Below, one piece after another: positions 1 through 64,000 of a stretch of 64,000 nt of DNA. Origin of the DNA: a virus (taxonomy: Duplodnaviria > Caudoviricetes); the IMG/VR virus record IMGVR_UViG_3300037851_000671, positions 32,001 to 96,000 of that record. One strand, 5' to 3'. Positions within the stretch are counted from its first letter, which is position 1; each line of letters opens with the position of its first letter. The translations under genes and the position numbers were made by a program. The notes under the pieces were generated by a model. It was not told where the DNA came from. It saw only the letters and a list, made by a program, of their open reading frames with translations, and made no database searches.

Positions 1-41
1 AAGCCAACCGGACCTGGGGCACCAATTAGCTAAGGTTTTCA

Positions 42-1019
42 ATGCCAGATCCAACCCCAGCAACACCATATCCAACAGTAATACCTACCGTTCCGGCGAC
101 ACCAGCCCCAGCAACGGGTGGTGTTATTGTGCCTTCGCCTGGAGCTTCAACCATTCCGGTTGAGGATCCTGTTGTCAAAGAGTGGCAAAACTATCTGAAA
201 ACCGCACCGCTTGGTATTTCATATGCTGGTCCGGTTGATGGAAAATACAACCCAGAACTATTGACGGCGGCCAAAGCCCTTGAAGCAAAACTCAAAGAAC
301 AGGGCAAGCAAACTTCAATTGTTTCTTCTGATAAAATCACAGCGTCATCAGCCCAAGTAAAAACCGAAGTTGATCAACTGGCAGCCGCTCAGAAATCAGC
401 ACCTCCAAACATCAAGGTTTGGAAGGAATACGCCAAAAACCATGGTTATACTGGTAATGTAGATTCTCCAGATATTGATGCAAATTTCAAACAGACAATG
501 CTGAATCTTGAAGGCAAGCTGTCTCATGACGTACCTTCTATTACTGGTATGTTGTGGCAGGGCAATGCACCTAATCCAAACCTTACACCGGCCCAATATG
601 AAGAGGCTTTGAAACTTTTACAGACTGCTAAAGCAAAAGCCAAAAAAGCTTCGGTATATGAGTTTGTTGAGAAGCCAAATAGGTTTGTGGCGTTTACCAA
701 GATGGCGCAACCAACTTTAGATGAGCTTGGTCCGCCGGTTGAGCCAAGCGATTTGGGATCAGCTGGTAAGAGAATACTAACACAAGACGATTCACAACAG
801 TACAACGGAGACCCTGATACAGATCAAAATAGACCTGTGCATTCAGAAATTCCAGGCGCTGAGAAAAAACCAGAAGACGAGAATGAGGCAGAAAAAACGC
901 CGTCTGATGGTGGTAGAGCGAATCAGAGAATGAAAGAGTTAACAAATTTGATGGAGCAAGCAAAAAAAAGTTGTATGATTCTATCACTATGGGGGCATAC
1001 AATTTGTAACAGCTCATAA
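42..1019 (+). CDS. Head-region protein: Pro/Thr-rich N-terminus, two degenerate peptidoglycan-binding-like (PGBD) repeats, acidic C-terminal tail
   Basis: 325-aa ORF. VKEWQNYLK..ISYAGPVDGKY and IKVWKEYAKNHGYTGNVD resemble the V..lQ..L...GY..G.vDG.f PGBD pattern. Lies just upstream of the head genes. Confidence 0.45.
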   Translation: MPDPTPATPYPTVIPTVPATPAPATGGVIVPSPGASTIPVEDPVVKEWQNYLKTAPLGISYAGPVDGKYNPELLTAAKALEAKLKEQGKQTSIVSSDKITASSAQVKTEVDQLAAAQKSAPPNIKVWKEYAKNHGYTGNVDSPDIDANFKQTMLNLEGKLSHDVPSITGMLWQGNAPNPNLTPAQYEEALKLLQTAKAKAKKASVYEFVEKPNRFVAFTKMAQPTLDELGPPVEPSDLGSAGKRILTQDDSQQYNGDPDTDQNRPVHSEIPGAEKKPEDENEAEKTPSDGGRANQRMKELTNLMEQAKKSCMILSLWGHTICNSS

Positions 1020-1106
1020 TAAAGAGTTGTGTTTTGTAAGACCGCAAGATGTAAGTTGTTTGCGACCAACACTTAAGGGTGTTGAAACACACTAAAAAGG
1101 ATAATC

Positions 1107-1793
1107 ATGGCACTAGAACTTGTACAATCAGGCTTTCAGCCACTTGGTCAGTTTGATGGAGCGGACGATGTTTACTTGACCGTCAAGGGTGGCGAGGTAG
1201 CTACTATAATTGGCGTATCAAGGACAGGCACTGACCTTCGCACAGCTGACGTGGCAAACGACGGATACGTTGGAACGACCCGTCCAGCAGCTACCACAAA
1301 TCTTACTTCCGGCAACCGTCCATTGTTCCTCGTGGACGATGGCATTGTTGGATACGGCACTCTGTTTGGTTCCGTCATTGGCGGAGTTGCCGGACAGATT
1401 ACGACAGGCGCTCCACTCGGACCACACACAGCCGCTGCCTCTGGCAAGCTGACACTGTGGGACAAGCCAGGCACCTATGCGATTACGCTTGATGCAGTCG
1501 ATACTACATCCGCAACCGGCTTGGTCCCAACCAACGCCACATTGCAGATTGGCGACGCTCTCTATGCAACAGCCACTGGTTTGGTAACTCCAAACAACGC
1601 TGTATCTTTCGAGAGCCCAGGCGCTTCGGCACCAAAGATTGGCCGTTTCCTCAACTTCGAGACCAACAAGGGTGGCGCACTCGTCACAACCCCAGTCAGC
1701 CTCGTAAGCGCTGCAAACAGCCCAGTAGGCCAGGGACAGCCACAGCTCTCCAGATTTGCCCGTGCGTTGATCTTCTTCAACCCACCTGTCTAA
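1107..1793 (+). CDS. Probable capsid decoration/cement protein
   Basis: 228 aa, Gly/Thr/Ala-rich and beta-rich, SD (aaagga) upstream, directly before the major capsid gene. Assignment is positional. Confidence 0.5.
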   Translation: MALELVQSGFQPLGQFDGADDVYLTVKGGEVATIIGVSRTGTDLRTADVANDGYVGTTRPAATTNLTSGNRPLFLVDDGIVGYGTLFGSVIGGVAGQITTGAPLGPHTAAASGKLTLWDKPGTYAITLDAVDTTSATGLVPTNATLQIGDALYATATGLVTPNNAVSFESPGASAPKIGRFLNFETNKGGALVTTPVSLVSAANSPVGQGQPQLSRFARALIFFNPPV

Positions 1794-1815
1794 GTTAGAG
1801 AGTTTTTTTCCGAAG

Positions 1816-1874
1816 GATCGGAGGGGTTTAGCGGCCCCTCCTGATCGCCAGGGTTGTTGACAGAGTTGGCAACC
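1816..1874 (+). promoter_or_regulatory. Two tandem RNA hairpins in the leader of the major capsid gene
   Basis: gatc-ggagggg (1816-1826) pairs with cccctcc-t-gatc (1835-1846); ggttgttgac (1852-1861) pairs with gttggcaacc (1865-1874) using three G-U pairs; SD caggag follows. Confidence 0.5.
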
Positions 1875-1899
1875 TATAACCAAAAACAGGAGTCTACAC

Positions 1900-2127
1900 A
1901 TGTCTTTTTTTAATACACAGGGCACCGTAAATGCCACCAGTTTGAAGGATGCATTGAACACAATCGTTCGTTATGCATCGATCCTCGAAGAGGGACAGCC
2001 CTCCAACATGCAGCTTGCCGGACAGCCAAGCCTAAACAACGAGAAGCGTGATGAGCTGATTTCTCGTGCGATTCTGACACAGGAAGGAAAGATTGCCCTT
2101 GCCCAGGCCATGGCGAACCCAATCCGT
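1900..2127 (+). CDS. Major capsid protein, exon 1 (76 aa)
   Basis: SD caggag; MSFFNT...LAQAMANPIR ends at CGT 2125-2127 and is followed by an intronic TAA; joins exon 2 in frame to give ANPIR|RNLDYQGIARR. Confidence 0.9.
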
Positions 2128-3294
2128 TAAGTAACCGGCGGATGTAAAATTTAGCTATATGCTGGAACCTCCGAAAGCCTAATCACCGCAGCACTCAACA
2201 GGCCGACCACAGTAGGCGGCTTAAAACAAGCTAAGGTAACAGAATTAGGATGAAACGGACAATCAGCAGGAAAGGCAGACAAAATGGAAATGTATATAAA
2301 ACAATATGAAGCTGGCCTTACAATAAAACAAATTGCAGAACTTAACGAAGTTTCTTTTGAAGCAGTTAGAAAAGCAATAAAAGGCAAAGTGAAATGGCGT
2401 AGAAATTACATTTCAGATTTTACCGAAGAGCAGAAACAAAAAGCTATAAAAATGTTTGATGATGGGCAAACGGTCAAAGAGATAGCAAAGTGGTTTGAGA
2501 TATCACCACCAGCAATATCAAGACTCCTGATAGCAAACAATAGACAGCCTGATTCTTCTGCTAGAAGATATGAGATACTAAGAGCAACACCTCTAAATCT
2601 AATTCAAAAACAATTTATCGTTGGACATTTATTAGGCGATGGTTGTTTATATAGGGATGGAGAAAACTCACTGTTCAAAATATCACTCTCTCATAAAAAA
2701 GAACATGAACAATACTTCCACTGGAAAAGAACGATGTTAGATCCGTTCGTAAACACTTGGAGGGAAAATACAGATAAGAGAGGTAATTCGGTAATGTTAA
2801 ATGCAACAACGATATGTCATCCAGAATTAAAGCAATTTGCTGACATGTTCTATACACAAGATAGAATAAAGGTTGTGCCAAAAAATCTTGATTTATTTTT
2901 GACACCACTTAGTTTAGCAGTTTGGATAATGGATGATGGCAATCTGAATAGCGGAGTAAATATGAGAATAGCCACAATGGGTTTCTCAAGTGAAGACCAT
3001 ATAAGATTGCAGGACTATCTAAGAAGTGTGTTTGATATAAGAAGTAAAATAATGGGTTTTAGTTATAAAGGTAAACAATACCAGCAAATAACAATAAACA
3101 AAGAAAACACTCAAAAGTTATCAAACATAGTTAGGCCGTATATAATTGATTGCATGAAATACAAGATAATGTCTGATTCCTCAACGACTGAATGCTAAAC
3201 ACTAACAAATAGTGATGTTACAGTCTGAACCATATAGAGATATATGGAGCCAAGCAGAAATGACTTGGCCGGCTTCCCTAGCCGTAACACTTTG
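2128..3294 (+). ncRNA. Group I self-splicing intron (1167 nt) in the major capsid gene
   Basis: P1: exon atccgt (2122-2127) pairs with gcggat (2138-2143), U-G at the splice site. P3 tttagc 2150-2155/gctaaa 3194-3199; P4 tgctg 2160-2164/cagca 2264-2268; P6 ggaa/ttcc; P7 gactg 3186-3190/cagtc 3221-3225; P8 cacta/tagtg 3200-3214; P9 ccatata-GAGA-tatatgg; further 3' stems gccaag/cttggc and cggc/gccg; terminal G 3294. Confidence 0.93.
2284..3198 (+). CDS. Intron-encoded LAGLIDADG homing endonuclease with N-terminal HTH-like segments
   Basis: Motifs FIVGHLLGDGCL and LAVWIMDDGNL (two-motif LAGLIDADG). Sits in the P6 loop; its last codons overlap the P6/P7/P3 core strands. Confidence 0.9.
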   Translation: MEMYIKQYEAGLTIKQIAELNEVSFEAVRKAIKGKVKWRRNYISDFTEEQKQKAIKMFDDGQTVKEIAKWFEISPPAISRLLIANNRQPDSSARRYEILRATPLNLIQKQFIVGHLLGDGCLYRDGENSLFKISLSHKKEHEQYFHWKRTMLDPFVNTWRENTDKRGNSVMLNATTICHPELKQFADMFYTQDRIKVVPKNLDLFLTPLSLAVWIMDDGNLNSGVNMRIATMGFSSEDHIRLQDYLRSVFDIRSKIMGFSYKGKQYQQITINKENTQKLSNIVRPYIIDCMKYKIMSDSSTTEC

Positions 3295-4077
3295 CGCAAC
3301 TTGGACTACCAGGGTATTGCGCGTCGTCTCTTGGTTGTTGACCCGCTCCCACAGGGCGTCAACCCAACCTACGAGCGTGATATTGACGTAGCTGCAACCG
3401 TTGTTTCCAGCAATGGAACCGGTGGTGAGAGCCGCGTATTCGGTGACCGTATCACCGTTCCAACGTTCGAGCTTTACTCCAACCCAACGGTTAGAATCTC
3501 TGAGGTTCGTCGTCGTCGTTTCAACGTCATTGACCGTGCAGTGCAGAAGGCCCGTCAGGAGCTGATGGCTCAGGAAGATGCAAACATCTTCGCAGCCATT
3601 GACGCTGCTGCTCAGGTTGAGAACGTTGTACAGGACATCGCTGACGGTGGTCTCCTCAAGCGTGACCTTGTTGAGATCAAGGCGCAGATTGATCGCTGGG
3701 ACTTGGTAACGACCAAGTTCTTCATGAACATCAATGAGTTTACAGACATCCTCAACTGGGCATCCGGCGGCGGCCAGGGTCCAGGTGGTGGTGAAGTTGA
3801 CCCAGTTACACAGCGTGAGATTCTCCAGACCGGCCTCTACGCCCACATCTGGGGCGCGGACATCATGGTCTCCAAGATTGTTCCATCGGGAACTGTCTAC
3901 GGCGCAGCTGACCCAGAGTTCGTAGGTGTAATGCCAATCCGTCAGGACATCGAAGTTATCCCAGCTGACGAGCCAAAGCAACTTAAACTCGGGTGGGTGG
4001 TATCAGAAGAAATCGGAATCGGCATTGTCAACCCAAGAGGCACAGCCGTTTCCAGAAAGTCAACGCTGGTCGGATAA
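3295..4077 (+). CDS. Major capsid protein, exon 2 (260 aa; spliced product 336 aa), HK97-like fold
   Basis: RNLDYQGIARRLLVVDPLPQG...IGIGIVNPRG; strongly biased codon usage; followed by a strong terminator. The ORF-track start at 3244 lies inside the intron. Confidence 0.85.
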   Translation, partial: RNLDYQGIARRLLVVDPLPQGVNPTYERDIDVAATVVSSNGTGGESRVFGDRITVPTFELYSNPTVRISEVRRRRFNVIDRAVQKARQELMAQEDANIFAAIDAAAQVENVVQDIADGGLLKRDLVEIKAQIDRWDLVTTKFFMNINEFTDILNWASGGGQGPGGGEVDPVTQREILQTGLYAHIWGADIMVSKIVPSGTVYGAADPEFVGVMPIRQDIEVIPADEPKQLKLGWVVSEEIGIGIVNPRGTAVSRKSTLVG

Positions 4078-4102
4078 TTGAACCAGTAACGGTTACATAA
4101 CG

Positions 4103-4132
4103 GAAGGCGGGATTATTCCCGCCTTCTTTTTT
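4103..4132 (+). terminator. Rho-independent terminator after the major capsid gene
   Basis: 10-bp stem gaaggcggga/tcccgccttc, ttat loop, followed by T6. Confidence 0.9.
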
Positions 4133-4170
4133 CTTTGCGTGACCCTAAATAATTCTAATCGTTTTTAACT

Positions 4171-4176
4171 GATATA
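4171..4176 (+). promoter_or_regulatory. Candidate phage promoter class B, G(A/T)TATA-N9-start (first instance)
   Basis: Motif exactly 9 nt before start codons at 4171, 14694, 25431 (GTTATA), 26545, 30247, 49488 and 53812. Confidence 0.6.
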
Positions 4177-4185
4177 TGGATCGGC

Positions 4186-4452
4186 ATGAAAGAGCCAAGG
4201 ATAGTTTGTGTGCTAGCGCAATCAGAACCAGAGTACGTTGGTAAAATGCCGCTTCGTTCTGATATAGTTGTTCTACCAGCTGATGATCCTAAATTACTGA
4301 AAAAAATTGGTTTTAGTGTTGAAGAGAAAATTGGTATTGGTGTTGTCAATCCAAGAGGCGTGGCTATAGCAAGCAAGATAACTGTTGTTGATGGAATATT
4401 GAACGAACACCCTCCGGCTTTGGTAATTCGTAAAGTTACTATTGTTGAATGA
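4186..4452 (+). CDS. Small paralogue of the major capsid protein C-terminus
   Basis: PEYVGKMPLRSDIVVLPADDPKLLKKIGFSVEEKIGIGVVNPRG vs capsid PEFVGVMPIRQDIEVIPADEPKQLKLGWVVSEEIGIGIVNPRG; about 31 of 53 positions identical by eye. Confidence 0.75.
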   Translation: MKEPRIVCVLAQSEPEYVGKMPLRSDIVVLPADDPKLLKKIGFSVEEKIGIGVVNPRGVAIASKITVVDGILNEHPPALVIRKVTIVE

Positions 4453-4517
4453 TTGTCATGTTGCGTTGGTCGCGCACTGTATATTTAGGTATATTGGTGC
4501 GATTATACCAATGGTGA

Positions 4518-7500
4518 TTGATAATGACAACAAATAGGCAAACTGTTATTGTTCCTGATGAAGTTACTTATCCAGACGGGTACGTTGTTACATATGACCT
4601 TGTAAGTCAGTCATTTGTACCTAAAGCCCCAATAACATCGTATGGTCCAACGGGTCCTACAGGGGCCACCGGTCCCATTGGCCTTGGGTATGCAGGGCTC
4701 ACTTCAAATACTAGTTTTGCATCTAGTGATACCGGTACTAAGATTCTAACAACAAATCTATCTTCTATACAAACCTCATTTGGTGTTGGAACAAGAATTA
4801 GGGTTGCTTCAGCGGCAACACCAACAGATTTTGTTGAAGGCATCATTGCGTCTTTTGGCGGTTCGCTGTTGAGTTTCACCATAGATTACAATTCTGGTAG
4901 CGGAACACATACAGATTGGAACATAAGCGTAGCTGGACAAGTTGGATCTACAGGACCAACCGGAGCAACGGGACCAACTGGTGCGACCGGAGCAACAGGA
5001 GCAACGGGATATGGAAACTATGATTTGAACAATCTGTACCCAAATGTAATTCAAGATCCAACTGGGTTTGCTACAAGAACAACATCAAAAGTGACACTGG
5101 ATGTTGGTAATAAAACCCTAATCATAGATCCTGTTGGTGGTTCAACGTTTGATTACTACATAATGGGTATCAAGTATACGGTTGGTACAAAATCGGTAGC
5201 TTGGACAGCTGTCGAAGGATCGCATTTCTTCTACCTAGACTCAAGTAGTAATCTGGTTCATACAACAGATCCAACGGTATGGGCGGCGTGCATTCTTGGA
5301 ACTGCTGGGGCACCTGTTTGGTTTTTGGCCTGGGATAATACCAATAGCAAAATCCTAAGATCCATTGAAGAAAGGCACGGAACACAGTTGCCTGGTTCTA
5401 TCCATTCTTATCTTCACACCTATTTGGGAACACAATGGAAAAGTGGTGGTGCGTTAGCAAACTTCACAATAAGCACTGGAGCTGCTGATTCGCACGCTCA
5501 ATTTTCTGTTGATGACGTTGTGATAGCTGATGAGGATTTGCAGAGAAGCATTACAAATGCTGCATCACAAGTATTGTCAACAGTAGCTCAGTTGCCTGTT
5601 TTTTATCTATCTGGCACAATTGCTAGTCCTGTTTTTAGATTCAAAGAAGCTGATACATTCCCATTCATACAAAGTGGCTCAGCGGGATATACCGGAGCAA
5701 ATGGTAGAATTGCGTATAACGAAAATACAGGTGCCAATTGGGTTTTGACAGAGGTTCCTGTAAACGACAATTACGTACTATCTCATATAATTGCAACACC
5801 AGCACCAGACGGCTACACACCGATTATGGCTGTGCTAGGACAGACGTTTTATACTACGCTGGCCAATGCAACAACGGGGGCAACTACTGAAGCAGGATCT
5901 CTTCAGGGTTTGGTGTCTTTGATGTCAACCGAGTATAAAATACTTGGAACGGTTATCTATCAAACAAATTCTGGATATGGAAACACAGTAAAAGCAAGAG
6001 TGGTTGCTCCGTCTACTGGTGGTAATTATGTTGATTTTAGAGCTTCCAAATTCAACAACTCCACTACACAAGGCGCTGCGGGACCAACCGGAATAGGGTA
6101 TGCTGGATTTTCTTCTGCAACTTCTTTTGCATCAAATACGACAGGGCCAATTTCAATAACTACAAACTTCGCCAATACAGCAACAGCTTTTGCGGTTGGG
6201 GATAGAATAAGGGTGGCATCTCTCGCTACGCCGACAGATTTTGTCGAGGGTATAGTTACAGCGTTTTCTGGAACGTCGTTGACATTTACATCTGATTTGA
6301 CATCAGGTTCTGGAACACATACTGATTGGGTTATTGGAATTGCTGGTCAACAGGGAACCACAGGACCAACAGGACCAACAGGTGCCACTGGGGCAACGGG
6401 AATTGGATACGCAGGTCTAACGTCATCCACATCTTTTGTAGCTTCTTCAGTTACGCCAGTAAGCCCGGCAACTATAACCACAAACCTAGCATCAACAGCG
6501 AGTGCATTTGCTGTAGGGGAGCGAGTACGAGTAGCCTCGGCCGGTACACCAGCAGATTACGCAGAAGGTCCAATTTCATCTTTCAGCGGCACTACCATGG
6601 TAATCACCTGGGATTTTGGTGCAGGATCTGGAAGTGCCCATACTGATTGGACTATTTCAGCAACCGGTGTGAGAGGTTCCACTGGACCTACTGGACCTAC
6701 TGGACCTACTGGACCTACTGGGGCCACAGGCGCTACTGGCCCTTTGGTTCCATTATCAACAATCCTTGGTGTTGGTGATACAACAGATGGAAATGACATT
6801 TACCTAACAGGAACTGACAGGTTATTAACTGATGCCGGTTACCTTGCAAAATCAGGTGGTTCAATACGTTTAAATGGAAAAGACGGGATTCCAGGCCAAG
6901 ATGGTTATTCTGTTTACATTCGTTCTGGAGACTCTATTGATGGGTACGCTGGTATCGCTATTACGTTATCTGCTGCCGTGTCTGGATCTTATGCTGGAGG
7001 GTTAAATCTATACACAGGAAATTTTGGTAGTTATGGTAAAGCGGCCAGTGCAAATATAAACAACGCATCTTCTGGACAGTCAGCGTATTGGTACATAACA
7101 TCCGGAGGTTTTGGTAGTGATACAGATGCAGTATTCCAACTAGGATCATCTTCGGCTTCCAATTCCTATGGTTGGAAACTTGCTGGTGGAACATTTGGAG
7201 GATCTGGCAACGGAACAGGCGCAACGCTTGAAGCAAAAGCTGTAACATCATCATACGGATCAGAGATATACATTAGCACAGGCGGAACAACCGATGGTTA
7301 TCCTGGTACGTCAATGTCGCTATGGAAAGCACAAAATGGTTTGAATGCCGGTGGTTTTAATCTATATACAGGCGATTTTGGAAGTTTTGGAAAAGCGGCA
7401 TCAGCAGTTATAGACGGGGCATCTGCTACACAATCGGCATATTGGTTCTTGTCATCTGGAGGTTTTGGAACACATTCAGGATCCACTTTCCAATTGGGTC

Positions 7501-9878
7501 GTGCAATTTCTGCTTCCACTTTTGGTTGGTCTTTGGTTGGTGGAAATTACACGGGAATAAGCAACACCGGAGCTAGTTTCTCTGGATCGAGTGCGTTATC
7601 AACAAACGGATCAAACATTACACTAACGTCTGGAATATCTCCAGATGGGTATCCGTCAGCTACATTAAATATTTACGGTGGTAGAACAGCAACCAGAGAT
7701 GGTTATGTTGGAATAAATTCCTGGCTTAAGATTGAAAGAAAGGCAGCCCCAACGGGTTTGGTAAACGTACTATATGCAAAATCTGCAACTAATGAACTGC
7801 ATTGGATTGATAACGCAGGAACCGATAATATCATATCTCCACCTGTAAGCATGCCAACCGGAACAGCTGCTCAAGTTCTTCAATACAACAACTCTTCTGT
7901 TCTTACAGCGCAGTCGATGTTGTATGCGTCTTCGACAACGATTACAGCAGCGCCAACACTTGGGTTTATCAGAGGTGCAGGTAGCGATGTTATCATTGGT
8001 GCTAAAATTGGAGCAAACAACTTCAACGCACTGAGCCTTGATGCTGGAACTACATCACTGTGGCTGGGCTCTACTGCGGCAGCTGGTCCTACATATTTGA
8101 AACTAGGATCGCCAAGCAATGTACAATTGCAGGTTGGTAGTACCAATGCAATTCAGATTGATACATCGAACATAACCATGGTGGGAGCTGATGGAAATAC
8201 AGGGGGAAGTATCTCTCTTAGTTCTGGCGCTAGCTCTTCCATGAACACAACCAAAGCATCTATTACAATTGTTCCTGCTAATAGCGGAACCACAGCAAAT
8301 ACAAATGGTCAGGTTGGAGTAACTGGCGCTATTGTACATGCACCAAACGTTTGTCAAAAACCAATGCCAGGAGATGGGTCTACGGCTTTTTGGTGGAAAC
8401 TTGATGAGCTTGGTGCTGCTGGAGCTGTTCCAACTGCATGGGCAAGCTCAGGTACGCAAAACGTCAATTTGATAAAAGTGGGTGGAGCTGTAGCTGTTGC
8501 TCAAGGAATTCATGGTAACTGTTTATCTTTTACAGCGGCAAATGCTGCTGTAGTTTGGAACAACCTAAACCAGGCTATAAGTTCGGCGATTACGTTGTCG
8601 TTCTGGATCAATCCATCAACGTTTATTGCTAACACGTATTTTGTCACCAAAGACTACTGGTCAGAGTTTACCTATAGCAAAGGTGGTTTTTATGTTGGTT
8701 TTTCGAGCAGCGCAACTGATAACTGGACAATTTCTGTAACTGATAATGGTGGTGGAACACACACATATGCATCATCAAATTTCGCTGTTCGTAATTTGCC
8801 AATAGGAACCTGGAGTCATGTTGCTATTAGCGTGGATAGCGTTGCTTTGTCTGTGTATCTTAATGGTAAATTGATATACCGCACAACAACCGGATACACA
8901 TTGGGTTCTAGTGGTGGTTGGCATCTTGGAGGTTTGTTGTGGGGTGATGGAACTGTAATGGCAAGCACCTGCTTCACTGGTTTGATTGATGATGTCAGGG
9001 TTGATAACACTGTCAGATCTTCAAAATACATTGCTGACCTGTACAACTCAGCTTTTGGAACAGCTCAAATATACGACGGAATTTACTCACCAGATGCAAG
9101 CACTTATCTCAGGTGGATTTTTAATGAAACCGGAACACCATGGAAACATTCTGGTTTCTATGGAGGCGCTCTTGATTTGACTGTTGGACAAGGAACTGTA
9201 GACGTTGCGCCTGGATTGTTTGTAAATTCTGTACGTACATCTATTGGGAGTTTGAAAACAGCTGATACATCTGTAAACCCAGGCAATACGTTCACTATAT
9301 CTGCTTGGGTAAATCTGAGTGCATATTCTGTGGTCGATCAACTAGCCAACCTGTATAGTATCATAATATGTAAAAACTATAGACCTGTTACCGATCCTAA
9401 TCCTTGGGCATCGCCATTTGCATCAATATACATAGCACTTACTGGTGCTATGGATGGCAGTTGGGAAATTAGATTGATTACAGGATCTGGTGTAGCGAAC
9501 CTTTTTAGCATTGGTGGTGCAAATGTAATACCGCTGAACACTTGGTGTTTGATATCTCTTACATATGATGGGTCTATTGTAAAGGCTTATCTTAATGGAA
9601 ATCTTGCGGCGAGTATGTCGGCCACCGGCAACGTTGACTATGGTACAAATGGCCCATGGATGGTTGGCGGAAGGCTGACCGGTGGTAACTGGGGTAGTAA
9701 CGCTCAATACTTTGATGGTATGATTGATGATGTAAGGGTTGAGACAACTGTACGTTCAGAGGCTTATCTCAAAGCAATGTACCAGAAGGGTTTTGTTGGA
9801 ATTACGTATGTTGATGTTCAGGGTAGGTTGGTATATCAATCACCAAACGGAAACATAACTGTACTTGGGGCTGGTTGA
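4518..9878 (+). CDS. Large modular fibre protein: collagen-like GPT repeats, three ~85-aa repeats, two C-terminal LamG/concanavalin-A-like domains
   Basis: GPTGPTGATG stretches; repeats GYAG.TS..SF...RIRVAS..TP.D..EG...HTDW at about 4686, 6096 and 6405; two domains with T.S.W.N, W..vAis.D, FdG.IDDVRv. ATG start probably 4524. Confidence 0.8.
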   Translation: MIMTTNRQTVIVPDEVTYPDGYVVTYDLVSQSFVPKAPITSYGPTGPTGATGPIGLGYAGLTSNTSFASSDTGTKILTTNLSSIQTSFGVGTRIRVASAATPTDFVEGIIASFGGSLLSFTIDYNSGSGTHTDWNISVAGQVGSTGPTGATGPTGATGATGATGYGNYDLNNLYPNVIQDPTGFATRTTSKVTLDVGNKTLIIDPVGGSTFDYYIMGIKYTVGTKSVAWTAVEGSHFFYLDSSSNLVHTTDPTVWAACILGTAGAPVWFLAWDNTNSKILRSIEERHGTQLPGSIHSYLHTYLGTQWKSGGALANFTISTGAADSHAQFSVDDVVIADEDLQRSITNAASQVLSTVAQLPVFYLSGTIASPVFRFKEADTFPFIQSGSAGYTGANGRIAYNENTGANWVLTEVPVNDNYVLSHIIATPAPDGYTPIMAVLGQTFYTTLANATTGATTEAGSLQGLVSLMSTEYKILGTVIYQTNSGYGNTVKARVVAPSTGGNYVDFRASKFNNSTTQGAAGPTGIGYAGFSSATSFASNTTGPISITTNFANTATAFAVGDRIRVASLATPTDFVEGIVTAFSGTSLTFTSDLTSGSGTHTDWVIGIAGQQGTTGPTGPTGATGATGIGYAGLTSSTSFVASSVTPVSPATITTNLASTASAFAVGERVRVASAGTPADYAEGPISSFSGTTMVITWDFGAGSGSAHTDWTISATGVRGSTGPTGPTGPTGPTGATGATGPLVPLSTILGVGDTTDGNDIYLTGTDRLLTDAGYLAKSGGSIRLNGKDGIPGQDGYSVYIRSGDSIDGYAGIAITLSAAVSGSYAGGLNLYTGNFGSYGKAASANINNASSGQSAYWYITSGGFGSDTDAVFQLGSSSASNSYGWKLAGGTFGGSGNGTGATLEAKAVTSSYGSEIYISTGGTTDGYPGTSMSLWKAQNGLNAGGFNLYTGDFGSFGKAASAVIDGASATQSAYWFLSSGGFGTHSGSTFQLGRAISASTFGWSLVGGNYTGISNTGASFSGSSALSTNGSNITLTSGISPDGYPSATLNIYGGRTATRDGYVGINSWLKIERKAAPTGLVNVLYAKSATNELHWIDNAGTDNIISPPVSMPTGTAAQVLQYNNSSVLTAQSMLYASSTTITAAPTLGFIRGAGSDVIIGAKIGANNFNALSLDAGTTSLWLGSTAAAGPTYLKLGSPSNVQLQVGSTNAIQIDTSNITMVGADGNTGGSISLSSGASSSMNTTKASITIVPANSGTTANTNGQVGVTGAIVHAPNVCQKPMPGDGSTAFWWKLDELGAAGAVPTAWASSGTQNVNLIKVGGAVAVAQGIHGNCLSFTAANAAVVWNNLNQAISSAITLSFWINPSTFIANTYFVTKDYWSEFTYSKGGFYVGFSSSATDNWTISVTDNGGGTHTYASSNFAVRNLPIGTWSHVAISVDSVALSVYLNGKLIYRTTTGYTLGSSGGWHLGGLLWGDGTVMASTCFTGLIDDVRVDNTVRSSKYIADLYNSAFGTAQIYDGIYSPDASTYLRWIFNETGTPWKHSGFYGGALDLTVGQGTVDVAPGLFVNSVRTSIGSLKTADTSVNPGNTFTISAWVNLSAYSVVDQLANLYSIIICKNYRPVTDPNPWASPFASIYIALTGAMDGSWEIRLITGSGVANLFSIGGANVIPLNTWCLISLTYDGSIVKAYLNGNLAASMSATGNVDYGTNGPWMVGGRLTGGNWGSNAQYFDGMIDDVRVETTVRSEAYLKAMYQKGFVGITYVDVQGRLVYQSPNGNITVLGAG
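6681..6721 (+). repeat. Perfect 9-nt tandem repeat (actggacct x4.5) encoding collagen-like TGP
   Basis: Read directly from the sequence. Confidence 0.9.
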
Positions 9879-10578
9879 GGGTAATATGTCGAAAGGTATA
9901 AATAACGCAAAAATATACAGCGGAGAGTTTAGAACATCTATATACAGGAATGGAAGTGGTTCGGCAATTCCAGATGCTATAACCATACAATCAATCAACA
10001 TGAAACAGTTACCAGTAGCGATTACTGATTTCTGTCATGTGTTTGTAGATTCGATCATCATGTTCAACATCTATCCTGGTGGCAGCACTGGTTCTGACGC
10101 TACCCATCACAACTTTGCAAGCTACTCTGGTGGTATGCAAAAAAGCGTAAAGCTGAACTATGATCCAATACTCCCATACCCTTTCTCAAAGAACAGCTCA
10201 TTTTCGGCATCTCCAACCAAGTTCCTTACCTATAGGCAGGGAAACACAAGACTAGATCCTGATATGTCATTCCAGGTAAGAACAACATCTGGTACTGACC
10301 TTTCGATATGGAGTGCATACTATGCTGTGCCAGACCCTGCATTGACGTTTTCTTCAGCTAACATCAATGGTGAAACACAGTCACGCGTAGACTTTTGTAA
10401 CATATGGGGAGTCGTTGGTATTGGTAATACGGAGATTACAAGGGCCGATCCTAATTCAATCAATGTCAATTGTGCTATGTTTGCAAATGCTGTAAATGGA
10501 AACGTCTCTGCACTGATAAACTATTCGTGTGTTTCTAGGATAGTGGTTGCTCAGCCAGATTTGTACGGGATAATATGA
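9865..10578 (+). CDS. Hypothetical beta-rich protein, possibly a fibre partner
   Basis: 237-aa ORF coupled to the fibre gene; likely start ATG 9886. Confidence 0.5.
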   Translation: MGLVEGNMSKGINNAKIYSGEFRTSIYRNGSGSAIPDAITIQSINMKQLPVAITDFCHVFVDSIIMFNIYPGGSTGSDATHHNFASYSGGMQKSVKLNYDPILPYPFSKNSSFSASPTKFLTYRQGNTRLDPDMSFQVRTTSGTDLSIWSAYYAVPDPALTFSSANINGETQSRVDFCNIWGVVGIGNTEITRADPNSINVNCAMFANAVNGNVSALINYSCVSRIVVAQPDLYGII

Positions 10579-11378
10579 AAGCAAGAAAGATCGTTGTCAT
10601 TTGCCCTTTCTCCAGACCTGAGTTTCAACAGAATGTTTTTGATAATTTCACACAGCAAACGTTCCACGGAAAAGAACTTGTTATTGTTGAGAATGGTGAG
10701 TCTGTTGGGAAATGGAAGCTACCAGCCACTCAGATTTTGAACTCTAACAAGCACCAAGCATCGGCAAAAAACACAGGCCTGCTCTATGTTGGCGAAAAGT
10801 TTCCAGACGCTTTGTGGACAACTTTCGATGATGATGACTACTACGGACCAGGGTACTTGGAAGAGCTAGCGGAAAATTCAGACAAGGCAGATGTAATTGG
10901 AAAAGCAAACATTTTCATGAAATCAAAAAGCGGAAAGCTTAGGTTCATAGACATCTGTAGAGAAAACGAATACTCAAATTACTTGTGGGGTTGTTCCATA
11001 TCTTCGTGGGTAAAAGATATCAATTTCCCATACACAGGGGTATGGGGAGAGGATAACACTTGGCTTGATATCGCTGAATCAAAGGGTCTGAAAATTTACG
11101 CTACATCTAGGTATAATGCATACATAAATAGGTGCCACGAAAGGAACACCTGGAGAACAACAGATCAAAACATAGTTAACACAAGCAATAAAGTTGTTGA
11201 ATATGAGTTTGATATAGATGTTATTAACAACAAAAAACAAGCTCAAGGCAAAGAACTTCAGAGATCTAATGCGTTTGATTTCTCTCATGTTGAGGAGCAA
11301 TTTAATCTTTCTGATTTTGAGAAGTTCATTGACGGGCACATAGAAGGAGAGTTATGGCAAAGATCACATCACCAGTAA
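10575..11378 (+). CDS. GT-A fold glycosyltransferase (GT2-like)
   Basis: N-terminal IVVICPFSRP..ELVIVENG and acidic DXD-type motif TFDDDDYYGPGYLEEL; ATGA overlap with the upstream gene. Confidence 0.75.
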   Translation: MKARKIVVICPFSRPEFQQNVFDNFTQQTFHGKELVIVENGESVGKWKLPATQILNSNKHQASAKNTGLLYVGEKFPDALWTTFDDDDYYGPGYLEELAENSDKADVIGKANIFMKSKSGKLRFIDICRENEYSNYLWGCSISSWVKDINFPYTGVWGEDNTWLDIAESKGLKIYATSRYNAYINRCHERNTWRTTDQNIVNTSNKVVEYEFDIDVINNKKQAQGKELQRSNAFDFSHVEEQFNLSDFEKFIDGHIEGELWQRSHHQ

Positions 11379-11713
11379 CCAACACAGAAATACCAAGTGG
11401 ATACTTTACCGTTACAGGAGAGATAGACGATGCTACAGAGGTAGTTGACGGATATGCGTGGTTGGTGATGGGACGCACTCATTATCATCATGTGATGTGG
11501 CCAAAGGCTAATGTCTCTGGAAATTTCAGTGAGTCAATTTTCGAAGGAGGGGATCCTGGCCCAATTATTTGCAGACTGATGGTAGTAACACCAAGCGTTC
11601 ATGAGAGGTTTATGGATGTTTCTGTAACTGATGCCGGTTTGGAAATACCAGACTTCGTGCAGCTTGACTATGTAAATCTGACAAAAACTGGAGATTTAGC
11701 GCCAAAGCCATGA
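11354..11713 (+). CDS. Small beta-sandwich (Ig-like) hypothetical protein
   Basis: 119 aa, SD gaaggag; AKITSP....I...FTVTGE pattern typical of Ig-like modules. Confidence 0.45.
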   Translation: MAKITSPVTNTEIPSGYFTVTGEIDDATEVVDGYAWLVMGRTHYHHVMWPKANVSGNFSESIFEGGDPGPIICRLMVVTPSVHERFMDVSVTDAGLEIPDFVQLDYVNLTKTGDLAPKP

Positions 11714-11759
11714 TTGTTAGCTAGGCATTCTTCAGTATGAATATGACTCTGCATGAACG

Positions 11760-12569
11760 GTGAACCGCATGAAACTACCAATAGAAGCTAGAATTAAATT
11801 GCTTTGCAAGGTTGTGGGAGATTTCTACAAATACGCCCACACCAACGAGCAAATATTGCCGTCTTCTATTACCTATCGTGTAACAGCGCCTGAAGAAAGC
11901 ACTTTGGTAAAACAAGCCGCCAGACAGGCTGCCTTTGAGTCTCTTAAAAATTCCACATCTAGTTCTGTACGCCAGGACAAGATTACCAAGCTGGCGTTTG
12001 ATACGAGAAGAATTGATCAGGAGCATGATCGCAATCCTCGCCACAACCTACAATATTGGCACAGATCAGATCCGTTCATTGATGACGAAGACCAGAAGAA
12101 GCTTGATATCTTTGCTCGTCTTGGAAAAATCCTTGGGCAACTCAAGGATAAACTCGGAACGGACCCGCAGTGGTTTGAAAGCTATGTTCGTCAGCTACAC
12201 GATAACGTCAATAGGATATTGAGGGTCAAGCAGGCTGACATGGATATTTTCAGGCCTCAGTTGGCTTATCTTGAACAGTTGGTTTATGCTAGATATAGAT
12301 TGACTATGGAGAATCTTGAGAAATTCTCGGATGAGCAGTTGACGGAATCAATCCTGGCCAAGGATGAAAACCTAAACGGCAAGTCAAAGTTTCTCACCAC
12401 GGTATCTAAAGATGAAAAACCTGCGGCGCTGATAAAAGACAGCTTGACCAAAACAACTCAAGATTCTATTGTCAATGCAATTTTCGGCGCTCCAAACTTG
12501 AGAAGGGATGGGGAAAGAACAGTGGAGAGGACAATCACAATTAAAATCGTTGACAGTGTTGTAGACTAA
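11760..12569 (+). CDS. Hypothetical alpha-helical protein
   Basis: 269-aa charged helical ORF; ATG at 11769 is an alternative start. Confidence 0.6.
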   Translation: MNRMKLPIEARIKLLCKVVGDFYKYAHTNEQILPSSITYRVTAPEESTLVKQAARQAAFESLKNSTSSSVRQDKITKLAFDTRRIDQEHDRNPRHNLQYWHRSDPFIDDEDQKKLDIFARLGKILGQLKDKLGTDPQWFESYVRQLHDNVNRILRVKQADMDIFRPQLAYLEQLVYARYRLTMENLEKFSDEQLTESILAKDENLNGKSKFLTTVSKDEKPAALIKDSLTKTTQDSIVNAIFGAPNLRRDGERTVERTITIKIVDSVVD

Positions 12570-12580
12570 AAAGGAGCAAG

Positions 12581-13198
12581 ATGCCACCCGTTGGTTTTGA
12601 GACATGGTTTCCGAAGCAATGTCCCACATCATTCGTGGTGAAAAACATCGCTCCAGGGAACAAAAGAGTTCACGTTTTTCACTATCCTATTGCTAACGGG
12701 ATGGAGCGTGATCTCATGGCCATTCCCTACGTTTCTGAGGCTGATATTCGTCATTCTTTGTTAAAGGGTGAGCTGTATACGAAGCTTCTGTGCCGTGATA
12801 TTAGAGTAACAGAAAGCAACATTGACCTTATTCAATTTGATGCGTGTCACAAAAACTTCCTGCAACAGGCCGGTATAACGATTGGCCTTGATTGTGGTGG
12901 TAGCGGATCTAACGTTAGGTATTTGTTCAGGCAGAATGTACCATTAATTGGACCTTTAAATAACGCCAATAGGGTGTTCATGGTGCCTTACCAAGAGAAG
13001 TTTTTGAACAACAATTTTGATGGTAATGATTTTCGTATAATAGTTGAGCATAACGGAAGGAGGTTGATTGAGAACGTTGATTACACTGTTCTTGAGTCTA
13101 CCCCTGGTTCTGGATATGACTTAATACGAATGGATTCTTTTGTACCAAATACAAGAAGTCATTTGATTGCTGACTACGTAATCGAAAACAGCATCTAA
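12581..13198 (+). CDS. Hypothetical virion protein; N-domain paralogous to 27435..27914
   Basis: SD aaggag; VKNIA...VSEADIRHSLLKGELY resembles ITNIS...YTEEQIRASIASGSIF; C-terminal NGRRLIENVDY module common in phage structural proteins. Confidence 0.55.
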   Translation: MPPVGFETWFPKQCPTSFVVKNIAPGNKRVHVFHYPIANGMERDLMAIPYVSEADIRHSLLKGELYTKLLCRDIRVTESNIDLIQFDACHKNFLQQAGITIGLDCGGSGSNVRYLFRQNVPLIGPLNNANRVFMVPYQEKFLNNNFDGNDFRIIVEHNGRRLIENVDYTVLESTPGSGYDLIRMDSFVPNTRSHLIADYVIENSI

Positions 13199-13207
13199 GG
13201 AGACAAT

Positions 13208-14695
13208 ATGGCATCACGTCAAAACGCACTTGATCAAGAACTAGACATTGCTGGTTCACAACTACAATCATCAACAATGGTTTTGGCTGATGAGCCAAAT
13301 CTTTTGGGATCTCCGGTTACTGGACAAACTGGCGCAGCTGGAACAATTACGGCTGCCTCTGGCGGTATCAGTACAATGGATGGTCTTACCGGTATGACCG
13401 CTGATTCTGTTGGCAAATTCCTGACAGTTTCTGGAGCAGCTAATGCAGGAAATAACGGAACGTTTTTGATAGTTGCGTATAACTCTGCAACATCAGTAGA
13501 CATAGCAAACGTTTCTGGTGTATTTCCAGATGCGAATACAGGGGCTTTGGTATGGACTGAACGCAATCCATATTCTTTGCTTGATGACTTGAATTATGAG
13601 CGTACAGACCGCGCTGCTATCAAAGGTGTTGCGTATTCTGCGGCAATTCCTACATACACACGTCCAACCGCTACAGGAACACCAGTACCAGCAAACCTGT
13701 CAAATATAGCTGGTAAAACAACTGATGCTCAGGCCATTGTTGCCAATCGCAAATTTGAAGACCTTACAATTAATCTTGGTGACACTTATATCACACTAAG
13801 TGATACCGGAAACCTGAAACACGCTGATGCAATAGATAGAACAGGCGTACCAATCTGGGACGGTGCTGACGCTGGTAATTGGGAGGCAACATACTGTGAA
13901 ATCGCATCTCAGCAAGAACAGGAGTTGTTGGTTGTTGGAGGTCCATATGACGGATACAGAATCTTTGGACGTTCAAGGGCGGGGGCTTCTACATCTCCAA
14001 ACTCTGTTGAGGTAGAGTTCTTCTGTGTAAGGCGCGGAGATCCTGTCTCTACAGCTGTTGCTTACACATGGGATGGTTACCAGCCAACTTCGGTTGATAT
14101 CTACTACCCATACCGTACACGACTTGACCAGATGTCAGAAACGGCAATGCGCGTTCTTTTGGTCAATGGTTTGGTGAGCGATGCTGTTACAACAGAGCTG
14201 AATAACATCTATTCAACATTGGGCACAAATTCCACATCAACAAGCTTGGCAGGATTGTTGACCAATCTTGGAGCGTATTACCCATTCTATAACCTACCTG
14301 ACGCATCTCCGTCTGTGGTTGAGGCTTTAAACACTTTGAACGAGCAGATTGGAAACCGTGATTACACCGGACCAATACTCACTGACGGATATACCATTAC
14401 ACAGTCTCTGCAGCAACTTGCTAATGCTATTTCTGGAGCAACATCACAGAGGTACATTGAAAGGCTGGCGGCTTCGATTACAGCAAACACTGCACACACC
14501 CTACCAGGTGGTTTGACATATACACCAGATGGAACGAACAATGGTAAAAATATGTGGGTGTTTACGAGAGGTTTGTTGAGAGATCCGGGCCCAGTAAGCA
14601 GTGGAAATGACTACGCTGAAACAAGCTCAACACAGATAACTTTCTATTCCAAGCTTAATGCTGGCGATCACATAAACTACATCGTATACATCTGA
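13208..14695 (+). CDS. Probable structural appendage protein
   Basis: 495 aa, Thr/Gly/Ala-rich, SD aaggag; NNGTFLI module; C-terminal VFTRGLL..GNDYAETSSTQITF module; 3 DGY. Confidence 0.6.
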   Translation: MASRQNALDQELDIAGSQLQSSTMVLADEPNLLGSPVTGQTGAAGTITAASGGISTMDGLTGMTADSVGKFLTVSGAANAGNNGTFLIVAYNSATSVDIANVSGVFPDANTGALVWTERNPYSLLDDLNYERTDRAAIKGVAYSAAIPTYTRPTATGTPVPANLSNIAGKTTDAQAIVANRKFEDLTINLGDTYITLSDTGNLKHADAIDRTGVPIWDGADAGNWEATYCEIASQQEQELLVVGGPYDGYRIFGRSRAGASTSPNSVEVEFFCVRRGDPVSTAVAYTWDGYQPTSVDIYYPYRTRLDQMSETAMRVLLVNGLVSDAVTTELNNIYSTLGTNSTSTSLAGLLTNLGAYYPFYNLPDASPSVVEALNTLNEQIGNRDYTGPILTDGYTITQSLQQLANAISGATSQRYIERLAASITANTAHTLPGGLTYTPDGTNNGKNMWVFTRGLLRDPGPVSSGNDYAETSSTQITFYSKLNAGDHINYIVYI

Positions 14696-14708
14696 TATAT
14701 GATAGGTT

Positions 14709-14918
14709 GTGCAGAAAGTTGATCTAACATTCACAGAAATAGAACATCCAAGTTTCTGGTGCGATTCAGGACACAGACCACCAGAAACTTGGGGTAAAGA
14801 TCAGAAACCCACTCGCTTTTTCCGAGCTTCTGGAAAGGCCGGTGGGGTTTTCTGTGAGTGTTGTATGATTGTTGCTAATTACGTATCTGACAGACAAAGG
14901 AAAGAAAATGGCATATAA
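14709..14918 (+). CDS. Small putative zinc-binding protein
   Basis: WCDSGH...FCECC; GTG start 9 nt after GATATA. Confidence 0.5.
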   Translation: MQKVDLTFTEIEHPSFWCDSGHRPPETWGKDQKPTRFFRASGKAGGVFCECCMIVANYVSDRQRKENGI

Positions 14919-15297
14919 TGAAGACTTGATAAATTTGAAGAAAAGAGTTGCAGATCTTATATCAGAAGGGATAATCAACCCAAACAGCAAAGATATATAT
15001 GAGTCAACTTTGATTCAGGTTATGAATGACGCTGAGAGGAATCGTCAAACATGTATGACGAGTGCTGAGAATTTGAAGCGTCAGGCCGCTATTCTTGAAG
15101 GACAGGCTGGTGGTTTCGCCTCTGTTAGCAGTTTGATTATAGCTGTTCTAAATGGATTCGTAGCCATTGCTGAAAAAAATAAGAACGAACTGCGTGAGCG
15201 CGAAGCTGAGCGTAAAGCCAATGAAGAAGAGGTATCTGCGGCGGTGTTAGAAGAGAAAATTCCTGCGAAAAGGAAGAGCAAGCACACTGAGAAATAA
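14908..15297 (+). CDS. Coiled-coil hypothetical protein
   Basis: ATG 14908 with aaggaaag upstream; helical, E/K-rich. Confidence 0.6.
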   Translation: MAYNEDLINLKKRVADLISEGIINPNSKDIYESTLIQVMNDAERNRQTCMTSAENLKRQAAILEGQAGGFASVSSLIIAVLNGFVAIAEKNKNELREREAERKANEEEVSAAVLEEKIPAKRKSKHTEK

Positions 15298-15300
15298 GAC

Positions 15301-15311
15301 TAAACCAGCAT
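15301..15311 (+). promoter_or_regulatory. Candidate phage promoter class A, TAN-N4-GYAT (one instance)
   Basis: Ends 6-7 nt before SD-less ATGs at 15318, 27929, 33206, 34857, 45374 (and 52771 as CCAT); further copies at 11718, 16442, 23704, 27166, 28252, 29201, 46218, 46267. Confidence 0.6.
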
Positions 15312-15317
15312 TAGAGT

Positions 15318-16433
15318 ATGTCACAGGATAACCTAATCCGAAAAGAAGACATACTCGATTCTGATTTCCACGATGCCTATGAACTTGGTTCTGATGGGTA
15401 TAGTGTCTATTTCTATGCTGCTAATGTAATATCCACAACAGCTATTACAAAAACAGTAGTAGTATCGGGTATCAATCATTCTGTCCGCGATAACAACGTG
15501 CAGGCAGAGGATAGGGTTTACCTTTATGGAACGTCTGGAGCTGATGGGTATTACACCATTGCTTCAATTATCAATGACACTTCTTTTACAGTCGCAGGAG
15601 AGATACCAAACTCATCTGGCGGATACTGTAACTACATCTATAGATCTGGTTCTTTAAATATTGGGTTTGATCCAACCAATACAAATAACATTACGGCCCA
15701 TAACGTTCAAGAAGCTATTGAGCAGTTGGATCAGGTTGTTACAGCAAACCCAACAGGTCTTGATGGATACAAGCATGCTGAGCTTAGACAGCTGATTCAT
15801 CTTGCTGATGGTGTTGGTGGTCCTTTTGAAGGGTTTACTACAGGTGCGTACAGGGAATACACCGGTTCAATGATATTCCCAACAAAGGTAACTTGGTATA
15901 CAAACCCAACTAAAACCAAGAAAATTGTAGAAAAACAGATAACCTACAATTCAAACCTTGCACCTACTCTAATCATTTGGAATGTGTATTTCAATGATGG
16001 TGTAAACGTTGCAGCTACCGCAACTGATACAATCACAAACTCTGGCCCATTTGAGGTATCTAGAGTTCGTACTATTGTTGACTACAGCGTTGCAAGCGGC
16101 GATCTGACATCTGAGACTCACAAGAGTTTGAGACAATTGATACACCTAGCAGAGGGTGTTGGCGGTCCATTTGAGACGTTCCCAAGCGGTGTTTACAGAG
16201 AGCTGAATCCAGTTGGACCATTCCCGACATCTGTCATTTGGTACATAGATTCCAGCAAACTGCAAAAGATTGTTGAAAAAACTGTCGTGTATAATTCCAA
16301 AAGTGTACCAACACAGATTACATGGAAAGTTTACGACACAAATGGCATTACAATTATGGCCACAGCAATTGACACAATAACATACTATCCTGGTACAGTG
16401 TTTGAGATGTCAAGGTCAAGGAACATCCTTTGA
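15318..16433 (+). CDS. Probable structural protein with a tandemly duplicated ~110-aa domain
   Basis: H..LRQLIHLA(D/E)GVGGPFE...KIVEK...A.A.DTIT occurs twice. Confidence 0.65.
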   Translation: MSQDNLIRKEDILDSDFHDAYELGSDGYSVYFYAANVISTTAITKTVVVSGINHSVRDNNVQAEDRVYLYGTSGADGYYTIASIINDTSFTVAGEIPNSSGGYCNYIYRSGSLNIGFDPTNTNNITAHNVQEAIEQLDQVVTANPTGLDGYKHAELRQLIHLADGVGGPFEGFTTGAYREYTGSMIFPTKVTWYTNPTKTKKIVEKQITYNSNLAPTLIIWNVYFNDGVNVAATATDTITNSGPFEVSRVRTIVDYSVASGDLTSETHKSLRQLIHLAEGVGGPFETFPSGVYRELNPVGPFPTSVIWYIDSSKLQKIVEKTVVYNSKSVPTQITWKVYDTNGITIMATAIDTITYYPGTVFEMSRSRNIL

Positions 16434-16476
16434 GCTATGAATAGTAGGGCATACGAATAGCCATTAAAGGAGAAGG

Positions 16477-17541
16477 ATGTCATCAGAATCGCCAGCATCA
16501 ATTTTGTTTTCATCAGATGGATATGAATTAGCAGCGGTTACCGCTACAGCTATCCCTACTGGCACTCGTGGTCTTCTGGCAATGGGTTCTGATGGTACCA
16601 ATGCCAGGTTCATCAACGTTGACAGCTCTGCAAGGGTGATTACGGCCGGTGCTGGTGTTGCTGGTACTCCTGCCGGTGGCGTACTTAGCATTCAGGGTGT
16701 GGCTGGCGGTACGGCAATTCCTGTTTCGGGTAGCATTACAGCAAACAACGCCTCTGTATCTGCGACAGGATCTGCTCCTCCGGCATCTGCTACTTATATT
16801 GGTGGTAGCGTAACAACAGCCGCCCCCACATACACAACCGGACAGATGAATGCGCTTTCTCTGACAACAGCGGGAGCCTTGAGAGTTGATGGCTCTGGAG
16901 CCACTCAGCCAGTATCTGGTAGCGTAACAGTGAGCGGAACAGTTACTGCTAATCAGGGCACAGCCGCTGCAACAGCTAGTGCATGGCCAATAAAACTTAC
17001 TGACGCTACCAACACAGCCTCTTTGCTGAATACCACACCAGCCGGAACAGAATATGGTTTGGTTGTTAGGAATATTCCATCTGGCACACAGACAATATCA
17101 GGAACCGTTACGGCGAACGCTGGAACTGGTAACTTCACAGTTGTCCAAAACACAGCCGCAAACCTGAATGCTGCTGTTGTTGGTACTGGTGTGGCTGGTA
17201 CTCCTGCTGGTGGTGTGCTCACTGTCCAAGGTGCGTCTGGTGCAACCGCCCTTCCTGTTACAAATCAAAAAGCTGCAACATCGTCACTTTCAAACGTGCC
17301 TGGTTCGGCCACTAGCGTGACGTTGTTGGCTGCAAATGCAAATAGGCTTGGCGCTACAATATACAACGATTCAAGTTCTACGCTATATGTAAAATACGGA
17401 ACAACAGCATCAAACTCAAGTTTTACTATTAGACTGCTAGCGCAAGCATATCACGAGGTTGTATTTGATTACATCGGAAGGATTGATGGTATTTGGAATG
17501 CCTCTACTGGAAATGCTAGAATCACAGAACTAACAGCTTAA
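16477..17541 (+). CDS. Fibre-like protein (short paralogue of 17574..20918)
   Basis: Shares N-terminus MS.ESPAS.LF, internal G.GVAGTPAGGVL repeats and C-terminal SATSVTLLA.N.NR..ND domain with the next gene. Confidence 0.65.
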   Translation: MSSESPASILFSSDGYELAAVTATAIPTGTRGLLAMGSDGTNARFINVDSSARVITAGAGVAGTPAGGVLSIQGVAGGTAIPVSGSITANNASVSATGSAPPASATYIGGSVTTAAPTYTTGQMNALSLTTAGALRVDGSGATQPVSGSVTVSGTVTANQGTAAATASAWPIKLTDATNTASLLNTTPAGTEYGLVVRNIPSGTQTISGTVTANAGTGNFTVVQNTAANLNAAVVGTGVAGTPAGGVLTVQGASGATALPVTNQKAATSSLSNVPGSATSVTLLAANANRLGATIYNDSSSTLYVKYGTTASNSSFTIRLLAQAYHEVVFDYIGRIDGIWNASTGNARITELTA

Positions 17542-17573
17542 TTGTGGGTATATTCTAGGGCAAAGGAAATGTA

Positions 17574-20500
17574 ATGAGCGGAGAATCACCAGCATCAACA
17601 CTATTTAATGCAGCTGGAGTAGAGCTTGCAGTAACTACCGGATCATCAATTCCAGTTGGTACACCTGCCTTATTGCTGGCCGGAGAAGATAGCACTGGAA
17701 ATGCTCAGAGACTTACGGTTGATGGTTATGGTAGGCAAATAATCGTAAGCGATCCTGACAGTCCAATATCCATTAGCGGAAGCATTACTGCCACAAATCC
17801 ATCTGTTGGCGTGTTGGGAGGAACTCCACCATTATCGGCCACACAAATTGGTGGACCAAATAATGATGGGGTGTTCAACGTATTGGAGGTTACCAGACAA
17901 GGTCACATGCCGGTTGCTGCACAAGCTTTGAACGGGTATGCCGGAGAGGTTACCCAGTGGCCGGTAGACAATCAGATTAGAAAGTCACTGACGGCCGATG
18001 ACTTTGGTGGATTATACACACGTGGTCAGGTAATGACCGATGAAGGGTCTTTTACTGATGTTTTTTCCACGCTTGAAACGTCGTTGACGGGAACAGTATC
18101 TTTCGAGAACAATTCTGTAAACGTTGTTGGTGTTGGAACCGCATTTTTGTCAGAGATAAACTACTATAGCTTGGTAAAAAAAGCAACTGACGCCGATTCT
18201 CTGCTGGTAGAGGTTGAAGCAGTGTTGAGCGACACTGAGCTTCGGCTGTCTTCGCCATACCAAGGAACCACTGCTTCGGGTGTCAGCGCTGTTGAGACGC
18301 ATTGGTATAAGCAGACTGCGTCCGGCGGTACCATAACGATATCCAGCAATACGTGTGTTCTGACAGTGCTGCAAGACAGCGCACAAGCGGCTGGCATTGA
18401 GACAATCGGTGACTACGTACCATTTCTTGGCACGATACGCGCACAGTTGAGTGCGCGTGCTACCAATCAGACGACTTGGATTGGTTACGCTGATACGTTA
18501 TGGAATGGGGTAACAGGCGCACACGCTTGTTTCTTGTTTGATGGTACGACCAACACAACGGTGAAATGCAGCTCTGGTACTGGTCGCACTACCAATACGT
18601 ACCAGGAAACGACGGTTACGATTCCTGGCGGTTTAAACAGTTCGTCACCTCAAAATTACCGAATCGTGCCTTGGCAAGGCCAGGTCGCGTTTTTCATCAA
18701 CGGCAACCAGGTAGCGGTTCACGACCAGTACGTTATCCCTCCATATGTTGACGTGCGCTTCGGTATTTATACAGTGAACACTAGCACTGCCACAGACCTT
18801 ACGGTTACTCTGTATGGCACGGTTTACGAAAGCATCGACAGGTTTGATGTACGTGTGTATAACACTAACGCAGATCTGCTACAGGCGACGGTTAGTGGTA
18901 AGACGACAACAGGTCTGACAGTCCCTCTTCAGGTGAGTACGGCCGGTATTGCAGTAGTATCAGGCGCTGTAACACTATCTGGTACATCGAATACAGTTCG
19001 TGGCAACGTCACACAATACACAGCTGATGGTACGGCGGCTGTTGCAAACTCGTTGCCGGTAATTGCGCAGATGTTGGCAACCAAAGCCGGCGCTAATACT
19101 CTTGACCGTTTGTGGGCTGGTCCGACGAATGCTGATGGTGAGGCTGTAGAAACAGTCGGTGCGCTTCTTGTGAAGGACAGGTTGTACGGATTCAATGGTA
19201 CAACCTGGGACCGTTTACGCTCTACTACTGCAAACGGTTTGGCTGTTGATGTAAGTCGTGTTCAGGGGACTGTCACTGTTGGCGGTATCAATGCTGCTGG
19301 TGGAGGTATAACTGGAAATCCTTTGCGTATCGGTGGCAGTGATGGTTCAAATACCAGAGATATCCAAACAGACACTGCTGGAAATCTGGAGATAGTGGGT
19401 ACCGGTGTTGCTGGTACTCCCGCTGGCGGAGTGCTCAGTATTCAGGGCGTTGCTGGCGGTACGGCAATCCCTGTAAGTGGCACTGTAACCGCAGCAAATG
19501 CATCTGTTTCAACCACAGGATCAGCTCCTCCAGCATCAGCAACGTATGTTGGTGCAAAAGTAGGTACAACAGAGCCATCATATACAAACGGTAATATGGA
19601 GGCACCATCGCTTACCACAGCTGGGCGTCTTCGTGTTGATTCTCAGTTCCTGAATGTTGTAGACTCTGGAAACTCCACTACAACTCCGCTTGGTGCCAAT
19701 GCTACGTTCACAGGAACTGCGGTAGATCTCCTGGCATATGCCAGTATTACATACTCAGTATTTACAGATCAGGATAGCGCTGCAAATGGCGTTGTATGTC
19801 AGTTCAGTCCTGACAATGTAAACTGGGATGATCGTATAATAAATACCAAAACCGCAGACGGAACTGTCAGCGATTTTTCGGCGCGTTCACATGACCGATA
19901 TTTCCGTATCAAGTACACTAACGGAGCCACACCACAGACCACTTTCAGATTTCAGACGATTCTGAAGCGATACATGCCAGCTGGTGATACTACTGGTGTG
20001 GATCATCCGCCACACTCTGGTGATGATGCTCTTCTGGTAAAAGCCGTAATGTCTGGTAAGTCTACGGTTGGTGGTGTTACGTATGTTGATGTTAAAGTAA
20101 ACCCATCTGGAACAATCCAGATTGGTGGTGGTGATACGCCAGCAGAAGGACATGCAAATCCAACAGACGCACAGCTTTCAACCGCTTTTAATATGGGTTG
20201 GAATGGTTCTACATGGGACCGTATTCAGGCGCATGGCAACGACATAGATAGTGATACCGTTGAGACAACCGGCTCTCTTGCTGTGTGCTCTCACAACATG
20301 ATGTTCAACGGCACTTCTTGGGATCGTATACGTGGAACCATAGCCAATGGGCAGCTCGTTGATGTGTCCAGGGTGCAGGGCAGCGTAGCTGTTACTGGTA
20401 CGTTCTGGCAGGCAACACAACCTGTTTCTGGCACTATAACGGCAGCTCAGGCAACTGCGGCAAATCTTAATGCAACTGTAGTTCAAGGTAATGCAGGAAC

Positions 20501-20918
20501 TGCGGCTCAAGGATGGTTTGCCAAGGTCACAGACGGAACGAATACAGCAGCTGTCAAAGCGGCTTCTACTGCGGCAGTTGCTTCAGATCCTGCTTTGGTA
20601 GTGGCTATATCTCCTAACAACTCACTTACCGTAAAAGAACCAAGACCAAGCTCTGCATCACAAGCAAACGTAGCAATCAGTGCCACAAGCGTAACACTAT
20701 TGGCATCTAATACAAACAGGCTTCGTTACTCTGTTATAAATGACACAAACAAACAAGCATATGTATCTCACAGTGGAGCGGCCAGCACAACAAATTACAA
20801 ATACACATTGCAACCTGGTGAATATTACGAAGATCCGTTTCCTTGTTTTACCGGTGCTGTAACAATAATCTGGTCAGGTTCTGGTACTGGTTCCGCTAGG
20901 GTAACCGAGGAGACATAA
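17574..20918 (+). CDS. Long fibre-like protein
   Basis: 1114 aa, Thr/Gly/Ala/Val-rich; NG.TWDR repeats; lectin-like central domain; modules shared with 16477..17541. Confidence 0.65.
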   Translation: MSGESPASTLFNAAGVELAVTTGSSIPVGTPALLLAGEDSTGNAQRLTVDGYGRQIIVSDPDSPISISGSITATNPSVGVLGGTPPLSATQIGGPNNDGVFNVLEVTRQGHMPVAAQALNGYAGEVTQWPVDNQIRKSLTADDFGGLYTRGQVMTDEGSFTDVFSTLETSLTGTVSFENNSVNVVGVGTAFLSEINYYSLVKKATDADSLLVEVEAVLSDTELRLSSPYQGTTASGVSAVETHWYKQTASGGTITISSNTCVLTVLQDSAQAAGIETIGDYVPFLGTIRAQLSARATNQTTWIGYADTLWNGVTGAHACFLFDGTTNTTVKCSSGTGRTTNTYQETTVTIPGGLNSSSPQNYRIVPWQGQVAFFINGNQVAVHDQYVIPPYVDVRFGIYTVNTSTATDLTVTLYGTVYESIDRFDVRVYNTNADLLQATVSGKTTTGLTVPLQVSTAGIAVVSGAVTLSGTSNTVRGNVTQYTADGTAAVANSLPVIAQMLATKAGANTLDRLWAGPTNADGEAVETVGALLVKDRLYGFNGTTWDRLRSTTANGLAVDVSRVQGTVTVGGINAAGGGITGNPLRIGGSDGSNTRDIQTDTAGNLEIVGTGVAGTPAGGVLSIQGVAGGTAIPVSGTVTAANASVSTTGSAPPASATYVGAKVGTTEPSYTNGNMEAPSLTTAGRLRVDSQFLNVVDSGNSTTTPLGANATFTGTAVDLLAYASITYSVFTDQDSAANGVVCQFSPDNVNWDDRIINTKTADGTVSDFSARSHDRYFRIKYTNGATPQTTFRFQTILKRYMPAGDTTGVDHPPHSGDDALLVKAVMSGKSTVGGVTYVDVKVNPSGTIQIGGGDTPAEGHANPTDAQLSTAFNMGWNGSTWDRIQAHGNDIDSDTVETTGSLAVCSHNMMFNGTSWDRIRGTIANGQLVDVSRVQGSVAVTGTFWQATQPVSGTITAAQATAANLNATVVQGNAGTAAQGWFAKVTDGTNTAAVKAASTAAVASDPALVVAISPNNSLTVKEPRPSSASQANVAISATSVTLLASNTNRLRYSVINDTNKQAYVSHSGAASTTNYKYTLQPGEYYEDPFPCFTGAVTIIWSGSGTGSARVTEET

Positions 20919-23041
20919 TGCCAATTTATTCTCAACCAACAGCAAAGTCAGTAACCACCTTAACAAAAGAACCAAGTGGCTGGGCTGATAGAACCACCGC
21001 TACGATAAGCCGGGTGAATGGAACGCTTACATTTAGCGTAGCCCCTGTAAGCGGCTCTTTCACAATTTACATCAAAGGCATACCATATACATATACATCA
21101 ACACAAAACGTTACTTGGACAGACACTGAAGGAACATGGTTTTTCTATTTTGATACTAGCGGTGTTTTGACATCAACACAAGATGCAAATGTATGGACCA
21201 CTGCGTTGCTTGGTGATGGGGTGTTGGTAGCATCATTGTATTGGGATGCAACAAATAATGTCAGTTTTATATTCTCAGAAGAACGTCACGGTTTTATGGA
21301 ACCAAATACGCATTTGGAATTCCACAATGCATTTGGAACTCAATGGGTATCTGGCGGTCTTATATCTCCAACAACCGTTTCTGGTACTGGTGGAAATGCT
21401 TCTGATGCTCAGCTTGGCGTCAGTACGGTTACCATTTACGATGAAGACATAAGGTTGACATGGTCTAACGGATCTCCGCAAACCATGAATAATCCAGCCG
21501 CTATACCGGTATACTACAAATCTGGAGCCAGTGGATATTGGAGAAAGAAAACAGCAGATAGTTGGCCATTTATTTACTCTGGTACTGCCGGTTATACTGG
21601 AGCGAATGGACGTATTCCATATAACCAGAACAATGCTGGAACATGGTCACTTACACAAATTGCTCAAAGCAACTATGTTTTGATACATCTGTATGCTACA
21701 AATGATATTGTTGAACCGATAATAGCCATACAAGGACAAACAGAGTATACCAGTCTAGCATTGGCCCAGTCAGGAGCCACTACAGAGTTGTTGAGTATTT
21801 CAACTACCGTAAAAGGATTGAGTATTGAAATAACACCTCTTGGTTCTTTGGTGTTACAATCAAACAGCGGTTATACAAATACACCAAAAGCAAGATTTCA
21901 ACCAGCTACAGCGGCCGGTGCTTCGTATATTGATTTTCGTGGCAATACTTTTAGAAGCGGTATGGGTAGTGGTGTTACAATTCATAGTCAATTGACCGGT
22001 TTAACAGCTCCAGCAGATGACCATACACAATACCCATTATCAGCTGGTCGTGCTGGTGGTCAGACATTGATTGGTGGAACCGCAGCAAGCGAGAATCTTA
22101 CATTACAAAGCACTGCAAATGCTACCAGGGGAAATATACTGTCATTGGACAGTTTATTTCTAAGCACTAATGGTAGTACAATATCTCCTGACGCTCCAAG
22201 GACTATAGGTTTCGATAACCTATCTTCTGGTGAAGCTGGACGAATCCAATTCGGAGATACTAACAACGCATGGCAAAATGGTTATGACCAGTTGATGCAG
22301 ATGTATGCATATTGGCAAATACAGATATATGGCCGAAGAACGGGCACAGCCGTACCATGGACATCATATGGATCTGCTCCAAGCACTGCTAGTTTACAAG
22401 TCATAAACACTGATGTCAATGCAGTGGCAATCGAAATAAAGGGAGCATCATCACAGGCCGCCAACCTTCAAAACTGGGTAAACTCATCTGGAACGGCTCT
22501 GGCAAGAGTTGATGCTTCTGGAAATATCTCTTTCAACTCAACACAGACAGTAGACGGCGTTGATGTTTCTGCGATCTATGCAGCTAGCAGCCCTTTGCAA
22601 ACCTATTCATTAGCCTTGAGTGACGCACAGGTAAATGTGTATGGTACAACTTCAACGTTCTATGGAATTGTAATTCCAGCCTACACAGTTAGCATAAAAA
22701 CCATTCAAGCATACGTATACCAATCTGCATCTGGCAACATCCAGTGTGGTTTATACAATGCCGCTACTGGAGCTAGAATTGCTACAACAGACTCGGTTTC
22801 GTCTAGTACGACCGGTATTAAAACAATGACATTCGCAACGGCACAATCCCTAACTAAAGGAACAGCCTATTATTTGGCTATATCTTGTACCGCTAACGGC
22901 TCTACGTTTGCCGGTAAAACAGTAGGTACCTGGAACACAACGCCAAGGCCATCTGCTTACGAAAACAACAACAGATTGCCGGCAACGCTTACATCAAACT
23001 CATCAACAAGTTTGGTTTGGATGGCAGCATTCACCGCATAA
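20918..23041 (+). CDS. Fibre-like protein sharing a ~340-aa domain with the 1786-aa fibre
   Basis: EPSGWADRTT...WTDTEG.WFFY...EERHG...GYTGANGRI.YN parallels DPTGFATRTT...WTAVEG.HFFY...EERHG...GYTGANGRIAYN; DDHTQY motif; TAATG coupling. Confidence 0.7.
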   Translation: MPIYSQPTAKSVTTLTKEPSGWADRTTATISRVNGTLTFSVAPVSGSFTIYIKGIPYTYTSTQNVTWTDTEGTWFFYFDTSGVLTSTQDANVWTTALLGDGVLVASLYWDATNNVSFIFSEERHGFMEPNTHLEFHNAFGTQWVSGGLISPTTVSGTGGNASDAQLGVSTVTIYDEDIRLTWSNGSPQTMNNPAAIPVYYKSGASGYWRKKTADSWPFIYSGTAGYTGANGRIPYNQNNAGTWSLTQIAQSNYVLIHLYATNDIVEPIIAIQGQTEYTSLALAQSGATTELLSISTTVKGLSIEITPLGSLVLQSNSGYTNTPKARFQPATAAGASYIDFRGNTFRSGMGSGVTIHSQLTGLTAPADDHTQYPLSAGRAGGQTLIGGTAASENLTLQSTANATRGNILSLDSLFLSTNGSTISPDAPRTIGFDNLSSGEAGRIQFGDTNNAWQNGYDQLMQMYAYWQIQIYGRRTGTAVPWTSYGSAPSTASLQVINTDVNAVAIEIKGASSQAANLQNWVNSSGTALARVDASGNISFNSTQTVDGVDVSAIYAASSPLQTYSLALSDAQVNVYGTTSTFYGIVIPAYTVSIKTIQAYVYQSASGNIQCGLYNAATGARIATTDSVSSSTTGIKTMTFATAQSLTKGTAYYLAISCTANGSTFAGKTVGTWNTTPRPSAYENNNRLPATLTSNSSTSLVWMAAFTA

Positions 23042-23054
23042 GGAGATAACAATC

Positions 23055-23684
23055 ATGGTAACTAAGTCAGTTTTGTCTTTTGAAATTTCAGAAATAGCCG
23101 GTAAAGGCGTCAACATACCAGTTCTTACCCGTGAGCTTGAGGATGCCGGCTTGGTTGGAGGGATTGTAAGCAGGGACATAACATCTGTGTATGTTGAATT
23201 TGCAACATTGCTTACACCAGAACAGGAAACAACATGCAATACTACGGTACTTGCACACCAAGCATTACCCTTCAATGCAACAGATCAGGACGCAAACGAT
23301 CCAACCGAAAAAACCATTATAGCTGGAGCTGATTGGGTTGATGTTGGAGAATTTGATACTGGTCCTTTGCCAGCAGGAAAATACGCCACACAATGGTCTT
23401 CTGAAACAATGATAAATACAGAGGCTATTGGAAATAGAATTGAGGTTCATTTGTTGATGTGGTATCCTGTTCCAAATCCAGGTGGTGGTTATATCATGAT
23501 GTGGGTAGAGGTAAGTAATGAAGCTCACAATCTCCCAGCATGGCAGAAATATCAAGATGGAGCTTGGATTAGTAGACGTGCCGGAGAATCATTCAAGTAC
23601 AAGATACAGGCACGCTCTATTGGTTGCGATGGTATTGTTCGCCGCGTTAGATTTGGATTAGCACCATTGAGCATTCATAACTAA
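23055..23684 (+). CDS. Hypothetical virion/fibre-associated protein
   Basis: 209 aa, SD aaggag. Confidence 0.5.
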   Translation: MVTKSVLSFEISEIAGKGVNIPVLTRELEDAGLVGGIVSRDITSVYVEFATLLTPEQETTCNTTVLAHQALPFNATDQDANDPTEKTIIAGADWVDVGEFDTGPLPAGKYATQWSSETMINTEAIGNRIEVHLLMWYPVPNPGGGYIMMWVEVSNEAHNLPAWQKYQDGAWISRRAGESFKYKIQARSIGCDGIVRRVRFGLAPLSIHN

Positions 23685-23732
23685 ACTGCACTGTTTTGAT
23701 GAATAACCAGGCATTGCTATGAGAGGTAAAAT

Positions 23733-24050
23733 ATGGGCGTAACACCAAAAATCATGCAAGGAAAAGATTACAATTTTTTCCAAAGAGTAACCATCAACAG
23801 CAATACGTTTGCACAAATTTCTGATATCACCATACCATTCAGAAACAGCAATATGGGTTTCTCTATGATATTTGAGGGAAGTGGAATTATTGAATACTCT
23901 TTCAATGGCAACACTGTTCATGGTGATATGGACAGTACGGCGCTGACAAAGGGCCTGGTATTCGACAACAGAAAAATCAGTGCTGTGTGGTTCCGGTTGA
24001 AGACGGCCGGTGCTGGTGTAACCCTTAGATTCGAAGCATGGGCGGTGTAA
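23733..24050 (+). CDS. Small beta-rich hypothetical protein
   Basis: 105 aa, SD gagagg, class A motif at 23704. Confidence 0.55.
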   Translation: MGVTPKIMQGKDYNFFQRVTINSNTFAQISDITIPFRNSNMGFSMIFEGSGIIEYSFNGNTVHGDMDSTALTKGLVFDNRKISAVWFRLKTAGAGVTLRFEAWAV

Positions 24051-24051
24051 T

Positions 24052-25245
24052 ATGTCAGGATTTCTAGGAGGAGGCGGTTCTGGTGGTGGAGGCGGTGGGT
24101 CTGATGGCTACGCTGCCACTGGTACATTTATCTATCGTGAAGGTGAACCATCCCCTTCAGGAAATGTGTATTCATCTTGGGCCGCTGCCTATGCTGCCAG
24201 AACGGCATTCAAAGGAAGCGCAATCATAGAGATTGATAGTCGTTTTGGATCGCCAACAATCCCTGCTGGTGTTTATGACATGTCAGTTACAAAACTGACA
24301 GGTTCATATTTTAACGATCCTGTATATGTTGCGCCAAGAGTTGATGTTTATGGACAGTTCACAAACCTATCACATATTGAACATATTAGTCTTTACATTC
24401 ACTCTGATGGAGCTATGATAAAAACTCAACCATCAGAGTTTGTTATGCTGCAAATGTTTGATACTAATATAGTAAACCATAATGGTGGTTTGCTTAACCT
24501 TGTAAATTCACAGTGTTTCATTAACTTGTGGCACATAAGTGGTTTTCACGTTTCTGCTGGTGGACCAAACATCAACGTTGATAGTACATCAGGTGTGGTG
24601 ATGGGTATTGGCTTGTTTGGCGGTTTTGACGATTATACCTTTGGAGGTGCTGGAAGTGCATATGTTTATGTAGACAGAACCTCATACCACCAAAATACAC
24701 AACCAATTGCCGATTTAATCTTGGTAATAGCCGAAGCATGGTCTGAACAAATCACGGTATCATATGCTGGCGCACAGTTGCCGGCTGCCGGGGTAACTCG
24801 TCATGCTGATGTATCTGGCGGTGCTGCTCTTAATGTAACTTCAGGATGGACAGAAAAATACCCATATCGTGGTTTGACTATAGCTCGTCAGGCTGGTGGC
24901 CCGGCAAACGTTACATACACCGTAACATTCACGGCTCCAAATGGTAAGGAAGTAACTGAAGATGTAACGGTAGCGGCTGGAGGTTCTGCTCAAACAAACA
25001 ACGCCGGTCCAATTGCTAAGGTTACGACATCAGTTGATCCTGTTGGTACAACGAGTTTTACTACAGGTAATTCGTTTTTTGCTGGAGGAAGCGTACGCTC
25101 TGTAGCGCATCTATTTGCTGATGGTAATGAGATTTTGTACACATTCTATCCAGATACATCAGCCATACTTCCAACCGGAACAGTTCCAAACGGAACCGTT
25201 GCGTTCTCTGCAATAGTACACACGCTTCCAGTATTTACAGCATAA
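24052..25245 (+). CDS. Fibre-like protein with poly-Gly N-terminus
   Basis: MSGFLGGGGSGGGGGGSDGY...; beta-rich two-module body. Confidence 0.55.
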   Translation: MSGFLGGGGSGGGGGGSDGYAATGTFIYREGEPSPSGNVYSSWAAAYAARTAFKGSAIIEIDSRFGSPTIPAGVYDMSVTKLTGSYFNDPVYVAPRVDVYGQFTNLSHIEHISLYIHSDGAMIKTQPSEFVMLQMFDTNIVNHNGGLLNLVNSQCFINLWHISGFHVSAGGPNINVDSTSGVVMGIGLFGGFDDYTFGGAGSAYVYVDRTSYHQNTQPIADLILVIAEAWSEQITVSYAGAQLPAAGVTRHADVSGGAALNVTSGWTEKYPYRGLTIARQAGGPANVTYTVTFTAPNGKEVTEDVTVAAGGSAQTNNAGPIAKVTTSVDPVGTTSFTTGNSFFAGGSVRSVAHLFADGNEILYTFYPDTSAILPTGTVPNGTVAFSAIVHTLPVFTA

Positions 25246-25256
25246 TCAGGATAATT

Positions 25257-25430
25257 ATGATAATACGAAAAAAAGACGGATCTGAGGTGGAATCCGCAGA
25301 AAGCATTTCTGTTGGTGATATTATCGAAATCAAAACACCAAATGGTTTCAGGAAAGGTATGGTGGTTAGCAGGGTTACCAAAACCAAAGAACAAATAGAA
25401 AAAGAACTTGCAGAGATACCAAAGAGATAA
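25257..25430 (+). CDS. 57-aa hypothetical protein (missed by ORF track)
   Basis: MIIRKKDGSEVESAESISVGDIIEIKTPNGFRKGMVVSRV...; fills the gap between 25245 and 25446 exactly. Confidence 0.55.
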   Translation: MIIRKKDGSEVESAESISVGDIIEIKTPNGFRKGMVVSRVTKTKEQIEKELAEIPKR

Positions 25431-25445
25431 GTTATATCCCTTTAC

Positions 25446-26546
25446 ATGGCGATATTCTTAGACTCAAACGCTCATGTGGCGATGAACAAATCAGCACTAA
25501 GAGCGTTGGATGATTTTCATTCATCTTTGGCGGGCCATGGTAATCCTATGGCCCTTTCTCTTCCTGGCAGAGAAGCAAGTTCAGCAATAGAAAATGCACG
25601 CTCTAAAATTGCTGCTTTGATTGGTGCAGAATCACACAATCAAATTATCTTCACCTCAACATGCACACAGGCTTGCGAATGGGCTTTGAACTTCATCAAA
25701 GCCAAAAACCCAAAGAACATATTCTACTCGCCTTTAGAGCATTCGGCCATTAGACATACCGTTGGCGTTATGTTCCCAAATGGTGTTGAATTAAGCACCT
25801 CCAAAGACGGCAATACGGGTTGTGTGTTCCCGCCTCCACCAAACAGTTTTTTCATCTGTATTCATGCTCAAAACGAAATAGGCACACTACAGAACATTGA
25901 AGCCATTCAGGCCCCGTTGTTCAGTGATATGAGCCAAAGCCTAGCCAGAATACCAATCAACGTTTCAAGAATACCAAACCTTCAACTTGCCGCTTTTGGA
26001 GCCCACAAATTTGGAGGGCCTTCTGGGGTGGGTTTTCTATACATGAAAGACACATCTTGGTGGAAGGCGGTGGAGCCAAGCACCAATCGTTATTACACAG
26101 ATAGACCCGGAACACCTGATACTGGCAGTATTGTAGCTACAGCCGCTGCTTTGGAAGAAGCCATGAGAACACTACCAGAACGCTATGAGCGTATGGTTAG
26201 GTTTCGTGATGTATTGGAACGTGAAATAGAAAGCCTTGGTTTGAAAATAATCGGCAAAAGCGCAGCTAGAATTCCAAGCACTACATCTGTTCATATCGGT
26301 GAACGCATGGGTCCTTATCTAATGAGTCAGCTTGAAACAGAAGGTATATTTATAGGTCTTGGAACTGCGTGTGCTGCTCTTGGCAGTGTGATGGGGCCAA
26401 ATCCTTTAATGACAAGGTTGGGATATGGAGGGCATGCTCATGATTTCATTAGGATATCGCATTTTGGAGATTACGCCGAAAAAGAAGCACACATCGTTGC
26501 AAAGGCGTTGAAGAAGTATTGCCCGAGGGTGAGTGATCTTCCGTGA
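25446..26546 (+). CDS. iscS: Cysteine desulfurase-like class V PLP enzyme (IscS/NifS/DndA family)
   Basis: IFLDSNA, GNP, QIIFTS, LEHSAI, SDMSQ, PLP-lysine motif AHKFGGPSGVG, GTPD, catalytic-Cys loop GLGTAC (canonical SSGSAC). Symbol is family-level only. Confidence 0.85.
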   Translation: MAIFLDSNAHVAMNKSALRALDDFHSSLAGHGNPMALSLPGREASSAIENARSKIAALIGAESHNQIIFTSTCTQACEWALNFIKAKNPKNIFYSPLEHSAIRHTVGVMFPNGVELSTSKDGNTGCVFPPPPNSFFICIHAQNEIGTLQNIEAIQAPLFSDMSQSLARIPINVSRIPNLQLAAFGAHKFGGPSGVGFLYMKDTSWWKAVEPSTNRYYTDRPGTPDTGSIVATAAALEEAMRTLPERYERMVRFRDVLEREIESLGLKIIGKSAARIPSTTSVHIGERMGPYLMSQLETEGIFIGLGTACAALGSVMGPNPLMTRLGYGGHAHDFIRISHFGDYAEKEAHIVAKALKKYCPRVSDLP

Positions 26547-26559
26547 TATATCCAAGAGA

Positions 26560-26886
26560 ATGAAGCTTAAAAAGGTATCTTGCGAGATCTGCGGCGAGTC
26601 ATCGAAAGCCACTCTTCATACTCACCATATCGTTGAAAGAACCAATCCAGAATCAACCGAAGATTGGTCAAACCTGTGCGTAATTTGCGCCAATTGTCAC
26701 AATAAAGTTCACGCTAACACAATCAAGATCATTGGGGTTTATCCCTCTACAAAACCGCCATATGGAAGGTTCCTTGTTTTTGAGGAAAATGGCATAAGTA
26801 ATCTTCCTGGTGTAAAAGATCCGTATATTGTGTCAAAGCCAAAATCTATGAGGTTAACAAATGTCGAAACCGAAAGTTCAAAATGA
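26560..26886 (+). CDS. HNH endonuclease
   Basis: CEICG...HHIVER....DWSNLCVICANCHNKVH; start taken at ATG 26560, 9 nt after GATATA. Confidence 0.85.
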   Translation: MKLKKVSCEICGESSKATLHTHHIVERTNPESTEDWSNLCVICANCHNKVHANTIKIIGVYPSTKPPYGRFLVFEENGISNLPGVKDPYIVSKPKSMRLTNVETESSK

Positions 26887-27157
26887 TAAAGCGTTCATAA
26901 ATGGTATTCTGGCCAAGGCCCGTCAGCAAGGGGTTGAGGAGAGGGTAAAGAATATTCTAGCCAAATGTGAAGATAATGTAAAGGGATGTAGGTCAGACAT
27001 TGAGCGTAAGCATATAGTACATTTGGCATTGATTGAGATACACAAAACCATTGGTTGTGTGGGTCCTTTGGTAGTGGATGGTATAGAGCTTTTGCCCGCA
27101 GACCCTAGCTATCAGGAAGCTATAGATTGGCATAAAGGTTTGGTAAGATTGGATTAA
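26861..27157 (+). CDS. Hypothetical protein
   Basis: 98-aa ORF overlapping the HNH gene end. Confidence 0.55.
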   Translation: MSKPKVQNDKAFINGILAKARQQGVEERVKNILAKCEDNVKGCRSDIERKHIVHLALIEIHKTIGCVGPLVVDGIELLPADPSYQEAIDWHKGLVRLD

Positions 27158-27193
27158 TCTTTGCATATCTGCGCATGAAAACAAGAGGAAGAT

Positions 27194-27466
27194 ATGCAAG
27201 TAGAAAAATACATCGGTGAAGTTATATGGTTTGAACCCCGTCGTGGATTTGGATTCATTTCAAGGGCAGGCGAACCGGATCTTTTCGTTCATTGGTCAGA
27301 TATAAAGGTTGAAGGTTTCAAGACGCTAAAGAAAGGTCAGAAAGTGGCTTATTCAATTGGTCTCAACAAGCGCAAGGAACCAAAAGCAACTGAGGTTGTT
27401 ATTGTAGACGATGTAGAATTCTCATTGGAGAAAGATGTCGCAGCTACCAACACTGATCCCGCATAA
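27194..27466 (+). CDS. csp: Cold-shock domain protein (CspA family)
   Basis: GEVIWF...RGFGFI (RNP1), DLFVHWSDI (RNP2), GFKTLKKGQKV.Y...A.EV; SD gagga. Confidence 0.92.
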   Translation: MQVEKYIGEVIWFEPRRGFGFISRAGEPDLFVHWSDIKVEGFKTLKKGQKVAYSIGLNKRKEPKATEVVIVDDVEFSLEKDVAATNTDPA

Positions 27467-27914
27467 GAAAACCGAAGCACAGTTATGGATCACCAACATA
27501 TCTCGTCAAAAAGATATTCAGCTTGGTGATCTTAGGCTGACGGTAAGACGCGGTAAAAGTTACAATCTTCTTGATAAAAAACACTTCCACTACACGGAAG
27601 AGCAAATCAGAGCCAGCATTGCTAGTGGTTCTATTTTCAAGAAAAGAGATGTAATAAGAGTGCGTGAAGTTGCGCCTGTTGTTTACAATATGCGAGTTGA
27701 CATATACAACGGACCAAGAGATGGTATTCGTCCAGTAAGACAGCAACCACCTCCAGAGCACAAGCAATTTGCCGAGCTTGATTTTGATGAGGTATCTGAT
27801 GATAGTCCTCAAGCCCAAGAACAGTATGCAGCAGAAACGGCAGAGCTTGATTTGATGGATAAGATGCCTGCTTTGCCTGTGGATCCAAAGTACCGTAAAA
27901 TGGATAGTGAATAA
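27435..27914 (+). CDS. Hypothetical protein, N-domain paralogous to 12581..13198
   Basis: ITNIS...YNLL...YTEEQIRASIASGSIFKK; acidic C-terminus. Confidence 0.55.
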   Translation: MSQLPTLIPHKKTEAQLWITNISRQKDIQLGDLRLTVRRGKSYNLLDKKHFHYTEEQIRASIASGSIFKKRDVIRVREVAPVVYNMRVDIYNGPRDGIRPVRQQPPPEHKQFAELDFDEVSDDSPQAQEQYAAETAELDLMDKMPALPVDPKYRKMDSE

Positions 27915-27928
27915 CCCAGCATAGGTTC

Positions 27929-28264
27929 ATGGGAGCAGCAACATACATTTTCGCAAATCCAGGTCAAATAGTGCGTCTTATAGAACAGACGCTTGATGGG
28001 TATGGTGACCGCACTGATGGATATGTTCCTGTAGTCCAAAGTGTTGTGTTCCCTGACCTGACAAACGCTGCCGGATACCCTCGTCAGATGAGTCGAATTG
28101 ATGTTGGCTTGTATGCTCATGGAATACAACTTCCAACAGGGGTTGATTCTTTGGGTACATACGTTATCAGCGTCTACTATCAGGAATCCGGCCTATCAAA
28201 ATGGGATGCGTTTGCCATCAATGTTGCAAGGCCATTTGGCAATACGATAGTTACTCCGGCATAA
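27929..28264 (+). CDS. Small Ig-like protein resembling the N-domain of the next gene
   Basis: Beta-strand pattern ...GLY.....LP.G...LGTY vs ...GEYEYDY.VG..PPLGTW in 28281..29177. Confidence 0.45.
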   Translation: MGAATYIFANPGQIVRLIEQTLDGYGDRTDGYVPVVQSVVFPDLTNAAGYPRQMSRIDVGLYAHGIQLPTGVDSLGTYVISVYYQESGLSKWDAFAINVARPFGNTIVTPA

Positions 28265-28280
28265 TTAGGAGGGATGAACA

Positions 28281-29177
28281 ATGGCAACACTTCCAAGATC
28301 TTCTATAATCCAGCCATCTGACACTGTGGCTTTGTGTGCCAAATTTGCCGGACCCGATGGCCAGCCAACAGACCTTGATGCGTTTCCAAATGTCACGATA
28401 GTTCAACCAAGTGGTAATTCCATTGGTCCAATAACTAGCGGAATAAAACACATAGCCACTGGAGAATATGAGTATGACTATTCTGTTGGTCTTTTCCCTC
28501 CGCTTGGAACCTGGCGCGATGTTTGGCGTGGGATTATGGCTGGATTTGAGGTTATCGGAGAGTTTACATTCACCGTTTACACAACCCAGACTCCAGGTCT
28601 AAACACAGATGGATACGAACATCTTGGCGATGATCCTGGTTTCAACTACTCTCAAGTTGCTATTCATAACATCAACGTTCTAATGAAATCTGTCAGGGCA
28701 AGACTAAAGAGCCGTGGCAAAAAACTAGACAAGGATGAATACGGAAATGAGATATACAAAGATTGCGATATCTTTTCTGTTGATGAGTTAGTGACGTTCA
28801 TTGCCCGTTCTCTTTCGGCATTCAATGAGATACCGCACTTTACAATGTTCACATTCGAAGACACACCTATTTTGGAGCAGTTCCACGATGTCTTGGTGCA
28901 GGGCGCGGTGATTTTTGCAATGGGCGCTCAGGCGTTGATTGAGCGTGGTAGAGAATTCCAGATACAAGATAACGGAGTTGGATTTACACCACCAACCATT
29001 TCTGAGCTTCTAAACTCACAAATGGGTACTGAACTTACCAACTGGACAGAGCGCGTAAAGCAAATCAAGGGAAATATGCGCCCTAGTCCAATAGCTCTTG
29101 GAACGCTTTCATTTACATCCGGAGCAAGCCCGCAATTCCGCAGACTTAGGCATCTCCGTCAGCGTAAAATCTATTAA
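28281..29177 (+). CDS. Probable head-tail adaptor (neck protein 1) with N-terminal Ig-like domain
   Basis: Helical C-domain DIFSVDEL..F...SLSAFN...QAL.E.GREF.I.D.G...PP; position at the start of the neck genes; SD ggaggg. Confidence 0.55.
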   Translation: MATLPRSSIIQPSDTVALCAKFAGPDGQPTDLDAFPNVTIVQPSGNSIGPITSGIKHIATGEYEYDYSVGLFPPLGTWRDVWRGIMAGFEVIGEFTFTVYTTQTPGLNTDGYEHLGDDPGFNYSQVAIHNINVLMKSVRARLKSRGKKLDKDEYGNEIYKDCDIFSVDELVTFIARSLSAFNEIPHFTMFTFEDTPILEQFHDVLVQGAVIFAMGAQALIERGREFQIQDNGVGFTPPTISELLNSQMGTELTNWTERVKQIKGNMRPSPIALGTLSFTSGASPQFRRLRHLRQRKIY

Positions 29178-29242
29178 GCGTTTTTTTTCATCATCCTCGC
29201 TAGGTGCGTATATACATCATCGCATATCGTGGCTTTTTAACA

Positions 29243-30253
29243 ATGAGACGCAAAGCTTACGAAGACGTGAATCGAAAGTTCTACGCCAAGCCTGTGGGAG
29301 TTGATCAGACACCAGGACTTTGCGGACCAGCTGTTCTTAAAAGTGTTCTTCACTACTATGGAATACACGAGGATCTTGAGGATATTACCAAGAAAATCAA
29401 GGCTACTCCAGAGAAGGGAATAGAAGCACCTGAGCTTGTTAGGGCCGCGAAACAGTATGGCCTCAAAGCCTTCATAGATGATGATTCTTCATTCAAGGAC
29501 ATCAAGAAGTTTTTGGATCAAGGTTGTCAGGTTATTGTGGAATGGTTCAAGGCTGATGACTCTCATTATTCTGTGGTTGAAGAAGTTACAGACGATGAAA
29601 TAGCTATTATGGACCCTGAGCTTGGCGAGGTTAAATACATAACTCATGAAGAGTTTGAGCCAATGTGGTTCACTTTCCCGCACAATGACGATCACAAGAA
29701 ACCGGCAGATAAGCGCATCATTGTAATGTGGAAAGAAGACAAGCTTGGCGAAAAGAGAATGCCAACATATAAGAAACATCAGGGCCCGCCAAAGGACAGG
29801 GCCCTAAATGAAATCTTGGAAAAGAAAGTTGGTCATGTTTTTGGATATGATATTTATCTTGTTGATGGTGAGGCTACAAGAAACTCATTGGACATTGACT
29901 TTGTGATGGGGGGAAACCCAGGAAGATACAAGTATGTTCCAAACAACCAGATTTGGATTGAGTCACATTACGGTGATGAAGAGTTGATTCCGATTGTTGT
30001 ACATGAGATTGTAGAGTGTGAGTACATGATACGTGATGGGGACACGTATGACAAAGCGCACGACAAGGCCACCAAAAACGAAGAAGATTTGCGTAAGCAT
30101 GACAAAAAGATCGAGAATTTGGAAGAGGCAGAGGAGTACATCACAGGAATCTTCGGAAAAAAGAGTGACAGGGCTTTAGCAGGGCTATTGCCTATGGGTG
30201 CTTTGAGCCGGTTTGCTTCTTGGTATGCGCAGGCTGTTACGAAGCGGATATAA
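29243..30253 (+). CDS. C39-like cysteine peptidase fused to a HExxE-containing domain
   Basis: Q.PGLCGPAVL (Cys), SHYSVV (His), IMDP (Asp); C-terminal VVHEIVECEYM...AHDKA. Start taken at ATG 29243. Confidence 0.7.
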   Translation: MRRKAYEDVNRKFYAKPVGVDQTPGLCGPAVLKSVLHYYGIHEDLEDITKKIKATPEKGIEAPELVRAAKQYGLKAFIDDDSSFKDIKKFLDQGCQVIVEWFKADDSHYSVVEEVTDDEIAIMDPELGEVKYITHEEFEPMWFTFPHNDDHKKPADKRIIVMWKEDKLGEKRMPTYKKHQGPPKDRALNEILEKKVGHVFGYDIYLVDGEATRNSLDIDFVMGGNPGRYKYVPNNQIWIESHYGDEELIPIVVHEIVECEYMIRDGDTYDKAHDKATKNEEDLRKHDKKIENLEEAEEYITGIFGKKSDRALAGLLPMGALSRFASWYAQAVTKRI

Positions 30254-30261
30254 GTAGAAGC

Positions 30262-30648
30262 ATGGAACATTTGATTGAAATGGTTAAATTCAGGTTGTCT
30301 TCTACTGGCCAGGTGAAAAACGCTGATGGCACACTTGTTGAAACGAACATTTTCAGCGAAGATCAGATAAGAAAAGCATTGGAACTATCATTGTCAGCGT
30401 TCAATAGTTACAAAGAGCCAACGAACTACAGTTTTGAGGAAGTTGTTGAGAGAAACTACTCAGATATCATTACGTTGCATGCTTGTATAACGCTGCTTGA
30501 GGCTCAGGCATTGATGGAAAAGGGCCGTGAGTACGTTATCACCGATGGAGATTGCACATCTTTTCAGCCGGCTATTCTGTCTGATTTCTTGATACACTTG
30601 GCACAAACGATGTGGCATCGTTGGTGTGACCTGATGACAAGAATATAA
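30262..30648 (+). CDS. Short paralogue of the adaptor C-domain
   Basis: NIFSEDQI..ALELSLSAFN...AQALMEKGREYVITDG vs DIFSVDEL..FIARSLSAFN...AQALIERGREFQIQDN. Confidence 0.7.
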   Translation: MEHLIEMVKFRLSSTGQVKNADGTLVETNIFSEDQIRKALELSLSAFNSYKEPTNYSFEEVVERNYSDIITLHACITLLEAQALMEKGREYVITDGDCTSFQPAILSDFLIHLAQTMWHRWCDLMTRI

Positions 30649-30649
30649 A

Positions 30650-32653
30650 TTGGACTTTGGAACCTGCGCATATTGTGGGTTCTTAAAGATGAAGAAGCGA
30701 TCTACCCCAATTGCGGATTTTTCCCAAATTCTGAAGGAAGCTGGACCTGTGCCCGTTCCGCCAGGCGCTGTTGCTCGTCCATTGGCTCCTCCGCCACGTG
30801 CTCCGATAGCTGCCCCAAGAGCGCCGCTGCGTGCTCCTGTGCCTATGCCAGAGGCTCCTACGGGTATTCGTCCACCGCCTTCTCCACATCCGCTTCCATC
30901 ATTTAACGTTGAACCTGCAAAGGCTCCTGCGGCATCTGTTGCAACAGAACCAACGGCCCCAAAACCAGGTCTTCGTCAAAGGATAACTGATTTTTTCAAG
31001 TCAAAATTAAACAGAGAGCCAACACCAGAAGAAGTGACGGCAGCCGAAGACAAAGTAAAAGCAAAAACAGAAGCCGACTCAATGAGGGCGGCTGAAAGGG
31101 CCAAAGCGCAGGCAGAAACCGCCGCAAAAACTCAAGAACAGACGGCAAAACTAGACAAAGCAGCCGAAGATATTGCTGACAAAATAGACCCGCGTTCAAG
31201 GGGAGATATCTGGAAACAAATTGAAAAACTTATACCAGAAGAAATGCTGAAGGCAGAAAAGGATGGTGGTTTAAGTTATGAAGAATTGACAAGGTTGAAG
31301 ATCAAGGTCAAAGAGGCTGTATATGCAAATAGAGCCAAAGCTCGTTCTAACGCGTTCAAACAAAAAGTTTCAACGCTTGGTTCTAGGTTTGTAAATGCAT
31401 TGCAAGGTGGAAGTACACAGGTCAACGCAGCTATGGCCATTGGTTCTGTAGTTACTATTGCATACTATATGTTTTGTGGTCGTGCTCCAGCGGCTAAGTC
31501 AGAAGATGCAGCAAAGGTCACGGGGTTGATATCGCAAGTCAATGTTGAAGCTCCGAGAATGGATACCTTGCTTACTTCCATAGATGTTGCAGAAAAAACC
31601 ATTGCATCATCTGGTGCAACAATACCAGAAGTAGGACAGGCAACTGCCGCACTGACCAGCTTGAAGCAATCAGCTACGTCAGTTAAAAATTCATCAGTAA
31701 ATCTTGATGACTTGAATACTGTACAAAATTTCGTAAATCAATTGACGGCATTAGCAACCCAATGTGATACTTTCATAAGGGTGGCCGCTACACTATCACA
31801 AAGCGGAAAGTCTCCAGAGATTGATCGTGCTCTGGATGCTACAAGTGATACTGCTGCTGAGATTATGGTTGAGATTAAAGCTACAAAAGAAGAGCTAGGA
31901 AAAGCAAAAACAAAAGCGTCAGCGGGTGGGGCAGGTGCTAAACTTGCATCAAAAATTGAATCAATATGCAAGGCCACAGACATTTATTGTGGTAAAATTG
32001 CATATGCTGAGTTGTTTAGTACAATAATGTTTGCAATAGGTATATATGGCGTTGCGGCAATGACAAGTGCATTCATCAATTCACTTACCCACATGCAAAC
32101 AGATATTAACGGTTTGAAATCCAAGCTTGAAGAAATGATTGGTTTGGTTGAGAAGCAGAGAGCAGATGGTTTTGGCCAGTTTGAATCTATTTTCAATGAC
32201 TGGGAAAAAAGCGCAAAGACAACGGTTAGGTTGATTGATGGCGTGTTGCAAACTCCAAAAGACAAGATGGACAAAAGCCAGATTGAAAATGCAACTAAAT
32301 TTTTGGAAGCGGCCCAGCAAACACTATACTCTAGCGGAGCTGTGCTTGGTGCTCTAAAACAAATGCAAGGTTTATTCAGTGGTGTTGGAGAATTGATTCA
32401 TGGCATCAGTTTGAACTTTGGGTTTGATCTGACACGTTGGGAGGCTTTCAATGCCGCCACAGGACAGGTATCAGGTTCTTTGTCTTTGGTTATAAAGCAG
32501 GTTGAAACGGCTCTAAAGAACGCTTCTGAGGTTGGCAAAAAAGCACATATGGAAGCGGCTGAAAAAGGACCAACACAAGAACAATTAGCTTACAAACAAC
32601 CAAAACCAATAACAGGAACGTTCGCAGATCTTGCACTACTAAACGTTGGGTAA
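30650..32653 (+). CDS. Ala-rich helical protein with Pro-rich N-terminus and hydrophobic segments; possible internal/ejected virion protein
   Basis: 667 aa (ATG 30689 likely start); hydrophobic stretches AAMAIGSVVTIAYYMF and LFSTIMFAIGIYGVAAM. Confidence 0.45.
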   Translation: MDFGTCAYCGFLKMKKRSTPIADFSQILKEAGPVPVPPGAVARPLAPPPRAPIAAPRAPLRAPVPMPEAPTGIRPPPSPHPLPSFNVEPAKAPAASVATEPTAPKPGLRQRITDFFKSKLNREPTPEEVTAAEDKVKAKTEADSMRAAERAKAQAETAAKTQEQTAKLDKAAEDIADKIDPRSRGDIWKQIEKLIPEEMLKAEKDGGLSYEELTRLKIKVKEAVYANRAKARSNAFKQKVSTLGSRFVNALQGGSTQVNAAMAIGSVVTIAYYMFCGRAPAAKSEDAAKVTGLISQVNVEAPRMDTLLTSIDVAEKTIASSGATIPEVGQATAALTSLKQSATSVKNSSVNLDDLNTVQNFVNQLTALATQCDTFIRVAATLSQSGKSPEIDRALDATSDTAAEIMVEIKATKEELGKAKTKASAGGAGAKLASKIESICKATDIYCGKIAYAELFSTIMFAIGIYGVAAMTSAFINSLTHMQTDINGLKSKLEEMIGLVEKQRADGFGQFESIFNDWEKSAKTTVRLIDGVLQTPKDKMDKSQIENATKFLEAAQQTLYSSGAVLGALKQMQGLFSGVGELIHGISLNFGFDLTRWEAFNAATGQVSGSLSLVIKQVETALKNASEVGKKAHMEAAEKGPTQEQLAYKQPKPITGTFADLALLNVG

Positions 32654-32656
32654 TCC

Positions 32657-33190
32657 ATGAAAGAGGTACATACCAAAGGTATCCCACATAGAAAGCTTAG
32701 GCCCATCATTCAGGATTTCAAAGACAAAATCCGAAACAATGATGTGGTCAAAGACATGTTCAAAGAGCATGGCGTAAGCATGGATGAACTTGATCTTGTG
32801 CCGATGTGTTTTGCTCATATACCTGTCACGGCTCGTACAGATCATGGCGTCATCTATCTAAACGTTGACATGTTAAAAGATGGAAATATAGAAGACAAGG
32901 ATGACCATTTCATTGTCCATGAGATGACCCATTACCTTCAACAAACAAATGGCACCAAGCCCACGCCAGGGTCAACAGATGATACCTATCTTGATAACCC
33001 TGCCGAACAAGAAAGCTTCCAGAACCAAACCAAGTACATCTCAGAAACAGACGGCCCAGAAGAGGCCAAAGAGTACGTTGATGATTTGTTGGAACACTTC
33101 GAGGTTCCTAAAAAAGACCGCAAGAAAAGAGAGAAACAACTGCTGGATTTGGCTAGATCTGTCGGTGTTGTTATGCAAAGACATGGATAA
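32657..33190 (+). CDS. Zincin-like metallopeptidase domain protein
   Basis: IVHEMTHYLQ (HExxH) with a downstream Glu in NPAEQES. Confidence 0.65.
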   Translation: MKEVHTKGIPHRKLRPIIQDFKDKIRNNDVVKDMFKEHGVSMDELDLVPMCFAHIPVTARTDHGVIYLNVDMLKDGNIEDKDDHFIVHEMTHYLQQTNGTKPTPGSTDDTYLDNPAEQESFQNQTKYISETDGPEEAKEYVDDLLEHFEVPKKDRKKREKQLLDLARSVGVVMQRHG

Positions 33191-33205
33191 TCTTGCATAC
33201 AAACG

Positions 33206-34810
33206 ATGAGCTGCATTCCTGTTGTCTTCCGTAGTTTTGACTATGCATTGAGCGGTTTGAAAGCCGTTTCTCCGCGTGGTGATGGCTATACTATTGACGT
33301 TGAGTGGTACAAGTCATACGTTACTCCTCAAAATTACGAGGTTTACTACAACATCTATTACGCCACAAACAACACGGATACTTTTTCAGAGGGTATCAAG
33401 TTCATATCAAACTCCCCAAGCCTTAGCATAACCCTACGTGATGGTTTCAAGCCAGGGGACGTATACTACTTTGCTGTCAGGGCCACAGCATTTCCTCCTG
33501 GCACTTTCAACTTTGCCCTCTTGCCAGTAGCCGGGGATAACCTTGCCATCCTGCCAGAAACAGCGTTGTCGCAAAACATCTCTAGCACTGACCTACAGAT
33601 ACCAGTTATAGATGCTACAGGTTTTCCAGGGGCTGGAACTGTACAAATTGGCACTGAGATCATCGGATACTCTGCCGTTGACCTTGTGGACAACACTCTG
33701 ATACTAGCTAACCCTGGTCAAAGAGGGCTTTATGGTACACAAGCCAGGTCACATACCACAGACGGGTATGATGGATACAACTATACCGATGGTTTCGTGA
33801 GGTTTTTCTCTGGATTTGAGGATAAAAATTCTGTCATCGGTCTTGGTATAAACAAATTCTCGATGCAATACCCTCGCACCAACGCTGATGGGTACAAGGA
33901 TAGGGTTGATGTTGTGACTTCAGCCAAGAATCTAGCTGCCAATGAGACTGAGTACACAGATTTTCCGATGTTTGATTACGCCGGATACCGCAGAACGAGT
34001 CCAAAAGACCTGTTGTCAGGAAAATGCCTCGGCACTTATTTCGGAGGAGAACTTGGATGCGCCGATGGATACGATTCTCTTGGCGGTTTGCGTGGAGTTT
34101 CTGTCCAAGATCAGATGTTGCAACGTCAAGAGATGCTTTTGGAAACTGATGGCGATGATTGCATCCTGTTCAAGCGCATGTGGGAAGGAAAAGTATCCAA
34201 ACATTACGATTCAACCAAAGAGAACACTGCCTACAGAGGTTTGGACAACCATGGAACATCATTGGTTGGAGGATACTCTCAGTATTTCTATCCAAGGAAC
34301 TCAAGTGGGCGTATCAAGGTTCGTTTTTCACCAATCAAAGAGAATTTTGAACGCCAAGAAGCTGGTTTGGAAAATGTTTTCACAGGATCTTGTTGGACAT
34401 TGGTAGTTCCAGTCCTTCAGGATGGAGATTTCATCATTCGTTTCAACAAAGACGGAACGGAAGAGTGGAGATATGAGATTTTGGACGTAGAGCGCAACAA
34501 AACTCTACTCATGGATAGCGGTTTACAGAAATTCACCGTAGCTCGTGTCAGGAAAACAGACCCAATATGCCAGGTGAGGGTAATTCGTGACACCAGCATG
34601 TTCCCTAAGGAGCTTTTGACTGGAATTGGTATGGTTGCCGGCCCCGGTGGCATTCCAGCTCACATGCACAGGATTGTTGTATCACAAGATAAAATAGTGA
34701 GCGTTTCTCAAATTAATCAAACAACATCAATCGCCCAAGGTCATACGCATGACGTAGTTGGGGGTGAAATATTAGAATCTCTTGGGCACACTCATAAAAT
34801 TACTTTGTAA
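33206..34810 (+). CDS. Probable neck protein 2 (head closure) with N-terminal FN3-like domain
   Basis: N-terminal VEWYKS...YNIYY...YYFAVRA (FN3-like); C-terminal beta domain ...WTLVVPVLQDGDFIIRF...RYEI; HxH-rich tail; 5 DGY. Confidence 0.55.
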   Translation: MSCIPVVFRSFDYALSGLKAVSPRGDGYTIDVEWYKSYVTPQNYEVYYNIYYATNNTDTFSEGIKFISNSPSLSITLRDGFKPGDVYYFAVRATAFPPGTFNFALLPVAGDNLAILPETALSQNISSTDLQIPVIDATGFPGAGTVQIGTEIIGYSAVDLVDNTLILANPGQRGLYGTQARSHTTDGYDGYNYTDGFVRFFSGFEDKNSVIGLGINKFSMQYPRTNADGYKDRVDVVTSAKNLAANETEYTDFPMFDYAGYRRTSPKDLLSGKCLGTYFGGELGCADGYDSLGGLRGVSVQDQMLQRQEMLLETDGDDCILFKRMWEGKVSKHYDSTKENTAYRGLDNHGTSLVGGYSQYFYPRNSSGRIKVRFSPIKENFERQEAGLENVFTGSCWTLVVPVLQDGDFIIRFNKDGTEEWRYEILDVERNKTLLMDSGLQKFTVARVRKTDPICQVRVIRDTSMFPKELLTGIGMVAGPGGIPAHMHRIVVSQDKIVSVSQINQTTSIAQGHTHDVVGGEILESLGHTHKITL

Positions 34811-34856
34811 TGACACATGTACAGTGTCAAGTATGGTAATAATGATGTATTGCCTT

Positions 34857-35711
34857 ATGAAACGCATTGAGAGTTTATTGAACATTGACGCACAACAGCT
34901 TACAGAAGACTATAAAAATCTTGGTTCTTTGAGAGAGATTGCCAAAAAATACAAAACTAGTCACAACGCTGTTGCTGGTATGTTTACGCGATTTGGAATT
35001 GTCTATCGTTCTAGAAACTGGAAAAGAACAGATGTGAATGATTGTTTTTTTGATATGGATATGTTAGATGAGAGGTCCGCCTATTGGGCAGGTTTTATAG
35101 CAGCCGATGGTTGTGTTTACAAGAAAACTCTCAGAATATCGCTATCTGAAGAAGATTTGAGTCATCTAATCAAATTCAAAGATAATATTCAATATGCCGG
35201 TAACATATTAAAAAGCGTGAATAAACTGAGTCGTCACAATAAAAAATGGAAAAACGTTAATATGGTAACCATTAGTATAACATCAGCGCAAATAGTAGAA
35301 GCGCTTCTGTGTCTTGGTATAACAGAACGCAAAACCAAAACACTTGAATTTCCGAACTTGCCAGATCATTTAATTAAACACTTTTGCAGAGGATATTTTG
35401 ATGGTGATGGCAGCTGGTCATTTTGGAAACCGCGAACCAGACCAAATCATTCAAAACAGCTTATGTTTTGCTTGAGAGGAACCGAAAAATTCTTGAATGT
35501 GTTTAACGAAAATCTTGTTAGAGGGTGTGGTTTGGACCAAAACAAACTTAGAAAAAAAACAGACGGCGATGGAAAAACACACGTTCTAGCATACACAGGC
35601 AATATAATTTGTGAGAGAATAGCCAAATGGATGTACGATGGCTCTTCTACATATTTAGTAAGAAAATTTGAAAAAGCTCTTGGACATACTCACATCGGTC
35701 TTCTTATTTGA
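34857..35711 (+). mobile_element. Free-standing LAGLIDADG homing endonuclease gene
   Basis: AYWAGFIAADGCV and HFCRGYFDGDGS; both flanking genes intact; start taken at ATG 34857. Confidence 0.85.
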
Positions 35712-35738
35712 TCTAACCTAATATTTGGACATAAGGCT

Positions 35739-38700
35739 ATGGCAAGAGATAAATGGCAGGGTAGCACACGAGTTAGAGAAGGTGGATTTCTTGTAACACA
35801 TAAGCAAGATTTCCTTCTGCACGTCCAAGGTTCAGCTGACATAAGCCAGGCCAGAACCGATTGGCGTCATACTGCCGATCAAATCGACATGAACGGTCCT
35901 CTTCCCATGCCTTTTGATGCCCCAGACGTTCAGCGTACACTTGAGAAAATTGTTGATTTGGTTGGGCAAGGATTCGTTACCATCGGTGATGGTTATATGG
36001 TTGATGAATACGGCATTGGCACTGATGGCTATGCTGCTAAAGACCTGTACGATGCCTTTCAATCCGCTTTTGCCAAGAGAAGGATTGCTACCACGGGCGG
36101 AATCATTGTCGTAAAGTCTGGTGACTACATTCTAAAAACCACTGTGGTTGTTCCAGCCGGATACACCATTTTTGCCGAACCAAATGGTGCAAGAATCACT
36201 AGTGAAGTTGTTGGTGGTCCAGCTTTCAAGTTCTCGGCATCCACAGATACCATAGATATCGGAGATTCTACCAACCCAGAGGTTCAAACAAAGCAAAGCC
36301 GTATGTGGAACCTTACCATATTCGACAACAGATATGGAAACGTTGCTTTTGGTGGTCCATCAGCTCCATCTAAACCACTTGTTGAAATTGATCAAGCAGC
36401 AAACGTTTTCATTGATATGTGTATGTTTGTTGGTAGGTACCTTGCCTCTGGTGGAAGTGTAACAACCTCAGCTATTGCCGTATCTGGGGTGGCAGGGCCA
36501 TTTTACCCAACAATCTTGCATGTACACAAATCTATTTTTGATGTTGTTTCCACGGCGGTAGCATTCAACCCGATTATTACATCAACCTGTGAGTTGCGTG
36601 TAGAGCAATGCAGAGCAAGAACATTTACAACAGCAATTACAGATTCTTTTGTTCGCACCATTATCGGCAAGATATTTGTGCATAACAACTATCATATTTC
36701 TTTTACACCAACAGGATCAACGGCCGGTTCGTTCATCAATATAATGAACCCACTAATCTCTGATGCCGCTGATGGTTTTGTTAGTGTTATTGGGAACCAA
36801 GGCGGACTTAGAATACCAGACCTTGCCTCAACAAATAACATAGCAAAAAGCCATTTCATTCTTGACTCTCGCCCAACACCATGGGCTTACAAGCTATTGG
36901 ACATCGGCAATGGTTGGGGAAGCGTAAATGGAAACTCTTGGTACATTACTGTTGGTGATGGTATACACTCAACAGGAGATTTCACAGGAGTAGACGCTCT
37001 AGATCGTGTAAATGCTTTGTGTAACACCGAGTTAACTGCTTTGTTTTCAAGAACAGAGCAGGTAGTTATTGTAAACCCAGGCTCATACACAACTACCACC
37101 GCTCTAAATATAGGAAAGTTGATTGGTAACGTTTCTCCAAACGAAACACTGGGAACAAGCAAGAAAGTCATAGTTAGTCTCGGGTCAAACTCTCAGATAG
37201 CCTCTAGCGGCGTATATGACAACATGATTGGTAAGGCCGAGAACATTGATTTCTTTGCATCTGGTAATTTCCAAAGGATACGATCCGATCTTAACGGTGT
37301 TCAGGACCGAAACCTGTTCAAGAACTGCAACTTCACCGATGTAAGCATTTTGATTGACAACTATGAAGGATCTGTTGTTAGCAACTGTCATTTCACACAG
37401 ACAGGAACATACGAAGATCAAATTGGTCTCGTTGTATCTTCTGATAACCTATCTATTGTTGAGGGTTGTGTATTCGACGGCTATGGATATGCACTTTCTC
37501 AATCTTCTTGGGATGGAATGACCGTCCTGAGAGATTGCGCATTCACACAGCACTTCAACTATGACGGATATCAGAACGTAATCAGGAATATAGATCCAAT
37601 ATATGATCAGTCAGTTTACATTTCAATAGGAAACCTGACCAGCAAGACAATAATTGATAATGTTACAGTAAATAGCGGTTCATACCCAATTAGCTCCGCT
37701 ATGCTTGATATGGTTCCAAAATATATCGTTGTAAAAGGAAACGAATCAGTAGCAATTAGAAATAGTCGTTTCATGGGACCAGATCAAGTAACTTCTACTG
37801 GTCCAATTGTAAACTGCTTTGTAGCTCCCGGTATCTCTGCCACAATTACAGATAATGAATTCATGGGAGCTTTACCGCTACACATCTCTGAGTTCAATCT
37901 GGTAAATGGGTTTACTCTTGGTGGTGATTTGAATGTGTCTAACAATCAAATAAAACACTATCTTGGTACCATGACAGCCGTGGCATCTGGAATGGTTATT
38001 GACATAAGCTTGGCAGGCGGTTTGTTCTACTCAAACTGTGATGGATACGATGGTTACGATGGGTATGGTGGAGATGGTTACGATGGATACGGAACAGACG
38101 GATACATACCAGTCACCGATCCTTTCGACGGACAGTTCCCATTCAGCAGCGTGGATGTAACCAATAACAGAATCATTGGACTGTACCGTGGAGGTTTGGC
38201 GCCGGTTCAGTATGTAACATCAAGTTATACAAACCTAGCTTTATGCCAAATCTATGCACCAGGGTGGTCTGTAAACTTCAATGAGAATGAAGTGGTTTAC
38301 GCATGTGATGACAGCCCTCTTCCACCAGGAATATACAGCCAATCTGCGGTATTTATCAACAACGCCAGAGCGATGCCGATCTTTTCCAAAGCCGGGGTAA
38401 AAAACAATGGCATATATCATAAGTGTGATGGATACCAGGGACAATTCTTGAGCGGGCTATATGTCATAACCGATGTTTTGCAAGCTCAGGGCAATAACTT
38501 CCTTTCTTGGTATTGCACTAACCAAGACGTTGAGGACGGATACTTGTTTAGGGCTTATATCAGAACCGAAACACATAGAGCTGGCTCATTGATACAGAAC
38601 AATAGTTTCAATGCCAACGTTGAAAATTCAATGAGTTATCCGATATACATAGACACAACATCTGATGGTTACGGAGCCATCAGCGAAAACTATTTTGATT

Positions 38701-38810
38701 CCACTATGAGTGGTTCAATAAAAACAGGCGATGGATTTGGACACTGGCTATTGACAGACAGAAACTACGCACCAACCACAAGCGGTTACTTGGTACGTGT
38801 TGATTTCTAA
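35739..38810 (+). CDS. Right-handed beta-helix (pectate-lyase-like) appendage protein
   Basis: GGIIVVKSGDYIL...VVVP..YTI.AE helix entry; repeated NC.F, .N.F, .NN.I turns; 13 DGY. Confidence 0.65.
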   Translation: MARDKWQGSTRVREGGFLVTHKQDFLLHVQGSADISQARTDWRHTADQIDMNGPLPMPFDAPDVQRTLEKIVDLVGQGFVTIGDGYMVDEYGIGTDGYAAKDLYDAFQSAFAKRRIATTGGIIVVKSGDYILKTTVVVPAGYTIFAEPNGARITSEVVGGPAFKFSASTDTIDIGDSTNPEVQTKQSRMWNLTIFDNRYGNVAFGGPSAPSKPLVEIDQAANVFIDMCMFVGRYLASGGSVTTSAIAVSGVAGPFYPTILHVHKSIFDVVSTAVAFNPIITSTCELRVEQCRARTFTTAITDSFVRTIIGKIFVHNNYHISFTPTGSTAGSFINIMNPLISDAADGFVSVIGNQGGLRIPDLASTNNIAKSHFILDSRPTPWAYKLLDIGNGWGSVNGNSWYITVGDGIHSTGDFTGVDALDRVNALCNTELTALFSRTEQVVIVNPGSYTTTTALNIGKLIGNVSPNETLGTSKKVIVSLGSNSQIASSGVYDNMIGKAENIDFFASGNFQRIRSDLNGVQDRNLFKNCNFTDVSILIDNYEGSVVSNCHFTQTGTYEDQIGLVVSSDNLSIVEGCVFDGYGYALSQSSWDGMTVLRDCAFTQHFNYDGYQNVIRNIDPIYDQSVYISIGNLTSKTIIDNVTVNSGSYPISSAMLDMVPKYIVVKGNESVAIRNSRFMGPDQVTSTGPIVNCFVAPGISATITDNEFMGALPLHISEFNLVNGFTLGGDLNVSNNQIKHYLGTMTAVASGMVIDISLAGGLFYSNCDGYDGYDGYGGDGYDGYGTDGYIPVTDPFDGQFPFSSVDVTNNRIIGLYRGGLAPVQYVTSSYTNLALCQIYAPGWSVNFNENEVVYACDDSPLPPGIYSQSAVFINNARAMPIFSKAGVKNNGIYHKCDGYQGQFLSGLYVITDVLQAQGNNFLSWYCTNQDVEDGYLFRAYIRTETHRAGSLIQNNSFNANVENSMSYPIYIDTTSDGYGAISENYFDSTMSGSIKTGDGFGHWLLTDRNYAPTTSGYLVRVDF

Positions 38811-38821
38811 GGAGTGTAAGA

Positions 38822-39319
38822 ATGAATGATCAAGTTTTGAATGCGTTTTTCTCGATACAGACGGTTGTTTTCTGTGTTGTTGTTTACACAATAGTACAGA
38901 TAGTGAGAAGTACCCTTGAACGTCTGTATAAGGCACTTCACTTGAAGGTTTCTGCACACTTTGAGGAACACTTGAAGGATTTTTGGGAGCAGTGGTTCCT
39001 ACCAGGAGCACCAATCATTACCGGATTTTTGCTGGGTTGGCTTGTTTCACAATATCCGTATCCAGACCCGTTTGTAAAGACACTTGGAGGAAGGATGTTC
39101 TTTGGAATTGTCGCTGGTGGAGCTAGCGGTTACGTCTATCGTTTTTTCCGCTTCTATGTGAAGAAGTTTCTACCACCAGAGGTCAATAAGAAACTAGATT
39201 CGGTTCTTGGAACTGTTCCTAGCATTTCTCCCGACAGCACCCCTCCAACAGCAGAGGGTGAAAAACCAAACGCTGAGTCAAAAGCCGATGAAGCTCAAAA
39301 AACAAACGATAATCCGTAA
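38822..39319 (+). CDS. Membrane protein, possible holin
   Basis: Three hydrophobic segments and a charged C-terminus; SD aaggag. Confidence 0.45.
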   Translation: MNDQVLNAFFSIQTVVFCVVVYTIVQIVRSTLERLYKALHLKVSAHFEEHLKDFWEQWFLPGAPIITGFLLGWLVSQYPYPDPFVKTLGGRMFFGIVAGGASGYVYRFFRFYVKKFLPPEVNKKLDSVLGTVPSISPDSTPPTAEGEKPNAESKADEAQKTNDNP

Positions 39320-39328
39320 TAGGAAGTC

Positions 39329-42300
39329 ATGACAGTATATCCACAAGCCATAGATGATGACAAAACAATAATCAGAATCGATGACAACCTTTCAGATCTT
39401 GGTGGTATCTCAATCAACCAACTCAGAGAAGCTGTTTTCGCTTTGGAAAAAACCATTGGTACGATGGTTTTTGGTGCCAAGTCTTCCTTGACAGATAGGC
39501 TTGCGGTATCTCTGAATGACGATGGAACAATTCGTACAGAGGCGCTTCAAGCTGTCGGTTTGGCCACACTCCCAATCACAAATTCTCAGGTTGCACCTAA
39601 TGCCGGCATTCTTGAATCAAAACTATCTCTATCTTATTCAACCGGAGACCTGAACACTCGTTTGGTATCTCAATTGAATCAGATTAACAACCTGAATGAC
39701 CTGTTCATAGCCAACAGATCAAATCTTGGCATACACACTGCTGGCGGACAGTTTTTAGTTGATGGTTCTACTCCAGCAAGACACGTAGCCAGCCAGATAG
39801 ACATCAACGCAGTCCCATTTGACGCAAGAGATGCTGCATTTGTGTGGACAGGTATCAAGGATAAATATGGAAATCTGCGTAGCGCCACCCAGGTTTCCCA
39901 GGCCATACAACAAGTAAATGACGACCTTGTAAATCATGAGAATTTGACAACGGGCGCTCACCCGGCAACTGCCATTACAGTTGATGCAACCAAATTTACC
40001 ACAATATACGGAGCCTCAAACGTTCAACAGGCTTTGGAGTTCTTGGATGACAATGAAACCAAGTCATCTGGCATTGATAGAGCAACAATGGGCTCCAATG
40101 GTATTCCAAGAGCAGCAAGAGGACAAGCTTTCAACTTGCCTGACGGATATCACATCAACGTTGTCCCACCAACACCGGTTGTTACGTTCCTGGCCCAACC
40201 AGCACACACGGCTCCAAGAGATTCTACAACAAACGGAGATGATCTTGTCAGATTTTATCCAACTGACAATACAAACTACGTTTTTGATTCTATGTTTACC
40301 AATGTTGTGGTTGGTGATATCATAAGAATCAATTACGGAAATGGAATTGAAGGTGTATTCGAAATTGCATCGATAAGGTTGGATGCTGGCCTTGAATGGC
40401 AAGTAAGGATCAATGGCTATAACCTGGCAGATGGAGCTGGTGTTGCTAGAATTGATCGTCCACGTTTTGACACAACCACAAGAGGTGCTTTTGCTGTAGC
40501 TATGGCTCCTCCAGATGTTAATCCGGATCTTGGTTGTGCTACAAATGCTTCTAGTGTGATTGTTGGCAGCCCTCGTGGTGCTGTTGCTGTTGGTGTTGGA
40601 TTTGATCCAAACCAACTAGACAAAAATCACTATGCTTTGTATCTTAGACTATACCCAACAGGTGTTCCGTCTGTTTTTGTAGACCTCCCTGGTATAGACG
40701 TAACCGGAAACCTCGGCTCAACACCGGGACACTATAATCTTGATATTGTTGTAGAGGAAACAAACAAGCAGCTTAGGAAAGCTGGTTACAACTATCGTTT
40801 CATAGCATTTGCATCAAAGGGCGAATACGGTATTATGCTTGCTGATGCAATAAATCTAGCATCATTCAGTATTATTACTGGTACTGTTGATAACACACAG
40901 GTGGTGGTTGGATCGTATATCAGTAACGTCATCGGAGATGCTACTGACGGATATGATGCTTTGGGTCTTGGCGCAACAAGGGCAGGATACGCTTCACCAG
41001 CACAGTCAACGTATACAAACGCACAAGCCGCAGCAGGGTTCAGCACAAGAATTATTGCCCCTGTAAAAAATAGAAACGGAATTATCAACGGTGTTAGAAG
41101 AGATTTTCTTGCTAATGCTGGACAAACTGGTGTAAATGATTTCTGGACAGCTACAATAACAAATACAAATGTAGATTTTGCTGCTGGAACTGTAACTGTA
41201 CAATATACGGTTGCGGCAGATTTGGCAACACAAGAACTTGCAGTTGGTAAAACATTGGTTGTGCAGCCTGTAACAACACCTGGAACCAATGTCTCTGACT
41301 ATGGACGATTCATCATCGGGAGCGTAACATATAGTGCTGGAACAACCATCATATCTGTTATCAATGGTGTTCATGGACAGGGAACGGCCATCAGTCCAAC
41401 ACTACCTGTTGGAGCACAGGTAAGGCTTTACTTCTCCAATGATTCTGTGTCTTTTGATGGTTTGAATCTCGCTGGTAACGGTGTTGATTCAAATGATTTT
41501 CATAGATATCACGAGGTATTTGTAGATCAAGACTCAAATACATTTGCTGTTGAGAGAGCCCGTATGGAAAAGGGCGGAATGACAGCAGGAAAGCTTGATA
41601 CAAATCTTTCAGGTTGGAGAATACGTCAAGTATCTCCAAAATTGAGCGGATACAGGACAGGTTCAGGTTTCAACCACTGGGTTCGTTTTGTAATCAGCTC
41701 TTGGAACCAGACAACAGGAGAGTTTACTGGCTATCTGTGTGAACCAAGTGGAACCCTTGTAACAAAAAACAAGGGACCAGTTGTTATTGGTAAGAAAAAT
41801 CATCCAGTTAGGTTCTATGATATAAGCGGTGTAAACTTTATAGACATAGAATACCGTGAAAATGACATTTCTCCTGGTGTTGTGCTTTTGCCAGACACAA
41901 CGGCAAGATATGCTGACATAGAGCTGTTCCAAAGCATGACAACAGACGATGAGGTGTTCTTATTGGCTGGTGTAAGCCATAACGTCAAAACAATCACTGC
42001 TGTCACTGACCTTAGAGAGTTTGGAACGCTTAGTGAAAGGAATTTTACAGATTCGGCTATTCGTTTCATTGAGGCTGGAGAACGTCACCTGCATGCAAAT
42101 GGTATTGTAAGAGGTTTTGAATACCAAAGCACAGTAAGAGGTTCATTGCTATTCTTTGCCGGTGGTATGGCGGTTGTCAATGGTAAATTTGTTGCCGTTG
42201 ATGCGTTGAACGTCAAAATACCAGACATCAATACAACAAGATCTACAACTGTTCAATTCTTTATTTGTGTAACAGAGCTTGGACAGTTGAAAGCTGTTGT

Positions 42301-44398
42301 AAAATCTGACGGTCAGCAATTCTTTACAACCGATAACTATTTTGTAGAATCACTTACTTTCCAAGAGATTGTTGACAGAAGAAAAGACCTTCTTGTGTTG
42401 GCAAGGGCCTCTGTCACATTCTCTGGTGGATTACCAACAAGCGTATCGGTTACAGATGCCAGAAGATTCTCAACAAACGAAAGCATCAACCATTATTCGT
42501 GGTCTAACGATGATGGATACATGGCGTCGTTCAGGAACACTGATTCCATCGGTGTTTGGGTTGATGAATATGGAATATCAGAAATTGAACTAAGGTATCT
42601 AAAGATTACCGATACAACACCATCAATAAATATATCTGCGTCAAAACAACTAACAATCAAAGGCGGTTTGATTGAGGTTAATGCAAATAACGGTTTGACA
42701 ATTGGTACAAATATAAAACTTCAAAACGCAAAAATAGTATATGCACCAACGTCAACGTTTGTAGAAAATGATATTGTAAATGTTGTGAACAATAACGCGG
42801 CTGTATTTCTGACAGCCGGTTCCAACAACATGTCTATTGATAATTGTTATCTGTACTCAAGCACAAATAGAAGACCACCATACATTGCGATGTATTCTGG
42901 TTTTAGCAATAGAACGCTAGATGTGCAAATATCTAATAACAAGTTTGTTGACAACGGTTTGGCTAATTCGGATGTTGCGATAGCTGTCATAAATACAGAT
43001 CCGATGGGTGTAATGTTCCCAGCAATCAAAAACTGGATCATTGATAATAACACTGTAAGTTCAAAACAAACGTTATTGATAACATCAAAAACAAATCCAA
43101 ACCCTGTTGCTGTAGACGGAGAGATAACCAACATAAGCGGTGTATTGGTTGATAACGTAACAATTTCAAACAATATTTTTGGTGCTATCGCGTACTCCGT
43201 TATCGGTGATGGCCCTGGTCATTTCAAGATTAATAAAAACACAGCTGACGTGATATTGTCGGGTGTTGGTGCTACAATTCATCCAATTACGCATACCTAT
43301 GGGCTTGGCATCAACGAATTGTCACTAATGGGGGCGTATACAACAATCAGTGATAACAAAACAGGAACAATCAAAACAGAGGCTGTAAAAACAACGATAG
43401 TATCTGATAACATTGTTAACAAAGACGATGCCAATGTAACAATTACAAGATTTATTCCACTACAAACACAACAGTCTTACGGAATCACAATTCTACAAGA
43501 TGACGGTGATACCACATCAAAGGCGGTTTGTATTGGAAATGAGATAACAGGTTCGTTTGACCACCCAATCCACTTCATTGCTGGCGGAACGATTAGCGGG
43601 AACACCATCTCTGGTATTGCTACTGGTGGGTGTGGAATATACTCGGTTGGTGAAGAGCCTAACCAGATAACATCAATAAACGGAAACACAATACAGCGCG
43701 GTACCACAACAATCAGCGCATATATTTCCGCAAGTGATTCAACTGCAATTGTTGGAAACGCTTTTGACAAGTTTGGCGTTGGTGATGGGTATGGTGATGG
43801 GTATGTGGACGGATACTTCGGAGCTGATGGTTACACTATCATTGGTGGAAACTATGCGGCTCACAACATCAATCAGGTTGTAAAACAGGGCATCAATCTT
43901 CAGAATTCAATTCCTTTGATTGGTGCGGTTGACCACGTGTGGGTAAATGACCCTACAACATTTGAGGTTGCTGATATCAAGACTGCCAAAAACATATACT
44001 CAATAAATAACCTTGATATAATAAGCACTTGGACTTTCAACGGGTTCAGTGATGTAGCAGAAAGAGCCACGGCTGGTATATACATACCTCTCGATTCGTG
44101 GCTTCCAAGAGAGTCATTTGTGCTTGAGTTCTCATTTGGATGGAATATATCCCACGCTCCAACACAAGGTACACTCAATTTCTCATTCAATGGCGTTACA
44201 TTTCATTCTGTTGATTTGAGCGTTACGACAGCGGGTGCGGCAGTGTACTACAGTAATTATCTAGTGACAGGTTTGAGGCCACCGAACCCACAGTCAATTC
44301 GTAAGTTCATCAAGGTTTGGGTAACCGATCTGGTAACGGATACAATTCCGAAGCAAACAATCCAAATATCAAGTCCAAACATAACTTGGGCGTATTAA
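39329..44398 (+). CDS. Large appendage/fibre protein with C-terminal beta-helix region
   Basis: 1689 aa; N-terminal YPQAIDD...INQLREAVFALEKTIG; H.A..I and NVQ.Al motifs; ISNN/ISDN/ISGN repeats near the C-terminus; 7 DGY. Confidence 0.6.
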   Translation: MTVYPQAIDDDKTIIRIDDNLSDLGGISINQLREAVFALEKTIGTMVFGAKSSLTDRLAVSLNDDGTIRTEALQAVGLATLPITNSQVAPNAGILESKLSLSYSTGDLNTRLVSQLNQINNLNDLFIANRSNLGIHTAGGQFLVDGSTPARHVASQIDINAVPFDARDAAFVWTGIKDKYGNLRSATQVSQAIQQVNDDLVNHENLTTGAHPATAITVDATKFTTIYGASNVQQALEFLDDNETKSSGIDRATMGSNGIPRAARGQAFNLPDGYHINVVPPTPVVTFLAQPAHTAPRDSTTNGDDLVRFYPTDNTNYVFDSMFTNVVVGDIIRINYGNGIEGVFEIASIRLDAGLEWQVRINGYNLADGAGVARIDRPRFDTTTRGAFAVAMAPPDVNPDLGCATNASSVIVGSPRGAVAVGVGFDPNQLDKNHYALYLRLYPTGVPSVFVDLPGIDVTGNLGSTPGHYNLDIVVEETNKQLRKAGYNYRFIAFASKGEYGIMLADAINLASFSIITGTVDNTQVVVGSYISNVIGDATDGYDALGLGATRAGYASPAQSTYTNAQAAAGFSTRIIAPVKNRNGIINGVRRDFLANAGQTGVNDFWTATITNTNVDFAAGTVTVQYTVAADLATQELAVGKTLVVQPVTTPGTNVSDYGRFIIGSVTYSAGTTIISVINGVHGQGTAISPTLPVGAQVRLYFSNDSVSFDGLNLAGNGVDSNDFHRYHEVFVDQDSNTFAVERARMEKGGMTAGKLDTNLSGWRIRQVSPKLSGYRTGSGFNHWVRFVISSWNQTTGEFTGYLCEPSGTLVTKNKGPVVIGKKNHPVRFYDISGVNFIDIEYRENDISPGVVLLPDTTARYADIELFQSMTTDDEVFLLAGVSHNVKTITAVTDLREFGTLSERNFTDSAIRFIEAGERHLHANGIVRGFEYQSTVRGSLLFFAGGMAVVNGKFVAVDALNVKIPDINTTRSTTVQFFICVTELGQLKAVVKSDGQQFFTTDNYFVESLTFQEIVDRRKDLLVLARASVTFSGGLPTSVSVTDARRFSTNESINHYSWSNDDGYMASFRNTDSIGVWVDEYGISEIELRYLKITDTTPSINISASKQLTIKGGLIEVNANNGLTIGTNIKLQNAKIVYAPTSTFVENDIVNVVNNNAAVFLTAGSNNMSIDNCYLYSSTNRRPPYIAMYSGFSNRTLDVQISNNKFVDNGLANSDVAIAVINTDPMGVMFPAIKNWIIDNNTVSSKQTLLITSKTNPNPVAVDGEITNISGVLVDNVTISNNIFGAIAYSVIGDGPGHFKINKNTADVILSGVGATIHPITHTYGLGINELSLMGAYTTISDNKTGTIKTEAVKTTIVSDNIVNKDDANVTITRFIPLQTQQSYGITILQDDGDTTSKAVCIGNEITGSFDHPIHFIAGGTISGNTISGIATGGCGIYSVGEEPNQITSINGNTIQRGTTTISAYISASDSTAIVGNAFDKFGVGDGYGDGYVDGYFGADGYTIIGGNYAAHNINQVVKQGINLQNSIPLIGAVDHVWVNDPTTFEVADIKTAKNIYSINNLDIISTWTFNGFSDVAERATAGIYIPLDSWLPRESFVLEFSFGWNISHAPTQGTLNFSFNGVTFHSVDLSVTTAGAAVYYSNYLVTGLRPPNPQSIRKFIKVWVTDLVTDTIPKQTIQISSPNITWAY

Positions 44399-44403
44399 AT
44401 GCC

Positions 44404-44431
44404 AAAGGCCAGGGATGAAACCCTGGCCTTT
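44404..44431. terminator. Bidirectional terminator between convergent genes
   Basis: Perfect 11-bp inverted repeat aaaggccaggg/ccctggccttt with a 6-nt loop, short A/T tracts on both sides. Confidence 0.8.
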
Positions 44432-44450
44432 TAAATTTGCAATTTGTATT

Positions 44451-45143
44451 TCAAGGAGTGAGGCAACACCAACCGTTAAGTCCGGAAGCAATGGGGGTTT
44501 TTGCACACCTGGTGGCTGTAGAAGGAGGGGCTACACATTTGAAAGCTGCAAAGAAATATGCATAACCACCTTCGCTACAAAATGTTGGAAGATTCGATCC
44601 TGATGACGGTTCACAAGTACAACCGCCAGTACAAGTAGAAGGAACGTTAGCGGTATTTCCTGTATTATTGTTGCCGGCTACACTGCCACTTCCAGTTGTA
44701 TTTCCGGTTCCAGCTGTGTTGCCAGTATTTCCATTCCCAGATCCAGCATTGCCAGATCCAGCATTGCCGGTCCCTCCGCCGCCAGCATTGCCCGACCCTG
44801 TGTTGCCAACATTTCCAGTTCCAGCGTCACCGGATCCGGCCTCACCAGATCCTTTGTTACCGGATCCAGCATCACCAGATCCGTTGTTACCGGATCCTGC
44901 AATTATGGTGGGTTCTCCGGCAATATTGATAGGCATACCGGCAACACCTGGATTTTTACCAGCAATTACGGGTTCCTTGCCAGCGGCGGCGTTGTTTCCA
45001 GCATTTCCGTTTGAGACGTAATTTGCTGTATTGCCTGTATTTGGAGCTCCGGCGGGTTGCTCAACATCTGGCCTGGCCTCGAACCCTGGGCCTGAGCAAG
45101 CAACAGCTGAAAAGCAAAGGGCAGCGAGTATCAGCTTGTTCAT
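44451..45143 (-). CDS. Predicted lipoprotein with Gly/Asn/Ser-rich linker and Cys-rich C-terminal domain
   Basis: MNKLILAALCFSAVA|C (lipobox-like); GSG.AGSG repeats; 7 Cys in the last 60 aa; SD gagga on the minus strand. Confidence 0.75.
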   Translation of the reverse strand: MNKLILAALCFSAVACSGPGFEARPDVEQPAGAPNTGNTANYVSNGNAGNNAAAGKEPVIAGKNPGVAGMPINIAGEPTIIAGSGNNGSGDAGSGNKGSGEAGSGDAGTGNVGNTGSGNAGGGGTGNAGSGNAGSGNGNTGNTAGTGNTTGSGSVAGNNNTGNTANVPSTCTGGCTCEPSSGSNLPTFCSEGGYAYFFAAFKCVAPPSTATRCAKTPIASGLNGWCCLTP

Positions 45144-45184
45144 GTTATTTTCCTCTGGTTTGGTTGCTCAAGCTGTTGATTGCC

Positions 45185-45212
45185 AGTGTAACTCTTCTTG
45201 TTCGGATGTCAA
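45185..45212 (-). promoter_or_regulatory. Sigma70-type promoter for the lipoprotein gene
   Basis: Minus strand TTGACA (45212-45207), 16 nt, TACACT (45190-45185), about 40 nt before the ATG. Confidence 0.7.
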
Positions 45213-45373
45213 CGGGGTCTTTTCGTTTTACCTACACTGGAATAAGATGCTGAATCGCGTCATCTATGTTTGCTTCTGAATCGTTATCGAGAGCAATCAA
45301 GTGCTTAGCTAGCAGATATACACGAAAAGATGCCTGTCAAGGAACGTGGCGGCGAATATTTCCGCATACGACC

Positions 45374-46213
45374 ATGGTCAATCCAACAACCGGCATTCCT
45401 TCTTTTGGCACACCAGCCGTTGGCAACCTGGAAAGATCAGATCTCTACGGGATATACAACGTTGTCCAGAACACCCTGATGGCTTATCCGAAGGATTTGG
45501 TTGTCAGCGTGTTGAGAGACGAATTTAGTAAAGATTCGTATTATCATTTTGTTTTAGACGAATTCGGTTTCCCAAAAACCCCGGATCATACTGACATGCC
45601 ATTGGATGCTGGTTTCAATGACGATCAGACAACCAGAATTTTCATTGGGGAGCCTTGGAGATTTGATGTAATCCTGTATCCTGCAATTTTAGTGAAAATA
45701 ACCTCAGCCAAATACGTACCAATCTCGATGAGTAGAAATAAGTATGTAGTTGAGTATGATAGGCAGTTATTTGCAGATGGATATGGAAACTACAAAGAAG
45801 TTATGACGCCTTTGTATTACGATGTTGCTGGTGTGTGGGAAGGCAACATGCAGATTGATATTATTGATCGTGACATACTTTCTAGGGATAATCTAGTAAG
45901 TCTAGTGATGTTGATGCTTGCTGATGTGAAGTATGAAAACTTCAGGAAAGCTGGTTTGGTATTGAAACCACCATCTCTTAGCGGTTTGACTGAGGGAGAT
46001 GACAGACAGCAAGAAAAAATATACAAGGCAACAATAAGTGTTGATTACAGAACAGAGTGGCGCAGGCTCATCCCTATAGAGAAGATTGTTGATAAAATCA
46101 ATGTTTGTCTGGAATTTGGCCAGATTGTTAACAATCAAGTAACCGGGCCAACCAATCCAAACTTTGATATCAACATAAGCCTTAGCATTCTTGATCAAAT
46201 AGAGAACTTGTAA
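45374..46213 (+). CDS. Probable tail terminator/completion protein
   Basis: Directly before the sheath gene; YPAILV...G..QIDI..RD...RD.L..L pattern. Start taken at ATG 45374. Confidence 0.6.
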   Translation: MVNPTTGIPSFGTPAVGNLERSDLYGIYNVVQNTLMAYPKDLVVSVLRDEFSKDSYYHFVLDEFGFPKTPDHTDMPLDAGFNDDQTTRIFIGEPWRFDVILYPAILVKITSAKYVPISMSRNKYVVEYDRQLFADGYGNYKEVMTPLYYDVAGVWEGNMQIDIIDRDILSRDNLVSLVMLMLADVKYENFRKAGLVLKPPSLSGLTEGDDRQQEKIYKATISVDYRTEWRRLIPIEKIVDKINVCLEFGQIVNNQVTGPTNPNFDINISLSILDQIENL

Positions 46214-46214
46214 C

Positions 46215-46278
46215 GCATAACCAAGCATAGTTTTGAGGCTTAGCGTGTAAGGGTAATAATTGAGCATAACACCAAGCA
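46215..46278 (+). repeat. 15-nt direct repeat gcataaccaagcata (46215-46229, 46264-46278) upstream of the sheath gene
   Basis: Read directly; each copy contains the class A motif TAA-CCAA-GCAT. Confidence 0.85.
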
Positions 46279-46318
46279 TAACCCACTTCAACATGGCAAG
46301 CATTTTTAGGAGAGTCTG

Positions 46319-48796
46319 ATGGCGGCAAATATAGAAGGAGCTTCTAGAGCAGTACCTGGAACATACACAAGAACCGAAACCCTGCAAAGAGGGGTTAGTG
46401 TTCCTGCTGGTGCCCGTATTGCAATGATCATGGGCGAAGGTTTGACCCAGGAAACGCTGGTCGGATCGGCCAACGGAAATGGCAATGACGGTTTCAATTC
46501 AACCTACACATCAACAACAGGTTCTGATGGACGTCACTTCCTTCTTGGTCGTGGATCCGTAACCGTTGCCCCTGTGATTGAAAACAGGTCTCGTCTTTTC
46601 AAGAATGGAGTTGAGTTATCCGTTCTTGAGGGTGTAATAGATAACGCTGCGTTTGACAGTAGGTTTGATGCCAAGCTGGATCCGCTTACCGGACAGATTG
46701 TTCTTCAAGCTGCCAGACTTGTCGATCAGGGTGGAAGTCTATACAAGGCCTCTCTATCCAACGTAGGAACAGGAACCATCCAGAACCTTCAGCTTGTTGA
46801 TGTCAATGCGCCGCCAGAGACTTGGACCATCAGATGCTCAAGTGTTCGTAGAGATGGGTATGGAAACCCAATAGATGGTTATGCTAAATTCATTGCTCGT
46901 GGTTCTGTCAGCGGTTTGATTCTTGATGGTTATGGAAACCAGATTACATGGCAGTCAAACGGCACGGTAGTCTCTAACGGAATTCTCAGCTTCTCTATCG
47001 TAGAGGGTTTGATCAAGTTCCAAGAGGGAGATTCGTTTACGCTGGCCACAACAGCTGGAGCGTTGGTAGCTGGAGACTCTTTGAGTGCCAGGTACATCCC
47101 AGAGATATACCTAGAAGACCCAGAGTTTTTCACTGACTTGAATCAGTTGGTAGCCAAGCATGGTCAGCCAAGCACCACAGACGGAAGGCTGTCTTTGGGA
47201 GCGCAGTTGGCATTTGCTAACGGAACGCCAGGAGTATTTACACTACAGACAAAGCCATCATTGCCACGTAGAATTTCGTATTCTCTGGTAACTTCGGCTT
47301 CTGGTCTGACAAGCATTGACGACCTTACATTCGAGCTTCCGCTGAATGTGGTACCAGACGCTGACAGTAATATCAACTTCTTTGTAACGAACCCAATATC
47401 CAAGGCTGAGACACAGGTCATACCAAACAAGGTATCATTCTTCGACCCAACAATCACAGCCAACCCAGCATCGTTTGTGTACGGAGCATATAGCTGGTCA
47501 TACACGGTCATTCTTGATGACTCGGTACCAAAGCAGGGAATAGATGGTGTTTTGACTGTCACCGGCCCAACAACGGCTACATTGTCCAGTTTGACGGTGG
47601 CGTTTGACTCAAGCGATGTTTCTGTAACAAGAACGGTCAAGATCTATGACTCTCTGAATGGAAATGACGGAACGTATGCGATAGCCAGCGTAAGTGGTGG
47701 AGTGATGACGCTCTACAGTGGAACAGGATTTGGAACAAACGAAACAGGAGTTAGATTCGATGTTTTGGATTCCTCGGCACAGAGCTCAAAAATCTTGTTT
47801 ACACAGGATCTGGCACTGGCACTAGGCTCAGCTCTTAGGGCAACTGTAGTGGATGTCAAAGACGCACCGTTCTTTGATGCTGGATGGTTGGATGCATTTG
47901 CAGCGGCCGAGAAGGTCACTGTACAGATGATTGTACCACTTCCTGCACAAACAATCTCTGCAATCTTCCAGAACGGCAAGGTACACGTAGAGAAGATGAG
48001 TGATATCAGGAACAAGAATGAAAGAGTTCTTTTGATAGGAGCCATCAACGGTTTGACACCAGAAAACATCACTGGACAGAAGCCAGCAGCTGTTGAGGAC
48101 ATTGGTATCCTTGAGGGTATCCAGGGAGACAGCGTATCTGAGATTCTGGCCGGAAACACCGAAGATCTAGCTAACTACTCTATCTTTGATAACTACGGTG
48201 ACAGCTACCGCGTATTCTACTTCTACCCTGACCAGATTGTTGTTCAGATTGGAGCTGACAACGTTATAGTTGATGGTTTCTTCATGGCGGCAGCAGCGGC
48301 TGGATACTTCTCCGGCAACTCCTCTATCAACGAGCCATTGACCAACAAGAGGCTGTCAGGATTCTCTATTCTGCGTAACCGTTTGTACTCACCAATCGTA
48401 CAAGAGAACATTGTAAATAGCGGCGCAACCCTACTGGTACCAGTTGCCGGTGGTGGTCGCGTAATCTGGGGTAAGACAACCACGATAAGCCTGGCTGCGG
48501 AAGAGCAGGAGATGAGCATCATCTTCATTCGTGACTCTATTGCCAGCTCTATGCGTAGGGCGTTCCTGCCATACATTGGTCGCCCAGAGAGCCCAACATT
48601 CCAAACATCTCTATATGCAGTAGCCCAAGGGTTGATGCAGAGCTTCATTGAGCAGAGACTGATCACAGCCTACGCAGGTTTGACAGTGAAGCGTGATGAT
48701 GTTGAGCCAAGACAGTGGAATATAACGGTTGCAGTACAGCCTACATATCCTGTCAACTGGATTTACATCAAGATTAATGTTGGAAGGCTGGATTAA
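46319..48796 (+). CDS. Contractile tail sheath protein
   Basis: N-terminal PGTYTRTE; C-terminal FFMAAAAAG...EPLTNK...E.S..FIRD...NITVAVQPTYPVNWIYIKINV. Confidence 0.9.
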   Translation: MAANIEGASRAVPGTYTRTETLQRGVSVPAGARIAMIMGEGLTQETLVGSANGNGNDGFNSTYTSTTGSDGRHFLLGRGSVTVAPVIENRSRLFKNGVELSVLEGVIDNAAFDSRFDAKLDPLTGQIVLQAARLVDQGGSLYKASLSNVGTGTIQNLQLVDVNAPPETWTIRCSSVRRDGYGNPIDGYAKFIARGSVSGLILDGYGNQITWQSNGTVVSNGILSFSIVEGLIKFQEGDSFTLATTAGALVAGDSLSARYIPEIYLEDPEFFTDLNQLVAKHGQPSTTDGRLSLGAQLAFANGTPGVFTLQTKPSLPRRISYSLVTSASGLTSIDDLTFELPLNVVPDADSNINFFVTNPISKAETQVIPNKVSFFDPTITANPASFVYGAYSWSYTVILDDSVPKQGIDGVLTVTGPTTATLSSLTVAFDSSDVSVTRTVKIYDSLNGNDGTYAIASVSGGVMTLYSGTGFGTNETGVRFDVLDSSAQSSKILFTQDLALALGSALRATVVDVKDAPFFDAGWLDAFAAAEKVTVQMIVPLPAQTISAIFQNGKVHVEKMSDIRNKNERVLLIGAINGLTPENITGQKPAAVEDIGILEGIQGDSVSEILAGNTEDLANYSIFDNYGDSYRVFYFYPDQIVVQIGADNVIVDGFFMAAAAAGYFSGNSSINEPLTNKRLSGFSILRNRLYSPIVQENIVNSGATLLVPVAGGGRVIWGKTTTISLAAEEQEMSIIFIRDSIASSMRRAFLPYIGRPESPTFQTSLYAVAQGLMQSFIEQRLITAYAGLTVKRDDVEPRQWNITVAVQPTYPVNWIYIKINVGRLD

Positions 48797-48826
48797 TTTC
48801 AACTTCGATGAACTAAAAGGTGAACA

Positions 48827-49489
48827 ATGGCATACCCTCATACAGGATCTATTCTAACAGCAGGTGGCGACAATAAAGGCGCCAACACAACCCGCACCTC
48901 AGTAAGCACCAATATCATCATCGTTGTTGATGGAAATCCGGTGGGTGCGATAAAGCAAATCAGCATCAACGAACAGCGTACCATTGAGCAGATCAAGGAA
49001 ATTGGCACTGATGGTAGCGTTGACTCTGTTCCAAAGTCAGCCACCAAGATAACTGGTGACTGTCAGCGTGTAAGGTTTGATAACCTTCGCGTGGCAACAG
49101 CGTTCTCCCGTGGCTTCGTTCACGTAGCCGCCCAGCGCGTACCGTTTGACATTCTGATATTGGATATCTTTGGTGCTACAGAAGATGAGCAAGGAAACAT
49201 TGACCCATCAGGTGTTGTTACTACCGTTTTGAAAAATGTGTGGATTAACAAACTTGATACAAGATACAACTCTGATGATTACATAATCACAGAAGGCATG
49301 GGCTTTGAAGCTGAGTTCATCTACAGCTATGTTGGAAACGGACAATCTGCAACCAATGCAGTCAGCGCTCGTCCTCTCAACTTCATTGACAACGATCCAT
49401 TCGAGAAACAGGCGGATCTTGGAAAGAGGCGTGGAGCGTTGGATGCAGCTGGACTTATCAATGTTGTGGATTCTATTGCTACAACCTGA
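48827..49489 (+). CDS. Tail tube protein
   Basis: Follows the sheath; VGAIKQISINEQR..EQIKEIG...VP...RVRFD; 220 aa. Confidence 0.8.
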   Translation: MAYPHTGSILTAGGDNKGANTTRTSVSTNIIIVVDGNPVGAIKQISINEQRTIEQIKEIGTDGSVDSVPKSATKITGDCQRVRFDNLRVATAFSRGFVHVAAQRVPFDILILDIFGATEDEQGNIDPSGVVTTVLKNVWINKLDTRYNSDDYIITEGMGFEAEFIYSYVGNGQSATNAVSARPLNFIDNDPFEKQADLGKRRGALDAAGLINVVDSIATT

Positions 49490-49502
49490 TATATGACAGT
49501 GT

Positions 49503-50237
49503 ATGGGAAAGATTAGAAGTTCAGTTAGTTCTCCAATATCAGAACCTCAGGGAATTCCAAACGTTTCCAAAAGGGTTTTTACAGTACCAGACGGTCATGG
49601 ATCAGATGACGATATACCTCCGGAGAGGAATTTTGTAACCTCCGGAGGTAAACGTTTTGAGCTTCCAGAGGGTGCAAGACAGATTTCTCCTGGTGAGTTT
49701 CATGAGACCAGAAGCCGCATGCAACAAATGGCGGAACAACCCAAACAAGCTCAGTTGCAAGAGGCTAAAACAAGGGTTGAAATTATAACTGGTATTGGTA
49801 GAAAAACAAAGGATGTTCCTGTTGATATGGGGAACGGACAGGTAACCACATTCTCTATCAGAACATTGAAAGGCAAGGAGCATTTTGCGCTTGCTGAGGT
49901 TATTGAGGGTTCAAAGACAATTAGGACCCATGATGGCGAAATGATGATGACGATCACAAGCGCCTATGACATACGTATTGAGACATTGAAGCATGCGTTG
50001 TATGCTATTGATGGTGTTGATATCAATGTTGTTCTTGGTGTGTCTGCAAGACCGCTGGAAGAACAACTAGCTGCAAGAGAGGACTTGCTCCATGATATGG
50101 ATGATGCCTTTACAAAGAAATTGTACAAGACATATGAAGAACTTTTGCAGGATATTGCGGACAAATTCGGTGTGAAGAACGAAAAAGACGCAAAGGAGTT
50201 GGCCGAAGCCATAAATAAAAGTGGCGAGGCTCCCTGA
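49503..50237 (+). CDS. Tail assembly chaperone (gpG-like)
   Basis: Between tube and tape measure; FSIRTLKGKE..ALAE; ends CCC TGA. Confidence 0.7.
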   Translation: MGKIRSSVSSPISEPQGIPNVSKRVFTVPDGHGSDDDIPPERNFVTSGGKRFELPEGARQISPGEFHETRSRMQQMAEQPKQAQLQEAKTRVEIITGIGRKTKDVPVDMGNGQVTTFSIRTLKGKEHFALAEVIEGSKTIRTHDGEMMMTITSAYDIRIETLKHALYAIDGVDINVVLGVSARPLEEQLAAREDLLHDMDDAFTKKLYKTYEELLQDIADKFGVKNEKDAKELAEAINKSGEAP

Positions 50238-50565
50238 GCATCAGTTCCTATTCTTTCTTGTAGAGCTGTTTAGAAAGCCTCCTGACGATCCTTTTTATGA
50301 GCATATTAACCCATATTTGAAGATATGGTTGTATGAGTGCTGGATACACAAACAGGAAGTTGAAATAAAGCGAATGAGAGATCACGCTTTGTTCATAGGC
50401 TCATTCTCTAACCCAGAGGCTGCTAACAAATACTACAAACTTGAAAATCCGGACTTCAAATCAACAGACGAAGAAGAAACGGCCAAGATGGTTCGCAAGC
50501 AGATTTTGGAAGAGGAGAAGCAAAAATCCGGCAAGGGAAGAAAACGTCGCAAACTTGTTAGGTGA
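50221..50565 (+). CDS. Second tail chaperone ORF (gpT-like), possibly reached by +1 frameshift
   Basis: Overlaps the previous stop in the +1 frame; GTG without nearby SD; basic C-terminus; directly before the tape measure gene. Confidence 0.6.
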   Translation: MARLPEHQFLFFLVELFRKPPDDPFYEHINPYLKIWLYECWIHKQEVEIKRMRDHALFIGSFSNPEAANKYYKLENPDFKSTDEEETAKMVRKQILEEEKQKSGKGRKRRKLVR

Positions 50566-50570
50566 TTAGA

Positions 50571-52748
50571 ATGGCTGAAATATTTACCACAGAACAGATT
50601 CAGGCTTTTGCAGATAAAGCTGGTGCTGCAAAAGATTCGGTTATGGCGTGGTGGAATAGTCTTACCGGTATTCAAAAATCACTTGTAACAACAGCCACCA
50701 TAACGGAGCAGTTTAAAGGTAAAATACAAGACCTTGACAAGATAGTAAAAGAGACGCTAACATCTTCTGATGCTCTTTCTGGTGCGATGAAACGATTGCA
50801 AGAGAATGTTGGTTTCTCCTCTGAGAAATTTGAACAATTCGCGCAGAGCATAGAAAGGGCGGCTGGGAAAGCTACAAATTTCCAGATTCAAACAATGATG
50901 CTTATGGAGCCGATGCTTGGTGTTCTTCCAAAAATACCAACAGCATTTGGTAACATGGGAGATGCTGGGGATATAGCCGGAACCAAAATTGCCAATAGTT
51001 TTTCTATAGCTATTCCCTATCTTGAAAAACTGGGTTCTTTTGGGGCAGCTGGCGCAGCAATGTTCAAAGAATATACCGCTGGCGCAGATAGAGCCAATGG
51101 TCTTGAAAGAAGCATAGTTAGCCTTGTTTCAAGTGCCGGAGGCTTGAATTCTATGCTTGTTGAAAACGGACAATTAACAGGTGAGGTTCTTGACAGAAGA
51201 TATGCAACCTTTACCAGAAGGATGCATGAGATTGGAGATGCTACTGGGCACACAATAAGTGAAACCATGAATTTCGCTCAGGCTCTTGGTGCGATTCCAG
51301 AAGCTCTTAACCAGCCAATTAAATTATTGGATGGTGTTCGTGGTTCGTTATCATCTATGAGTCAGCTTGAAGCAAGTCTAACACTTGCCTCTTCATATGG
51401 ATTGAAGCACGGAGATGTTGTTGCCAGATTGACAGAGCTGTATCAGCGTTTTGGCACTCGTGGTACTGAGGCGTTTGAGTCTGTCAATGGAATATACAAA
51501 GCGGCTCAAGACCTGAACATGCCATTGAGCAACGTAACTAAAATTGTCACTGATTCTGCTAATCATTTCAAGCTTCTTGGTGATAATACACAAGCCGCAA
51601 CCAATGTTCTAAGGGCATTTGGATCTGCACTGAAGGACAGTAACCTTGGACCGGAAGGTGTAGAAAGAATTGTTGCATCAATGTCGGTAGGCGTTTCAAA
51701 AATGAGCGAGAGCCAGCAGGCTTTTGTATCTGCGTCTACTGGCGGGCCTGGCGGATTGGCTGGCGCATACCAAATCGAAAACGCCATTCAAGAAGGCAAA
51801 ATGGATGAGGTTCTTGGCCGAACAATGGAGGCCATGAAACGCGAGTTCGGCGGTCCAATACTTACTTTGAAAGATGCCGCTTCTGATCCTTCCAAATCAG
51901 GAGAGTTCTATAAGCAGGTACAATACCTTACTAAAGTAACTGGCATTGCAAGTGATAAACATGAGGCATATCGTATCTTGGAAGGAATGCAGAAAGGCGC
52001 TTTGGATGAAACTCAGATCGGAAGAAGGGCAAAGGGACCTGAGTTAAAGCAAGCACTGGAAAGGGGACATTTCCTACAAGAGCGCGGAAACACAGAACTA
52101 ACCAGGATTTACAATAGGATTAGTGAATACAACATAATTCAAGCGGCTGTTGAGCGTGGGGCCATATCAAAAATCATTGGTGCCGAGGGTTTTACAGGTC
52201 TTGGAGAAAGCATGAGAACAGCCGGTGGTAGGGCTGGTGCTGGCGGCGCTCTTGGACAATCATATGATGAAAATGGGAATGTATTGAGTACCACAAGGAT
52301 GGCAAGGGAAAGTTTTCAAGGCGCTGTCCAAGCTCCGCTTGATGTTGTACACAAAATAGCGCCAATGCTTGCTCCGTTAGTAGGAAGTTTAAAAGACCAC
52401 ACACAAGCATTTCTTACCGGAGGAAAGATTAAACAAACAACTAGGACAGCTGGTTTCATAAGCACAAGACCAACAAAAGCAGAGGGTCACAAATGGGGGC
52501 AGCCTGGTTTTGGAGTATCGCCGGCCGCAAGAGGAATGCCATCTTTTCCAGGTCCTAATGCTGCCGGCGCCCAAGGCTTTACCATCAATCAAGGCAAACC
52601 ATTTGCGCTTGAACCGGTCAAAGGAACTATTGATGTTCATATCAAATTCTCCGATATAAAAGATGGGTTGTCTGATCTTGTTAAAAAAGAACTCAAGATT
52701 CAAGGCAGAGAAAACCAGTTCGGTAGAAACGCTGGTGTTAAGCCATGA
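50571..52748 (+). CDS. Tape measure protein
   Basis: About 725 aa, Ala/Gly-rich helical; canonical position after the chaperones. Confidence 0.75.
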   Translation: MAEIFTTEQIQAFADKAGAAKDSVMAWWNSLTGIQKSLVTTATITEQFKGKIQDLDKIVKETLTSSDALSGAMKRLQENVGFSSEKFEQFAQSIERAAGKATNFQIQTMMLMEPMLGVLPKIPTAFGNMGDAGDIAGTKIANSFSIAIPYLEKLGSFGAAGAAMFKEYTAGADRANGLERSIVSLVSSAGGLNSMLVENGQLTGEVLDRRYATFTRRMHEIGDATGHTISETMNFAQALGAIPEALNQPIKLLDGVRGSLSSMSQLEASLTLASSYGLKHGDVVARLTELYQRFGTRGTEAFESVNGIYKAAQDLNMPLSNVTKIVTDSANHFKLLGDNTQAATNVLRAFGSALKDSNLGPEGVERIVASMSVGVSKMSESQQAFVSASTGGPGGLAGAYQIENAIQEGKMDEVLGRTMEAMKREFGGPILTLKDAASDPSKSGEFYKQVQYLTKVTGIASDKHEAYRILEGMQKGALDETQIGRRAKGPELKQALERGHFLQERGNTELTRIYNRISEYNIIQAAVERGAISKIIGAEGFTGLGESMRTAGGRAGAGGALGQSYDENGNVLSTTRMARESFQGAVQAPLDVVHKIAPMLAPLVGSLKDHTQAFLTGGKIKQTTRTAGFISTRPTKAEGHKWGQPGFGVSPAARGMPSFPGPNAAGAQGFTINQGKPFALEPVKGTIDVHIKFSDIKDGLSDLVKKELKIQGRENQFGRNAGVKP

Positions 52749-52770
52749 GGCATAATCAGCCATATTTGGT

Positions 52771-53802
52771 ATGGTGTATGATCTTCAAGGACAAGCAGAA
52801 AACACGTACAGAATAACTCAAGGAGCGGTAAATGGACCATCTCCAGATCCTCCTGGTTTTACTGATACGGCATCAATACCAAGCAAAACCGGAAATGCTG
52901 TAAGACAAGCTCGTTTTCAATCCAATAGAGCTGCTACTGCTCGTCGAAACCTTATTCGTTGGTTCGTGCCTGAGACCGGTATTGTTGAGATGTTTGTTAA
53001 CCCATCTTCAATCAAATACACAGAAAAGAAGGTGATTTCAGAAACAAGAACCAGGGGAGGTTATGTTCTTCAATACTGGGGAGAGGAACTTGAAACCCTA
53101 AACATCACTGGAAATACAGCAAGCTCTGGTATTGAGGGAATCAATGTCCTCAGAGACATATACAGAAACGAACAGGTATCCACAGATCCTTTGGCCATTG
53201 CGTTGACCGCTTATCGCGAGAAGCAAAACGCAACCGCCAAGTCTGAGTTTACAGTTGACAATTTCTTCGGTGGCGTTGGAAACCTTCTTCAGGGCGCGGC
53301 AGACGATGTGTTTCGCTCAGTCAATAACCTTGTGCAGTATGGAAACATCAACCCTAGCGTTCCAAGACCAACTCTAGCCTCAATGGCCTTTACAGTAGAG
53401 ATGTATTGGTCAGGTTGGGTGTTCAGAGGTTACTTTACTGATTGTGCTGTTGATGAAACAGCAGATAGCCTTGGTTTGTTCAATTATCATATCAACTTCA
53501 AAGTAACACAGATGAGAGGATGGAGAAATAACTTCATGCCTTGGCATAGGTCTGCTGTCAACGGTCCATCCAACTCGGACCCTCAATATGGCCGTCCTTA
53601 TTCGTTTGCGTATATGAAAAGGCAAACACCACAACCAAATATTGTTGGTGGTAGGGAGATTCTTCCCCCTTTGCTAACTCCTACAACTGGAATAGATCCA
53701 AACACAGAAATAACAACCAATACATCTATGAATCGTTTGCCAAACAACGTTATACCAATTCAACAATCATTGACAAGCGGTCGTGCTATTATTGGTAAAT
53801 GA
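52771..53802 (+). CDS. Probable tail tube initiator / baseplate-tube junction protein
   Basis: MFVNPSSI...TRGGYVLQYWGEEL..LNITG...YW.GWVFRGYF..F..NFKVT. Confidence 0.6.
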   Translation: MVYDLQGQAENTYRITQGAVNGPSPDPPGFTDTASIPSKTGNAVRQARFQSNRAATARRNLIRWFVPETGIVEMFVNPSSIKYTEKKVISETRTRGGYVLQYWGEELETLNITGNTASSGIEGINVLRDIYRNEQVSTDPLAIALTAYREKQNATAKSEFTVDNFFGGVGNLLQGAADDVFRSVNNLVQYGNINPSVPRPTLASMAFTVEMYWSGWVFRGYFTDCAVDETADSLGLFNYHINFKVTQMRGWRNNFMPWHRSAVNGPSNSDPQYGRPYSFAYMKRQTPQPNIVGGREILPPLLTPTTGIDPNTEITTNTSMNRLPNNVIPIQQSLTSGRAIIGK

Positions 53803-53826
53803 AAACAGGTGGATATAAGGTAAGTC

Positions 53827-56800
53827 ATGGGATTTCTTTCAGGTCTTGGCGATGTCATCAACGATCAGTTGGGCACAGGTGAAAATACAACACACTCACT
53901 TGACTCAAGTGATGGCGTTGTAAAAGGTTACGGAAAACTGGGCTCATATGCTCAGAAGATAGATCAGTCTGCCGAACGTTCCTACATAGAAGACGGTTTC
54001 ATCCGTAACTTTGGCCCAAGACTGAGAAACATCATTTTCCAAGAGCCAGACGTTGTTATTGTAATCAAAAAGAGGATGTTCTCTTCTTTGATAAACAATC
54101 ATAAACTTGACCTTCTAGAAGAAAAAGAACAACTTGTAGTAAGGGCTGCTAAGAAACTGTTTCAGAATAAGTGTCGTTTAATATCAGCATATGAGAGATT
54201 GATCAAGGTTGAAAAGATGACTGTTGAGGCCGGTACGTTCAATACGTATCTTGGCCCAATGGTATTGAACTCTCTGGATGCTTTGGCTCCGGTTCTTGCA
54301 TTGATGGGAATACCTATCGACCCATCAACACAAAGGGCATTTGAGACACTTCGCCGTATTCTTGCTTACTCAGAGCCAGCCTCAGTATCTGGGTGGACCA
54401 ATACTGATTGGGATAGCGAGTTTGGAAACTCCTATGTTGGAGAGGGGCCAGGAACGTTTGAGCTTACGGTGGCAAGCTCAATCAGTACAACCACATCAAC
54501 TGAGCTTGGAGAAGGCAAAGCAGATCTTACTTTTGAGGACCCATACAACCTAATGTCCATTACAGAACAGGACATAGATCAGGCTTTGACAGATGCATCA
54601 AACCTATTCGTATCTGGTAGGTTTTTCAAATTCACAGAAATTGAAACACAGAATAGAGTTGAGGAGCTGAAGCGCAAGCTCGCACTGATAAGAGCCAACA
54701 GGGGCGCCAGCAACATTACCATAATGATTTCAGAAGGAACACTGCTTAGCCAGCGTGTTCGTGCAGTTGTAGATGAAGAAGGTATAGAGATCAAGTTCAC
54801 ATACAACACTGGCGTTCAAGAGGCTTTCAAGGGGTTCGAGAAAGCAAAAAGCTTCAAGGACGGAGCGTCATCTGTTGGAAGCCTATTCTCAAATGGCGGC
54901 ATTACATTTGATCCTCTGTTTGTTGTTGATAATGCTGAGCTGGTAAAAAATAGAGAAGGACCAGGGAACAAGCTTACGCAGGAAGAGGCCAAAATTCTTG
55001 CTGATCTGATCAAGTCAATATACAGCTTGATCAGTTTCAGGAAAACCAGCCAAAGAACGTTGAGCCGTCAAAATGCCGAACTCAACTATGCCAGAAACAG
55101 ACTCAGGATGATGTTCAATGGTCGTCACATCATTCAGCCAATGGACGTTGTCAACATTTTCATAACAACCAAGACTTATTACGATGAGCAGCTGACCAAT
55201 GGTTTCAAGAACGTATTTTCTGGTACCGGAAACTTGCGCCTGGCAGAGAAGTTCGACTCTTTGTTTTCTGGTATCAACAACAGTCTGAATCAGTTGCTTG
55301 GAAAGACATCCTATGATGACCTTGAGAAAAACGCTATTGTAGGACCGGAGTTCCCGATGTGGCTTTGGAGGATGTTCAAGAATGACATCACCAAGCAGGC
55401 AGCAGGTACGTGTGTATTCGTTGGAATATGCACAAACGTTTCTAGCAACTACTCGGCCGCTAATGGTAAGTTCAATCTAAACGTTTCATGCAAGGATAAC
55501 GCTCACTACTTTGAGCTTGGACAGGTAAACTTCCAGCCAGCTGCTGATGTGTTCAACTCAAGTATCTATGATCCGCTTACTCCTTTTGATGTTAGTTTCG
55601 ACGCAGCAACGGGAGCGCCACTAACATCCAATTCTGAGAACTACTTTCCTCCTTTGCTACCACAGAACCAAACCTTGCTTCAGACAGGTAAAGCCAGTTT
55701 CAGAACTGGCCCAAACAAAGGAGAGCAAGCAACCCCATTCCTTTATGGGGTCAATGATAAAGAGTACGCTTTCAATAACTTCAACCGTGTTTTGAATGAC
55801 CCGGCAGGTCTTGTGTATCGCTGGAAACAAGGAATACAAACCATAACAAAATTTGGAAGACCATCCCCAGTAAGTAGCCCAGAGCAAGAGCGTTCTGTGG
55901 TTCTTACAGATCATCCTTTTGCTGGCCAAGACATGATGAATGTGTTGTCATCTTTGATCACCGGAGAACCTTACAACTATGTCACATTTTTGAAAGCTGC
56001 TATTGCTAATGGTAACTCTGGCGGAATCACTAATACAAATGGGTCTCCTCCAGCCCAGTCATTTTTGGAAGGTTTGATGTATGACCTCCAAAAGAACAAC
56101 GCAATATGGGGCAATTTCGTACCATTCAAGAAACTGGTCATACCAAGAAGTTTGAATGAATTTATTGCAAAGACTACCCTTCAGGCGTTGCAGGTTAATA
56201 ACCAATTGAGTACACAGCTAAGGGAACGTGCGAAACTTATGGATGAGATAGCCCTGACCAATAATGGTATGGCAAAAGATCCTTATTCAACACTTCCTAA
56301 AGATGAAAACGGATACTACAAACAAAGAAGTGACGCCAACCCAACCATAATAATAAACCAGCTCAAGAGACAGTTGGACAGTGTCAATAAATCTGTAAAC
56401 AATTTGCAGAACGCATACATGGACACAATCAAAAACGCGCATGCTCCAAGCCCTGAATATGGTGTTGCGATTATTGGTAGTAACATAGATATCGTCAACG
56501 GAAATCAGTCAAATGTAAACGTCAAGAAACAAGCAGCGGCAGAGGATGATCGTCGTCGCAAACTACACTCCATCACACAGAGAAGGTTATGGGATGTCAA
56601 GGCCAACACTGATAAAAACCTATTCATTGTTGATGATCAGTATGACAACAATCTTGACTTGCAAGCATTTGAGAGAAAGATTGGCGGGAAGATGGAAATC
56701 TTCAGCAGTACATACGCCACAGTGATGGAGAAGATCAAAACTGTAAAAAGTTTCTTGGGGCTTGAGGTGTTTGCCAATACACAAGGACACATAGAGGTAA

Positions 56801-58992
56801 GACCACCACAGTACAATAAGATTCCAAGCAGCGTATTCTACCGCATGTTCCGCACCAGGGATGAAACAGGGTTTAGGGTATTTCCTGAGTTTCTTGAAAG
56901 CCTGTATTTCAATCAGCTTCAAGGTCTGTTTGATAGGATAGAGATCGTAGAAGATCACATACGCCTTCGTTGCATTGCGCTTGGAGCAACTGATGACAGA
57001 ACCAGTAAAGACCTTATTCTTAAATATCCTGAGTTTGCGTTCATAACAGATGAGAATACGGGTAAAATTACAGAAGGGTTGAGGCTCATGATTATGCAGG
57101 CTCACCCAGATCTGAAAGAGGGCCTGCAAAGCGAAGCTCTGAAAACACTTGATAAAAGCACAGCTACTTTCTCTGCTGTTGCCGGTGTTTCAAAACTGTT
57201 TGATGCGGTAACCCAAGCAAAACTCACAGAAGGAGCTGCCAACTATAGCATCTCTAACATGTCTGAGAACAGCGCCAAAATACGTGAGCGTCTGCGGTCA
57301 AAAACAGGACAAGAACCACCAAGCATAGTTGATATGTTTGGAACAAGTAAAGTTGGTGTTCTTGGTAAATCTGTAAGCCAGGTTGATAGGCTGGCGGTTG
57401 TAGATCAATTAGCAACGTTTCTTTCAGAGCGTCAAGAGGTTATCAAGTCCGCTACCAATGCAATGAAGAACTTGAAAGATGGTTTGTCACTAGTAGCGCC
57501 ACAGGTACAGAAGTCATTTCAAATAGATTCTGAGGGAACAGCTGTTACGTTGGGATCAAACGGCTCTGGTAATTTTGCAAGATCAGTAACTACTCCATTC
57601 CTAGCTCAGAAGACAGGAATACCACAACCTTTGCGCCATATGATTGAGTATGAGCAGGATGATGAATACGGTCCTGGTTCTGGCAATCGCTACATCATCA
57701 AAGGCAGCATGTACTCTTCTCTTTCAATAAGAGAAACACCACCAAAGCACACAATGATTAGCGTAACCGGGCTTATTGAACAAGGTTTTGTAGATCCTCC
57801 TTCTGATATGAATACAAGCTCTGATGGAAATGGCATGACAACCGCTTATGCAGTTGATTATGACATGTGGTATATGTACGGATTCCGCGTAGCGCCAGTT
57901 ACAAAGATTCCATTTTTCGGAGATCCAAAAGCTCAGTGTGCTCCTTTTGCAATAGCTCAGCTATTGCAAAACAGAGAGGAAATTCTAAGCGGCACGATTG
58001 AGATGAACGCTTACAACGAGTTTTACCAACCAGGAGATGTTGTTTACATAGAGGACAAGAATCTGTTGTTCTATGTAAGGTCTGTCTCACACAAGATGAA
58101 CGAGTTCAAGAGCCTTTCTACCACACTTGAATTGACATACGGCCATTCACCTGGCGAATATCTACCTAATATGCTGGATGTGGTTGGTAAGGTTATTTAC
58201 AACGCTAAGGGATTCCATGGTGCGTTTAGAAGCGATAGGTATGATTCAGTTGGAGCAAGGCGTCCGCTTGGGGTTATCATATACAATGCTACACAACCAT
58301 CAGCTACCAAGGCCAATACCAATCCAACAGCGGTGGCATCTTCTAGAAGCAGCAGTAATGTAAATCAAAACGCCACAACAGCTGGGGCTACCAAAATCAA
58401 CAACATCACAAAAGCCCTGTTTGGTGGCGCTTTTGGAACTCGTAACAAAGGTATTCTTTCCAATATCATGCTTGGAACATCTGGTGCTTTGAATCAGATG
58501 CATCTGCAAAGGACAAAGGCGTACATTGTGTTGAGGTATTACAGCCCAAGTGACAGAGAAGAAGAAATGCTGAATGCCGCTGATGCAATCAAACAGTGGT
58601 TGGTTGACCCTACACAATTCTCACAATCAACTCAAACCCTAATATCTGGTGGAGGAGGTGCGCCAAAGAATGGGTTTGGAATATCAGAAGATGACATCAT
58701 CATAGAACGAGTTGATCTTGATAAGAACGAATATGACACCGTAGACCCTGAAGAACAAGATACTCAACCAAATGATCAGGGACCGTCTTCTGCGGCATGG
58801 TCTGTGGCATGGGAGCTTGGAGGCGTAAAGCAGAAGCCAAAAGAGCTTGTGAAAAAGATGTCTGAGAATGTTATAGATGTGTTTATTGCTTACTACAAGA
58901 TACCGGCTGCTCAAACCACAACCAAAGACCAAACCAGCCAATCTGGACAGGCCAGTGCCGAAACTGTTATAGTTGCAAATAGGAGAGGCTAA
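53827..58992 (+). CDS. Very large baseplate hub-like protein
   Basis: 1721 aa; hub-like C-terminal GTIEM..Y..FYQPGDVVYI...FYVRSVSH...TTLELTYG; precedes the spike. Confidence 0.6.
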   Translation: MGFLSGLGDVINDQLGTGENTTHSLDSSDGVVKGYGKLGSYAQKIDQSAERSYIEDGFIRNFGPRLRNIIFQEPDVVIVIKKRMFSSLINNHKLDLLEEKEQLVVRAAKKLFQNKCRLISAYERLIKVEKMTVEAGTFNTYLGPMVLNSLDALAPVLALMGIPIDPSTQRAFETLRRILAYSEPASVSGWTNTDWDSEFGNSYVGEGPGTFELTVASSISTTTSTELGEGKADLTFEDPYNLMSITEQDIDQALTDASNLFVSGRFFKFTEIETQNRVEELKRKLALIRANRGASNITIMISEGTLLSQRVRAVVDEEGIEIKFTYNTGVQEAFKGFEKAKSFKDGASSVGSLFSNGGITFDPLFVVDNAELVKNREGPGNKLTQEEAKILADLIKSIYSLISFRKTSQRTLSRQNAELNYARNRLRMMFNGRHIIQPMDVVNIFITTKTYYDEQLTNGFKNVFSGTGNLRLAEKFDSLFSGINNSLNQLLGKTSYDDLEKNAIVGPEFPMWLWRMFKNDITKQAAGTCVFVGICTNVSSNYSAANGKFNLNVSCKDNAHYFELGQVNFQPAADVFNSSIYDPLTPFDVSFDAATGAPLTSNSENYFPPLLPQNQTLLQTGKASFRTGPNKGEQATPFLYGVNDKEYAFNNFNRVLNDPAGLVYRWKQGIQTITKFGRPSPVSSPEQERSVVLTDHPFAGQDMMNVLSSLITGEPYNYVTFLKAAIANGNSGGITNTNGSPPAQSFLEGLMYDLQKNNAIWGNFVPFKKLVIPRSLNEFIAKTTLQALQVNNQLSTQLRERAKLMDEIALTNNGMAKDPYSTLPKDENGYYKQRSDANPTIIINQLKRQLDSVNKSVNNLQNAYMDTIKNAHAPSPEYGVAIIGSNIDIVNGNQSNVNVKKQAAAEDDRRRKLHSITQRRLWDVKANTDKNLFIVDDQYDNNLDLQAFERKIGGKMEIFSSTYATVMEKIKTVKSFLGLEVFANTQGHIEVRPPQYNKIPSSVFYRMFRTRDETGFRVFPEFLESLYFNQLQGLFDRIEIVEDHIRLRCIALGATDDRTSKDLILKYPEFAFITDENTGKITEGLRLMIMQAHPDLKEGLQSEALKTLDKSTATFSAVAGVSKLFDAVTQAKLTEGAANYSISNMSENSAKIRERLRSKTGQEPPSIVDMFGTSKVGVLGKSVSQVDRLAVVDQLATFLSERQEVIKSATNAMKNLKDGLSLVAPQVQKSFQIDSEGTAVTLGSNGSGNFARSVTTPFLAQKTGIPQPLRHMIEYEQDDEYGPGSGNRYIIKGSMYSSLSIRETPPKHTMISVTGLIEQGFVDPPSDMNTSSDGNGMTTAYAVDYDMWYMYGFRVAPVTKIPFFGDPKAQCAPFAIAQLLQNREEILSGTIEMNAYNEFYQPGDVVYIEDKNLLFYVRSVSHKMNEFKSLSTTLELTYGHSPGEYLPNMLDVVGKVIYNAKGFHGAFRSDRYDSVGARRPLGVIIYNATQPSATKANTNPTAVASSRSSSNVNQNATTAGATKINNITKALFGGAFGTRNKGILSNIMLGTSGALNQMHLQRTKAYIVLRYYSPSDREEEMLNAADAIKQWLVDPTQFSQSTQTLISGGGGAPKNGFGISEDDIIIERVDLDKNEYDTVDPEEQDTQPNDQGPSSAAWSVAWELGGVKQKPKELVKKMSENVIDVFIAYYKIPAAQTTTKDQTSQSGQASAETVIVANRRG

Positions 58993-60986
58993 TGTCAGAC
59001 TACGGACAGCTTTTACACTCAATCAAGTTCGGCTCGATTGATAGTTATGATTTTACCAACAACCGAGTGCGTGTTGAAATTCCTGGTGAAAGCACAACAA
59101 AATACACAACCGATGTTCCGGCTGGTTGGCGCGGACCCAAGGGAGAGTTCTCTGGAGGTTATCCTGCCAAAGGTACTCCAGTCATGCTTGGGCTTACTAC
59201 AGGTAACAGATACACAATCGTAGCCTATGCCACCTCAAACACTGGTGGAAACTTTGAGTGGAACGGTGTCAGACGCGTTGACATGAGCAAACTCAACAAA
59301 GAGGGCATGTGGGGTACCCTCATCACCAATGACATCCATATCATTCTTGACCCAGATCAAGGCGTCAAGACTGGTGACTCGAAACAGTATATCCAACAAG
59401 ACCCAATCAAGAAGATATTCACTGCCAATTTCGATCAGCACATGGCCTTTAGCCAATCGCACAGAAGCGTTACAGGCCCAGTGTTTAGGGATATTCGTGT
59501 TGATAGAACTCGTGGTATCAAAGGCTCAGCGCTTACTGACCATTTCTCACAAGGTCCACAAGGCTCCCTTACCAAAATAGGATTGGACGCAAAAAACTCT
59601 GTGGATTCTGCTCCAGGCAACACATCCATCAGCAAATCAGGTAAACGTAACCCTGGTTTTGTGGAGAGTCATACCACCTACTATGAGTTTGAAAACGCTT
59701 ATGGATTTACAACAGATCACAACGAGATAAAACAGCTTGATGGAGAAGACCCAGATCAGATTGGCGCATTCAGCCGTTACGATAGCAGAACCAATGTTCT
59801 AAGCTTGAGCATGGAGGCCCCTAACCATCTTGTGGAGACGGTTACAGGCACACTCGTTGACCTATATGGTAACATTCTTGACATCAATAGAGCCGTACTG
59901 CCAAACGGACAGAAAGAACTGACATTCAAGGGTAGTGATAAGCCTGCTTCAGAGGTGTACAAGAAACTTAGACAATTCACCTCTAAGAGTGTGGCATATC
60001 ACTGGGAATTGAATGCTAGAAAACCTGGATTCGATCTTCCTGACTACAATAACCAGTCTGACTACATCAGGGCGCGTAGCACTTTCTTCTGCGAGGTTGA
60101 TAAAGAAGGACAATTCAAAGTCAATGTTCCAGCATCTAGTGAAACTGGCAACGTACCGCTTCATACACGCTACGATAACTTCTCTGCTTTGAATGGGGCA
60201 AGCAAGAACGGAGACAGAACAGAGTTTGTTAGAAACGCTACTGATGGTACAGATGTAAAGCTTGTGGCTTTTGGTAAGGGATTTGCAACCCTCAAGAGTG
60301 GAGATCCAGATCTTCAGGCTTATGCGGCTCCTTTGGACAGGCTGACCAAAACACAAATCACACTTGGAACTGTGTTTCATGATCTGTCAACTACAATGGA
60401 TTTGCACAAGAGCACACAACCAACACCGCTCTATCCACAAAGCTATTTTACAACCATAGGGCCACAGATTACTGATGTGGTATCAAAAGAGGTAGTTGTA
60501 TATGGTGATGGGGCAAATGCTGGAGGACGAAGCGGCACCATAGCATTGGATGGTTTCTTATCCCTGAGCGTTGGCGCCAATACGGTGGATCGTCAAAGCC
60601 TGTGGTTGGATACAGCCGGAAGCATAGTTGGAGCTATTGGAAGAGATAGGTTCAACAGGTCTATGACATTGCAACTAGACGGTGACATGTATGTCCAGAT
60701 AGGGGCCGAGGGAGTCACTGGAGATAGCCGCTTCTCTGATGTACAAAGACTGAAAAATGGAACACTTGACATAAGGGTTGTAAACCAAGGTGGACAACAG
60801 ATAATAAGAATAGATTCTCGTGGTGTTTACATATACACACCTCAAGCAATTGAAGTTGTTTCTCAAGGAAACCTAACACTAAAATCAAGAGCCGATATGT
60901 ATCTTGATGCAGAGGGTATATACTTCTACACAGGAAAAAGCTCAGGTGGGCGTTATTTGGAAAGAAGCCTAGCTACAATACCTTAA
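58992..60986 (+). CDS. Central tail spike (gp5/gpV-like)
   Basis: N-terminal OB-fold-like G.I...D....RVRVEIP...G.F..GYP.KGT.V.LG; C-terminal short beta repeats; TAATG coupling to the hub. Confidence 0.65.
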   Translation: MSDYGQLLHSIKFGSIDSYDFTNNRVRVEIPGESTTKYTTDVPAGWRGPKGEFSGGYPAKGTPVMLGLTTGNRYTIVAYATSNTGGNFEWNGVRRVDMSKLNKEGMWGTLITNDIHIILDPDQGVKTGDSKQYIQQDPIKKIFTANFDQHMAFSQSHRSVTGPVFRDIRVDRTRGIKGSALTDHFSQGPQGSLTKIGLDAKNSVDSAPGNTSISKSGKRNPGFVESHTTYYEFENAYGFTTDHNEIKQLDGEDPDQIGAFSRYDSRTNVLSLSMEAPNHLVETVTGTLVDLYGNILDINRAVLPNGQKELTFKGSDKPASEVYKKLRQFTSKSVAYHWELNARKPGFDLPDYNNQSDYIRARSTFFCEVDKEGQFKVNVPASSETGNVPLHTRYDNFSALNGASKNGDRTEFVRNATDGTDVKLVAFGKGFATLKSGDPDLQAYAAPLDRLTKTQITLGTVFHDLSTTMDLHKSTQPTPLYPQSYFTTIGPQITDVVSKEVVVYGDGANAGGRSGTIALDGFLSLSVGANTVDRQSLWLDTAGSIVGAIGRDRFNRSMTLQLDGDMYVQIGAEGVTGDSRFSDVQRLKNGTLDIRVVNQGGQQIIRIDSRGVYIYTPQAIEVVSQGNLTLKSRADMYLDAEGIYFYTGKSSGGRYLERSLATIP

Positions 60987-61004
60987 ACCACAGGAAATTC
61001 TACC

Positions 61005-63152
61005 ATGGTATGTAATCCAGCAGACAACTCATTCGACCTTCCGGTTTTGCCACCGTTGAATATTCCTGGTATTGGAAATCCTACTTCTGTTCCAAAATTG
61101 CCAATTCCAGATGTAACAATTCCAGAAGGCATACCAGAAGACATCATTGCGCTGATAGATCAGATTTCAGCCTTGTTCCCAACTGGAATAAAACTTGGAC
61201 CAAATCCAGGTAAGTTTTTCAAAGACGTAATGGATGCTATTGCCAACCTGTTTACGGTGATAGCTCCATTCCTTGCTTTCTACAAATTCATACAGGCCAT
61301 TCTTGATATCATTGTATGTATCATTGATGTAATCTGTGCTTTATTGAACCCATTTGCTTTACCTGGAGCAGTGATGAAGCTGTTCAAGAAATGCATTCCT
61401 AATTTCTTGAGCCTGTTTCCGTTTTTAGCTCTTATCGTAATGATTATTGCTCTACTTCTATTGCTGTTGGCTATTATAGAGTATATAATCAATGTAATAA
61501 TTGATGTCATAAACCAGATTATACAGAACATAAAAAGGCTTGAGGAGGCTTTTAGAGCAAGTGACTCTGAGGGCATTCTAGCCATCATCAGGAAAATCTC
61601 ATACCTGCTGTGTTTGATACAGAACGTATTTGCAATCCTGATAGCATTGCAATCACTACTGGCAATCATCCAGCCGCTAATGGAGCTGAGTGGATTTGGA
61701 ATATGTAGCGACAAGGATGCATGCTGTGGCCCTGACTTCTGCCCTCCGTTCATCAAGAACAACCCAGATGGAATCAAGGGTAACGTTGGGCACCTTTACT
61801 ACATGCCACAAATCAACCAAACACCAGATCCATCACTTACAGTGCCTATGGATTTGGCCCCAAGAAGAGCGGAGTTTTGGCAGTTTTTTGAGGAGGCGAA
61901 TTCAGCTCCTAACATCATTGCCTCAATCATCACTCCATCTCCAAATCTAGGACTTACGTTCTGGGCAGAGGGAGAGTCTTACGCCGACGACGCCAACAAG
62001 ATCAAGGTTCCATATCTTCTTGATATGACCTTCCTGATTGATCCAAAACAATTTGGGCATACCGATGACAAACTAGGAAGGCGCAAATTCCAGATTAAAG
62101 ACATCATTATCAAACAGAAGCCTACAACTTTCCGCAAAAACTACAATGACGCTACTGGAAACGCTTCTGTCTACATACCAAACGGAGTGGCTGTTATCGG
62201 CGGTGGAACGGTATGGGAAGTTCAGAGCGATGGGTCTCTCACCTCATACATGGTCAATGGTAAGCAAGCTACGCTAAATACATTCATTCATCTTCCTACC
62301 ACAAATGCCATTGCCCTACCGTCTACCGATGATGGTTACATGATAAATCAGATTGAGTATACATTCAGGTGGAACTATGAAATGCTGGTAGACAAGCGCC
62401 TTACCTCAATGATGTGTAATCCGCTTTTGGCAAGTGAATCGGCTGTCATAAACGTCGAGAATGACAACATGTCAACAATGGCAAAGATTGGTCCAATGCC
62501 AGATCCATCCAAAACGGTTGCAGCATGTAACAAGTGTATCTCAGAGTTCAGAAAGGGTATCAACGAAGATACGGCCAATGCTTTGCAGGCTTGTTTGCTT
62601 AGTAACCTCAACGGACTAAAGGATGAGACAACGGCGTATTTGTGCAACGCCATCACGGTGGCCGCTAACAGGTTTACAAGCGATGTATCAGTTACTCCTA
62701 AAGTACAGTTTGTGACGCTGCCAATCAAGGTTGCTGTAACGCTCAAGGACAAGAGCGGAACGCAGTTGGCTGTCAAAATTCCAACAGACCTTGGTGAGTG
62801 TATTGCAAAATCCATAACAGCACGTTCTGTTGTTGGACCAAACGGAGAACCAACACTTGGAAAGATAAGCGAGTTCTCATATGATGGTTACGGGCAATTT
62901 GTAGCAGATCTTACAACCAAGGAAGCTGGTGTCGGTTACTTGCAAGCGTATATCAAAGACGAATCAATATCGCGAATACTGAACCGTGACAACCTTACTA
63001 TAAATTCGTCTTTTGAGGAGCTACTTGTCCAGTATGAGTTTGTGGGCGGAGTCAGACCTACAAGCCGCAGAACGGTTCTTAGCGAGGAGCGTGGTGGCGA
63101 TCAGACGGTTGATCGTTTTGATGCGAGCGATACTTCCAAGGATGGTAGCTAA
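61005..63152 (+). CDS. Baseplate-region protein with a long hydrophobic helical segment and Cys clusters
   Basis: FPFLALIVMIIALLLLLLAIIEYIINVIIDVI; CSDKDACCGPDFC; follows the spike. Confidence 0.5.
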   Translation: MVCNPADNSFDLPVLPPLNIPGIGNPTSVPKLPIPDVTIPEGIPEDIIALIDQISALFPTGIKLGPNPGKFFKDVMDAIANLFTVIAPFLAFYKFIQAILDIIVCIIDVICALLNPFALPGAVMKLFKKCIPNFLSLFPFLALIVMIIALLLLLLAIIEYIINVIIDVINQIIQNIKRLEEAFRASDSEGILAIIRKISYLLCLIQNVFAILIALQSLLAIIQPLMELSGFGICSDKDACCGPDFCPPFIKNNPDGIKGNVGHLYYMPQINQTPDPSLTVPMDLAPRRAEFWQFFEEANSAPNIIASIITPSPNLGLTFWAEGESYADDANKIKVPYLLDMTFLIDPKQFGHTDDKLGRRKFQIKDIIIKQKPTTFRKNYNDATGNASVYIPNGVAVIGGGTVWEVQSDGSLTSYMVNGKQATLNTFIHLPTTNAIALPSTDDGYMINQIEYTFRWNYEMLVDKRLTSMMCNPLLASESAVINVENDNMSTMAKIGPMPDPSKTVAACNKCISEFRKGINEDTANALQACLLSNLNGLKDETTAYLCNAITVAANRFTSDVSVTPKVQFVTLPIKVAVTLKDKSGTQLAVKIPTDLGECIAKSITARSVVGPNGEPTLGKISEFSYDGYGQFVADLTTKEAGVGYLQAYIKDESISRILNRDNLTINSSFEELLVQYEFVGGVRPTSRRTVLSEERGGDQTVDRFDASDTSKDGS

Positions 63153-64000
63153 TGGCTGAGATAGACAAACTTCTAGAAGATGCTGCGAAAATTGATGAGG
63201 CTGTCAAAGAAGAGTACCTTGATGATGTTCAAGATTTGAATCTTGACCTGAACAAGCTATACAATGATTGGATCGTTCCAATTGAAAACATACGCAGCAA
63301 GACTGTTATCAATGTAAGCGCTGGACCCAAGATCGGTAAAGAGGGCGTGATTGATGATTCTGGAGAAAGCCAAGAGCCTCAAGAAAGCCGGGCCCATGCA
63401 TTTTTGCGTGGGCTTGGAATACCTGTTGTAGCCTCTGATGGTAAGTTTTTCAATCCTGGCTTCAACCCTAAGAAAACTTCAGCTCAGCAACAGGAGATTC
63501 TATCAATCTCAGGTAATGTAGCTCAAGTCGTTAGAGTGATGCAGGCTAAAAGGGAAATAGACACCAAAGCCAGGCGTAATATATTCCGTAATGCCGGGCA
63601 AGATGCTGCGCTGTTTTCTTTGGCGTTATCATTGCCAGAGGGTCAGAAGAAATTCAACAACATGAAAGAAGGCGCTGACCCCTTGGAGAAAGATTCCCAA
63701 GAACTATCAATACCAAACCGCCATACAATCATCAACAAGGTTTACACCAAGAACGCCGATGGAAACTTTGATGCATTCAGCGAGAAAGAGACATTCAGTG
63801 TTGGCAACTCTCACATGATACGTCCTTTGACAACTGATCCTCTTATCTGCTCTACTGTAAGAACACGTGACAGACAGCTTTGTGTACCATTCCCTGAAAA
63901 CAACAATGATACCTATAAATCACAGAAGCTAAAGCTTAAAAGGTGTGGACTTGAGCTTATCATCAGGCTCAGGTTGAAGCAGAGGTCTGTGCCCGAGGAT
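63152..64000 (+). CDS. Baseplate-region hypothetical protein, truncated by window end
   Basis: TAATG-coupled ATG at 63152; MAEIDKLLEDAAKIDEAVKEEY... open for 283 codons to the end of the window. Confidence 0.75.
   Translation, partial: MAEIDKLLEDAAKIDEAVKEEYLDDVQDLNLDLNKLYNDWIVPIENIRSKTVINVSAGPKIGKEGVIDDSGESQEPQESRAHAFLRGLGIPVVASDGKFFNPGFNPKKTSAQQQEILSISGNVAQVVRVMQAKREIDTKARRNIFRNAGQDAALFSLALSLPEGQKKFNNMKEGADPLEKDSQELSIPNRHTIINKVYTKNADGNFDAFSEKETFSVGNSHMIRPLTTDPLICSTVRTRDRQLCVPFPENNNDTYKSQKLKLKRCGLELIIRLRLKQRSVPED

Follow-up and report, generated by a model that had tools for sequence, protein, structure and literature searches.

The tripeptide Asp-Gly-Tyr is strongly enriched in outward-facing virion proteins of a clade of uncultured huge phages and may be a tyrosine glycosylation sequon

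In the phage described here and in hundreds of its relatives, the tail, neck and fibre proteins that face outward carry the tripeptide Asp-Gly-Tyr (DGY) 10 to 30 times more often than expected by chance. The turnover of its sites at a constant count, the failure of its Tyr to exchange with Phe and its avoidance in inner tail proteins point to a phage factor that would read DGY. We propose, with a probability of about 40%, that DGY may be a Tyr O-glycosylation sequon read by a cytoplasmic pathway of the phage. The first-pass annotation of this DNA, in which the motif was noticed, knew of no described system of this kind, and our literature search for such a DGY tag likewise found none.

The window, i.e., the whole stretch of 64,000 nt that was analysed, contains 52 in-frame DGY across 16 open reading frames (ORFs), whereas 3.7 are expected from the composition of each protein. 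A greedy ORF set gave 51 DGY in 15 ORFs, and the plus-strand ORF 1107-1793 supplied one more at residue 52. These numbers are identical, ORF by ORF, to those of the first-pass annotation, which had put the expectation at about 4 and proposed a comparison with shuffled proteins. The excess persisted in this comparison, as 2000 per-protein shuffles gave a mean of 3.65 DGY (sd 1.9) and a maximum of 11. The Poisson p-value was 1.7e-39 for DGY and 5e-6 for the runner-up tripeptide of the window ORFs. Related tripeptides showed no comparable excess in the window (DGF, 9 vs. 4.2 expected; NGY, 4 vs. 4.0; EGY, 0 vs. 2.4; the reversed YGD, 5 vs. 3.7), indicating that the excess is specific to DGY.

At the DNA level, the pattern GAYGGNTAY was found 55 times on the plus strand, with 51 of these in frame 0, and twice on the minus strand. 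The Asp and Tyr codons of the DGY sites follow their usage in the rest of the window. All four Gly codons are used, with GGG at 24% vs. 8% elsewhere and GGT at 27% vs. 40% elsewhere. The codon variation and the near confinement of the DNA pattern to frame 0 argue for selection at the peptide level. The earlier statement that the codons vary freely thus holds for Asp and Tyr and in its conclusion on peptide-level selection, but not for the skewed Gly codons. The contexts of 51 DGY sites were dissimilar, and no longer recurring repeat (e.g., Kelch) was found around DGY. The Kelch-like context DGYxYxFGG was present only in an unrelated contig, G013.

The genes of the window on which the analysis rests are listed below, with DGY sites given as residue numbers.

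1107..1793, plus strand: 228-aa Gly/Thr/Ala-rich ORF, 1 DGY (52; nt 1260)
4518..9878, plus strand: 1786-aa fibre-like protein, 7 DGY (20, 431, 795, 808, 926, 1043, 1061)
10575..11378, plus strand: 267-aa weak GT2-like protein (19.3 bits, below the 23.3 cut-off)
11354..11713, plus strand: 119-aa protein, 1 DGY (32)
13208..14695, plus strand: 495-aa protein, 3 DGY (248, 289, 393)
15318..16433, plus strand: 371-aa protein, 3 DGY (26, 76, 149)
16477..17541, plus strand: 354-aa protein, 1 DGY (14)
17574..20918, plus strand: 1114-aa protein, 1 DGY (50)
24052..25245, plus strand: 397-aa protein, 1 DGY (18), immediately 3' of a poly-Gly/Ser N-terminal arm
27929..28264, plus strand: 111-aa protein, 2 DGY (23, 30)
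28281..29177, plus strand: 298-aa protein, 1 DGY (110)
33206..34810, plus strand: 534-aa protein, 5 DGY (26, 186, 189, 228, 287)
35739..38810, plus strand: 1023-aa protein, 13 DGY
39329..44398, plus strand: 1689-aa protein, 7 DGY, including an array at residues 1486-1502 (nt 43784-43834)
45266..46213, plus strand: 315-aa protein just 5' of the sheath gene, 1 DGY (171)
46319..48796, plus strand: predicted tail sheath, 825 aa, 3 DGY (179, 186, 203)
48827..60986, plus strand: block of seven genes 3' of the sheath gene, zero DGY, made up of the following seven
48827..49489, plus strand: tube, by gene position and a weak PHROG match
49503..50237, plus strand: 244-aa protein, no DGY here; family members in relatives carry DGY
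50221..50565, plus strand: 114-aa protein, no DGY
50562..52748, plus strand: tape-measure-like protein, by a sub-threshold PF20155 match
52771..53802, plus strand: 343-aa protein, no DGY
53827..58992, plus strand: 1721-aa protein, no DGY
58992..60986, plus strand: 664-aa protein, no DGY
61005..63152, plus strand: 715-aa protein, 2 DGY (443, 627), with a very hydrophobic segment at 75-229

Among the functional labels given earlier to these genes, that of the sheath was upheld by a fold match (Z 33), and those of the tube and the tape measure agree with the gene position and weak or sub-threshold matches listed; most others were unconfirmed. An antisense ORF overlaps 1107..1793, and the neighbouring genes are all on the plus strand. 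ORF 25446, sited among the "virion" genes, encodes a cysteine-desulfurase-like PLP enzyme. The product of 4518..9878 has two ConA-like (Laminin_G_3) domains as well as a stretch that weakly resembles collagen.

Several of these families show how the motif is distributed among homologues. In the family of 33206..34810, DGY is enriched 19-fold among relatives, and the homologues of 39329..44398 carry 2-11 DGY spread over 42 alignment columns. The single DGY of the 315-aa protein is conserved in 14 of 15 homologues. Six of the 13 DGY of 35739..38810 are arrayed in tandem over residues 768-789 (nt 38040-38105), a stretch that faces a gap in the aligned homologues.

The first-pass annotation had listed a protease site among the possible roles of DGY. 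Consistent with cleavage by a prohead or other maturation protease, 9 of 51 DGY lie within the first 50 residues (in eight proteins), compared with about 4 by a rough estimate. The motif is, however, present not in head proteins only: it also occurs in the sheath, in fibre-like proteins, in mid-domain positions and in tandem arrays, and the conserved sheath sites fall within a confidently modelled domain. We regard this explanation as very improbable.

The whole 219-kb record, which is probably about half a genome, was examined in the same way. Its virion modules (57 proteins, in regions picked after the data had been seen) contain 75 DGY vs. 5.6 expected (z 28), and its remaining 177 proteins contain 4 vs. 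5.0 expected. An excess of 7- to 15-fold was found in more than 130 IMG/VR relatives, so that the tag suggested to be phage-wide is in fact clade-wide. The 85 loci around the sheath gene contain 612 DGY vs. 67.5 expected, and a second scan of 48 loci, many of them on contigs already counted, gave 379 vs. 42.5. In the last-fibre family, the mean over 120 homologues is 7.5 DGY vs. 0.23 expected. The sister lineage G011 has an excess of only 2.2-fold and a sheath without DGY; three large baseplate-fibre-block proteins hold 17 of its 22 DGY sites. Bacillus phage G showed no excess (4 DGY vs. 2.6 expected), and T4 has 10 DGY vs. 2.7 expected, partly from three paralogous seg endonucleases.

The sheath was used to follow the fate of individual sites. 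According to its AF2 model (pLDDT 84.5), the product of 46319-48796 carries the contractile sheath core fold: the model matches the sheath of phage 812 with Z 33.2 and rmsd 2.6 over 322 aligned residues, and that of pyocin R2 with Z 29. Foldseek likewise matched it to a sheath with E 3e-14. On minimal sheaths, the superposition covers only about 320 of the 825 residues (Z 25-33). The 89 sheath homologues carry on average 2.7 DGY vs. 0.15 expected, and the count is exactly 3 in 56 of them. These DGY use 15 alignment columns, and the site sets differ between subclades, falling in different domains (68, 151, 179-203, 409, 460). On this alignment, selection is on the number of DGY per sheath and not on their location. 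In agreement with the earlier suggestion that the tag marks exposed parts of virion proteins, all 15 columns fall within residues 68-475, clear of the C-terminal core, and the mapping on a predicted structure that had been proposed places residues 179, 186 and 203 (nt 46853-46861, 46874-46882 and 46925-46933) outside the core, in loops flanked by short strands. The C-terminal region matching the sheaths of other phages has a DGF at 652-654.

This turnover bears on the idea, also raised in the first-pass annotation, that DGY is the docking site of one decoration, cement or fibril protein coating the head, neck, sheath and fibres. Such a protein would account for the inner avoidance described below and for the restriction to exposed domains, and hairy sheaths occur in some jumbo phages. 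A lattice-matched partner nevertheless conflicts with sites that move between sheath domains while their count is kept at about 3, and with up to six copies within 22 residues; no candidate partner was found. Because the sites shift while the number is kept, docking with a specific geometry is quite improbable.

The same sites could be seen as a favoured structural element, i.e., a type I' Asp-Gly turn followed by Tyr in beta-rich outer proteins, with no reader. Indeed, sites are found at turns between strands (e.g., sheath 460-461, between strands E451-459 and E462-466), and new sheath sites appear at pre-existing D/N-G turns. A mild excess in T4 structural genes (10 vs. 2.7) and the occurrence of DGY within Kelch-like repeats of the unrelated phage protein on G013 would fit as well. 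A structural aromatic residue should, however, swap with Phe, and the Tyr of DGY does not. Where D-G is kept, Tyr gives way to V, A, E, T, N, I, S or K, with Phe in 2 of 100 cells; control Tyr columns contain 26% Phe. Phe was seen in 2 of 13 DGY columns vs. 432 of 782 control columns (p 0.005). These replacements suggest that the Tyr hydroxyl matters. Moreover, the excess is limited to Asp and Tyr, with DGF, DGV, DGI, DGT and NGY ordinary; disordered tandem arrays make no structural sense; and phage G lacks the excess.

Avoidance of DGY was scored clade-wide for five of the seven block genes (tube, 114-aa, tape-measure-like, 343-aa and 1721-aa). In these families together, DGY occupies 1 alignment column, compared with 12, 8, 7, 5 and 10 columns for the permutations of the same composition and 26 for DGF. 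In the outer families, DGY occupies 78 columns, the permutations 9-27 and DGF 23. The Fisher p-values are 2e-8 and 1e-12; they are optimistic at the family level, as homologous sequences are non-independent, and the labels "inner" and "outer" follow gene order and weak matches, the sheath excepted. The absence of DGY noted earlier for the tube and the tape measure thus extends from zero counts in the window to avoidance across the clade, although the major capsid gene named along with them was not located. Since inner beta-rich proteins freely use DGF, DGV and DGI while avoiding DGY, a purely structural turn is an unlikely explanation.

The exposed loops, the required Tyr hydroxyl, the flexible location at constant count and the placement of the tandem arrays in linkers would also suit a non-covalent binding element. 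In this view the ligand would be an ion or a polysaccharide (host capsule, EPS or the phage's own glycan), bound by the Asp carboxylate and Tyr hydroxyl in very many surface copies, and the avidity would provide adhesion or stability. Several DGY proteins have ConA-like lectin domains and one has a dockerin-like Ca-binding domain; in this 996-aa fibre protein, the dockerin-like domain (DVNGDG twice) adjoins the DGY sites but is distinct from them. A lone Asp-Gly-Tyr is, on the other hand, a poor binding site, and no EF-hand or DxDxDG acidic pattern surrounds the DGY sites, of which 79 own and 168 from relatives were compared. A passive surface site also leaves the avoidance in hidden tube, tape-measure and other inner proteins unexplained. 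We consider this explanation unlikely, if less so than the others weighed here against glycosylation.

Glycosylation is favoured by a 19-kb island that encodes a GT4, five GT2, a GT10, a GT11 and a CgeB-like glycosyltransferase as well as two methyltransferases, an ATP-grasp enzyme, a DegT aminotransferase, Gmd and an Fcl-like enzyme. The Pfam matches above the curated cut-offs are GT4, five GT2, GT10, GT11, Glyco_trans_1_2, Gmd, epimerase and DegT aminotransferase. The GT4 gene, which opens the island, is located at genome positions 110,349-111,467, about 14 kb beyond the window and directly 3' of the last fibre gene. Its product matches PF13439 (30.8 bits) and PF00534 (27.3 bits), both above cut-off, and the EX7E motif (E263 and E271) is invariant in an alignment of 42 sequences; no PDB homologue was found by sequence. 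There are 526 homologues of this GT4, with at least 51% identity in all 120 matches listed. It was also found in G001, G002, G004 and G005, and it directly follows the last fibre gene in all four relatives in which adjacency could be checked. GT2 clusters are located about 30 kb 3' of the sheath gene in eight relatives, and the records of ten relatives contain GT2 clusters or the GT4.

A crude hydropathy scan of the island detected no polytopic membrane protein and one 327-aa protein with 1-2 hydrophobic segments, and polytopic proteins resembling an oligosaccharyltransferase or a lipid-carrier initiating enzyme were found neither in the island nor in the rest of the record. The predicted pathway is soluble and cytoplasmic. 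Neither N-x-S/T nor the Bacteroidota sequon D[ST][AILVMT] is enriched in the 219-kb record and Ser/Thr-rich tracts are absent from it, which leaves DGY as the sole candidate sequon. It should be noted that the island and DGY are both present on every long contig of the clade, so their co-occurrence is not discriminating. G011 has the GT4 and an island despite its 2.2-fold excess, and for G006, the one DGY-poor lineage, every assembly seen ends about 300 bp past the last fibre gene, where the island is expected. The glycosyltransferase at 10575, named earlier as the possible enzyme, did not hold up: it is a sub-threshold GT2 without a homologue in the complete DGY-rich G003, in G004 or in G011. 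The conserved candidate enzyme is instead the GT4 that opens the island. We know of no Tyr-directed GT4 and of no Tyr sequon.

That the island acts on proteins, with DGY as the acceptor and Tyr as the modified atom, is what we infer; it could act on DNA, host envelope glycans or Ser/Thr sites instead. The hydroxyl need, the inner avoidance and the site turnover fit equally with another change made on Tyr or on the Asp-Gly bond by a phage or host enzyme, such as sulfation, phosphorylation, nucleotidylation, oxidative cross-linking (dityrosine/DOPA) or isoAsp formation. Tyr/Gly/Asp-rich arrays are also reminiscent of cross-linked elastomers. No kinase, sulfotransferase, tyrosinase or similar enzyme came to notice in the record, itself probably about half a genome. 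Still, the glycan island is the only large conserved modification gene set beside the virion genes and oxidative cross-linking in the cytoplasm is unlikely, which makes such a change rather improbable, about on a par with the structural turn.

In the proposed glycosylation pathway, loops and beta-turn tips would display DGY on the outer domains of the sheath, on neck-region proteins and on fibre-like proteins, and a phage factor requiring the Tyr hydroxyl would recognise it inside infected cells, ahead of virion assembly. The retaining GT4 would add the first sugar to this Tyr, and the soluble GT2, GT10, GT11 and CgeB-like transferases, the methyltransferases, the ATP-grasp enzyme and the GDP-sugar enzymes would extend and decorate the glycan. 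The outcome would be a glycan coat over every exposed virion surface, and selection would hold the number of sites per subunit constant and remove DGY from inner tail proteins, where the tag would be harmful. As the non-virion proteins are not depleted (4 vs. 5.0), an extra assumption is needed, namely that the reader is expressed late. Somewhat more tentatively than the sequon itself, we suggest that DGY may be the first Tyr sequon and, among phages, the first sequon used virion-wide, with a GT4-started pathway acting on unassembled late proteins.

Parts of such a pathway have precedents. Chloroviruses (PBCV-1 Vp54) and mimivirus fibrils provide examples of virus-encoded cytoplasmic glycosylation of virion proteins, with complex, partly methylated, fucose-containing glycans, non-canonical acceptor motifs and no use of host membrane machinery. 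They resemble the phage in their large set of virus-encoded soluble enzymes and differ in being eukaryotic viruses, with the chlorovirus linkage being N-linked to Asn; to our knowledge, neither a proteome-wide enriched tripeptide nor avoidance in inner proteins has been reported for them. In bacteria, the cytoplasmic GT4 GtfA initiates the glycosylation of serine-rich repeat adhesins (GtfA/GtfB), and EarP glycosylates EF-P at a beta-hairpin tip. As proposed for the phage, a soluble GT-B enzyme there starts a cytoplasmic protein glycan and soluble glycosyltransferases extend it, but the acceptors are Ser/Thr or Arg.

Phage-encoded virion glycosylation has been described for mycobacteriophages (Freeman et al. 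2023, Cell Host Microbe, as cited in PMC12619734). As in the phage described here, the genes of soluble glycosyltransferases lie close to those of structural proteins, and the presumed targets are virion proteins that are exposed. One or two enzymes are reported to act there on C-terminal tails, rich in Ser/Thr, of the capsid and tail-tube subunits. The putative system proposed here would instead combine about ten glycosyltransferases and sugar-nucleotide enzymes with a discrete Tyr tripeptide on more than 20 proteins, and it would exclude the tube. Three-residue acceptors on many unrelated proteins, with exposed-loop sites and evolutionary turnover, are likewise typical of N-x-S/T (including cytoplasmic HMW1C/NGT) and of the Bacteroidota O-glycosylation motif D-(S/T)-(A/I/L/V/M/T) (PMC8698959), whereas the putative acceptor here would be Tyr in a phage-encoded, cytoplasmic system. 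Stable glycan-Tyr linkages do exist on prokaryotic surface lattices, namely as Tyr O-glycans on the S-layers of Paenibacillus alvei (SpaA) and Thermoanaerobacter (PMC2943079, PMC4397588). There, however, the glycans are assembled on a lipid carrier, and their transfer, which takes place outside the cytoplasm, is the work of a membrane oligosaccharyltransferase, an enzyme type not detected in the phage record; no consensus motif is known for these S-layer sites.

A three-residue mark of outward-facing virion proteins, kept in hundreds of uncultured huge phages, would add a new rule to phage biology. Whatever the reader, DGY density separates outer from inner virion proteins where homology annotates almost nothing. 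If DGY is a glycosylation sequon, it would imply a new enzyme specificity, that of a soluble Tyr-directed transferase, and would provide a compact tag for site-specific glycoengineering. It would also explain some 20 kb of glycan genes in these phages and suggest that sugars shield or functionalise the entire surface of huge phages, which would bear on host recognition, on defence and the avoidance of predation, and on virion stability in water and soil.

Mechanical prediction in the window gave 50 ORFs (20,853 aa), and the tripeptide Asp-Gly-Tyr (DGY) was found 51 times in 15 of them. One further copy lies in the plus-strand ORF 1107-1793, where the greedy ORF set had chosen an antisense ORF; the 52 copies in 16 proteins counted in the first-pass annotation were thus reproduced, with identical counts for each protein. 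The composition of the individual proteins predicts 3.7 copies in the window, and the excess held against 2000 per-protein residue shuffles (mean 3.65, sd 1.9, maximum 11). An artefact of composition was ruled out by these shuffles and by the same-composition permutations of the tripeptide. The Poisson p value of DGY was 1.7e-39, compared with 5e-6 for the next most enriched tripeptide in the window. The excess is confined to exactly D-G-Y, as the related tripeptides indicate.

Tripeptides related to DGY in the window, observed and expected counts
DGF: 9 observed, 4.2 expected
NGY: 4 observed, 4.0 expected
EGY: 0 observed, 2.4 expected
DAY: 1 observed, 3.2 expected
YGD: 5 observed, 3.7 expected

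Tyr follows one third of all DG dipeptides and Asp precedes half of all GY, compared with 7-19% in T4 and phage G. A common repeat domain as the source of the copies was ruled out, the flanks of the sites being dissimilar.

The nonamer GAYGGNTAY has 55 plus-strand matches in the window, of which 51 fall in frame 0, and two minus-strand matches. This distribution, the variable third codon positions and the lack of enrichment of GAR-GGN-TAY (encoding EGY) ruled out a DNA motif such as a restriction, methylation or packaging signal. The frame-0 bias together with the varied codons indicates, therefore, that selection acts on the peptide. The codons had been described as varying freely. This is correct for Asp and Tyr, whose codon choice in DGY is the same as in the rest of the window, but not for Gly, for which all four codons are in use, with GGG above and GGT below the window usage. 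Over all 51 DGY, GGG accounts for 24% of the Gly codons versus 8% elsewhere in the window, and GGT is correspondingly rarer.

The whole record of 218,772 bp contains 79 DGY versus 10.8 expected. It is probably about half a genome, because relatives of ~208 kb are rated 49% complete and the complete ones measure 440-460 kb. When its proteins were split by contiguous modules, with boundaries set after the data were seen, the virion and fibre modules (36-110.4 kb and 146-156 kb; 57 proteins) held 75 DGY versus 5.6 expected (z 28) and the remaining 177 proteins held 4 versus 5.0. The known sequons N-x-S/T and D[ST][AILVMT] were not enriched, and no Ser/Thr-rich tracts were found.

The sheath label (46319-48796) is backed by tblastn, a weak Pfam match and the fold. 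The tube label has weak support from position and a PHROG match, as has the tape measure at 50562 from a sub-threshold PF20155 match. In the giant DGY proteins, ConA-like lectin domains pass the Pfam cut-off, and collagen-like stretches match weakly, below threshold. Most virion ORFs had few or no matches when scanned against PHROG and Pfam, and the 534-aa DGY protein (33206) gave no informative match in the ESM Atlas (pLDDT 0.43, TM under 0.35). ORF 25446 was ruled out as a capsid protein; the gene at 25446-26546 encodes a class V aminotransferase/cysteine-desulfurase-like PLP enzyme amid presumed virion genes (Atlas structure match, TM 0.9). A LAGLIDADG homing endonuclease with an HTH domain (2284-3198) is inserted among structural genes, and a second endonuclease (34782-35711, PHROG 4645) between two DGY-rich genes. 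The 715-aa protein encoded at 61005-63152 is unusually hydrophobic at residues 75-229 (Kyte-Doolittle up to 3.5) and might insert into membranes as a tail or ejection protein.

The sheath protein, used as a query, retrieved more than 350 IMG/VR contigs (41-72% identity, GC 0.29 to 0.56). The DGY excess is present in these relatives as well: 85 loci comprising the sheath gene and 10 kb on either side contained 612 DGY versus 67.5 expected, with a 3- to 20-fold excess in nearly all, and a second scan of 48 loci, many of them on contigs counted already, gave 379 versus 42.5. The last fibre protein (genome 107,332-110,322) had a mean of 7.5 DGY versus 0.23 expected in 120 homologues. Its residues 601-666 form a dockerin-like domain with two DVNGDG calcium loops (PF00404, E 3e-8), flanked by DGY at residues 599 and 637. 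DNA coding for DGYDGYDGY was found in 44 stretches when 2.9 million viral contigs of IMG/VR were scanned; 33 of these are in-frame DGY arrays, about 20 of the 33 coming from this clade or its fibre homologues. As controls, 50 kb of structural genes of Bacillus phage G contained 4 DGY versus 2.6 expected, and T4 contained 10 versus 2.7, a rank within ordinary noise among tripeptides, three of the ten being in paralogous seg endonucleases. The unrelated contig G013 encodes a 421-aa Kelch-like propeller (L204:16941-18206) with 9 DGY within its repeats (xxDGYxYxFGG); there the tripeptide is part of a structural repeat, unlike in this clade.

The proteins of the relatives were grouped into families by best match to the ORFs of the window.

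DGY in outer and inner families (start in the window in brackets)
534-aa family (33206), outer: 19-fold over expectation
1023-aa family (35739), outer: 6-fold over expectation
1689-aa family (39329), outer: 13-fold over expectation
315-aa family (45266), outer: 16-fold over expectation
Sheath family (46319), outer: 18-fold over expectation
Tube family (48827; 107 homologues), inner: 0 versus 3.1 expected
114-aa family (50221), inner: 0 versus 0.2 expected
Tape-measure-like family (50562), inner: 0 versus 2.9 expected
343-aa family (52771), inner: 0 versus 3.3 expected
1721-aa family (53827), inner: 1 versus 13.2 expected

The absence of DGY from the tube and the tape measure, first claimed for the window, was thus borne out across the clade. 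Because homologues are not independent, alignment columns were counted, and tripeptides with the same residues in another order served as the internal control.

Alignment columns in inner and outer families
DGY: inner 1, outer 78
Same-composition permutations: inner 12, 8, 7, 5 and 10, outer 9-27
DGF: inner 26, outer 23
DGV: inner 23, outer 47
DGT: inner 36, outer 59
DGI: inner 34, outer 31

The contrast between inner and outer families in DGY had a Fisher p of 2e-8 against the permutations and of 1e-12 against DGF, and the Poisson probability of at most one DGY column in the inner families, where 8.4 were expected, was 0.002. These column counts indicate that the inner families readily accommodate D-G turns and DGF while avoiding DGY. 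Neither a purely structural turn nor a site working only on the finished particle would entail selection against DGY in hidden proteins, whereas the avoidance fits a factor that would read DGY on unassembled late proteins.

In slowly evolving proteins, DGY is far better kept than average tripeptides, the conservation being 0.88 versus 0.29 for the sheath sites and 0.93 versus 0.17 for the site in the 315-aa neighbour of the sheath. The 89 distinct sheaths contained a mean of 2.7 DGY versus 0.15 expected, and 56 of them had exactly three. Over the whole clade, these copies are spread over 15 alignment columns, the subclades carrying the sets {179, 186, 203}, {68, 151, 409} or {409, 460, (179)}, and sites were gained at pre-existing D/N-G turns (NGT to DGY at 151, DGV to DGY at 409 and 460). 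The fast-evolving 1689-aa family has 42 DGY columns, with 2-11 copies per protein. The tandem arrays, with six DGY within residues 768-789 of the 1023-aa protein and four within residues 1486-1502 of the 1689-aa protein, are loop insertions, as they align to gaps in homologues. Since the number of DGY is kept while their placement is free, the alignments argue for a function that would not depend on position. A docking site for a decoration protein is very unlikely for the same reason, a partner fitting a lattice being disfavoured by sites that move while their number is kept. Cleavage of the tripeptide by a protease is hardly to be expected.

At DGY columns in which D-G was kept, Tyr was replaced by V, A, E, T, N, I, S and K, a spectrum such as would be expected for an exposed position. 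Phe made up 0 of 98 such cells in the sheath and 2 of 100 over seven families, whereas among the replacements in variable-Tyr columns taken as controls from these alignments its share was 26-48%. Counted by column, it appeared in 2 of 13 DGY columns versus 432 of 782 control columns (Fisher p 0.005). As Phe is nearly absent, the Tyr of DGY is unlike a structural aromatic; a position counts as a site with Tyr or not at all. A purely structural turn, although sites were gained at existing turns, is thus quite improbable.

An AF2 model of the sheath built from 89 sequences reached a pLDDT of 84.5 and was used instead of a model from 16 sequences (pLDDT 47), in which the DGY region was unusable. 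It matched the cores of the sheaths of phage 812, pyocin R2, AFP, T4 and others (Z 25-33), but only ~315-328 of its 825 residues were superposable on other sheath cores. All 15 DGY columns lie at residues 68-475 and none in the C-terminal region, which matches the sheaths of other phages and the Phage_sheath_1 model and holds DGF (652-654) with an invariant Gly. DGY 179, 186 and 203 were placed in coil between short strands of a beta-rich region (pLDDT 86-92), and site 460-461 forms a two-residue turn joining strands 451-459 and 462-466. In the established sheath architecture, extra domains decorate the tail exterior. Exposure of the sheath DGY is suggested by the domain in which they lie, their secondary structure and their substitution spectrum.

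The glycan island starts at genome position 110,349, 27 nt after the last fibre gene. Its glycosyltransferases are a GT4 (110,349-111,467), five GT2, a GT10, a GT11 and a CgeB-like enzyme, and it also encodes FkbM and class I methyltransferases, an ATP-grasp enzyme, a DegT aminotransferase, a GDP-mannose dehydratase and an Fcl-like epimerase. No polytopic membrane protein was found in the island, from which we infer that its glycan would be built directly on a soluble acceptor. The GT4 gene directly follows the last fibre gene in all four relatives with checkable adjacency, while the other island genes vary; it is also present in the relatives G001, G002, G004 and G005, and eight relatives carry GT2 clusters ~30 kb downstream of the sheath gene. 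GT4 has 526 homologues, and identity to it is 51% or more in each of the best 120; an alignment of 42 sequences showed no variation in the EX7E motif. In a distant subclade (G003, L193:903-3167; also G004 and G005), GT4 forms the C-terminal half of a 754-789-aa protein, the N-terminal part of which is a second GT4-like module matching PF20706 ('GT4-conflict'). The glycosyltransferase at 10575, proposed earlier as the modifying enzyme, is not supported: it has a sub-threshold GT2 match only and is missing from the complete, DGY-rich G003. PDB sequence searches with GT4, the 566-aa island protein and the 10575 protein gave no usable match, and a complex prediction of GT4 with sheath residues 140-262 scored 0.00, a value without weight on either side.

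DGY is linked to the island by circumstantial evidence, since both are found in every long contig of the clade. Two profile scans for an outgroup within the clade lacking both returned only relatives at at least 41% identity, nearly all DGY-rich, and the DGY-poor L123 sheath had no close relative in IMG/VR. In the sister lineage G011 (L196-L202), GT4, again directly after the last fibre gene, and the island are present with a DGY excess of only 2.2-fold; the baseplate-fibre block accounts for 17 of its 22 DGY, all in three large proteins, and the sheath for none. G011 and G012 have a sheath of 1089-1093 aa without DGY (37-45% identity in pieces). The one clearly DGY-poor lineage, G006 (L188, L207, L208), has 0, 0 and 2 DGY in its fibre orthologues and none in its sheath. 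At least three independent assemblies of its contig (42, 52 and 155 kb) stop ~300 bp past the last fibre gene, at the very point where the island starts in the relatives, which may reflect a genome terminus or else a break in assembly at a hypervariable island. A 'moraphage' paper described core glycosyltransferases in another, possibly the same, aquatic lineage and reported no motif (PMC12619734). In the literature, our searches retrieved nothing relevant on a DGY motif or on Tyr glycosylation in phages, in agreement with the initial statement that no such system is described.

Taken together, we estimate a probability of about 0.85 that DGY is exposed and functions as a tag, depends on the Tyr hydroxyl and is recognised by some factor. 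What the tag does is a more tentative matter. The likeliest of the functions considered, to which we give somewhat less than even odds, is a Tyr O-glycosylation sequon for the GT4-led island. A non-covalent binding element is unlikely, and an acceptor for another Tyr modification rather more so. Under the glycosylation reading, DGY would be read on late proteins before assembly, by a factor that we assume to be made late, since only then would the early and middle proteins, in which DGY is not depleted (4 versus 5.0), fit.

Follow-up and report, generated by a model that had tools for sequence, protein, structure and literature searches.

The window analysed here is a 64,000-nucleotide stretch of a 218-kb metagenome-assembled fragment (estimated to be 51% complete) and contains a major capsid protein (MCP) gene in two pieces, separated by an insert that carries an open reading frame of its own (Table 1). 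The GC fraction is ∼0.34 in the insert versus ∼0.53 in the exons. The two exons match successive parts of a single PHROG profile, phrog_2522 (major head protein; E = 5e-66), and both are intact; they form the sole MCP found in the record. The last nucleotide of exon 1 is T2127 and exon 2 opens with CGCAAC at 3295, such that the joined exons read ...ALAQAMANPIR|RNLDYQG.... In Bacillus phage G the MCP (gp27) is uninterrupted; it reads ...ALAQAMANPIR-VSLDYQG and aligns without gaps to the joined exons, with a sequence identity of 53.6% to exon 2. Exon 1 directly abuts exon 2 in the 64 intronless genes among 78 scorable related MCP genes, to which the joined exons are colinear and indel-free, and precise excision of the insert gives a stop-free translation in all 14 of the intron-bearing MCP genes. 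The predicted spliced RNA junction is AACCCAATCCGT-CGCAACTTGGAC, and the predicted protein would span it as ...AMANPIRRNLDY..., with Arg76 and Arg77 at the junction.

Table 1. Features of the split MCP gene and of the group I intron within it (positions in the window)
Feature	Position	Strand	Remarks
MCP exon 1	1900–2127	+	76 aa, C-terminus ...ALAQAMANPIR; phrog_2522 positions 11–69
P1 exon strand	2122–2127	+	ATCCGT, last 6 nt of exon 1; U2127 in splice-site U·G pair
Group I intron	2128–3294	+	1167 nt; first codon in-frame TAA, terminal G3294
Internal guide sequence	2136–2143	+	CG 2136–2137 (P10 with exon 2 CG) and GCGGAT 2138–2143 (P1 with exon 1 ATCCGT)
5' core	2150–2280	+	Rfam half-match to model 42–118; RNAalifold and pair counts, 12 introns; P6a covariation
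P3 5' strand	2150–2155	+	TTTAGC; then J3/4 TATA
P4	2160–2165	+	TGCTGG; P4' TCAGCA 2263–2268
P5	2170–2173	+	TCCG; P5' CGGA 2256–2259
Extended P5 arm	2174–2255	+	Between P5 strands
P6	2269–2270	+	GG; P6' CC 3179–3180
P6a	2276–2280	+	CAGAC; P6a' GTCTG 3171–3175
Intron ORF	2284–3198	+	915 nt, 304 aa, in P6a loop; Pfam, PHROG phrog_11023 and PDB matches
3' core	3171–3294	+	Rfam half-match to model 102–253, 22.9 bits, E 3.6e-4; covariation
P7	3184–3190	+	A[C]GACTG; P7' CAGTCT 3221–3226
P3'	3194–3199	+	GCTAAA
P8	3200–3214	+	CACTA/TAGTG; J8/7 at 3215–3220
P9	3230–3247	+	
P9.1	3249–3269	+	Conserved loop CAGAAATGA
P9.2	3270–3284	+	
Intron 3' tail	After P9.2, ends G3294	+	TAACACTTTG
MCP exon 2	3295–4077	+	260 aa and stop, N-terminus RNLDYQG; phrog_2522 positions 71–317, E 5.4e-66

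A first-pass annotation of this DNA had claimed an in-frame exon junction ANPIR|RNLDY and a UAA as the first intron codon. Both claims stand: the junction is the one that aligns gap-free with gp27 and with the 64 intronless relatives, and TAA at 2128–2130 is in frame, limiting the product of read-through to 76 aa. In all 13 of the homologous introns the exon 1 frame likewise meets a stop within the first 20 intron nucleotides. An intein at 2128–3294 was ruled out because the exon 1 frame runs immediately into this TAA. Translation of exon 2 alone, from an in-frame ATG at 3244 in the intron's 3' end, would give a 277-aa capsid protein lacking exon 1 and would make splicing dispensable, and the frame 3244–4077 is indeed open and continuous with exon 2. 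This ATG, however, sits in the 3' strand of P9 with no obvious ribosome-binding site, 11 of the 13 family introns have no in-frame ATG upstream of exon 2, and phage G, phrog_2522 and all 80 of the related loci conserve exon 1 as an MCP segment. We consider such a start scarcely credible and, as the ATG is not conserved, have discarded it.

The insert has the architecture of a group I ribozyme. The first-pass annotation had claimed a full catalytic core, and P1, P3–P9, P9.1, P9.2 and P10 could all be located in the window copy, with the core helices in the order P3-P4-P5-P6-P7-P8 and a P3/P7 pseudoknot. In P1, the end of exon 1 (2122–2127) pairs with 2138–2143 and places U2127 opposite G2138, a U·G pair found in 11 of 12 family introns. 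P7 (A[C]GACUG/CAGUCU) has a bulged nucleotide beside the G-C pair of the guanosine-binding site, an arrangement that we take to fit the classical C[A]GACUA/UAGUCG form.

Covariation was assessed with sets of 8–13 homologous introns, with slid partners and 500 shuffles as controls. In the 3' half, 98.3% of cells are paired versus 28–41% with slid partners, and 18 of the 29 pairs show compensatory changes; in the 5' half the corresponding values are 92.1% versus 32–44%, with 26 of 39 pairs compensatory. None of the 500 shuffles was as good for either half. Compensatory changes are present in P5, the P5 arm, P7, P8, P9, P9.1 and P9.2. Over the 13 homologous introns every helix has support of this kind except P4, which is invariant. 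The strands of P3 lie ∼1 kb apart, yet are fully paired (6/6) in 12 of 13 introns through six different sequence pairs; P6a likewise covaries across ∼1 kb. The splice sites are marked by a U at −1 and a terminal G in 13 of 13 introns, at the sole junction from which the conserved peptide is recovered. From one insertion site to the next, compensatory change is seen at five of the eight P1 pairs, with guide and exon changing in step over three sites (ATCCGT/GCGGAT, A(C/T)CCCAT/GTGGG(G/A)T and AGGCCAT/GTGGCCT), while the P10 pairings are CG/CG (site C), TCG/CGA (site B) and GGCG/CGCT (site A). The structure and the splice sites are demonstrated in this way at the level of sequence and comparison, and the intron would be expected to splice in vivo.

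Searches with the Rfam group I model (RF00028), a check of the kind proposed in the first-pass annotation, gave a divided answer. The whole window yielded no match at the gathering cutoff, and positions 2050–3400 yielded none at E values up to 10. When the two ends were searched separately, 2128–2290 matched model positions 42–118 (11.1 bits, E = 1.3) and 3140–3247 matched positions 102–253 (22.9 bits, E = 3.6e-4), both below the gathering cutoff of 50 but on the right model segments and in the correct order. Gathering-level Rfam scans of three ORF-containing, intron-bearing relatives were also without a match, whereas ORF-less members of the family score 61–88 bits against the same cutoff and 50–114 bits with the 3' covariance model of the window family. 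The failure of RF00028 on the window copy is therefore attributed to the 915-nt ORF in P6a, which splits the model. With the 3'-half covariance model (R1) the window intron scores 132.8 bits, a value that no member exceeds, and is the sole match in the 218-kb record.

The protein encoded in the P6a loop combines an N-terminal region (about residues 1–95) bearing two helix–turn–helix motifs (HTH_23, 36.1 bits; HTH_28) with an I-SceI-like monomeric double-LAGLIDADG endonuclease domain (residues 98–298). The latter matches Pfam LAGLIDADG_2 (PF03161; 116.5 bits versus a cutoff of 25, residues 110–279) and the I-SceI structure (PDB code 3oor, chain A; E = 4.4e-11), with residues 98–298 aligned to I-SceI residues 25–229. 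The two LAGLIDADG motifs, LLGDG (Asp119) and IMDDG (Asp217/Asp218), retain both catalytic aspartates. Sequence comparison thus demonstrates intact endonuclease motifs, and the protein is probably an active endonuclease with a target site in the MCP gene. The ORF had been described as running into the P6, P7 and P3 strands, and this is confirmed: its last codons encode P6a', P6' and P7, and its stop codon (3196–3198) lies inside the 3' strand of P3. Its start region is only 4–15 nt from the 5' strands of P6 and P6a. Translation of the ORF may interplay with folding of the ribozyme.

The intron could be a decaying relic that no longer splices, in which case the MCP gene would be a pseudogene of a defective or non-viable variant. 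The incompleteness (∼51% complete) and metagenomic origin of the record and the sub-threshold RF00028 scores of the window copy are compatible with such decay. Every core helix of the window copy is nevertheless intact and fits the covariation of the family, no member outscores it with the 3'-half model, the ORF runs to full length and keeps its catalytic residues, and both exons of the only MCP in the record are intact. The same exon/intron arrangement is, moreover, kept in 14 independent contigs. A relic is accordingly very improbable.

The intron family is distributed unevenly among the relatives. Intron states on a 78-row MCP tree require 11 changes, eight of which are forced by well supported branches, and the nearest relative of the window by path on this tree (L007) is intronless. 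This sporadic presence suggests that the intron is mobile, a reading to which the GC contrast with the exons and the existence of a deletion derivative (L078) add support. Exon flanks are uniform for each intron type (ATCCGT|CG at site C) and variable in intronless alleles. Sites A, B and C all fall within 16 nt, with a spacing of exactly 4 nt between B and C; the overhang left by LAGLIDADG cleavage is 4 nt. Members of the family occupy at least six MCP sites in the relatives, with up to 3–4 per gene, and include twin introns with a 16-nt exon between them and one intron that holds two endonuclease ORFs. Members with no ORF or a truncated one also persist in MCP genes, among them the deletion derivative L078, whose ORF is truncated, and the ribozyme therefore appears to be independent of the protein. 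A blastn search of positions 1800–4500 against 50,697 phage records matched only the MCP exon of phage G and no similar intron.

These observations bear on whether the ORF product still acts in homing. Some LAGLIDADG proteins of organellar group I introns, such as I-AniI, are maturases. With this precedent, and with the ORF so tightly interleaved with P6, P7 and P3, the intron might splice while its protein has become inactive or serves mainly as a maturase, the intron now being inherited vertically. We regard this as unlikely: the protein keeps both catalytic aspartates and its I-SceI-like fold signature, the intron is scattered patchily over the MCP tree, and introns with a missing or truncated ORF persist in MCP genes.

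The element at 2128–3294 is thus very probably a mobile group I self-splicing intron in the MCP gene of an uncultured phage-G-like jumbo phage. The proposal of the first-pass annotation that a group I intron with a homing-endonuclease ORF splits the capsid gene is borne out by sequence, homology and covariation, and the same evidence supports the view that full-length MCP would be possible only if this LAGLIDADG-ORF intron is spliced out. In the mechanism that we envisage, the MCP pre-mRNA would be transcribed straight through the intron. A ribosome on exon 1 would halt at the UAA, the first codon of the intron, and would therefore never enter the ribozyme core. The intron RNA would fold as P1–P10, with the guide at 2136–2143 picking both splice sites; an external guanosine would attack after U2127 and exon 1 would then be ligated to C3295, past G3294, restoring ...ANPIR-RNLDY... 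and with it a 336-aa MCP. In co-infecting relatives, the ORF enzyme would most likely cut MCP alleles that lack the intron, near ATY-CGT|CGN, and the cut would drive copying of the intron into these alleles (homing).

Each virion with a phage-G-type capsid takes up thousands of MCP copies; all of the mRNAs involved would therefore need correct splicing, and the intron would consequently have to be very efficient as a ribozyme in vivo. The further suggestion that splicing acts as a regulatory gate on capsid production is speculation, the evidence reaching as far as an obligatory processing step. The split also accounts for the 76-aa stub and the N-terminally truncated capsid protein that gene callers would predict here, and the same annotation problem is to be expected in many related metagenomic jumbo phages.

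The statement in the first-pass annotation that phage group I introns are mostly found in DNA-metabolism genes is broadly true, but it overstates the novelty of the present case. Capsid-gene introns are already documented in other phages, and the window intron adds to a known kind. A close parallel is the mycobacteriophage LittleE (Cluster J), in which splicing of a capsid-gene intron was established by RT-PCR and N-terminal sequencing (PMC3706429); that report also cites a capsid-gene intron in the lactococcal phage Tuc2009. As in the window, the LittleE intron lies near the 5' end of a tailed-phage major capsid gene, contains a LAGLIDADG-like ORF, has a U before the 5' splice site and a G at the intron end, and occurs in some closely related genomes but not in others. 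The two differ in that splicing is demonstrated for LittleE and inferred for the window intron; in that the LittleE ORF is on the opposite strand, whereas the window ORF is on the sense strand, in P6a, and overlaps the core; and in that the LittleE intron is called 'most likely group I', whereas the window structure has covariation support.

The crAss-like phages of the Delta and Zeta groups carry group I introns in the MCP and other core genes, with one Zeta MCP in five pieces (PMC7886860), and the Jug jumbo gut phages carry them in terL, nrdD and DNA polymerase (PMC12880540). These are likewise metagenomic phages whose core genes are interrupted by multiple group I introns that carry endonuclease ORFs, and the multiple MCP introns of the crAss-like phages resemble those of the window relatives. 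The window phage differs in belonging to a phage-G-like lineage with a phrog_2522 MCP and the standard genetic code, and in having one copy of its intron family in 218 kb. The T4 introns in td, nrdB and sunY, with I-TevI, I-TevII and I-TevIII (PMC2988022), share with the window intron an endonuclease ORF that loops out from a peripheral helix, a stop codon in frame shortly past the 5' splice site and an ORF start region that adjoins ribozyme pairings. Their host genes serve nucleotide metabolism, their subgroup is IA2, with P7.1/P7.2, and their enzymes are of the GIY-YIG or HNH type, whereas the window intron has no P2 and no P7.1/P7.2, but an extended P5 arm, P9.1, P9.2 and a LAGLIDADG enzyme. 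I-SceI, from the group I intron of the yeast mitochondrial 21S rRNA gene, is like the window protein a monomeric enzyme with both LAGLIDADG motifs and the catalytic aspartates; it differs in lacking the extra N-terminal region of ∼95 residues, and the putative target of the window enzyme is a phage capsid gene.

Phage PhiPA3 gp210 is reported to be an intron-encoded endonuclease that acts in competition between jumbo phages by interfering with a co-infecting virus (PMC11620839). The resemblance is one of a jumbo phage with a mobile intron in an essential gene and an endonuclease that could cut the intronless allele of a co-infecting relative, and we hypothesize that the window intron may have a competitive role. 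More broadly, a single lineage of intron and LAGLIDADG endonuclease may have been re-targeted repeatedly among neighbouring capsid-gene positions, its guide co-evolving, with the endonuclease serving as a weapon against the capsid gene of co-infecting intronless relatives. We offer this as a possible but rather doubtful reading; if true, carriage of the intron would be a competitive advantage and more than a mere cost. The intron set itself, with at least six MCP sites and guide shifts of 4 nt and 16 nt, provides a compact natural series on target-site change of group I introns and endonucleases.

Two further features of this genome may be recorded. Downstream of the MCP gene, positions 4186–4452 hold an 88-aa duplicate of the MCP C-terminus, and intron or endonuclease activity was considered as a source that might leave such duplicates as a shared by-product; a second copy was sought in the 80 related loci and found in none (0/80), which gave no support for a link. 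The terminase gene of the window genome holds an intein.

Within the 218,772-bp IMG/VR virus record (CheckV completeness estimate ∼51%) of which positions 32001-96000 form the window, a head-decoration gene (1107-1793; phrog_49) precedes the major capsid protein (MCP) gene, an order matched by Bacillus phage G gp26/gp27. The MCP gene lies in two pieces, both matching phrog_2522, separated by a 1167-nt insert that begins with an in-frame TAA, ends in G and has a GC content of ∼0.34, compared with ∼0.53 in the exons. The exon 2 product shares 53.6% identity with phage G gp27, an unbroken protein that has ...ALAQAMANPIR-VSLDYQG... at this point; when T2127 is joined to C3295, the window sequence encodes ...ALAQAMANPIR-RNLDYQG..., with zero residues gained or lost. 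The first-pass annotation of an insertion in the capsid gene at 2128-3294, with an in-frame ANPIR/RNLDY junction and a stop as the first intron codon, was borne out on each point, the joined exons being colinear with gp27.

Features of the interrupted MCP gene and its intron (window coordinates), the insertion sites in related MCP genes (L-numbers are IMG/VR viral loci) and two ORF-less family members
Feature	Position	Sequence or detail
MCP exon 1 ORF	1900-2130	76 aa; phrog_2522 (major head protein) profile positions 11-69
P1 exon strand	2122-2127	ATCCGT
P10 + P1 guide	2136-2143	CG + GCGGAT
P3 5' strand	2150-2155	TTTAGC
P4	2160-2165 / 2263-2268	TGCTGG / TCAGCA
P5	2170-2173 / 2256-2259	TCCG / CGGA
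P5 arm, extended	2174-2255	
P6	2269-2270 / 3179-3180	GG / CC
P6a	2276-2280 / 3171-3175	CAGAC / GTCTG
Endonuclease ORF	2284-3198	304 aa
P7	3184-3190 / 3221-3226	A[C]GACTG / CAGTCT
P3 3' strand	3194-3199	GCTAAA
P8	3200-3204 / 3210-3214	CACTA / TAGTG
P9	3230-3247	CCATATA / TATATGG
P9.1	3249-3269	loop CAGAAATGA conserved
P9.2	3270-3284	CGGCT / AGCCG
Terminal G	3294	G
MCP exon 2	3295-4077	260 aa; phrog_2522 positions 71-317, E 5.4e-66
Site C	after CGT codon of Arg76	P1 ATCCGT/GCGGAT (exon/guide), P10 CG/CG (exon 2/guide); window, L009/L010, L033, L063, L066, L042
Site B	4 nt upstream of C	P1 ACCCCAT/GTGGGGT or ATCCCAT/GTGGGAT, P10 TCG/CGA; L064/L065, L078, L080, L082
Site A	16 nt upstream of C	P1 AGGCCAT/GTGGCCT, P10 GGCG/CGCT; L072, L042
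Site D	52 nt downstream of C	L077
ORF-less intron	L144 2623-2916	Rfam 72.1 bits; R1 114.4 bits at 2568-2694
ORF-less intron	L124 5255-5469	Rfam 70.7 bits; R1 109.6 bits

A search of IMG/VR with exon 2 gave 80 related MCP loci (76-93% identity), in most of which exon 1 adjoins exon 2 directly; 13 contain an insertion that carries an ORF homologue (34-81% identity). Requiring U at position -1, G at the 3' end and restoration of the conserved peptide left a single junction per intron and defined four insertion points, sites A-D. Unguided RNAalifold analysis of the 5' parts of 12 introns and the 3' parts of eight recovered P1, P4, P5, the long P5 arm, P7, P8, P9, P9.1 and P9.2, with compensatory double changes in 26 of 39 and 18 of 31 pairs, respectively. 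By pair counting, 98.3% of cells were paired in the 3' half (slid controls 28-41%) and 92.1% in the 5' half (slid controls 32-44%), and none of 500 shuffles did as well in either. Covariation also links the paired strands of P3 and those of P6a, which lie on either side of the ORF, ∼1 kb apart: other introns have TCGGC/GCCGA, CCTGGC/GCCAGG, CTTGGT/GCCAAG, TTAAGC/GCTTAA or TTTGGC/GCCAAA as P3, and CAGGC/GCCTG, CTGGC/GCCAG, CTAAAG/CTTTAG and others as P6a. All helices from P3 to P9 were located, in agreement with the full catalytic core described initially; P2 and P7.1/P7.2 are absent from the window intron. The guide sequence changes with the insertion site, which we consider the most telling structural evidence that comparison of the sequences provides.

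The Infernal check for group I models gave a divided answer. No match to RF00028, the Rfam group I intron model, reached the gathering threshold anywhere in the window, and 2050-3400 gave no Rfam match at E values up to 10. When the intron flanks on either side of the ORF were scanned separately, both matched RF00028, the sole intron family found: 2128-2290 to model positions 42-118 (11.1 bits, E 1.3) and 3140-3247 to 102-253 (22.9 bits, E 3.6e-4). These alignments place P3, P4 and P5 upstream of the ORF and P6', the conserved UCAACGACU (P7), P3', P8, the conserved GAUGUUACAGUCU (J8/7-P7') and P9 downstream. A covariance model built from the intron 3' half (R1) matched the 218-kb record that contains the window once only (132.8 bits) and recovered every family member left out of its building (L066, 72 bits; L077, 62; L072, 60; L042 site A, 48). 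A scan of IMG/VR for the P4-P5-P4' core motif selected 54 loci, in which R1 matched 83 places; several of these are short ORF-less introns that score 61-88 bits against full-length RF00028, compared with its 50-bit gathering cutoff, so that, judged by the criterion that Rfam itself sets, the family belongs to group I. We attribute the failure of the window copy to reach the cutoff to the 915-nt ORF in P6a, and assignment of this copy by Rfam would therefore come from the family and not from the copy itself.

The ORF matches Pfam LAGLIDADG_2 (116.5 bits, cutoff 25; residues 110-279) and PHROG 11023 (`homing endonuclease with LAGLIDADG motif'), and a search against solved structures aligned residues 98-298 with I-SceI (E 4.4e-11). 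Acidic residues are kept in both motifs, LLGDG (D119) and IMDDG (D217/D218), the hallmark of a monomeric enzyme with two motifs, and the protein is predicted to be an active endonuclease. Pfam helix-turn-helix families match at residues 8-32 and 46-82, this double module forming an added N-terminal region of ∼95 residues.

As was proposed from the sequence initially, the ORF runs into the P6/P7/P3 strands: the P6'-J6/7-P7 sequence doubles as its final codons (...SSTTEC*) and P3' contains its stop codon (TAA, 3196-3198), while the purine-rich AGGAAAGG shortly before its start codon coincides with the end of P4' and with P6. This overlap makes competition between translation and ribozyme folding plausible, a known theme in T4 introns (PMC2988022). 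Each of the 13 family introns closes the exon-1 frame within its first 20 nucleotides, before P3. Ribosomes need to be kept out of a group I core, and the early closure is consistent with their exclusion. Production of a capsid protein from exon 2 only is unsupported: the in-frame ATG upstream of exon 2 (3244), from which such a protein might begin, is not conserved in family introns and sits in the P9 3' strand. The window intron is predicted to be spliced.

Introns are missing from 64 of the 78 MCPs (spliced or uninterrupted) placed in a maximum-likelihood tree, and the intron states need 11 changes, eight of them forced by well supported branches; the sister clade of the window sequence comprises 16 intronless and two site-C genes. 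Removal of the introns leaves every intron-bearing MCP gene stop-free in translation. Endonuclease relationships do not strictly follow insertion site: site-B and site-C enzymes are mixed (those of L063, site C, and L064, site B, are 67% identical) and the enzyme of L066 (site C) clusters with that of L077 (site D). L078 carries an 832-nt deletion derivative whose ORF is truncated, alongside the full-length form in L080. Flanking exon bases are uniform for each intron type, all site-C alleles having ATCCGT followed by CG, and intronless alleles mostly have ATT-CGT, then AGA or CGT; such uniformity agrees with P1/P10 requirements and with co-conversion in homing, and is proof of neither.

Additional insertion sites in MCP lie after exon-2 residues ∼88-92 and ∼171, making at least six altogether. 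The motif scan revealed two to four family introns per MCP gene in L112, L141, L144, L114 and L107 (three or more in the first three), inserted after exon-2 residues 17/18, ∼88-92 and ∼171 and including ORF-less copies of ∼270-350 nt that pass RF00028. These motif-selected loci mark the MCP gene of this clade out as an intron hot spot. The L042 MCP gene (1097-3499) has two homologous introns, at site A (1097-2307) and site C (2324-3499), separated by the 16-nt exon GGCGAATCCCATCCGT; both introns have a matching guide and an endonuclease ORF of their own. The 1951-nt site-C intron of L066 (2050-4000) contains two LAGLIDADG ORFs, of 282 residues (in P6a) and 311 residues (in the P8 loop), 36% identical to each other.

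The core motif, with R1 and/or Rfam matches, also occurs in viral contigs without a nearby MCP match, often in several copies per locus (L096, L098, L105, L108, L113, L115, L119, L120, L124, L125, L126, L135 and L138), and the distantly MCP-like L134 has eight R1 matches; the family occupies genes other than MCP as well. Weak R1 matches (∼23 bits, E ∼0.002) a few kilobases from intronless MCP genes (L081, 7406-7508; L052, 1552-1709) could represent diverged introns within genes close by. LAGLIDADG-like ORFs lie downstream of MCP in L012, L021/L022 and L047.

Capsid-gene introns have been described in mycobacteriophage LittleE, in which splicing was demonstrated by RT-PCR and N-terminal sequencing and a LAGLIDADG-like ORF lies on the opposite strand (PMC3706429), and in lactococcal phage Tuc2009 (cited in PMC3706429), while group I introns number ∼18.5 per genome in Jug jumbo phages, half of the tested ones being supported by metatranscriptomic data (PMC12880540). 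The phenomenon is therefore established; new here are the lineage (phage-G-like jumbo phages), this particular family of introns and endonucleases, and the range of sites to which it has been retargeted. We regard the observation of a capsid-gene group I intron as confirmed and its interpretation as supported, the comparative series being somewhat more interesting than the window copy alone.

Outside the window, the terminase large subunit of the same genome (GpA_ATPase, Terminase_6N; G000:C1 ∼4876-7831, L003:580-3534) contains an intein (Intein_splicing, 55.8 bits) with a LAGLIDADG_2 endonuclease domain (72.6 bits), 35% identical to the nuclease domain of the intron ORF; a mobile element based on LAGLIDADG is therefore present in each of two core head genes of this phage, acting at the protein level in one and on RNA in the other. 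Just past the MCP terminator, in low-GC DNA, an 88-residue ORF (4186-4452, + strand) duplicates the MCP C-terminus (56% identity over 61 residues to exon-2 residues 200-259; phrog_2522 positions 267-318), a second copy absent from all 80 related MCP loci. Directly downstream, a 1786-residue ORF (4518-9878, + strand) in which several Gly-X-Y runs of collagen type (GPTGATGPTG...) separate repeated domains, each ∼100 residues long, probably encodes a fibre or head-decoration protein.

Follow-up and report, generated by a model that had tools for sequence, protein, structure and literature searches.

The window (the whole 64,000-nt stretch of phage DNA that was analysed, part of a 219-kb record of an uncultured huge freshwater phage) carries the word G(A/T)TATA exactly 9 nt before a series of start codons, which raises the question of what reads this word. 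The initial annotation had proposed a phage-specific promoter giving leaderless mRNAs, and the proposal was supported by sequence-level tests: a pyrimidine/purine pair at the predicted start site, terminators and a divergent spacer next to copies of the motif, and swaps of layout between relatives. We place a probability of about 0.7 on a single-element promoter from which transcription would start 10 nt after GATATA, so that genes with the 9-nt spacing (N9 class) would give leaderless mRNAs. The motif, its spacing, the extra conserved positions, the contexts of the sites and their conservation in relatives were observed directly.

Motif counts and spacing

The seven sites listed at the outset (4171, 14694, 25431 as GTTATA, 26545, 30247, 49488 and 53812) were all recovered. 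The window contained 12 occurrences of the pattern GWTATA-N9-DTG; shuffled sequence gave 3.65 ± 1.87, and none of 100 shuffles reached 12. The fixed spacing was enriched genome-wide, as the initial proposal required: the whole 219-kb record was scanned from the motif outwards, independently of gene calls, counting start codons that opened an ORF of at least 50 aa, and GATATA plus start codon peaked sharply at N9 (12 cases), with only 0-4 cases at each of the other spacings from 0 to 30. Restricting the count to plausible gene starts gave 15 GnTATA at N9, four at N10 and three at N11 (genome-wide), and a G stood two bases upstream of TATA at 15 of the 16 TATA-N9 starts.

A genome-wide motif search before starts, proposed as a check, returned GATATA at -15 as the top positional hexamer (p about 4e-14), level with the Shine-Dalgarno (SD) words, which were scattered over several positions, unlike GATATA with its single spacing. 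The N9 class comprises about 15 genes (~7% of phage genes), and its start codons in G000 were 13 ATG, 2 GTG and no TTG. Start codons were taken from a simple home-made ORF picker, and the calls at 26560 and 30262 rest partly on the motif, because longer ORF starts lie upstream (GTG 26533 and TTG 30220, respectively).

Consensus and predicted start site

Position statistics were obtained from 34 N9 sites pooled from four related genomes; the conserved flanking positions had not been searched for. With the A of ATG as +1, the consensus reads t(-16) G(-15) A(-14) TATA(-13 to -10) T(-9) R(-8), six free bases and Y(-1) R(+1). The position after the G varies (A predominating over G and T), T occupied -9 in 29/34 sites and a purine -8 in 28/34, and a T preceded the G in 19/34, as in the TG of an extended -10 element. 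The pyrimidine at -1 was present in 33 of the 34 sites, compared with 46% of 510 SD-led starts (Fisher p = 6e-10), and the +1 purine of the N9 class is the A or G of ATG/GTG. Bacterial RNA polymerase prefers to start at a purine (+1) preceded by a pyrimidine (-1). The end of TATATR lies 7 nt before ATG/GTG, a fixed distance of the kind found in the promoters of leaderless genes.

No -35 element was detected, the information being at most 0.32 bit at every position from -55 to -16 of the 34 pooled N9 sites. The observation that most of these starts are without a clear SD bore out: the 9-nt spacer of the pooled sites contained no conserved G-rich word and no SD. The final T conserved for sigma70 had been described as lacking, and the base after TATAn was indeed never T in 15 sites; in the pooled set the sixth hexamer position (register TATA-T-R) was T in 2/34 and a purine in 28/34, and no other register fits. 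With the sixth-position T in just two sites, the motif cannot be a normal sigma-70 -10 box. For window 22001-32000, the sequencing runs listed comprised a single DNA run, probably that of the source sample, and no RNA run.

Sites within the window and their contexts

The seven sites described first, all on the + strand, belong to the N9 (putatively leaderless) class. At 4171..4188, TGATATAT-N9-ATG heads an 88-aa ORF (4186-4452), which duplicates, with divergence, the C-terminal ~60 aa of the gene before it. A strong intrinsic terminator (4102..4132, + strand; 11-bp stem, 7 of its pairs G-C, followed by a run of T) follows the gene 3244-4077, ranks first in window 1-20000 and ends 38 nt before this motif. 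The motifs at genome positions 156766 and 211235 (both - strand) are likewise preceded, at a distance of 4-5 nt, by terminator-like hairpins with T runs. In addition, a 32-nt divergent spacer (genome 117446-117477) carries two sites, GGTATA-N9-ATG and, on the complementary strand, GATATA-N9-GTG, and this back-to-back pair recurs in relatives.

In three cases the motif had been reported to overlap an upstream TGA, and the TGATATA at 14693, 26544 and 49487 does begin with the stop codon of the upstream gene. The site TGATATAT-N9-GTG (14694..14711), where the stop (14693-14695) belongs to the gene 13208-14695, heads a 69-aa ORF, and its motif, spacing and GTG are all preserved in the relative G002. 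The second, TGATATAT-N9-ATG (26545..26562), shares the TGA (26544-26546) of the gene 25446-26546 and heads a 108-aa HNH endonuclease; its counterparts have N9 in G002 and N10 in G001. The third, TGATATAT-N9-ATG (49488..49505), overlaps the stop of the tube gene (TGA 49487-49489) and heads a 244-aa protein.

GTTATAT-N9-ATG (25431..25448) heads a 366-aa protein (phrog_12787) and corresponds to GTTATA-N9-ATG in G002 and to GATATA-N10-ATG in G001. The word GGATATAA-N9-ATG was found before a 128-aa ORF (30247..30264), the orthologous site of which in G001 consists of GATATA, a 20-nt stretch with GGAGG and then ATG, and before a 1721-aa protein (53812..53829). A further GATATA-N9-ATG (45315..45332, + strand) opens just a 49-aa frame, lies out of frame across the start of the gene 45266-46213, and may be a chance occurrence.

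Three of the window sites occupy 13-nt gaps within tightly packed operons. The motif heads structural genes as well as genes of the tRNA/small-gene arm and, being found before both groups, defines no obvious temporal class; comparison of the large window proteins with Pfam and PHROG yielded mostly nothing informative on timing classes. The window also contains one clear host-type promoter, TTGACA-16-TACACT, located before an antisense lipoprotein gene.

Leadered copies of the motif

In the 70 nt upstream of genes, no 7-mer was more enriched than GATATAT, either in G000 (14 observed, 1.4 expected) or in G001 (28 observed, 4.2 expected), and G002 and G003 likewise showed its enrichment upstream of genes. 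G000 contains 23 copies of GATATAT[AG], and each of the 12 that lie between genes is oriented towards a gene start at most 53 nt away. Genes with a leadered copy, 12-60 nt upstream, carry their own SD, located in the short leader.

Among the GATATAT copies located 12-60 nt before genes (n=41), base 9 after GATATA was T in 26 and base 10 was a purine in 34, compared with 55% purine at base 10 for copies far from gene starts (n=233; Fisher p = 9e-4). The T/purine pair is thus kept in leadered copies and not in control copies within genes, so the start-site signature is present without a start codon. In the window, the GGTATA at 17547 had been described as followed by a short leader with SD, and this holds: the GGTATAT copy (17547..17576, + strand) has C and A at bases 9 and 10 after the motif, a predicted start at A 17562, and a 12-nt leader with AAGGA before ATG 17574 of a 1114-aa gene. 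A candidate leadered copy, TGTTATA (58966..58994, + strand), has T and A at bases 9 and 10, a leader with AGGAGAGG and an ATG at 58992, and is a weaker call because its seventh base is G instead of T.

Conservation in related phages

Related loci were collected with the sheath protein as query, which returned 22, and with the 244-aa protein, which returned one distant locus only. Spacing histograms were computed from whole records, replacing the loci of 8-22 kb, which are uninformative for this use since their ends cut genes off.

At the position after the tube gene, 16 of the 17 distinct relatives retain the motif, even where protein identity falls to 45%. Its layout there is of the leaderless type in the window and in G003, and leadered with an SD in G001, G002, L006 and L023; the motif thus stays at orthologous positions while spacer, leader length and SD change. 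Before the 1721-aa gene, 10 related loci, comprising 7 distinct sequences, share the exact N9 spacing and have unrelated spacer sequences, and L018 has N10.

In the distant relatives G006 and G007, which both carry an orthologue of the phage sigma gene described below, GATATAT upstream of genes was not significantly enriched, a result that speaks neither for nor against a link with the sigma because these records are ~30% fragments of lower G+C (0.31-0.35); both nonetheless retain a copy of the motif after the tube gene. Named phages gave no match when window 17000-24000 was compared with the phage collection by megablast, and a search of bacterial and archaeal genome contigs with the sheath protein found no relative and hence no clue to the host.

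RNA polymerase and candidate sigma factor

A search for a phage RNA polymerase or sigma factor, as had been suggested, identified one sigma-70-family gene and no polymerase. The RNA polymerase families PF00562 and PF00623 had no match in the record of the phage itself or in those of relatives, the most complete at 91%, and neither had PF00940, which is a weak blank since its control matched nowhere. The sigma-70-family gene was present, one per record, in 8/8 searched records of at least 125 kb, and matched TIGR02937 (66.8 bits; cut-off 42.9) and Sigma70_r2 (24.7 bits; cut-off 24).

When the phage sigma was aligned to RpoS, the stretch resembling region 2.4/3.0 was found to be preserved; this is the part of sigma factors that reads the extended -10 bases. 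The C-terminus is region-4-like (Pfam Sigma70_r4_2, 21.8 bits, below cut-off), and a sigma with region 4 would normally read a -35 box, which speaks against the proposed promoter since no such box is conserved at the N9 sites. Upstream of the sigma gene are a small zinc-ribbon ORF and the gene's own SD, and that upstream region contained no GATATAT. The motif, having no sixth-position T of the primary-sigma -10 box, requires a non-standard recogniser, and the 218-aa phage sigma-70-family protein, encoded at genome 139,513-140,169, is the most plausible candidate.

Alternative explanations

An ordinary extended -10 promoter of the host primary sigma, neither phage-specific nor dependent on a phage sigma, would explain why T-G-n-TATA equals the first seven positions of TGnTATAAT, with the T before the G in 19/34 sites, and extended -10 promoters dispense with a -35 box. 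The sixth-position T is, however, a near-universal requirement of primary sigmas, and the pooled sites do not conform to TANNNT (T in 2/34, purine in 28/34). A scan with the sigma-70 consensus flagged none of the motif sites, sigma-70-type promoters were not in excess in window 1-20000 (29, against 37 ± 6 in shuffles), and the window's one clear host-type promoter has the sequence TTGACA-16-TACACT; we consider this reading unlikely. That the whole pattern is a by-product of chance, composition or gene-start calling has a negligible probability. Starts did come from a simple ORF picker and the motif influenced the choice of two window starts, but no shuffle in 100 matched the count, the motif-first spacing scan was free of gene calls, positions that had not been searched for are conserved, and the motif is kept at orthologous sites despite diverged flanks, on which grounds the chance or composition reading was rejected.

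The strict spacing to the start codon could also reflect a non-SD translation signal of internal cistrons, which would serve as a landing site for the ribosome or S1, or pair with an unusual part of the host 16S rRNA: the motif occupies and replaces the SD position, and three window sites stand in 13-nt operon gaps, where coupling signals are expected. Yet the same word, with T/purine at bases 9 and 10, occurs 12-60 nt before SD-bearing genes, orthologues alternate between N9 and leadered layouts, and sites after terminators or in the 32-nt divergent spacer need a promoter, for which there is no other candidate there. To our knowledge, a pyrimidine at -1 has no role in ribosome binding, which counts against a translation signal as well, and we hold it to be very unlikely. 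About as improbable is an RNA processing signal, in which an endoribonuclease of phage or host would read GAUAUAU and cut between the Y and R located 9 and 10 nt downstream, so that leaderless and short-leader mRNAs would arise post-transcriptionally from polycistronic RNA. A cleavage site, too, could show a Y/R pair at constant distance, and many of the sites are within co-directional operons; little or no precursor RNA would, however, be expected downstream of strong terminators or in the divergent 32-nt spacer. A TATA-rich word with a G two bases upstream resembles promoter-opening elements, not any RNase site of which we know.

Proposed mechanism and significance

In the single-element promoter that we favour, the 8-mer would serve as an extended -10-like binding element for host core RNA polymerase carrying a non-primary sigma, and the polymerase would open the DNA and initiate at the purine 10 nt past GATATA, i.e. 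7 nt past the 8-mer. For about 15 genes, the initiating purine would be the first base of ATG/GTG, and the resulting mRNA, with neither leader nor SD, would have to be translated from a start codon at its very 5' end. The same element lies 12-60 nt upstream of at least as many other genes, and these have a normal SD in the short leader. Promoter function, the location of the start site, leaderless translation and the identity of the sigma are what we infer from the observations above.

A more far-reaching claim, that phages of this clade combine their own small sigma with an 8-bp element (tGATATATR) placed 7 nt before starts as a dedicated leaderless regulon, is tentative and somewhat doubtful. 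If it were true, members of the regulon would include the giant 1721-aa tail protein, the HNH endonuclease and truncated virion-protein copies. Each would be expressed from its own promoter alone, by an initiation route unlike that of the surrounding SD-led genes, and a translation-mode switch would be built into phages whose host lineage is not noted for leaderless expression.

For huge uncultured phages, little beyond gene lists is available, and we know of no described promoter in phages of this clade. The consensus and the predicted start site provide a handle for annotating transcription units in genomes of the clade, and the motif helps to fix the start codons of genes that have no SD. 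The candidate new sigma/promoter pair is open to a simple biochemical test, and a compact element with a fixed start site and no -35 box would be a useful orthogonal expression part. Should the N9 class prove leaderless, the strategy of phiYS40 would extend beyond Thermus phages, and phages could set leaderless or SD-led translation gene by gene, even among close relatives.

Comparison with known systems

A leaderless promoter layout is already known from a few phages, and the consensus in the window phage is new. The promoters of phiYS40 are reportedly read by the host primary sigma, in a host phylum rich in leaderless genes. Most middle and late mRNAs of phiYS40 are leaderless, with a promoter element directly before the ORF (Sevostyanova et al., 2007, via the review PMC3594737). 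The window phage resembles the lytic phiYS40 (PMC3594737) in being a large phage without its own RNA polymerase and in having a candidate promoter element that adjoins the ORF, and differs from it in that the motif has no sixth-position T and only ~7% of genes fall into the putatively leaderless class. In Deinococcus radiodurans, leaderless genes have a -10 box 6-7 bp before the ORF (PMC12340547). As in the leaderless genes of Deinococcus-Thermus and Actinobacteria (PMC12340547, PMC3160421, PMC4633059), a -10-like element precedes the start by 6-7 bp, there is no SD, a -35 box is not needed, and a class of SD genes exists in parallel. The primary sigma reads these bacterial boxes, which conform to TANNNT, whereas the element of the window phage is GATATATR, with invariant T and A at hexamer positions 3 and 4 and no final T.

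Promoters of the phiEco32 sigma gp36 (tAATGTAtA, with the start site 6-8 bp downstream; PMC8948821) likewise consist of one conserved TATA-containing element without a -35 box, and the start is here predicted 7 nt past the 8-mer. In phiEco32 a small phage sigma acts on the host core polymerase, a part for which the sigma-70-family protein of the window phage is a candidate. The G is adjacent to TATA in the phiEco32 word and one base removed in ours, gp36 has no region 4 while the sigma described here has a region-4-like end, and phiEco32 transcripts are not described as leaderless, unlike those predicted for the N9 class. The late promoters of SPO1 (CGTTAGA-N17-19-GATATT, read by gp34 with gp33; consensus quoted in PMC3601020) have a -10 word, used by a phage sigma on host core polymerase, that shares 5/6 bases with GATATA. 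They are bipartite with a -35 box, whereas no upstream box is conserved in the window phage, which places its motif outside the SPO1 type, and no leaderless layout is described for SPO1. The late promoters of T4 (TATAAATA) are recognised by gp55 together with gp33 and the sliding clamp, and T4 late mRNAs have leaders with SD. The motif of the window phage is, like them, a single A/T-rich element without a -35 box that is repeated before many structural genes within operons; it differs from them in its word and, for the N9 class, in having no SD leader.

Phage record, relatives and gene calls

The phage is represented by a single IMG/VR virus record of 218,772 bp (43% G+C; 51% complete according to CheckV), for which no DNA-level match to named phages was found. 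Its structural module lies within the window (record positions 32,001-96,000), where nearly all genes are on the plus strand and include those for the tail sheath, fibre-like giants and a 1721-aa protein. Gene starts were taken from a simple home-made gene caller (213 genes, 93% of the record). Searching IMG/VR with the sheath protein retrieved 22 related loci at 55-72% identity (loci carry L-numbers), and whole records of five relatives were used: G001 (392 kb, CheckV completeness 91%), G002 (336 kb, 78%), G003 (321 kb, 75%), G006 (130 kb, 30%) and G007 (126 kb, 29%).

A GATATA motif nine nucleotides before start codons

The initial annotation had proposed a phage-specific promoter, G(A/T)TATA, placed exactly 9 nt before start codons (N9) and giving leaderless mRNAs. 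All seven sites that it listed are present in the window, where GWTATA-N9-(A/G/T)TG occurs 12 times, versus 3.65 ± 1.87 in shuffled sequences (0/100 shuffles reached 12). The fixed spacing held genome-wide: in a motif-first scan of the whole record, independent of gene calls and requiring that the start codon open at least 50 codons, GATATA-to-start distances peaked at spacing 9 (12 cases versus 0-4 elsewhere, spacings 0-30), and no peak was obtained with [ACT]ATATA, TATATA or TATAAT. In the 213-gene set, GnTATA-N9 precedes 15 plausible gene starts (n = A 11, G 3, T 1), with four cases at N10 and three at N11, and 15 of the 16 TATA-N9 starts carry G two bases ahead of TATA. GATATA at -15 (A of ATG as +1) was the top positional hexamer before genes, level in significance with AGGAG. 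The N9 peak was also found in G001 and G002 (11 cases each) and, more weakly, in G003.

At 14693, 26544 and 49487 the TGA of TGATATA also ends the upstream gene, and at 17547 GGTATA is followed by a 12-nt leader carrying AAGGA, both as first described. For the starts at 26560 and 30262, longer upstream alternatives exist. In eight cases from four genomes the called ATG forms the last bases of GATATATG itself, so that the motif overlaps the start codon (e.g. genome 35,239, i.e. window 3239, and 202,451 on the minus strand); these may be miscalls, the real start codon lying downstream of a promoter, or else coincidental.

In the window, the N9 class heads an 88-aa diverged copy of the preceding gene's C-terminus, a 69-aa ORF, a 366-aa protein with no assigned function, an HNH endonuclease, a 128-aa ORF, the 244-aa protein after the tube gene and the 1721-aa giant. 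Members of the class are likewise found outside the window, in the minus-strand arm that carries tRNA and small genes, so the motif marks no obvious temporal class. The 88-aa ORF (4186-4452), past a terminator, has its match at the end of PHROG's 'major head protein' family and is a copy, diverged to about 57%, of the last ~60 residues of the 277-aa gene at 3244-4077. This 277-aa gene is 88-96% identical to its G001-G003 orthologues, versus 45-65% for typical neighbours; in G001-G003 only the full-length gene was seen, with no separate C-terminal copy.

Full motif and comparison with sigma-70 promoters

Pooling 34 GnTATA-N9-ATG/GTG sites from the phage record and G001-G003 revealed three conserved positions outside the search pattern: T at -9 (29/34), purine at -8 (28/34) and pyrimidine at -1 (33/34, versus 46% of 510 SD-led starts in the same genomes; Fisher p = 6e-10). 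T at -16 is weakly preferred (19/34). This gives the consensus tGATATAT-R-N6-Y-R, in which the final R is the first base of the start codon. No position is conserved between -55 and -17, hence no -35 box.

Taken as a hexamer, TATATR stops 7 nt short of the ORF; in leaderless genes of Deinococcus radiodurans, a -10 box shown to act as a promoter lies 6-7 bp before the ORF (PMC12340547). The G at -15 coincides exactly with that of the extended -10 TGn. The final T conserved for sigma70 is almost always missing, as initially noted: the sixth position is T in 2/34 sites and TANNNT is not restored in any other register, which makes a primary sigma an unlikely reader. A sigma-70 consensus scan flagged none of the motif sites, and sigma-70-type promoters were not in excess in the structural region (29 versus 37 ± 6 in shuffles). 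One clear host-type promoter lies nearby, in contrast with the surrounding GATATAT class: a canonical promoter-like TTGACA-16-TACACT (45212-45185) precedes the lipoprotein gene (44451-45212, minus strand), the sole antisense gene of the structural module.

Transcription signal versus ribosome signal

A motif fixed to the start codon could position ribosomes instead of RNA polymerase; five lines of sequence evidence favour a transcription signal. Among 7-mers up to 70 nt upstream of genes, GATATAT shows the strongest enrichment in the phage record (14 versus 1.4 expected) and in G001 (28 versus 4.2), and it is enriched also in G002 and G003. N9 accounts for only about half of these copies, the others lying 12-60 nt before genes with a normal SD (leadered class). 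Of the 41 leadered copies, 26 carry T at the ninth base after GATATA and 34 a purine at the tenth (the latter versus 55% of 233 control copies far from gene starts; Fisher p = 9e-4), so the Y/R pair is kept at the same distance with or without a start codon. Bacterial RNA polymerase usually prefers start sites with a pyrimidine in position -1 and a purine in position +1. In the phage record, 12 of 23 GATATAT[AG] copies are intergenic, intergenic DNA being ~7% of the record, and all 12 point at a gene start no more than 53 nt away.

The best-ranked terminator of window 1-20000 (4102-4132; 11-bp stem, then T run) leaves 38 nt between its end and the motif at 4171, and T-run hairpins end 4-5 nt before motifs at genome 156766 and 211235 (both minus strand), a layout similarly present in G001 and G002. 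In the 32-nt spacer between divergent genes at genome 117446-117477, one strand carries GGTATA-N9-ATG and the opposite strand GATATA-N9-GTG, a pair found again in relatives. At such sites, judging from the layout, a promoter would be required and other elements would have no space.

Across 10 loci representing 7 distinct sequences, the 1721-aa gene has GATATA at exactly N9 with spacers that are unrelated; in L018 the spacing is N10. In 16/17 distinct relatives, at protein identities down to 45%, (T)GATATAT or GTTATAT immediately follows the tube gene, and stop codon location, leader length and SD presence all vary there: the window phage and G003 have the leaderless layout, whereas G001, G002, L006 and L023 have a leader with an SD. 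Comparable swaps occur at orthologues of 30262 and 26560. The sequence is thus kept but its distance to the start codon is not, which argues for a transcription signal over a ribosome-positioning one. The start sites and the leaderless translation of the N9 class are predictions; no RNA run was found to contain the sequence (searched with window 22001-32000).

In L003, L004, L005, L008 and L020, a conserved hairpin, CAAACCCTCT ... AGAGGGTTTG, lies behind the GATATAT copy that follows the tube gene (about 20-60 nt past the tube gene stop, in the predicted 5' leader) and ahead of a GGAGG SD. The hairpin, which may be a leader structure or attenuator, is missing in the window phage, where this site has the leaderless layout.

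Other upstream words

Another word, (A/T)GTCGAG(A/C), is over-represented at 22-52 nt ahead of the starts of genes or RNAs (AGTCGAG in the phage record, 5 versus 0.35 expected; GTCGAGA in G001, 18 versus 2.3). It occurs in the phage record at genome 169,700-190,700 (minus strand) and 131,443, chiefly in the tRNA/small-RNA arm, where it may head small RNAs, and also throughout G001 and in G006. In a single relative, G003 (L068-L072), a near-identical unit of ~60 nt with TTGACGGAAAACGTTACA recurs about 12 times (e.g. 27,320, 39,768 and 75,174), 13-20 nt ahead of the ATGs of small genes that form a multi-copy family (MEKL...). Gene and upstream element are thus repeated together as a cassette.

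Candidate reader

The initial annotation had proposed looking for phage sigma factors or RNA polymerase. One sigma-70-family gene was found in the phage record. Searches of the phage record and G001-G003 for multisubunit and T7-like RNA polymerase families found none, the T7-like blank being weak because the T7-type control matched nowhere. The sigma gene (genome 139,513-140,169; 218 aa) scores 66.8 bits with TIGR02937 (cut-off 42.9) and 24.7 bits with Sigma70_r2 (cut-off 24); region 4 is below cut-off (21.8 bits). Orthologues (38-63% identity) were present in 8/8 searched relatives of at least 125 kb. Alignment to RpoS covers regions 2.3-3.0, with TIKIPLKH matching TIRLPIHV, a stretch that contacts extended -10 bases in known sigmas. 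We infer that this sigma is the natural candidate reader of the motif; however, the motif comes with no -35 box to match the sigma's region-4-like end. Both G006 and G007 encode the sigma yet show no significant genome-wide GATATAT excess, although each retains the motif copy after the tube gene. Directly upstream of the sigma gene, a zinc-ribbon ORF of ~85 aa (Cys-X2-Cys ... Cys-X2-Cys; L001:1059-1319, genome about 139,240-139,500) seems to be co-transcribed with it and may encode a partner or anti-sigma-like factor.

Comparison with known systems

Leaderless phage mRNAs and single-element promoters read by phage sigmas are already known. A review describes leaderless middle and late mRNAs for the Thermus phage phiYS40 (PMC3594737). 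The phiEco32 sigma gp36 uses single-element promoters, tAATGTAtA, with the start site 6-8 bp downstream (PMC8948821). The SPO1 late -10 word GATATT resembles GATATA; however, it is one part of a bipartite promoter (PMC3601020). The present case joins features of phiYS40, phiEco32 and SPO1 with a new consensus, in an uncultured clade.

Follow-up and report, generated by a model that had tools for sequence, protein, structure and literature searches.

A putative late promoter core, TA-N5-GCAT, often set at a fixed distance from start codons in an uncultured huge phage

The sequence TA-N5-GCAT, here called class A, is a real motif that occurs above chance in the DNA of an uncultured huge freshwater phage, and its placement suggests that it is probably the core of a phage-specific late promoter that lacks a -35 element, that would start transcription about 7 nt downstream, and that is putatively read by a phage sigma factor. 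The mRNAs made from it would most likely be leaderless or have very short leaders, which is a familiar phage strategy carried out with a new sequence. The window, by which we mean the whole stretch of 64,000 nt that was analyzed, belongs to a 218.8-kb contig (G000), and for pooled counts it was joined by three related genomes whose proteins share about 35-50% identity with those of this phage; the clade falls in the size class of 430-480-kb phages. A megablast search of cultured phages with 20 kb gave no match, and few of the window proteins matched PHROGs. A look-up of window positions 14001-24000 in sequencing runs listed no RNA run; the single run found to contain them is of DNA and is probably the source sample. 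As clues to the host, the class-V aminotransferase had no close bacterial relative, and the sole match in the sigma factor alignment was a 145-kb contig from a MAG with the label Gammaproteobacteria, which is too slender a lead to use.

The fuller consensus of class A is a-a-TA-W-n-n-n-K-GCAT-W, and copies frequently open with TAAT or TATT. Throughout the contig the core is specific in spacing, orientation and position: 16 co-oriented copies with N5 spacing lie within 60 nt upstream of start codons (P = 2e-6), compared with 1-7 sense copies at each of the other spacings between N0 and N12, and four antisense copies. The corresponding scan gave 10 copies at N5 versus 1-7 at other spacings in G001 and 39 versus 2-24 across 80 mixed related loci, while the enrichment is weak in G002 and G004 (9 copies versus up to 8-10 at other spacings). 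The first-pass annotation had described a broader motif, TAN-N4-GYAT, of which the GCAT form alone is enriched contig-wide, being noncoding in 24 of 107 copies when 5.6% would be expected (P = 5e-9); of the 120 contig-wide GTAT copies, 6 are noncoding. With so short a core, some 85 of the 107 GCAT copies fall inside genes as background, and extra context must therefore add specificity.

Copies of class A in the window, all of them on the + strand, include a set that ends directly before start codons and has no SD. These are TAAACCAGCAT (15301-15311), 6 nt before ATG 15318 of a 371-aa head-region gene that is predicted to be leaderless; TAACCCAGCAT (27912-27922), 6 nt before ATG 27929, a start that is fixed by an ortholog alignment beginning at residue 8-11; TATTTCCGCAT (45357-45367), 6 nt before ATG 45374 of a 279-aa protein, which we take from the first-pass map to be the tail terminator; and TAATCTTGCAT (33188-33198), 7 nt before ATG 33206 of a 534-aa neck gene. 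In the case of 45374, this start is favored over the first ATG of the ORF at 45266, since the orthologs are 269-275 aa long and their match to the long ORF begins only at its residue 51-54; the gene is also the first on the + strand after a 975-nt stretch (44399-45373) without a + strand gene. An early caveat, that the TAA of the motif may double as the stop codon of the upstream gene, holds for the copies at 27912 and 33188. The CCAT variant TAATCAGCCAT (52753-52763), also without an SD, ends 7 nt before ATG 52771 of a 343-aa gene, and in G002 the ortholog of this gene is preceded by the canonical TAATTTGGCAT, which ends 6 nt short of the ATG. Two GTAT variants are doubtful members: one (34840-34850) ends 6 nt before ATG 34857 of a LAGLIDADG homing endonuclease gene, a start that is ambiguous given in-frame ATGs also at 34833-34845, and the other (29201-29211) lies after a terminator-like hairpin and upstream of ATG 29243 of a C39-peptidase-like gene. 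The 6- or 7-nt distance first noted for all six close sites is thus borne out at 15318, 27929, 45374 and 33206, is weak at 34857, and at 52771 belongs to a variant backed by its ortholog.

Other copies lie farther from their genes. TAGCTAGGCAT (11718-11728) ends 40 nt before ATG 11769 of a 266-aa gene; TAGTAGGGCAT (16442-16452) ends 24 nt before ATG 16477 and is followed by AAGGAG; TAACCAGGCAT (23704-23714) and TATCTGCGCAT (27166-27176) are each followed by an SD and end 18 nt before ATG 23733 and 17 nt before ATG 27194, respectively, the latter gene having a second copy, TAGATTGGCAT, at 27123; and TACTCCGGCAT (28252-28262), within the end of the upstream gene, ends 18 nt before ATG 28281 and is followed by TAGGAGGG. 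Two copies, TAACCAAGCAT at 46218 and TAATTGAGCAT at 46257, lie in the interval 46218-46267 upstream of the SD-bearing tail sheath gene (ATG 46319). That an SD follows the distal motif, as had been claimed, was confirmed at 16442, 23704, 27166 and 28252. The string TAACACCAAGCAT at 46267 has N7 spacing and was rejected as class A; the two proper copies adjoin it.

A further regularity is the distance to the start codon. In the four genomes pooled, the motif ends exactly 6 nt before the ATG in 10 cases, 7 nt before it in three and 0-5 nt before it in none, compared with a mean of 0.63 copies at other distances (P = 1.5e-9 for the 6-nt peak), so that copies are not spread equally across offsets, and the position-specific enrichment to which the first-pass annotation looked is found by spacing, orientation and distance to the ATG alike. 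Five copies end at 6 nt when only the relatives are counted (P = 8e-5), and the 6-nt peak is absent from 77 other phage loci used as a negative control. Variants that change one base at the G or C of GCAT are over-represented in the pooled genomes at the same place (at 6 and 7 nt, three and three GTAT copies versus a mean of 0.77, and three and one CCAT copies versus a mean of 0.26), whereas those that change TA or the final AT are not; GTAT was nevertheless rejected as a full member, since it has no genome-wide enrichment and is a minor variant at the 6-7 nt position only. An SD was found at none of the 14 sites within 8 nt of a start, whereas 20 of the 26 that lie 13-40 nt away have one (Fisher P = 3e-6). 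The TA is an upstream stop codon in four of the 14 close sites and is not a stop codon in the other 10. The start codons of the leaderless candidates are backed by ortholog N-termini and lengths, and these genes combine absence of an SD with an element at a constant 6-7 nt from a start codon so validated. The 6-nt rule, together with the lack of copies at 0-5 nt, leads us to infer a transcription start site about 7 nt downstream of the motif; at the predicted starts of leadered sites, purines make up 58%, with no clear enrichment.

If this is correct, host RNA polymerase carrying a non-housekeeping specificity factor would start about 7 nt after the final T of the motif, which would place GCAT at about -10 to -7 and TA at about -17/-16. 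A start codon 6 nt after the motif would then have its mRNA begin at the A of the ATG, leaderless, and one 13-40 nt after it would receive a short leader with an SD.

Class A is kept at orthologous genes, where the N5 and the flanks diverge. For example, gene 11769 has the motif in all four genomes, the orthologs in G001, G002 and G004 carrying it at 33, 18 and 31 nt. In G001 and G004 the upstream neighbor of this ortholog is divergent and the motif sits in the 92-95 nt gap, and G002 has class A in a divergent intergenic region of 348 nt; in such regions a promoter is required. The ortholog of gene 15318 has TAAGTCGGCAT 6 nt before a GTG start in L003, and in G001 it has TAATTTGGCAT, which ends 5 nt upstream of a TTG or 8 nt upstream of an ATG. 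For gene 16477, the ortholog in G004 is preceded by TAATTCAGCAT, placed between a terminator-like hairpin and the SD, and the L003 ortholog has TA-N5-ACAT in a similar place, 27 nt before the ATG. In place of class A, G001 and G004 show TAGAAT at -12 to -7 before the ATG of their gene 33206 orthologs. The earlier proposal of a promoter with a start about 7 nt downstream is therefore supported in part and is the best-supported reading of the exact spacing, the orientation, the 6-nt lower bound, the SD split, the orthologs and the divergent regions.

The genes that follow class A are largely those of the late region, which holds 13 of the 16 motif genes and 81 of all 229 genes in G000 (P = 2e-4), and to which all 11 of the relatives' motif genes with an ortholog map (P = 0.006). 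They include the terminase large subunit, a VanY/M15 peptidase and the sheath, and also head, neck and tail terminator genes, so that class A would mainly drive late functions of packaging, head, neck, tail and lysis. Of the four 6-nt sites in G002, three are outside the structural module. A second class, class B (G[AT]TATA, 8-10 nt before the ATG), is also non-canonical and, with 56 sites, is commoner than class A. The suggestion that the two are temporal classes is half supported, since class A is late-biased and class B has no such bias.

Class A was said at the outset to differ from sigma-70 promoters, and indeed it does. Canonical sigma-70-like sites are not enriched (43 found versus 40 +/- 6 expected), TTGACA-like -35 boxes accompany class A no more often than random, and 35 of 50 class A sites have G or T at -11, so that A at -11 is not the rule. 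Those 50 sites share no conserved column between -45 and -3, counted from the TA, and the AAC-type -35 box that an ECF (group 4) promoter has 16-17 nt upstream of a short CGT-type -10 box is thus not seen. Other promoter types were rejected on geometry or sequence: inspection for a sigma-54 promoter (GG-N10-GC) found no conserved GG, and the sole TGG site is 2 nt short in spacing; reading GCAT as a SigF/SigG-type -35 box leaves no room for a -10 box, the ATG being 6-24 nt downstream; and taking CAT-N3 as a -10 hexamer would put the start inside the CDS of the 6-nt genes.

The contig has one sigma-70-family gene, at contig positions 139513-140169, outside the window, which encodes a two-domain protein (sigma2 + sigma4) of 218 aa. 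It matches TIGR02937 with 66.8 bits (cut-off 42.9), has no paralogs, and is kept in G001-G004 at about 40% identity. Five records, of which two are complete, gave no Pfam match to RNA polymerase beta/beta'; a T7-like RNA polymerase also had no Pfam match, but the control genomes were blank too, so this says little, and very divergent phiKZ-type RNA polymerases could escape the Pfam models used. The sole conserved sigma2 + sigma4 protein of the clade is the leading candidate and would most likely be the reader of class A. A second specificity factor, as first proposed, is therefore plausible in that one conserved clade sigma exists, though this candidate could belong to class B rather than to class A. 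Tentatively, and with clearly less confidence than in the promoter itself, it may be suggested that the clade sigma reads TA-N5-GCAT without a -35 element, contacting TA(W) as duplex at -17/-16 and melted GCAT at -10 to -7, that this is a new specificity, and that together with the commoner G[AT]TATA class it makes up a two-tier, largely leaderless transcription programme of 430-480-kb phages that relies entirely on the host core RNA polymerase.

One consideration is that the promoter could have another reader: the host might supply an alternative sigma, or a phage co-factor might redirect the primary sigma of the host, as T4 MotA/AsiA does, with the phage sigma then serving class B or another set. 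Two non-canonical classes need readers and one phage sigma was found, which may be that of class B; no -35 box is seen in class A even though the sigma includes a sigma4 domain; and G002 has class A sites beyond the structural module. We nonetheless think this unlikely, since the motif is clade-specific, with no 6-nt peak in the 77 other phage loci, the motif and the conserved sigma co-occur in all four genomes, and the late bias of class A, not class B, fits a cascade from host sigma to phage sigma. It is a good deal less probable that the motif acts in RNA as an endoribonuclease site, cut about 6 nt downstream, that trims polycistronic late transcripts to leaderless or short-leader mRNAs. 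Cutting at a fixed distance would likewise yield the 6-nt rule, and the motif is strand-specific and occupies gene junctions within long co-directional operons, where the gap is often just 14-20 nt; in divergent regions, however, an upstream transcript of the same strand is unexpected and no other promoter-like element is visible, the G004 copy comes after a terminator-like hairpin, and neither structure nor an extended RNA consensus was found around the motif.

A translational signal or operator at the start codon, to which the ribosome or an RNA-binding regulator of the phage would bind, would account for the fixed ATG distance in 13 genes without an SD, but most copies are 13-60 nt from the start with an ordinary SD in between, and one ortholog has the motif anywhere from 18 to 40 nt across genomes, when an operator would be expected to stay in one register relative to the start codon; we regard this as very improbable. 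Chance or composition, that is, AT-rich intergenic DNA combined with the TAA/TAG stops of upstream genes, might be invoked given that the core has only six fixed bases, that TA is the upstream stop at four of 14 close sites and that GTAT lacks genome-wide enrichment. It would have to produce an enrichment restricted to N5 spacing and sense orientation, a 6-nt peak (P = 1.5e-9) that recurs in independent genomes, and conservation at orthologous genes, and none of the controls for spacing, orientation, distance and other phage loci reproduces the signal, which leaves it the least credible account of all.

Hardly any huge phages are in culture. For such phages a conserved, position-calibrated promoter code would let late transcription units be delimited and start codons be corrected directly from the sequence, as was done at 45374, and in this clade leaderless mRNAs are probably what many virion genes are translated from. 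The candidate sigma and promoter form a pair that is testable in vitro without the host, and confirmation of their link could turn them into an orthogonal expression part.

Three known systems offer comparisons. The middle and late promoters of coliphage phiEco32, with consensus TAATGTATA, are read by its own two-domain sigma gp36, which makes essential -35 contacts; -14A, -13A and -12T are read as duplex, and -11G is the first single-stranded base (PMC4331800, PMC12276001). Both phages have a small sigma with sigma2-like and sigma4-like domains (gp36 uses the host core RNA polymerase), and in both one element near -10 dominates, the duplex TAAT of phiEco32 lying just upstream of the melted part. 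Class A differs in that its TA and GCAT are split by five free bases and span about -17 to -7, in having no visible -35 element where the -35 contacts of gp36 are essential, in a sigma-motif link that is here a candidate one, and in its leaderless placement, which is not described for phiEco32. T4 late promoters have TATAAATA at about -10 and are read by gp55 with gp33 and the gp45 clamp. They resemble class A in being -10-only, in preceding the structural genes of a large myovirus, and in pairing the host core RNA polymerase with a phage specificity subunit, but the sequence is another, gp55 has the sigma2-like part only whereas the sigma here has both domains, and T4 late mRNAs have leaders with an SD. 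Finally, the leaderless promoters of Actinomycetota and Deinococcus have a TANNNT hexamer whose end is about 6-7 nt from the start codon. Unlike them, class A has no A at -11, keeps G at -10 and C at -9 besides TA at -17/-16, and is phage-specific rather than the housekeeping class; it shares with these promoters the fixed distance from element to start, the absence of an SD and a final T at -7 as in TANNNT, a hexamer to which the TAGAAT at exactly -12 to -7 in the G001 and G004 orthologs of gene 33206 conforms.

The class A motif, which the first-pass annotation had written as TAN-N4-GYAT and listed at places where the sequences are indeed found, is mildly over-represented in its loose form TA-N5-GYAT, with 227 copies on both strands compared with 187 ± 12 in shuffles. 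Only the GCAT half of this pattern holds up: 24 of 107 copies of TA-N5-GCAT fall in noncoding DNA, which makes up 5.6% of the contig (P = 5e-9), whereas only 6 of 120 copies of TA-N5-GTAT do so. An unbiased k-mer count over the 45 nt before all starts gives 25 occurrences of GCATA, with 7.7 expected, which places it directly below the words of the Shine-Dalgarno (SD) and the class B words with ATATA. When co-oriented TA-Nk-GCAT (k = 0-12) was counted up to 60 nt upstream of starts, there were 16 copies at k = 5 and 1-7 at every other k (P = 2e-6), and the same 60 nt contained four antisense copies of TA-N5-GCAT. One class A copy (TAGTTGAGCAT, window 13041-13070) lies within gene 12581-13198 and has a strong SD-like AAGGAGG directly after it; no + strand ORF of at least 20 aa begins there, and the copy may be an internal promoter for gene 13208 or may be due to chance.

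The window represents bases 32001-96000 of a 218,772-bp IMG/VR viral contig (43% G+C; 51% complete as estimated by CheckV), on which genes are on the + strand from 0 to 156 kb and mostly on the - strand from 156 to 218 kb. The phage is a myovirus (tail sheath gene at window 46319-48796) without a close cultured relative; megablast gave no match, and PHROGs gave matches for few proteins. Related contigs reach 434,688 and 480,838 bp, both rated complete, and the window therefore belongs to an incomplete piece of a 430-480-kb-class phage genome. Three relatives fetched whole, G001 (181 kb, 37% G+C), G002 (435 kb, 48% G+C, complete) and G004 (252 kb, 41% G+C), each have 72-80 reciprocal best hits with the phage, with approximately 35-55% identity in the pairs examined. 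The N5 peak is clear in G001 (10 copies, and 1-7 at other spacings), weaker in G002 and G004 (nine copies each), and present in a mixed set of 80 IMG/VR loci collected with a head-region protein (39 versus 2-24).

The position-specific enrichment upstream of starts that the first-pass annotation had proposed as a check is present. With the distances from the end of TA-N5-GCAT to the ATG pooled over four genomes (the phage itself, G001, G002 and G004), 10 genes have the motif ending exactly 6 nt from their ATG (P = 1.5e-9), three at 7 nt and one at 8 nt; no copy ends at 0-5 nt, and the mean at other distances is 0.63. Five copies are still at 6 nt with the discovery genome excluded (P = 8e-5), and 77 other phage loci have no peak at 6 nt. 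The proposed division into leaderless and leadered genes is equally sharp, an SD being found at none of the 14 sites within 8 nt versus 20 of the 26 sites at 13-40 nt (Fisher P = 3e-6), with a frequency over all genes of 43%. The start codons are real, in that ortholog alignments start within a few residues of them. In the case of 45374, the longest ORF begins at 45266, and orthologs of 269-275 aa align from residue 51-54 of that ORF, so that orthologs and motif together favour a true start at 45374. In the stretch of 975 nt that separates 44398 from 45374, the only ORF is on the - strand (44451-45143, 230 aa) and has no Pfam match. The concern that the TA might simply belong to the stop codon of the upstream gene fails to explain the pattern, since this is so at only 4 of the 14 close sites.

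Copies located 6 nt from the ATG almost never differ in the TA or in the final AT, and the G and the C are each replaceable: ACAT (four copies, background mean 0.66), CCAT (three, 0.26), TCAT (three, 0.53), GAAT (four, 0.62) and GTAT (three, with three more at 7 nt, 0.77). In the flanks, the TA is preferentially preceded by a-a and followed by W, the G is preceded by K and the final T is followed by W; many sites open with TAAT or TATT. From -45 to -3 upstream of class A sites there is no conserved column, and TTGACA-like boxes near them are no more frequent than at random. The difference from sigma-70 stands, TTGACA/TATAAT being matched by neither class A nor class B, and window 11000-30999 has no excess of canonical sigma-70-like sites (43 versus 40 ± 6).

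The gene at 11769, encoding 266 aa, has a class A motif in all four genomes, with the N5 and the distance to the ATG differing: TAGCTAGGCAT at 40 nt in the phage, TATTACTGCAT at 33 nt in G001, TAATCTTGCAT at 18 nt in G002 and TAAGTAGGCAT at 31 nt in G004. In G001 and G004 its upstream neighbour is on the opposite strand across a gap of 92-95 nt, so that the promoter must lie in the gap, where no other candidate was found in that direction. In the phage, an 8-codon mini-ORF (ATGAATATGACTCTGCATGAACGGTGA, window 11737-11763) starts 8 nt after the motif at 11718 and stops 5 nt short of ATG 11769, which lacks an SD; the mini-ORF may be a near-leaderless uORF coupled to this gene. At gene 15318 the motif precedes a GTG by 6 nt in the closest relative (locus L003, where the adjacent protein is 70% identical), and in G001 it precedes a TTG by 5 nt or an ATG by 8 nt. 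Upstream of gene 16477 in G004, the motif comes immediately after a terminator-like hairpin and is followed by an SD. More than 900 proteins of 250-600 aa are related to the product of this gene (16477-17541, 354 aa). Their middle part is variable and rich in repeats, and the conserved C-terminal domain of the 354-aa protein also occurs on many small phage contigs; the protein is distinct from the Phage_capsid_4 protein, which is approximately 7 kb upstream in relatives. Gene 52771 has only a CCAT variant in this phage, and its G002 ortholog has a canonical copy 6 nt before its ATG. Neck gene 33206 has class A or an SD in the phage and G002, and its G001 and G004 orthologs have TAGAAT at exactly -12 to -7 before an SD-less ATG, a pattern that shows promoter turnover and also that a canonical -10 hexamer can serve leaderless starts in the host system.

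Class A genes are concentrated in the packaging and virion block at 0-116 kb (13 of 16, versus 81 of 229 genes overall; P = 2e-4), and all 11 motif genes of the relatives that have an ortholog in this contig map to the same block (P = 0.006). They include the intein-bearing terminase large subunit, the tail sheath, the neck and tail terminator genes, whose identities we take from the first-pass map, and, on the other arm, a VanY/M15 peptidase. There are exceptions to the late bias: of the four 6-nt sites in G002, three are outside the structural module. The neck gene is separated from the 1023-aa fibre gene by that of a free-standing LAGLIDADG homing endonuclease (HTH and LAGLIDADG_3 domains, window 34857-35711), and the intein of the terminase large subunit, itself encoded at contig 4876-7833 outside the window, also contains a LAGLIDADG domain.

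Class B, G[AT]TATA, is a second promoter-like class, commoner than class A and in another register, being found 8-10 nt before an SD-less ATG at 56 genes in the four genomes. It extends over window 4171-53826 and genome-wide (GATATA at 4171, 26545, 30247, 49488 and 53812; GTTATA at 25431). Several copies come immediately downstream of a terminator or a tRNA gene, and the class lacks a -35 box and favours no module.

A candidate reader of class A is a 218-aa sigma-70-family protein (contig 139513-140169; TIGR02937, 66.8 bits versus a cut-off of 42.9) in which regions 2 and 4 are both present and which is approximately 40% identical across G001-G004. No sigma paralogs were found, nor any RNA polymerase beta/beta' domains in five records, two of them complete, and the clade thus appears to rely on the host core enzyme with a single sigma of its own. 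The only match in the genome collection is L142 (CAZGHY010000001.1, a 145-kb contig, 39% identity), probably a binned phage contig, and its MAG label, uncultured Gammaproteobacteria, is a weak hint of the host. In none of the four genomes do the 90 nt in front of the sigma gene contain a class A motif. The orthologs in G001 (63457-64086) and G004 (242076-242705), at related loci L096 and L099, share an upstream element, caataatt[ag]agtata[tc]c, approximately 27 nt before the ATG, that is class B-like rather than class A-like. The contrast between a late-biased class A and a ubiquitous class B suggests a cascade in which host-read class B would lead to the phage sigma and the sigma to class A; the alternatives are the reverse assignment of the two classes or a host alternative sigma.

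Chance is ruled out as the source of class A by the spacing, orientation, distance and other-loci controls. An RNA-processing site would likewise produce a fixed offset, but is compatible with neither the divergent intergenic cases nor the copy that follows a terminator, and a translational operator does not agree with distances that vary over 13-60 nt and are accompanied by an ordinary SD. The sequence evidence supports well a phage-specific promoter, similar to known phage-sigma promoters but new in sequence. Were transcription to begin (+1) at the A of the start codon in those genes whose motif ends 6 nt away, GCAT would occupy -10 to -7 and TA -17/-16, and the final T would be at -7, as in TANNNT.

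Phage promoters that lack a -35 box and are read by phage sigmas are well known from T4, SPO1 and phiEco32. We found no description in the literature of the class A motif or of this clade's promoters, and of interest here are the presence together of two predicted leaderless classes in a phage of the 430-480-kb class and the pairing of one candidate sigma with one motif, which is testable. Among studied systems, the closest parallel to the putative class A system is that of phiEco32, whose two-domain sigma gp36 has the promoter TAATGTATA (PMC4331800); in this promoter, TAAT is recognised as duplex DNA (-14A, -13A, -12T) and -11G is the first melted base (PMC4331800, PMC12276001). The class A layout resembles a stretched phiEco32 promoter, although, unlike that of gp36, its sequence has no visible -35 contact.
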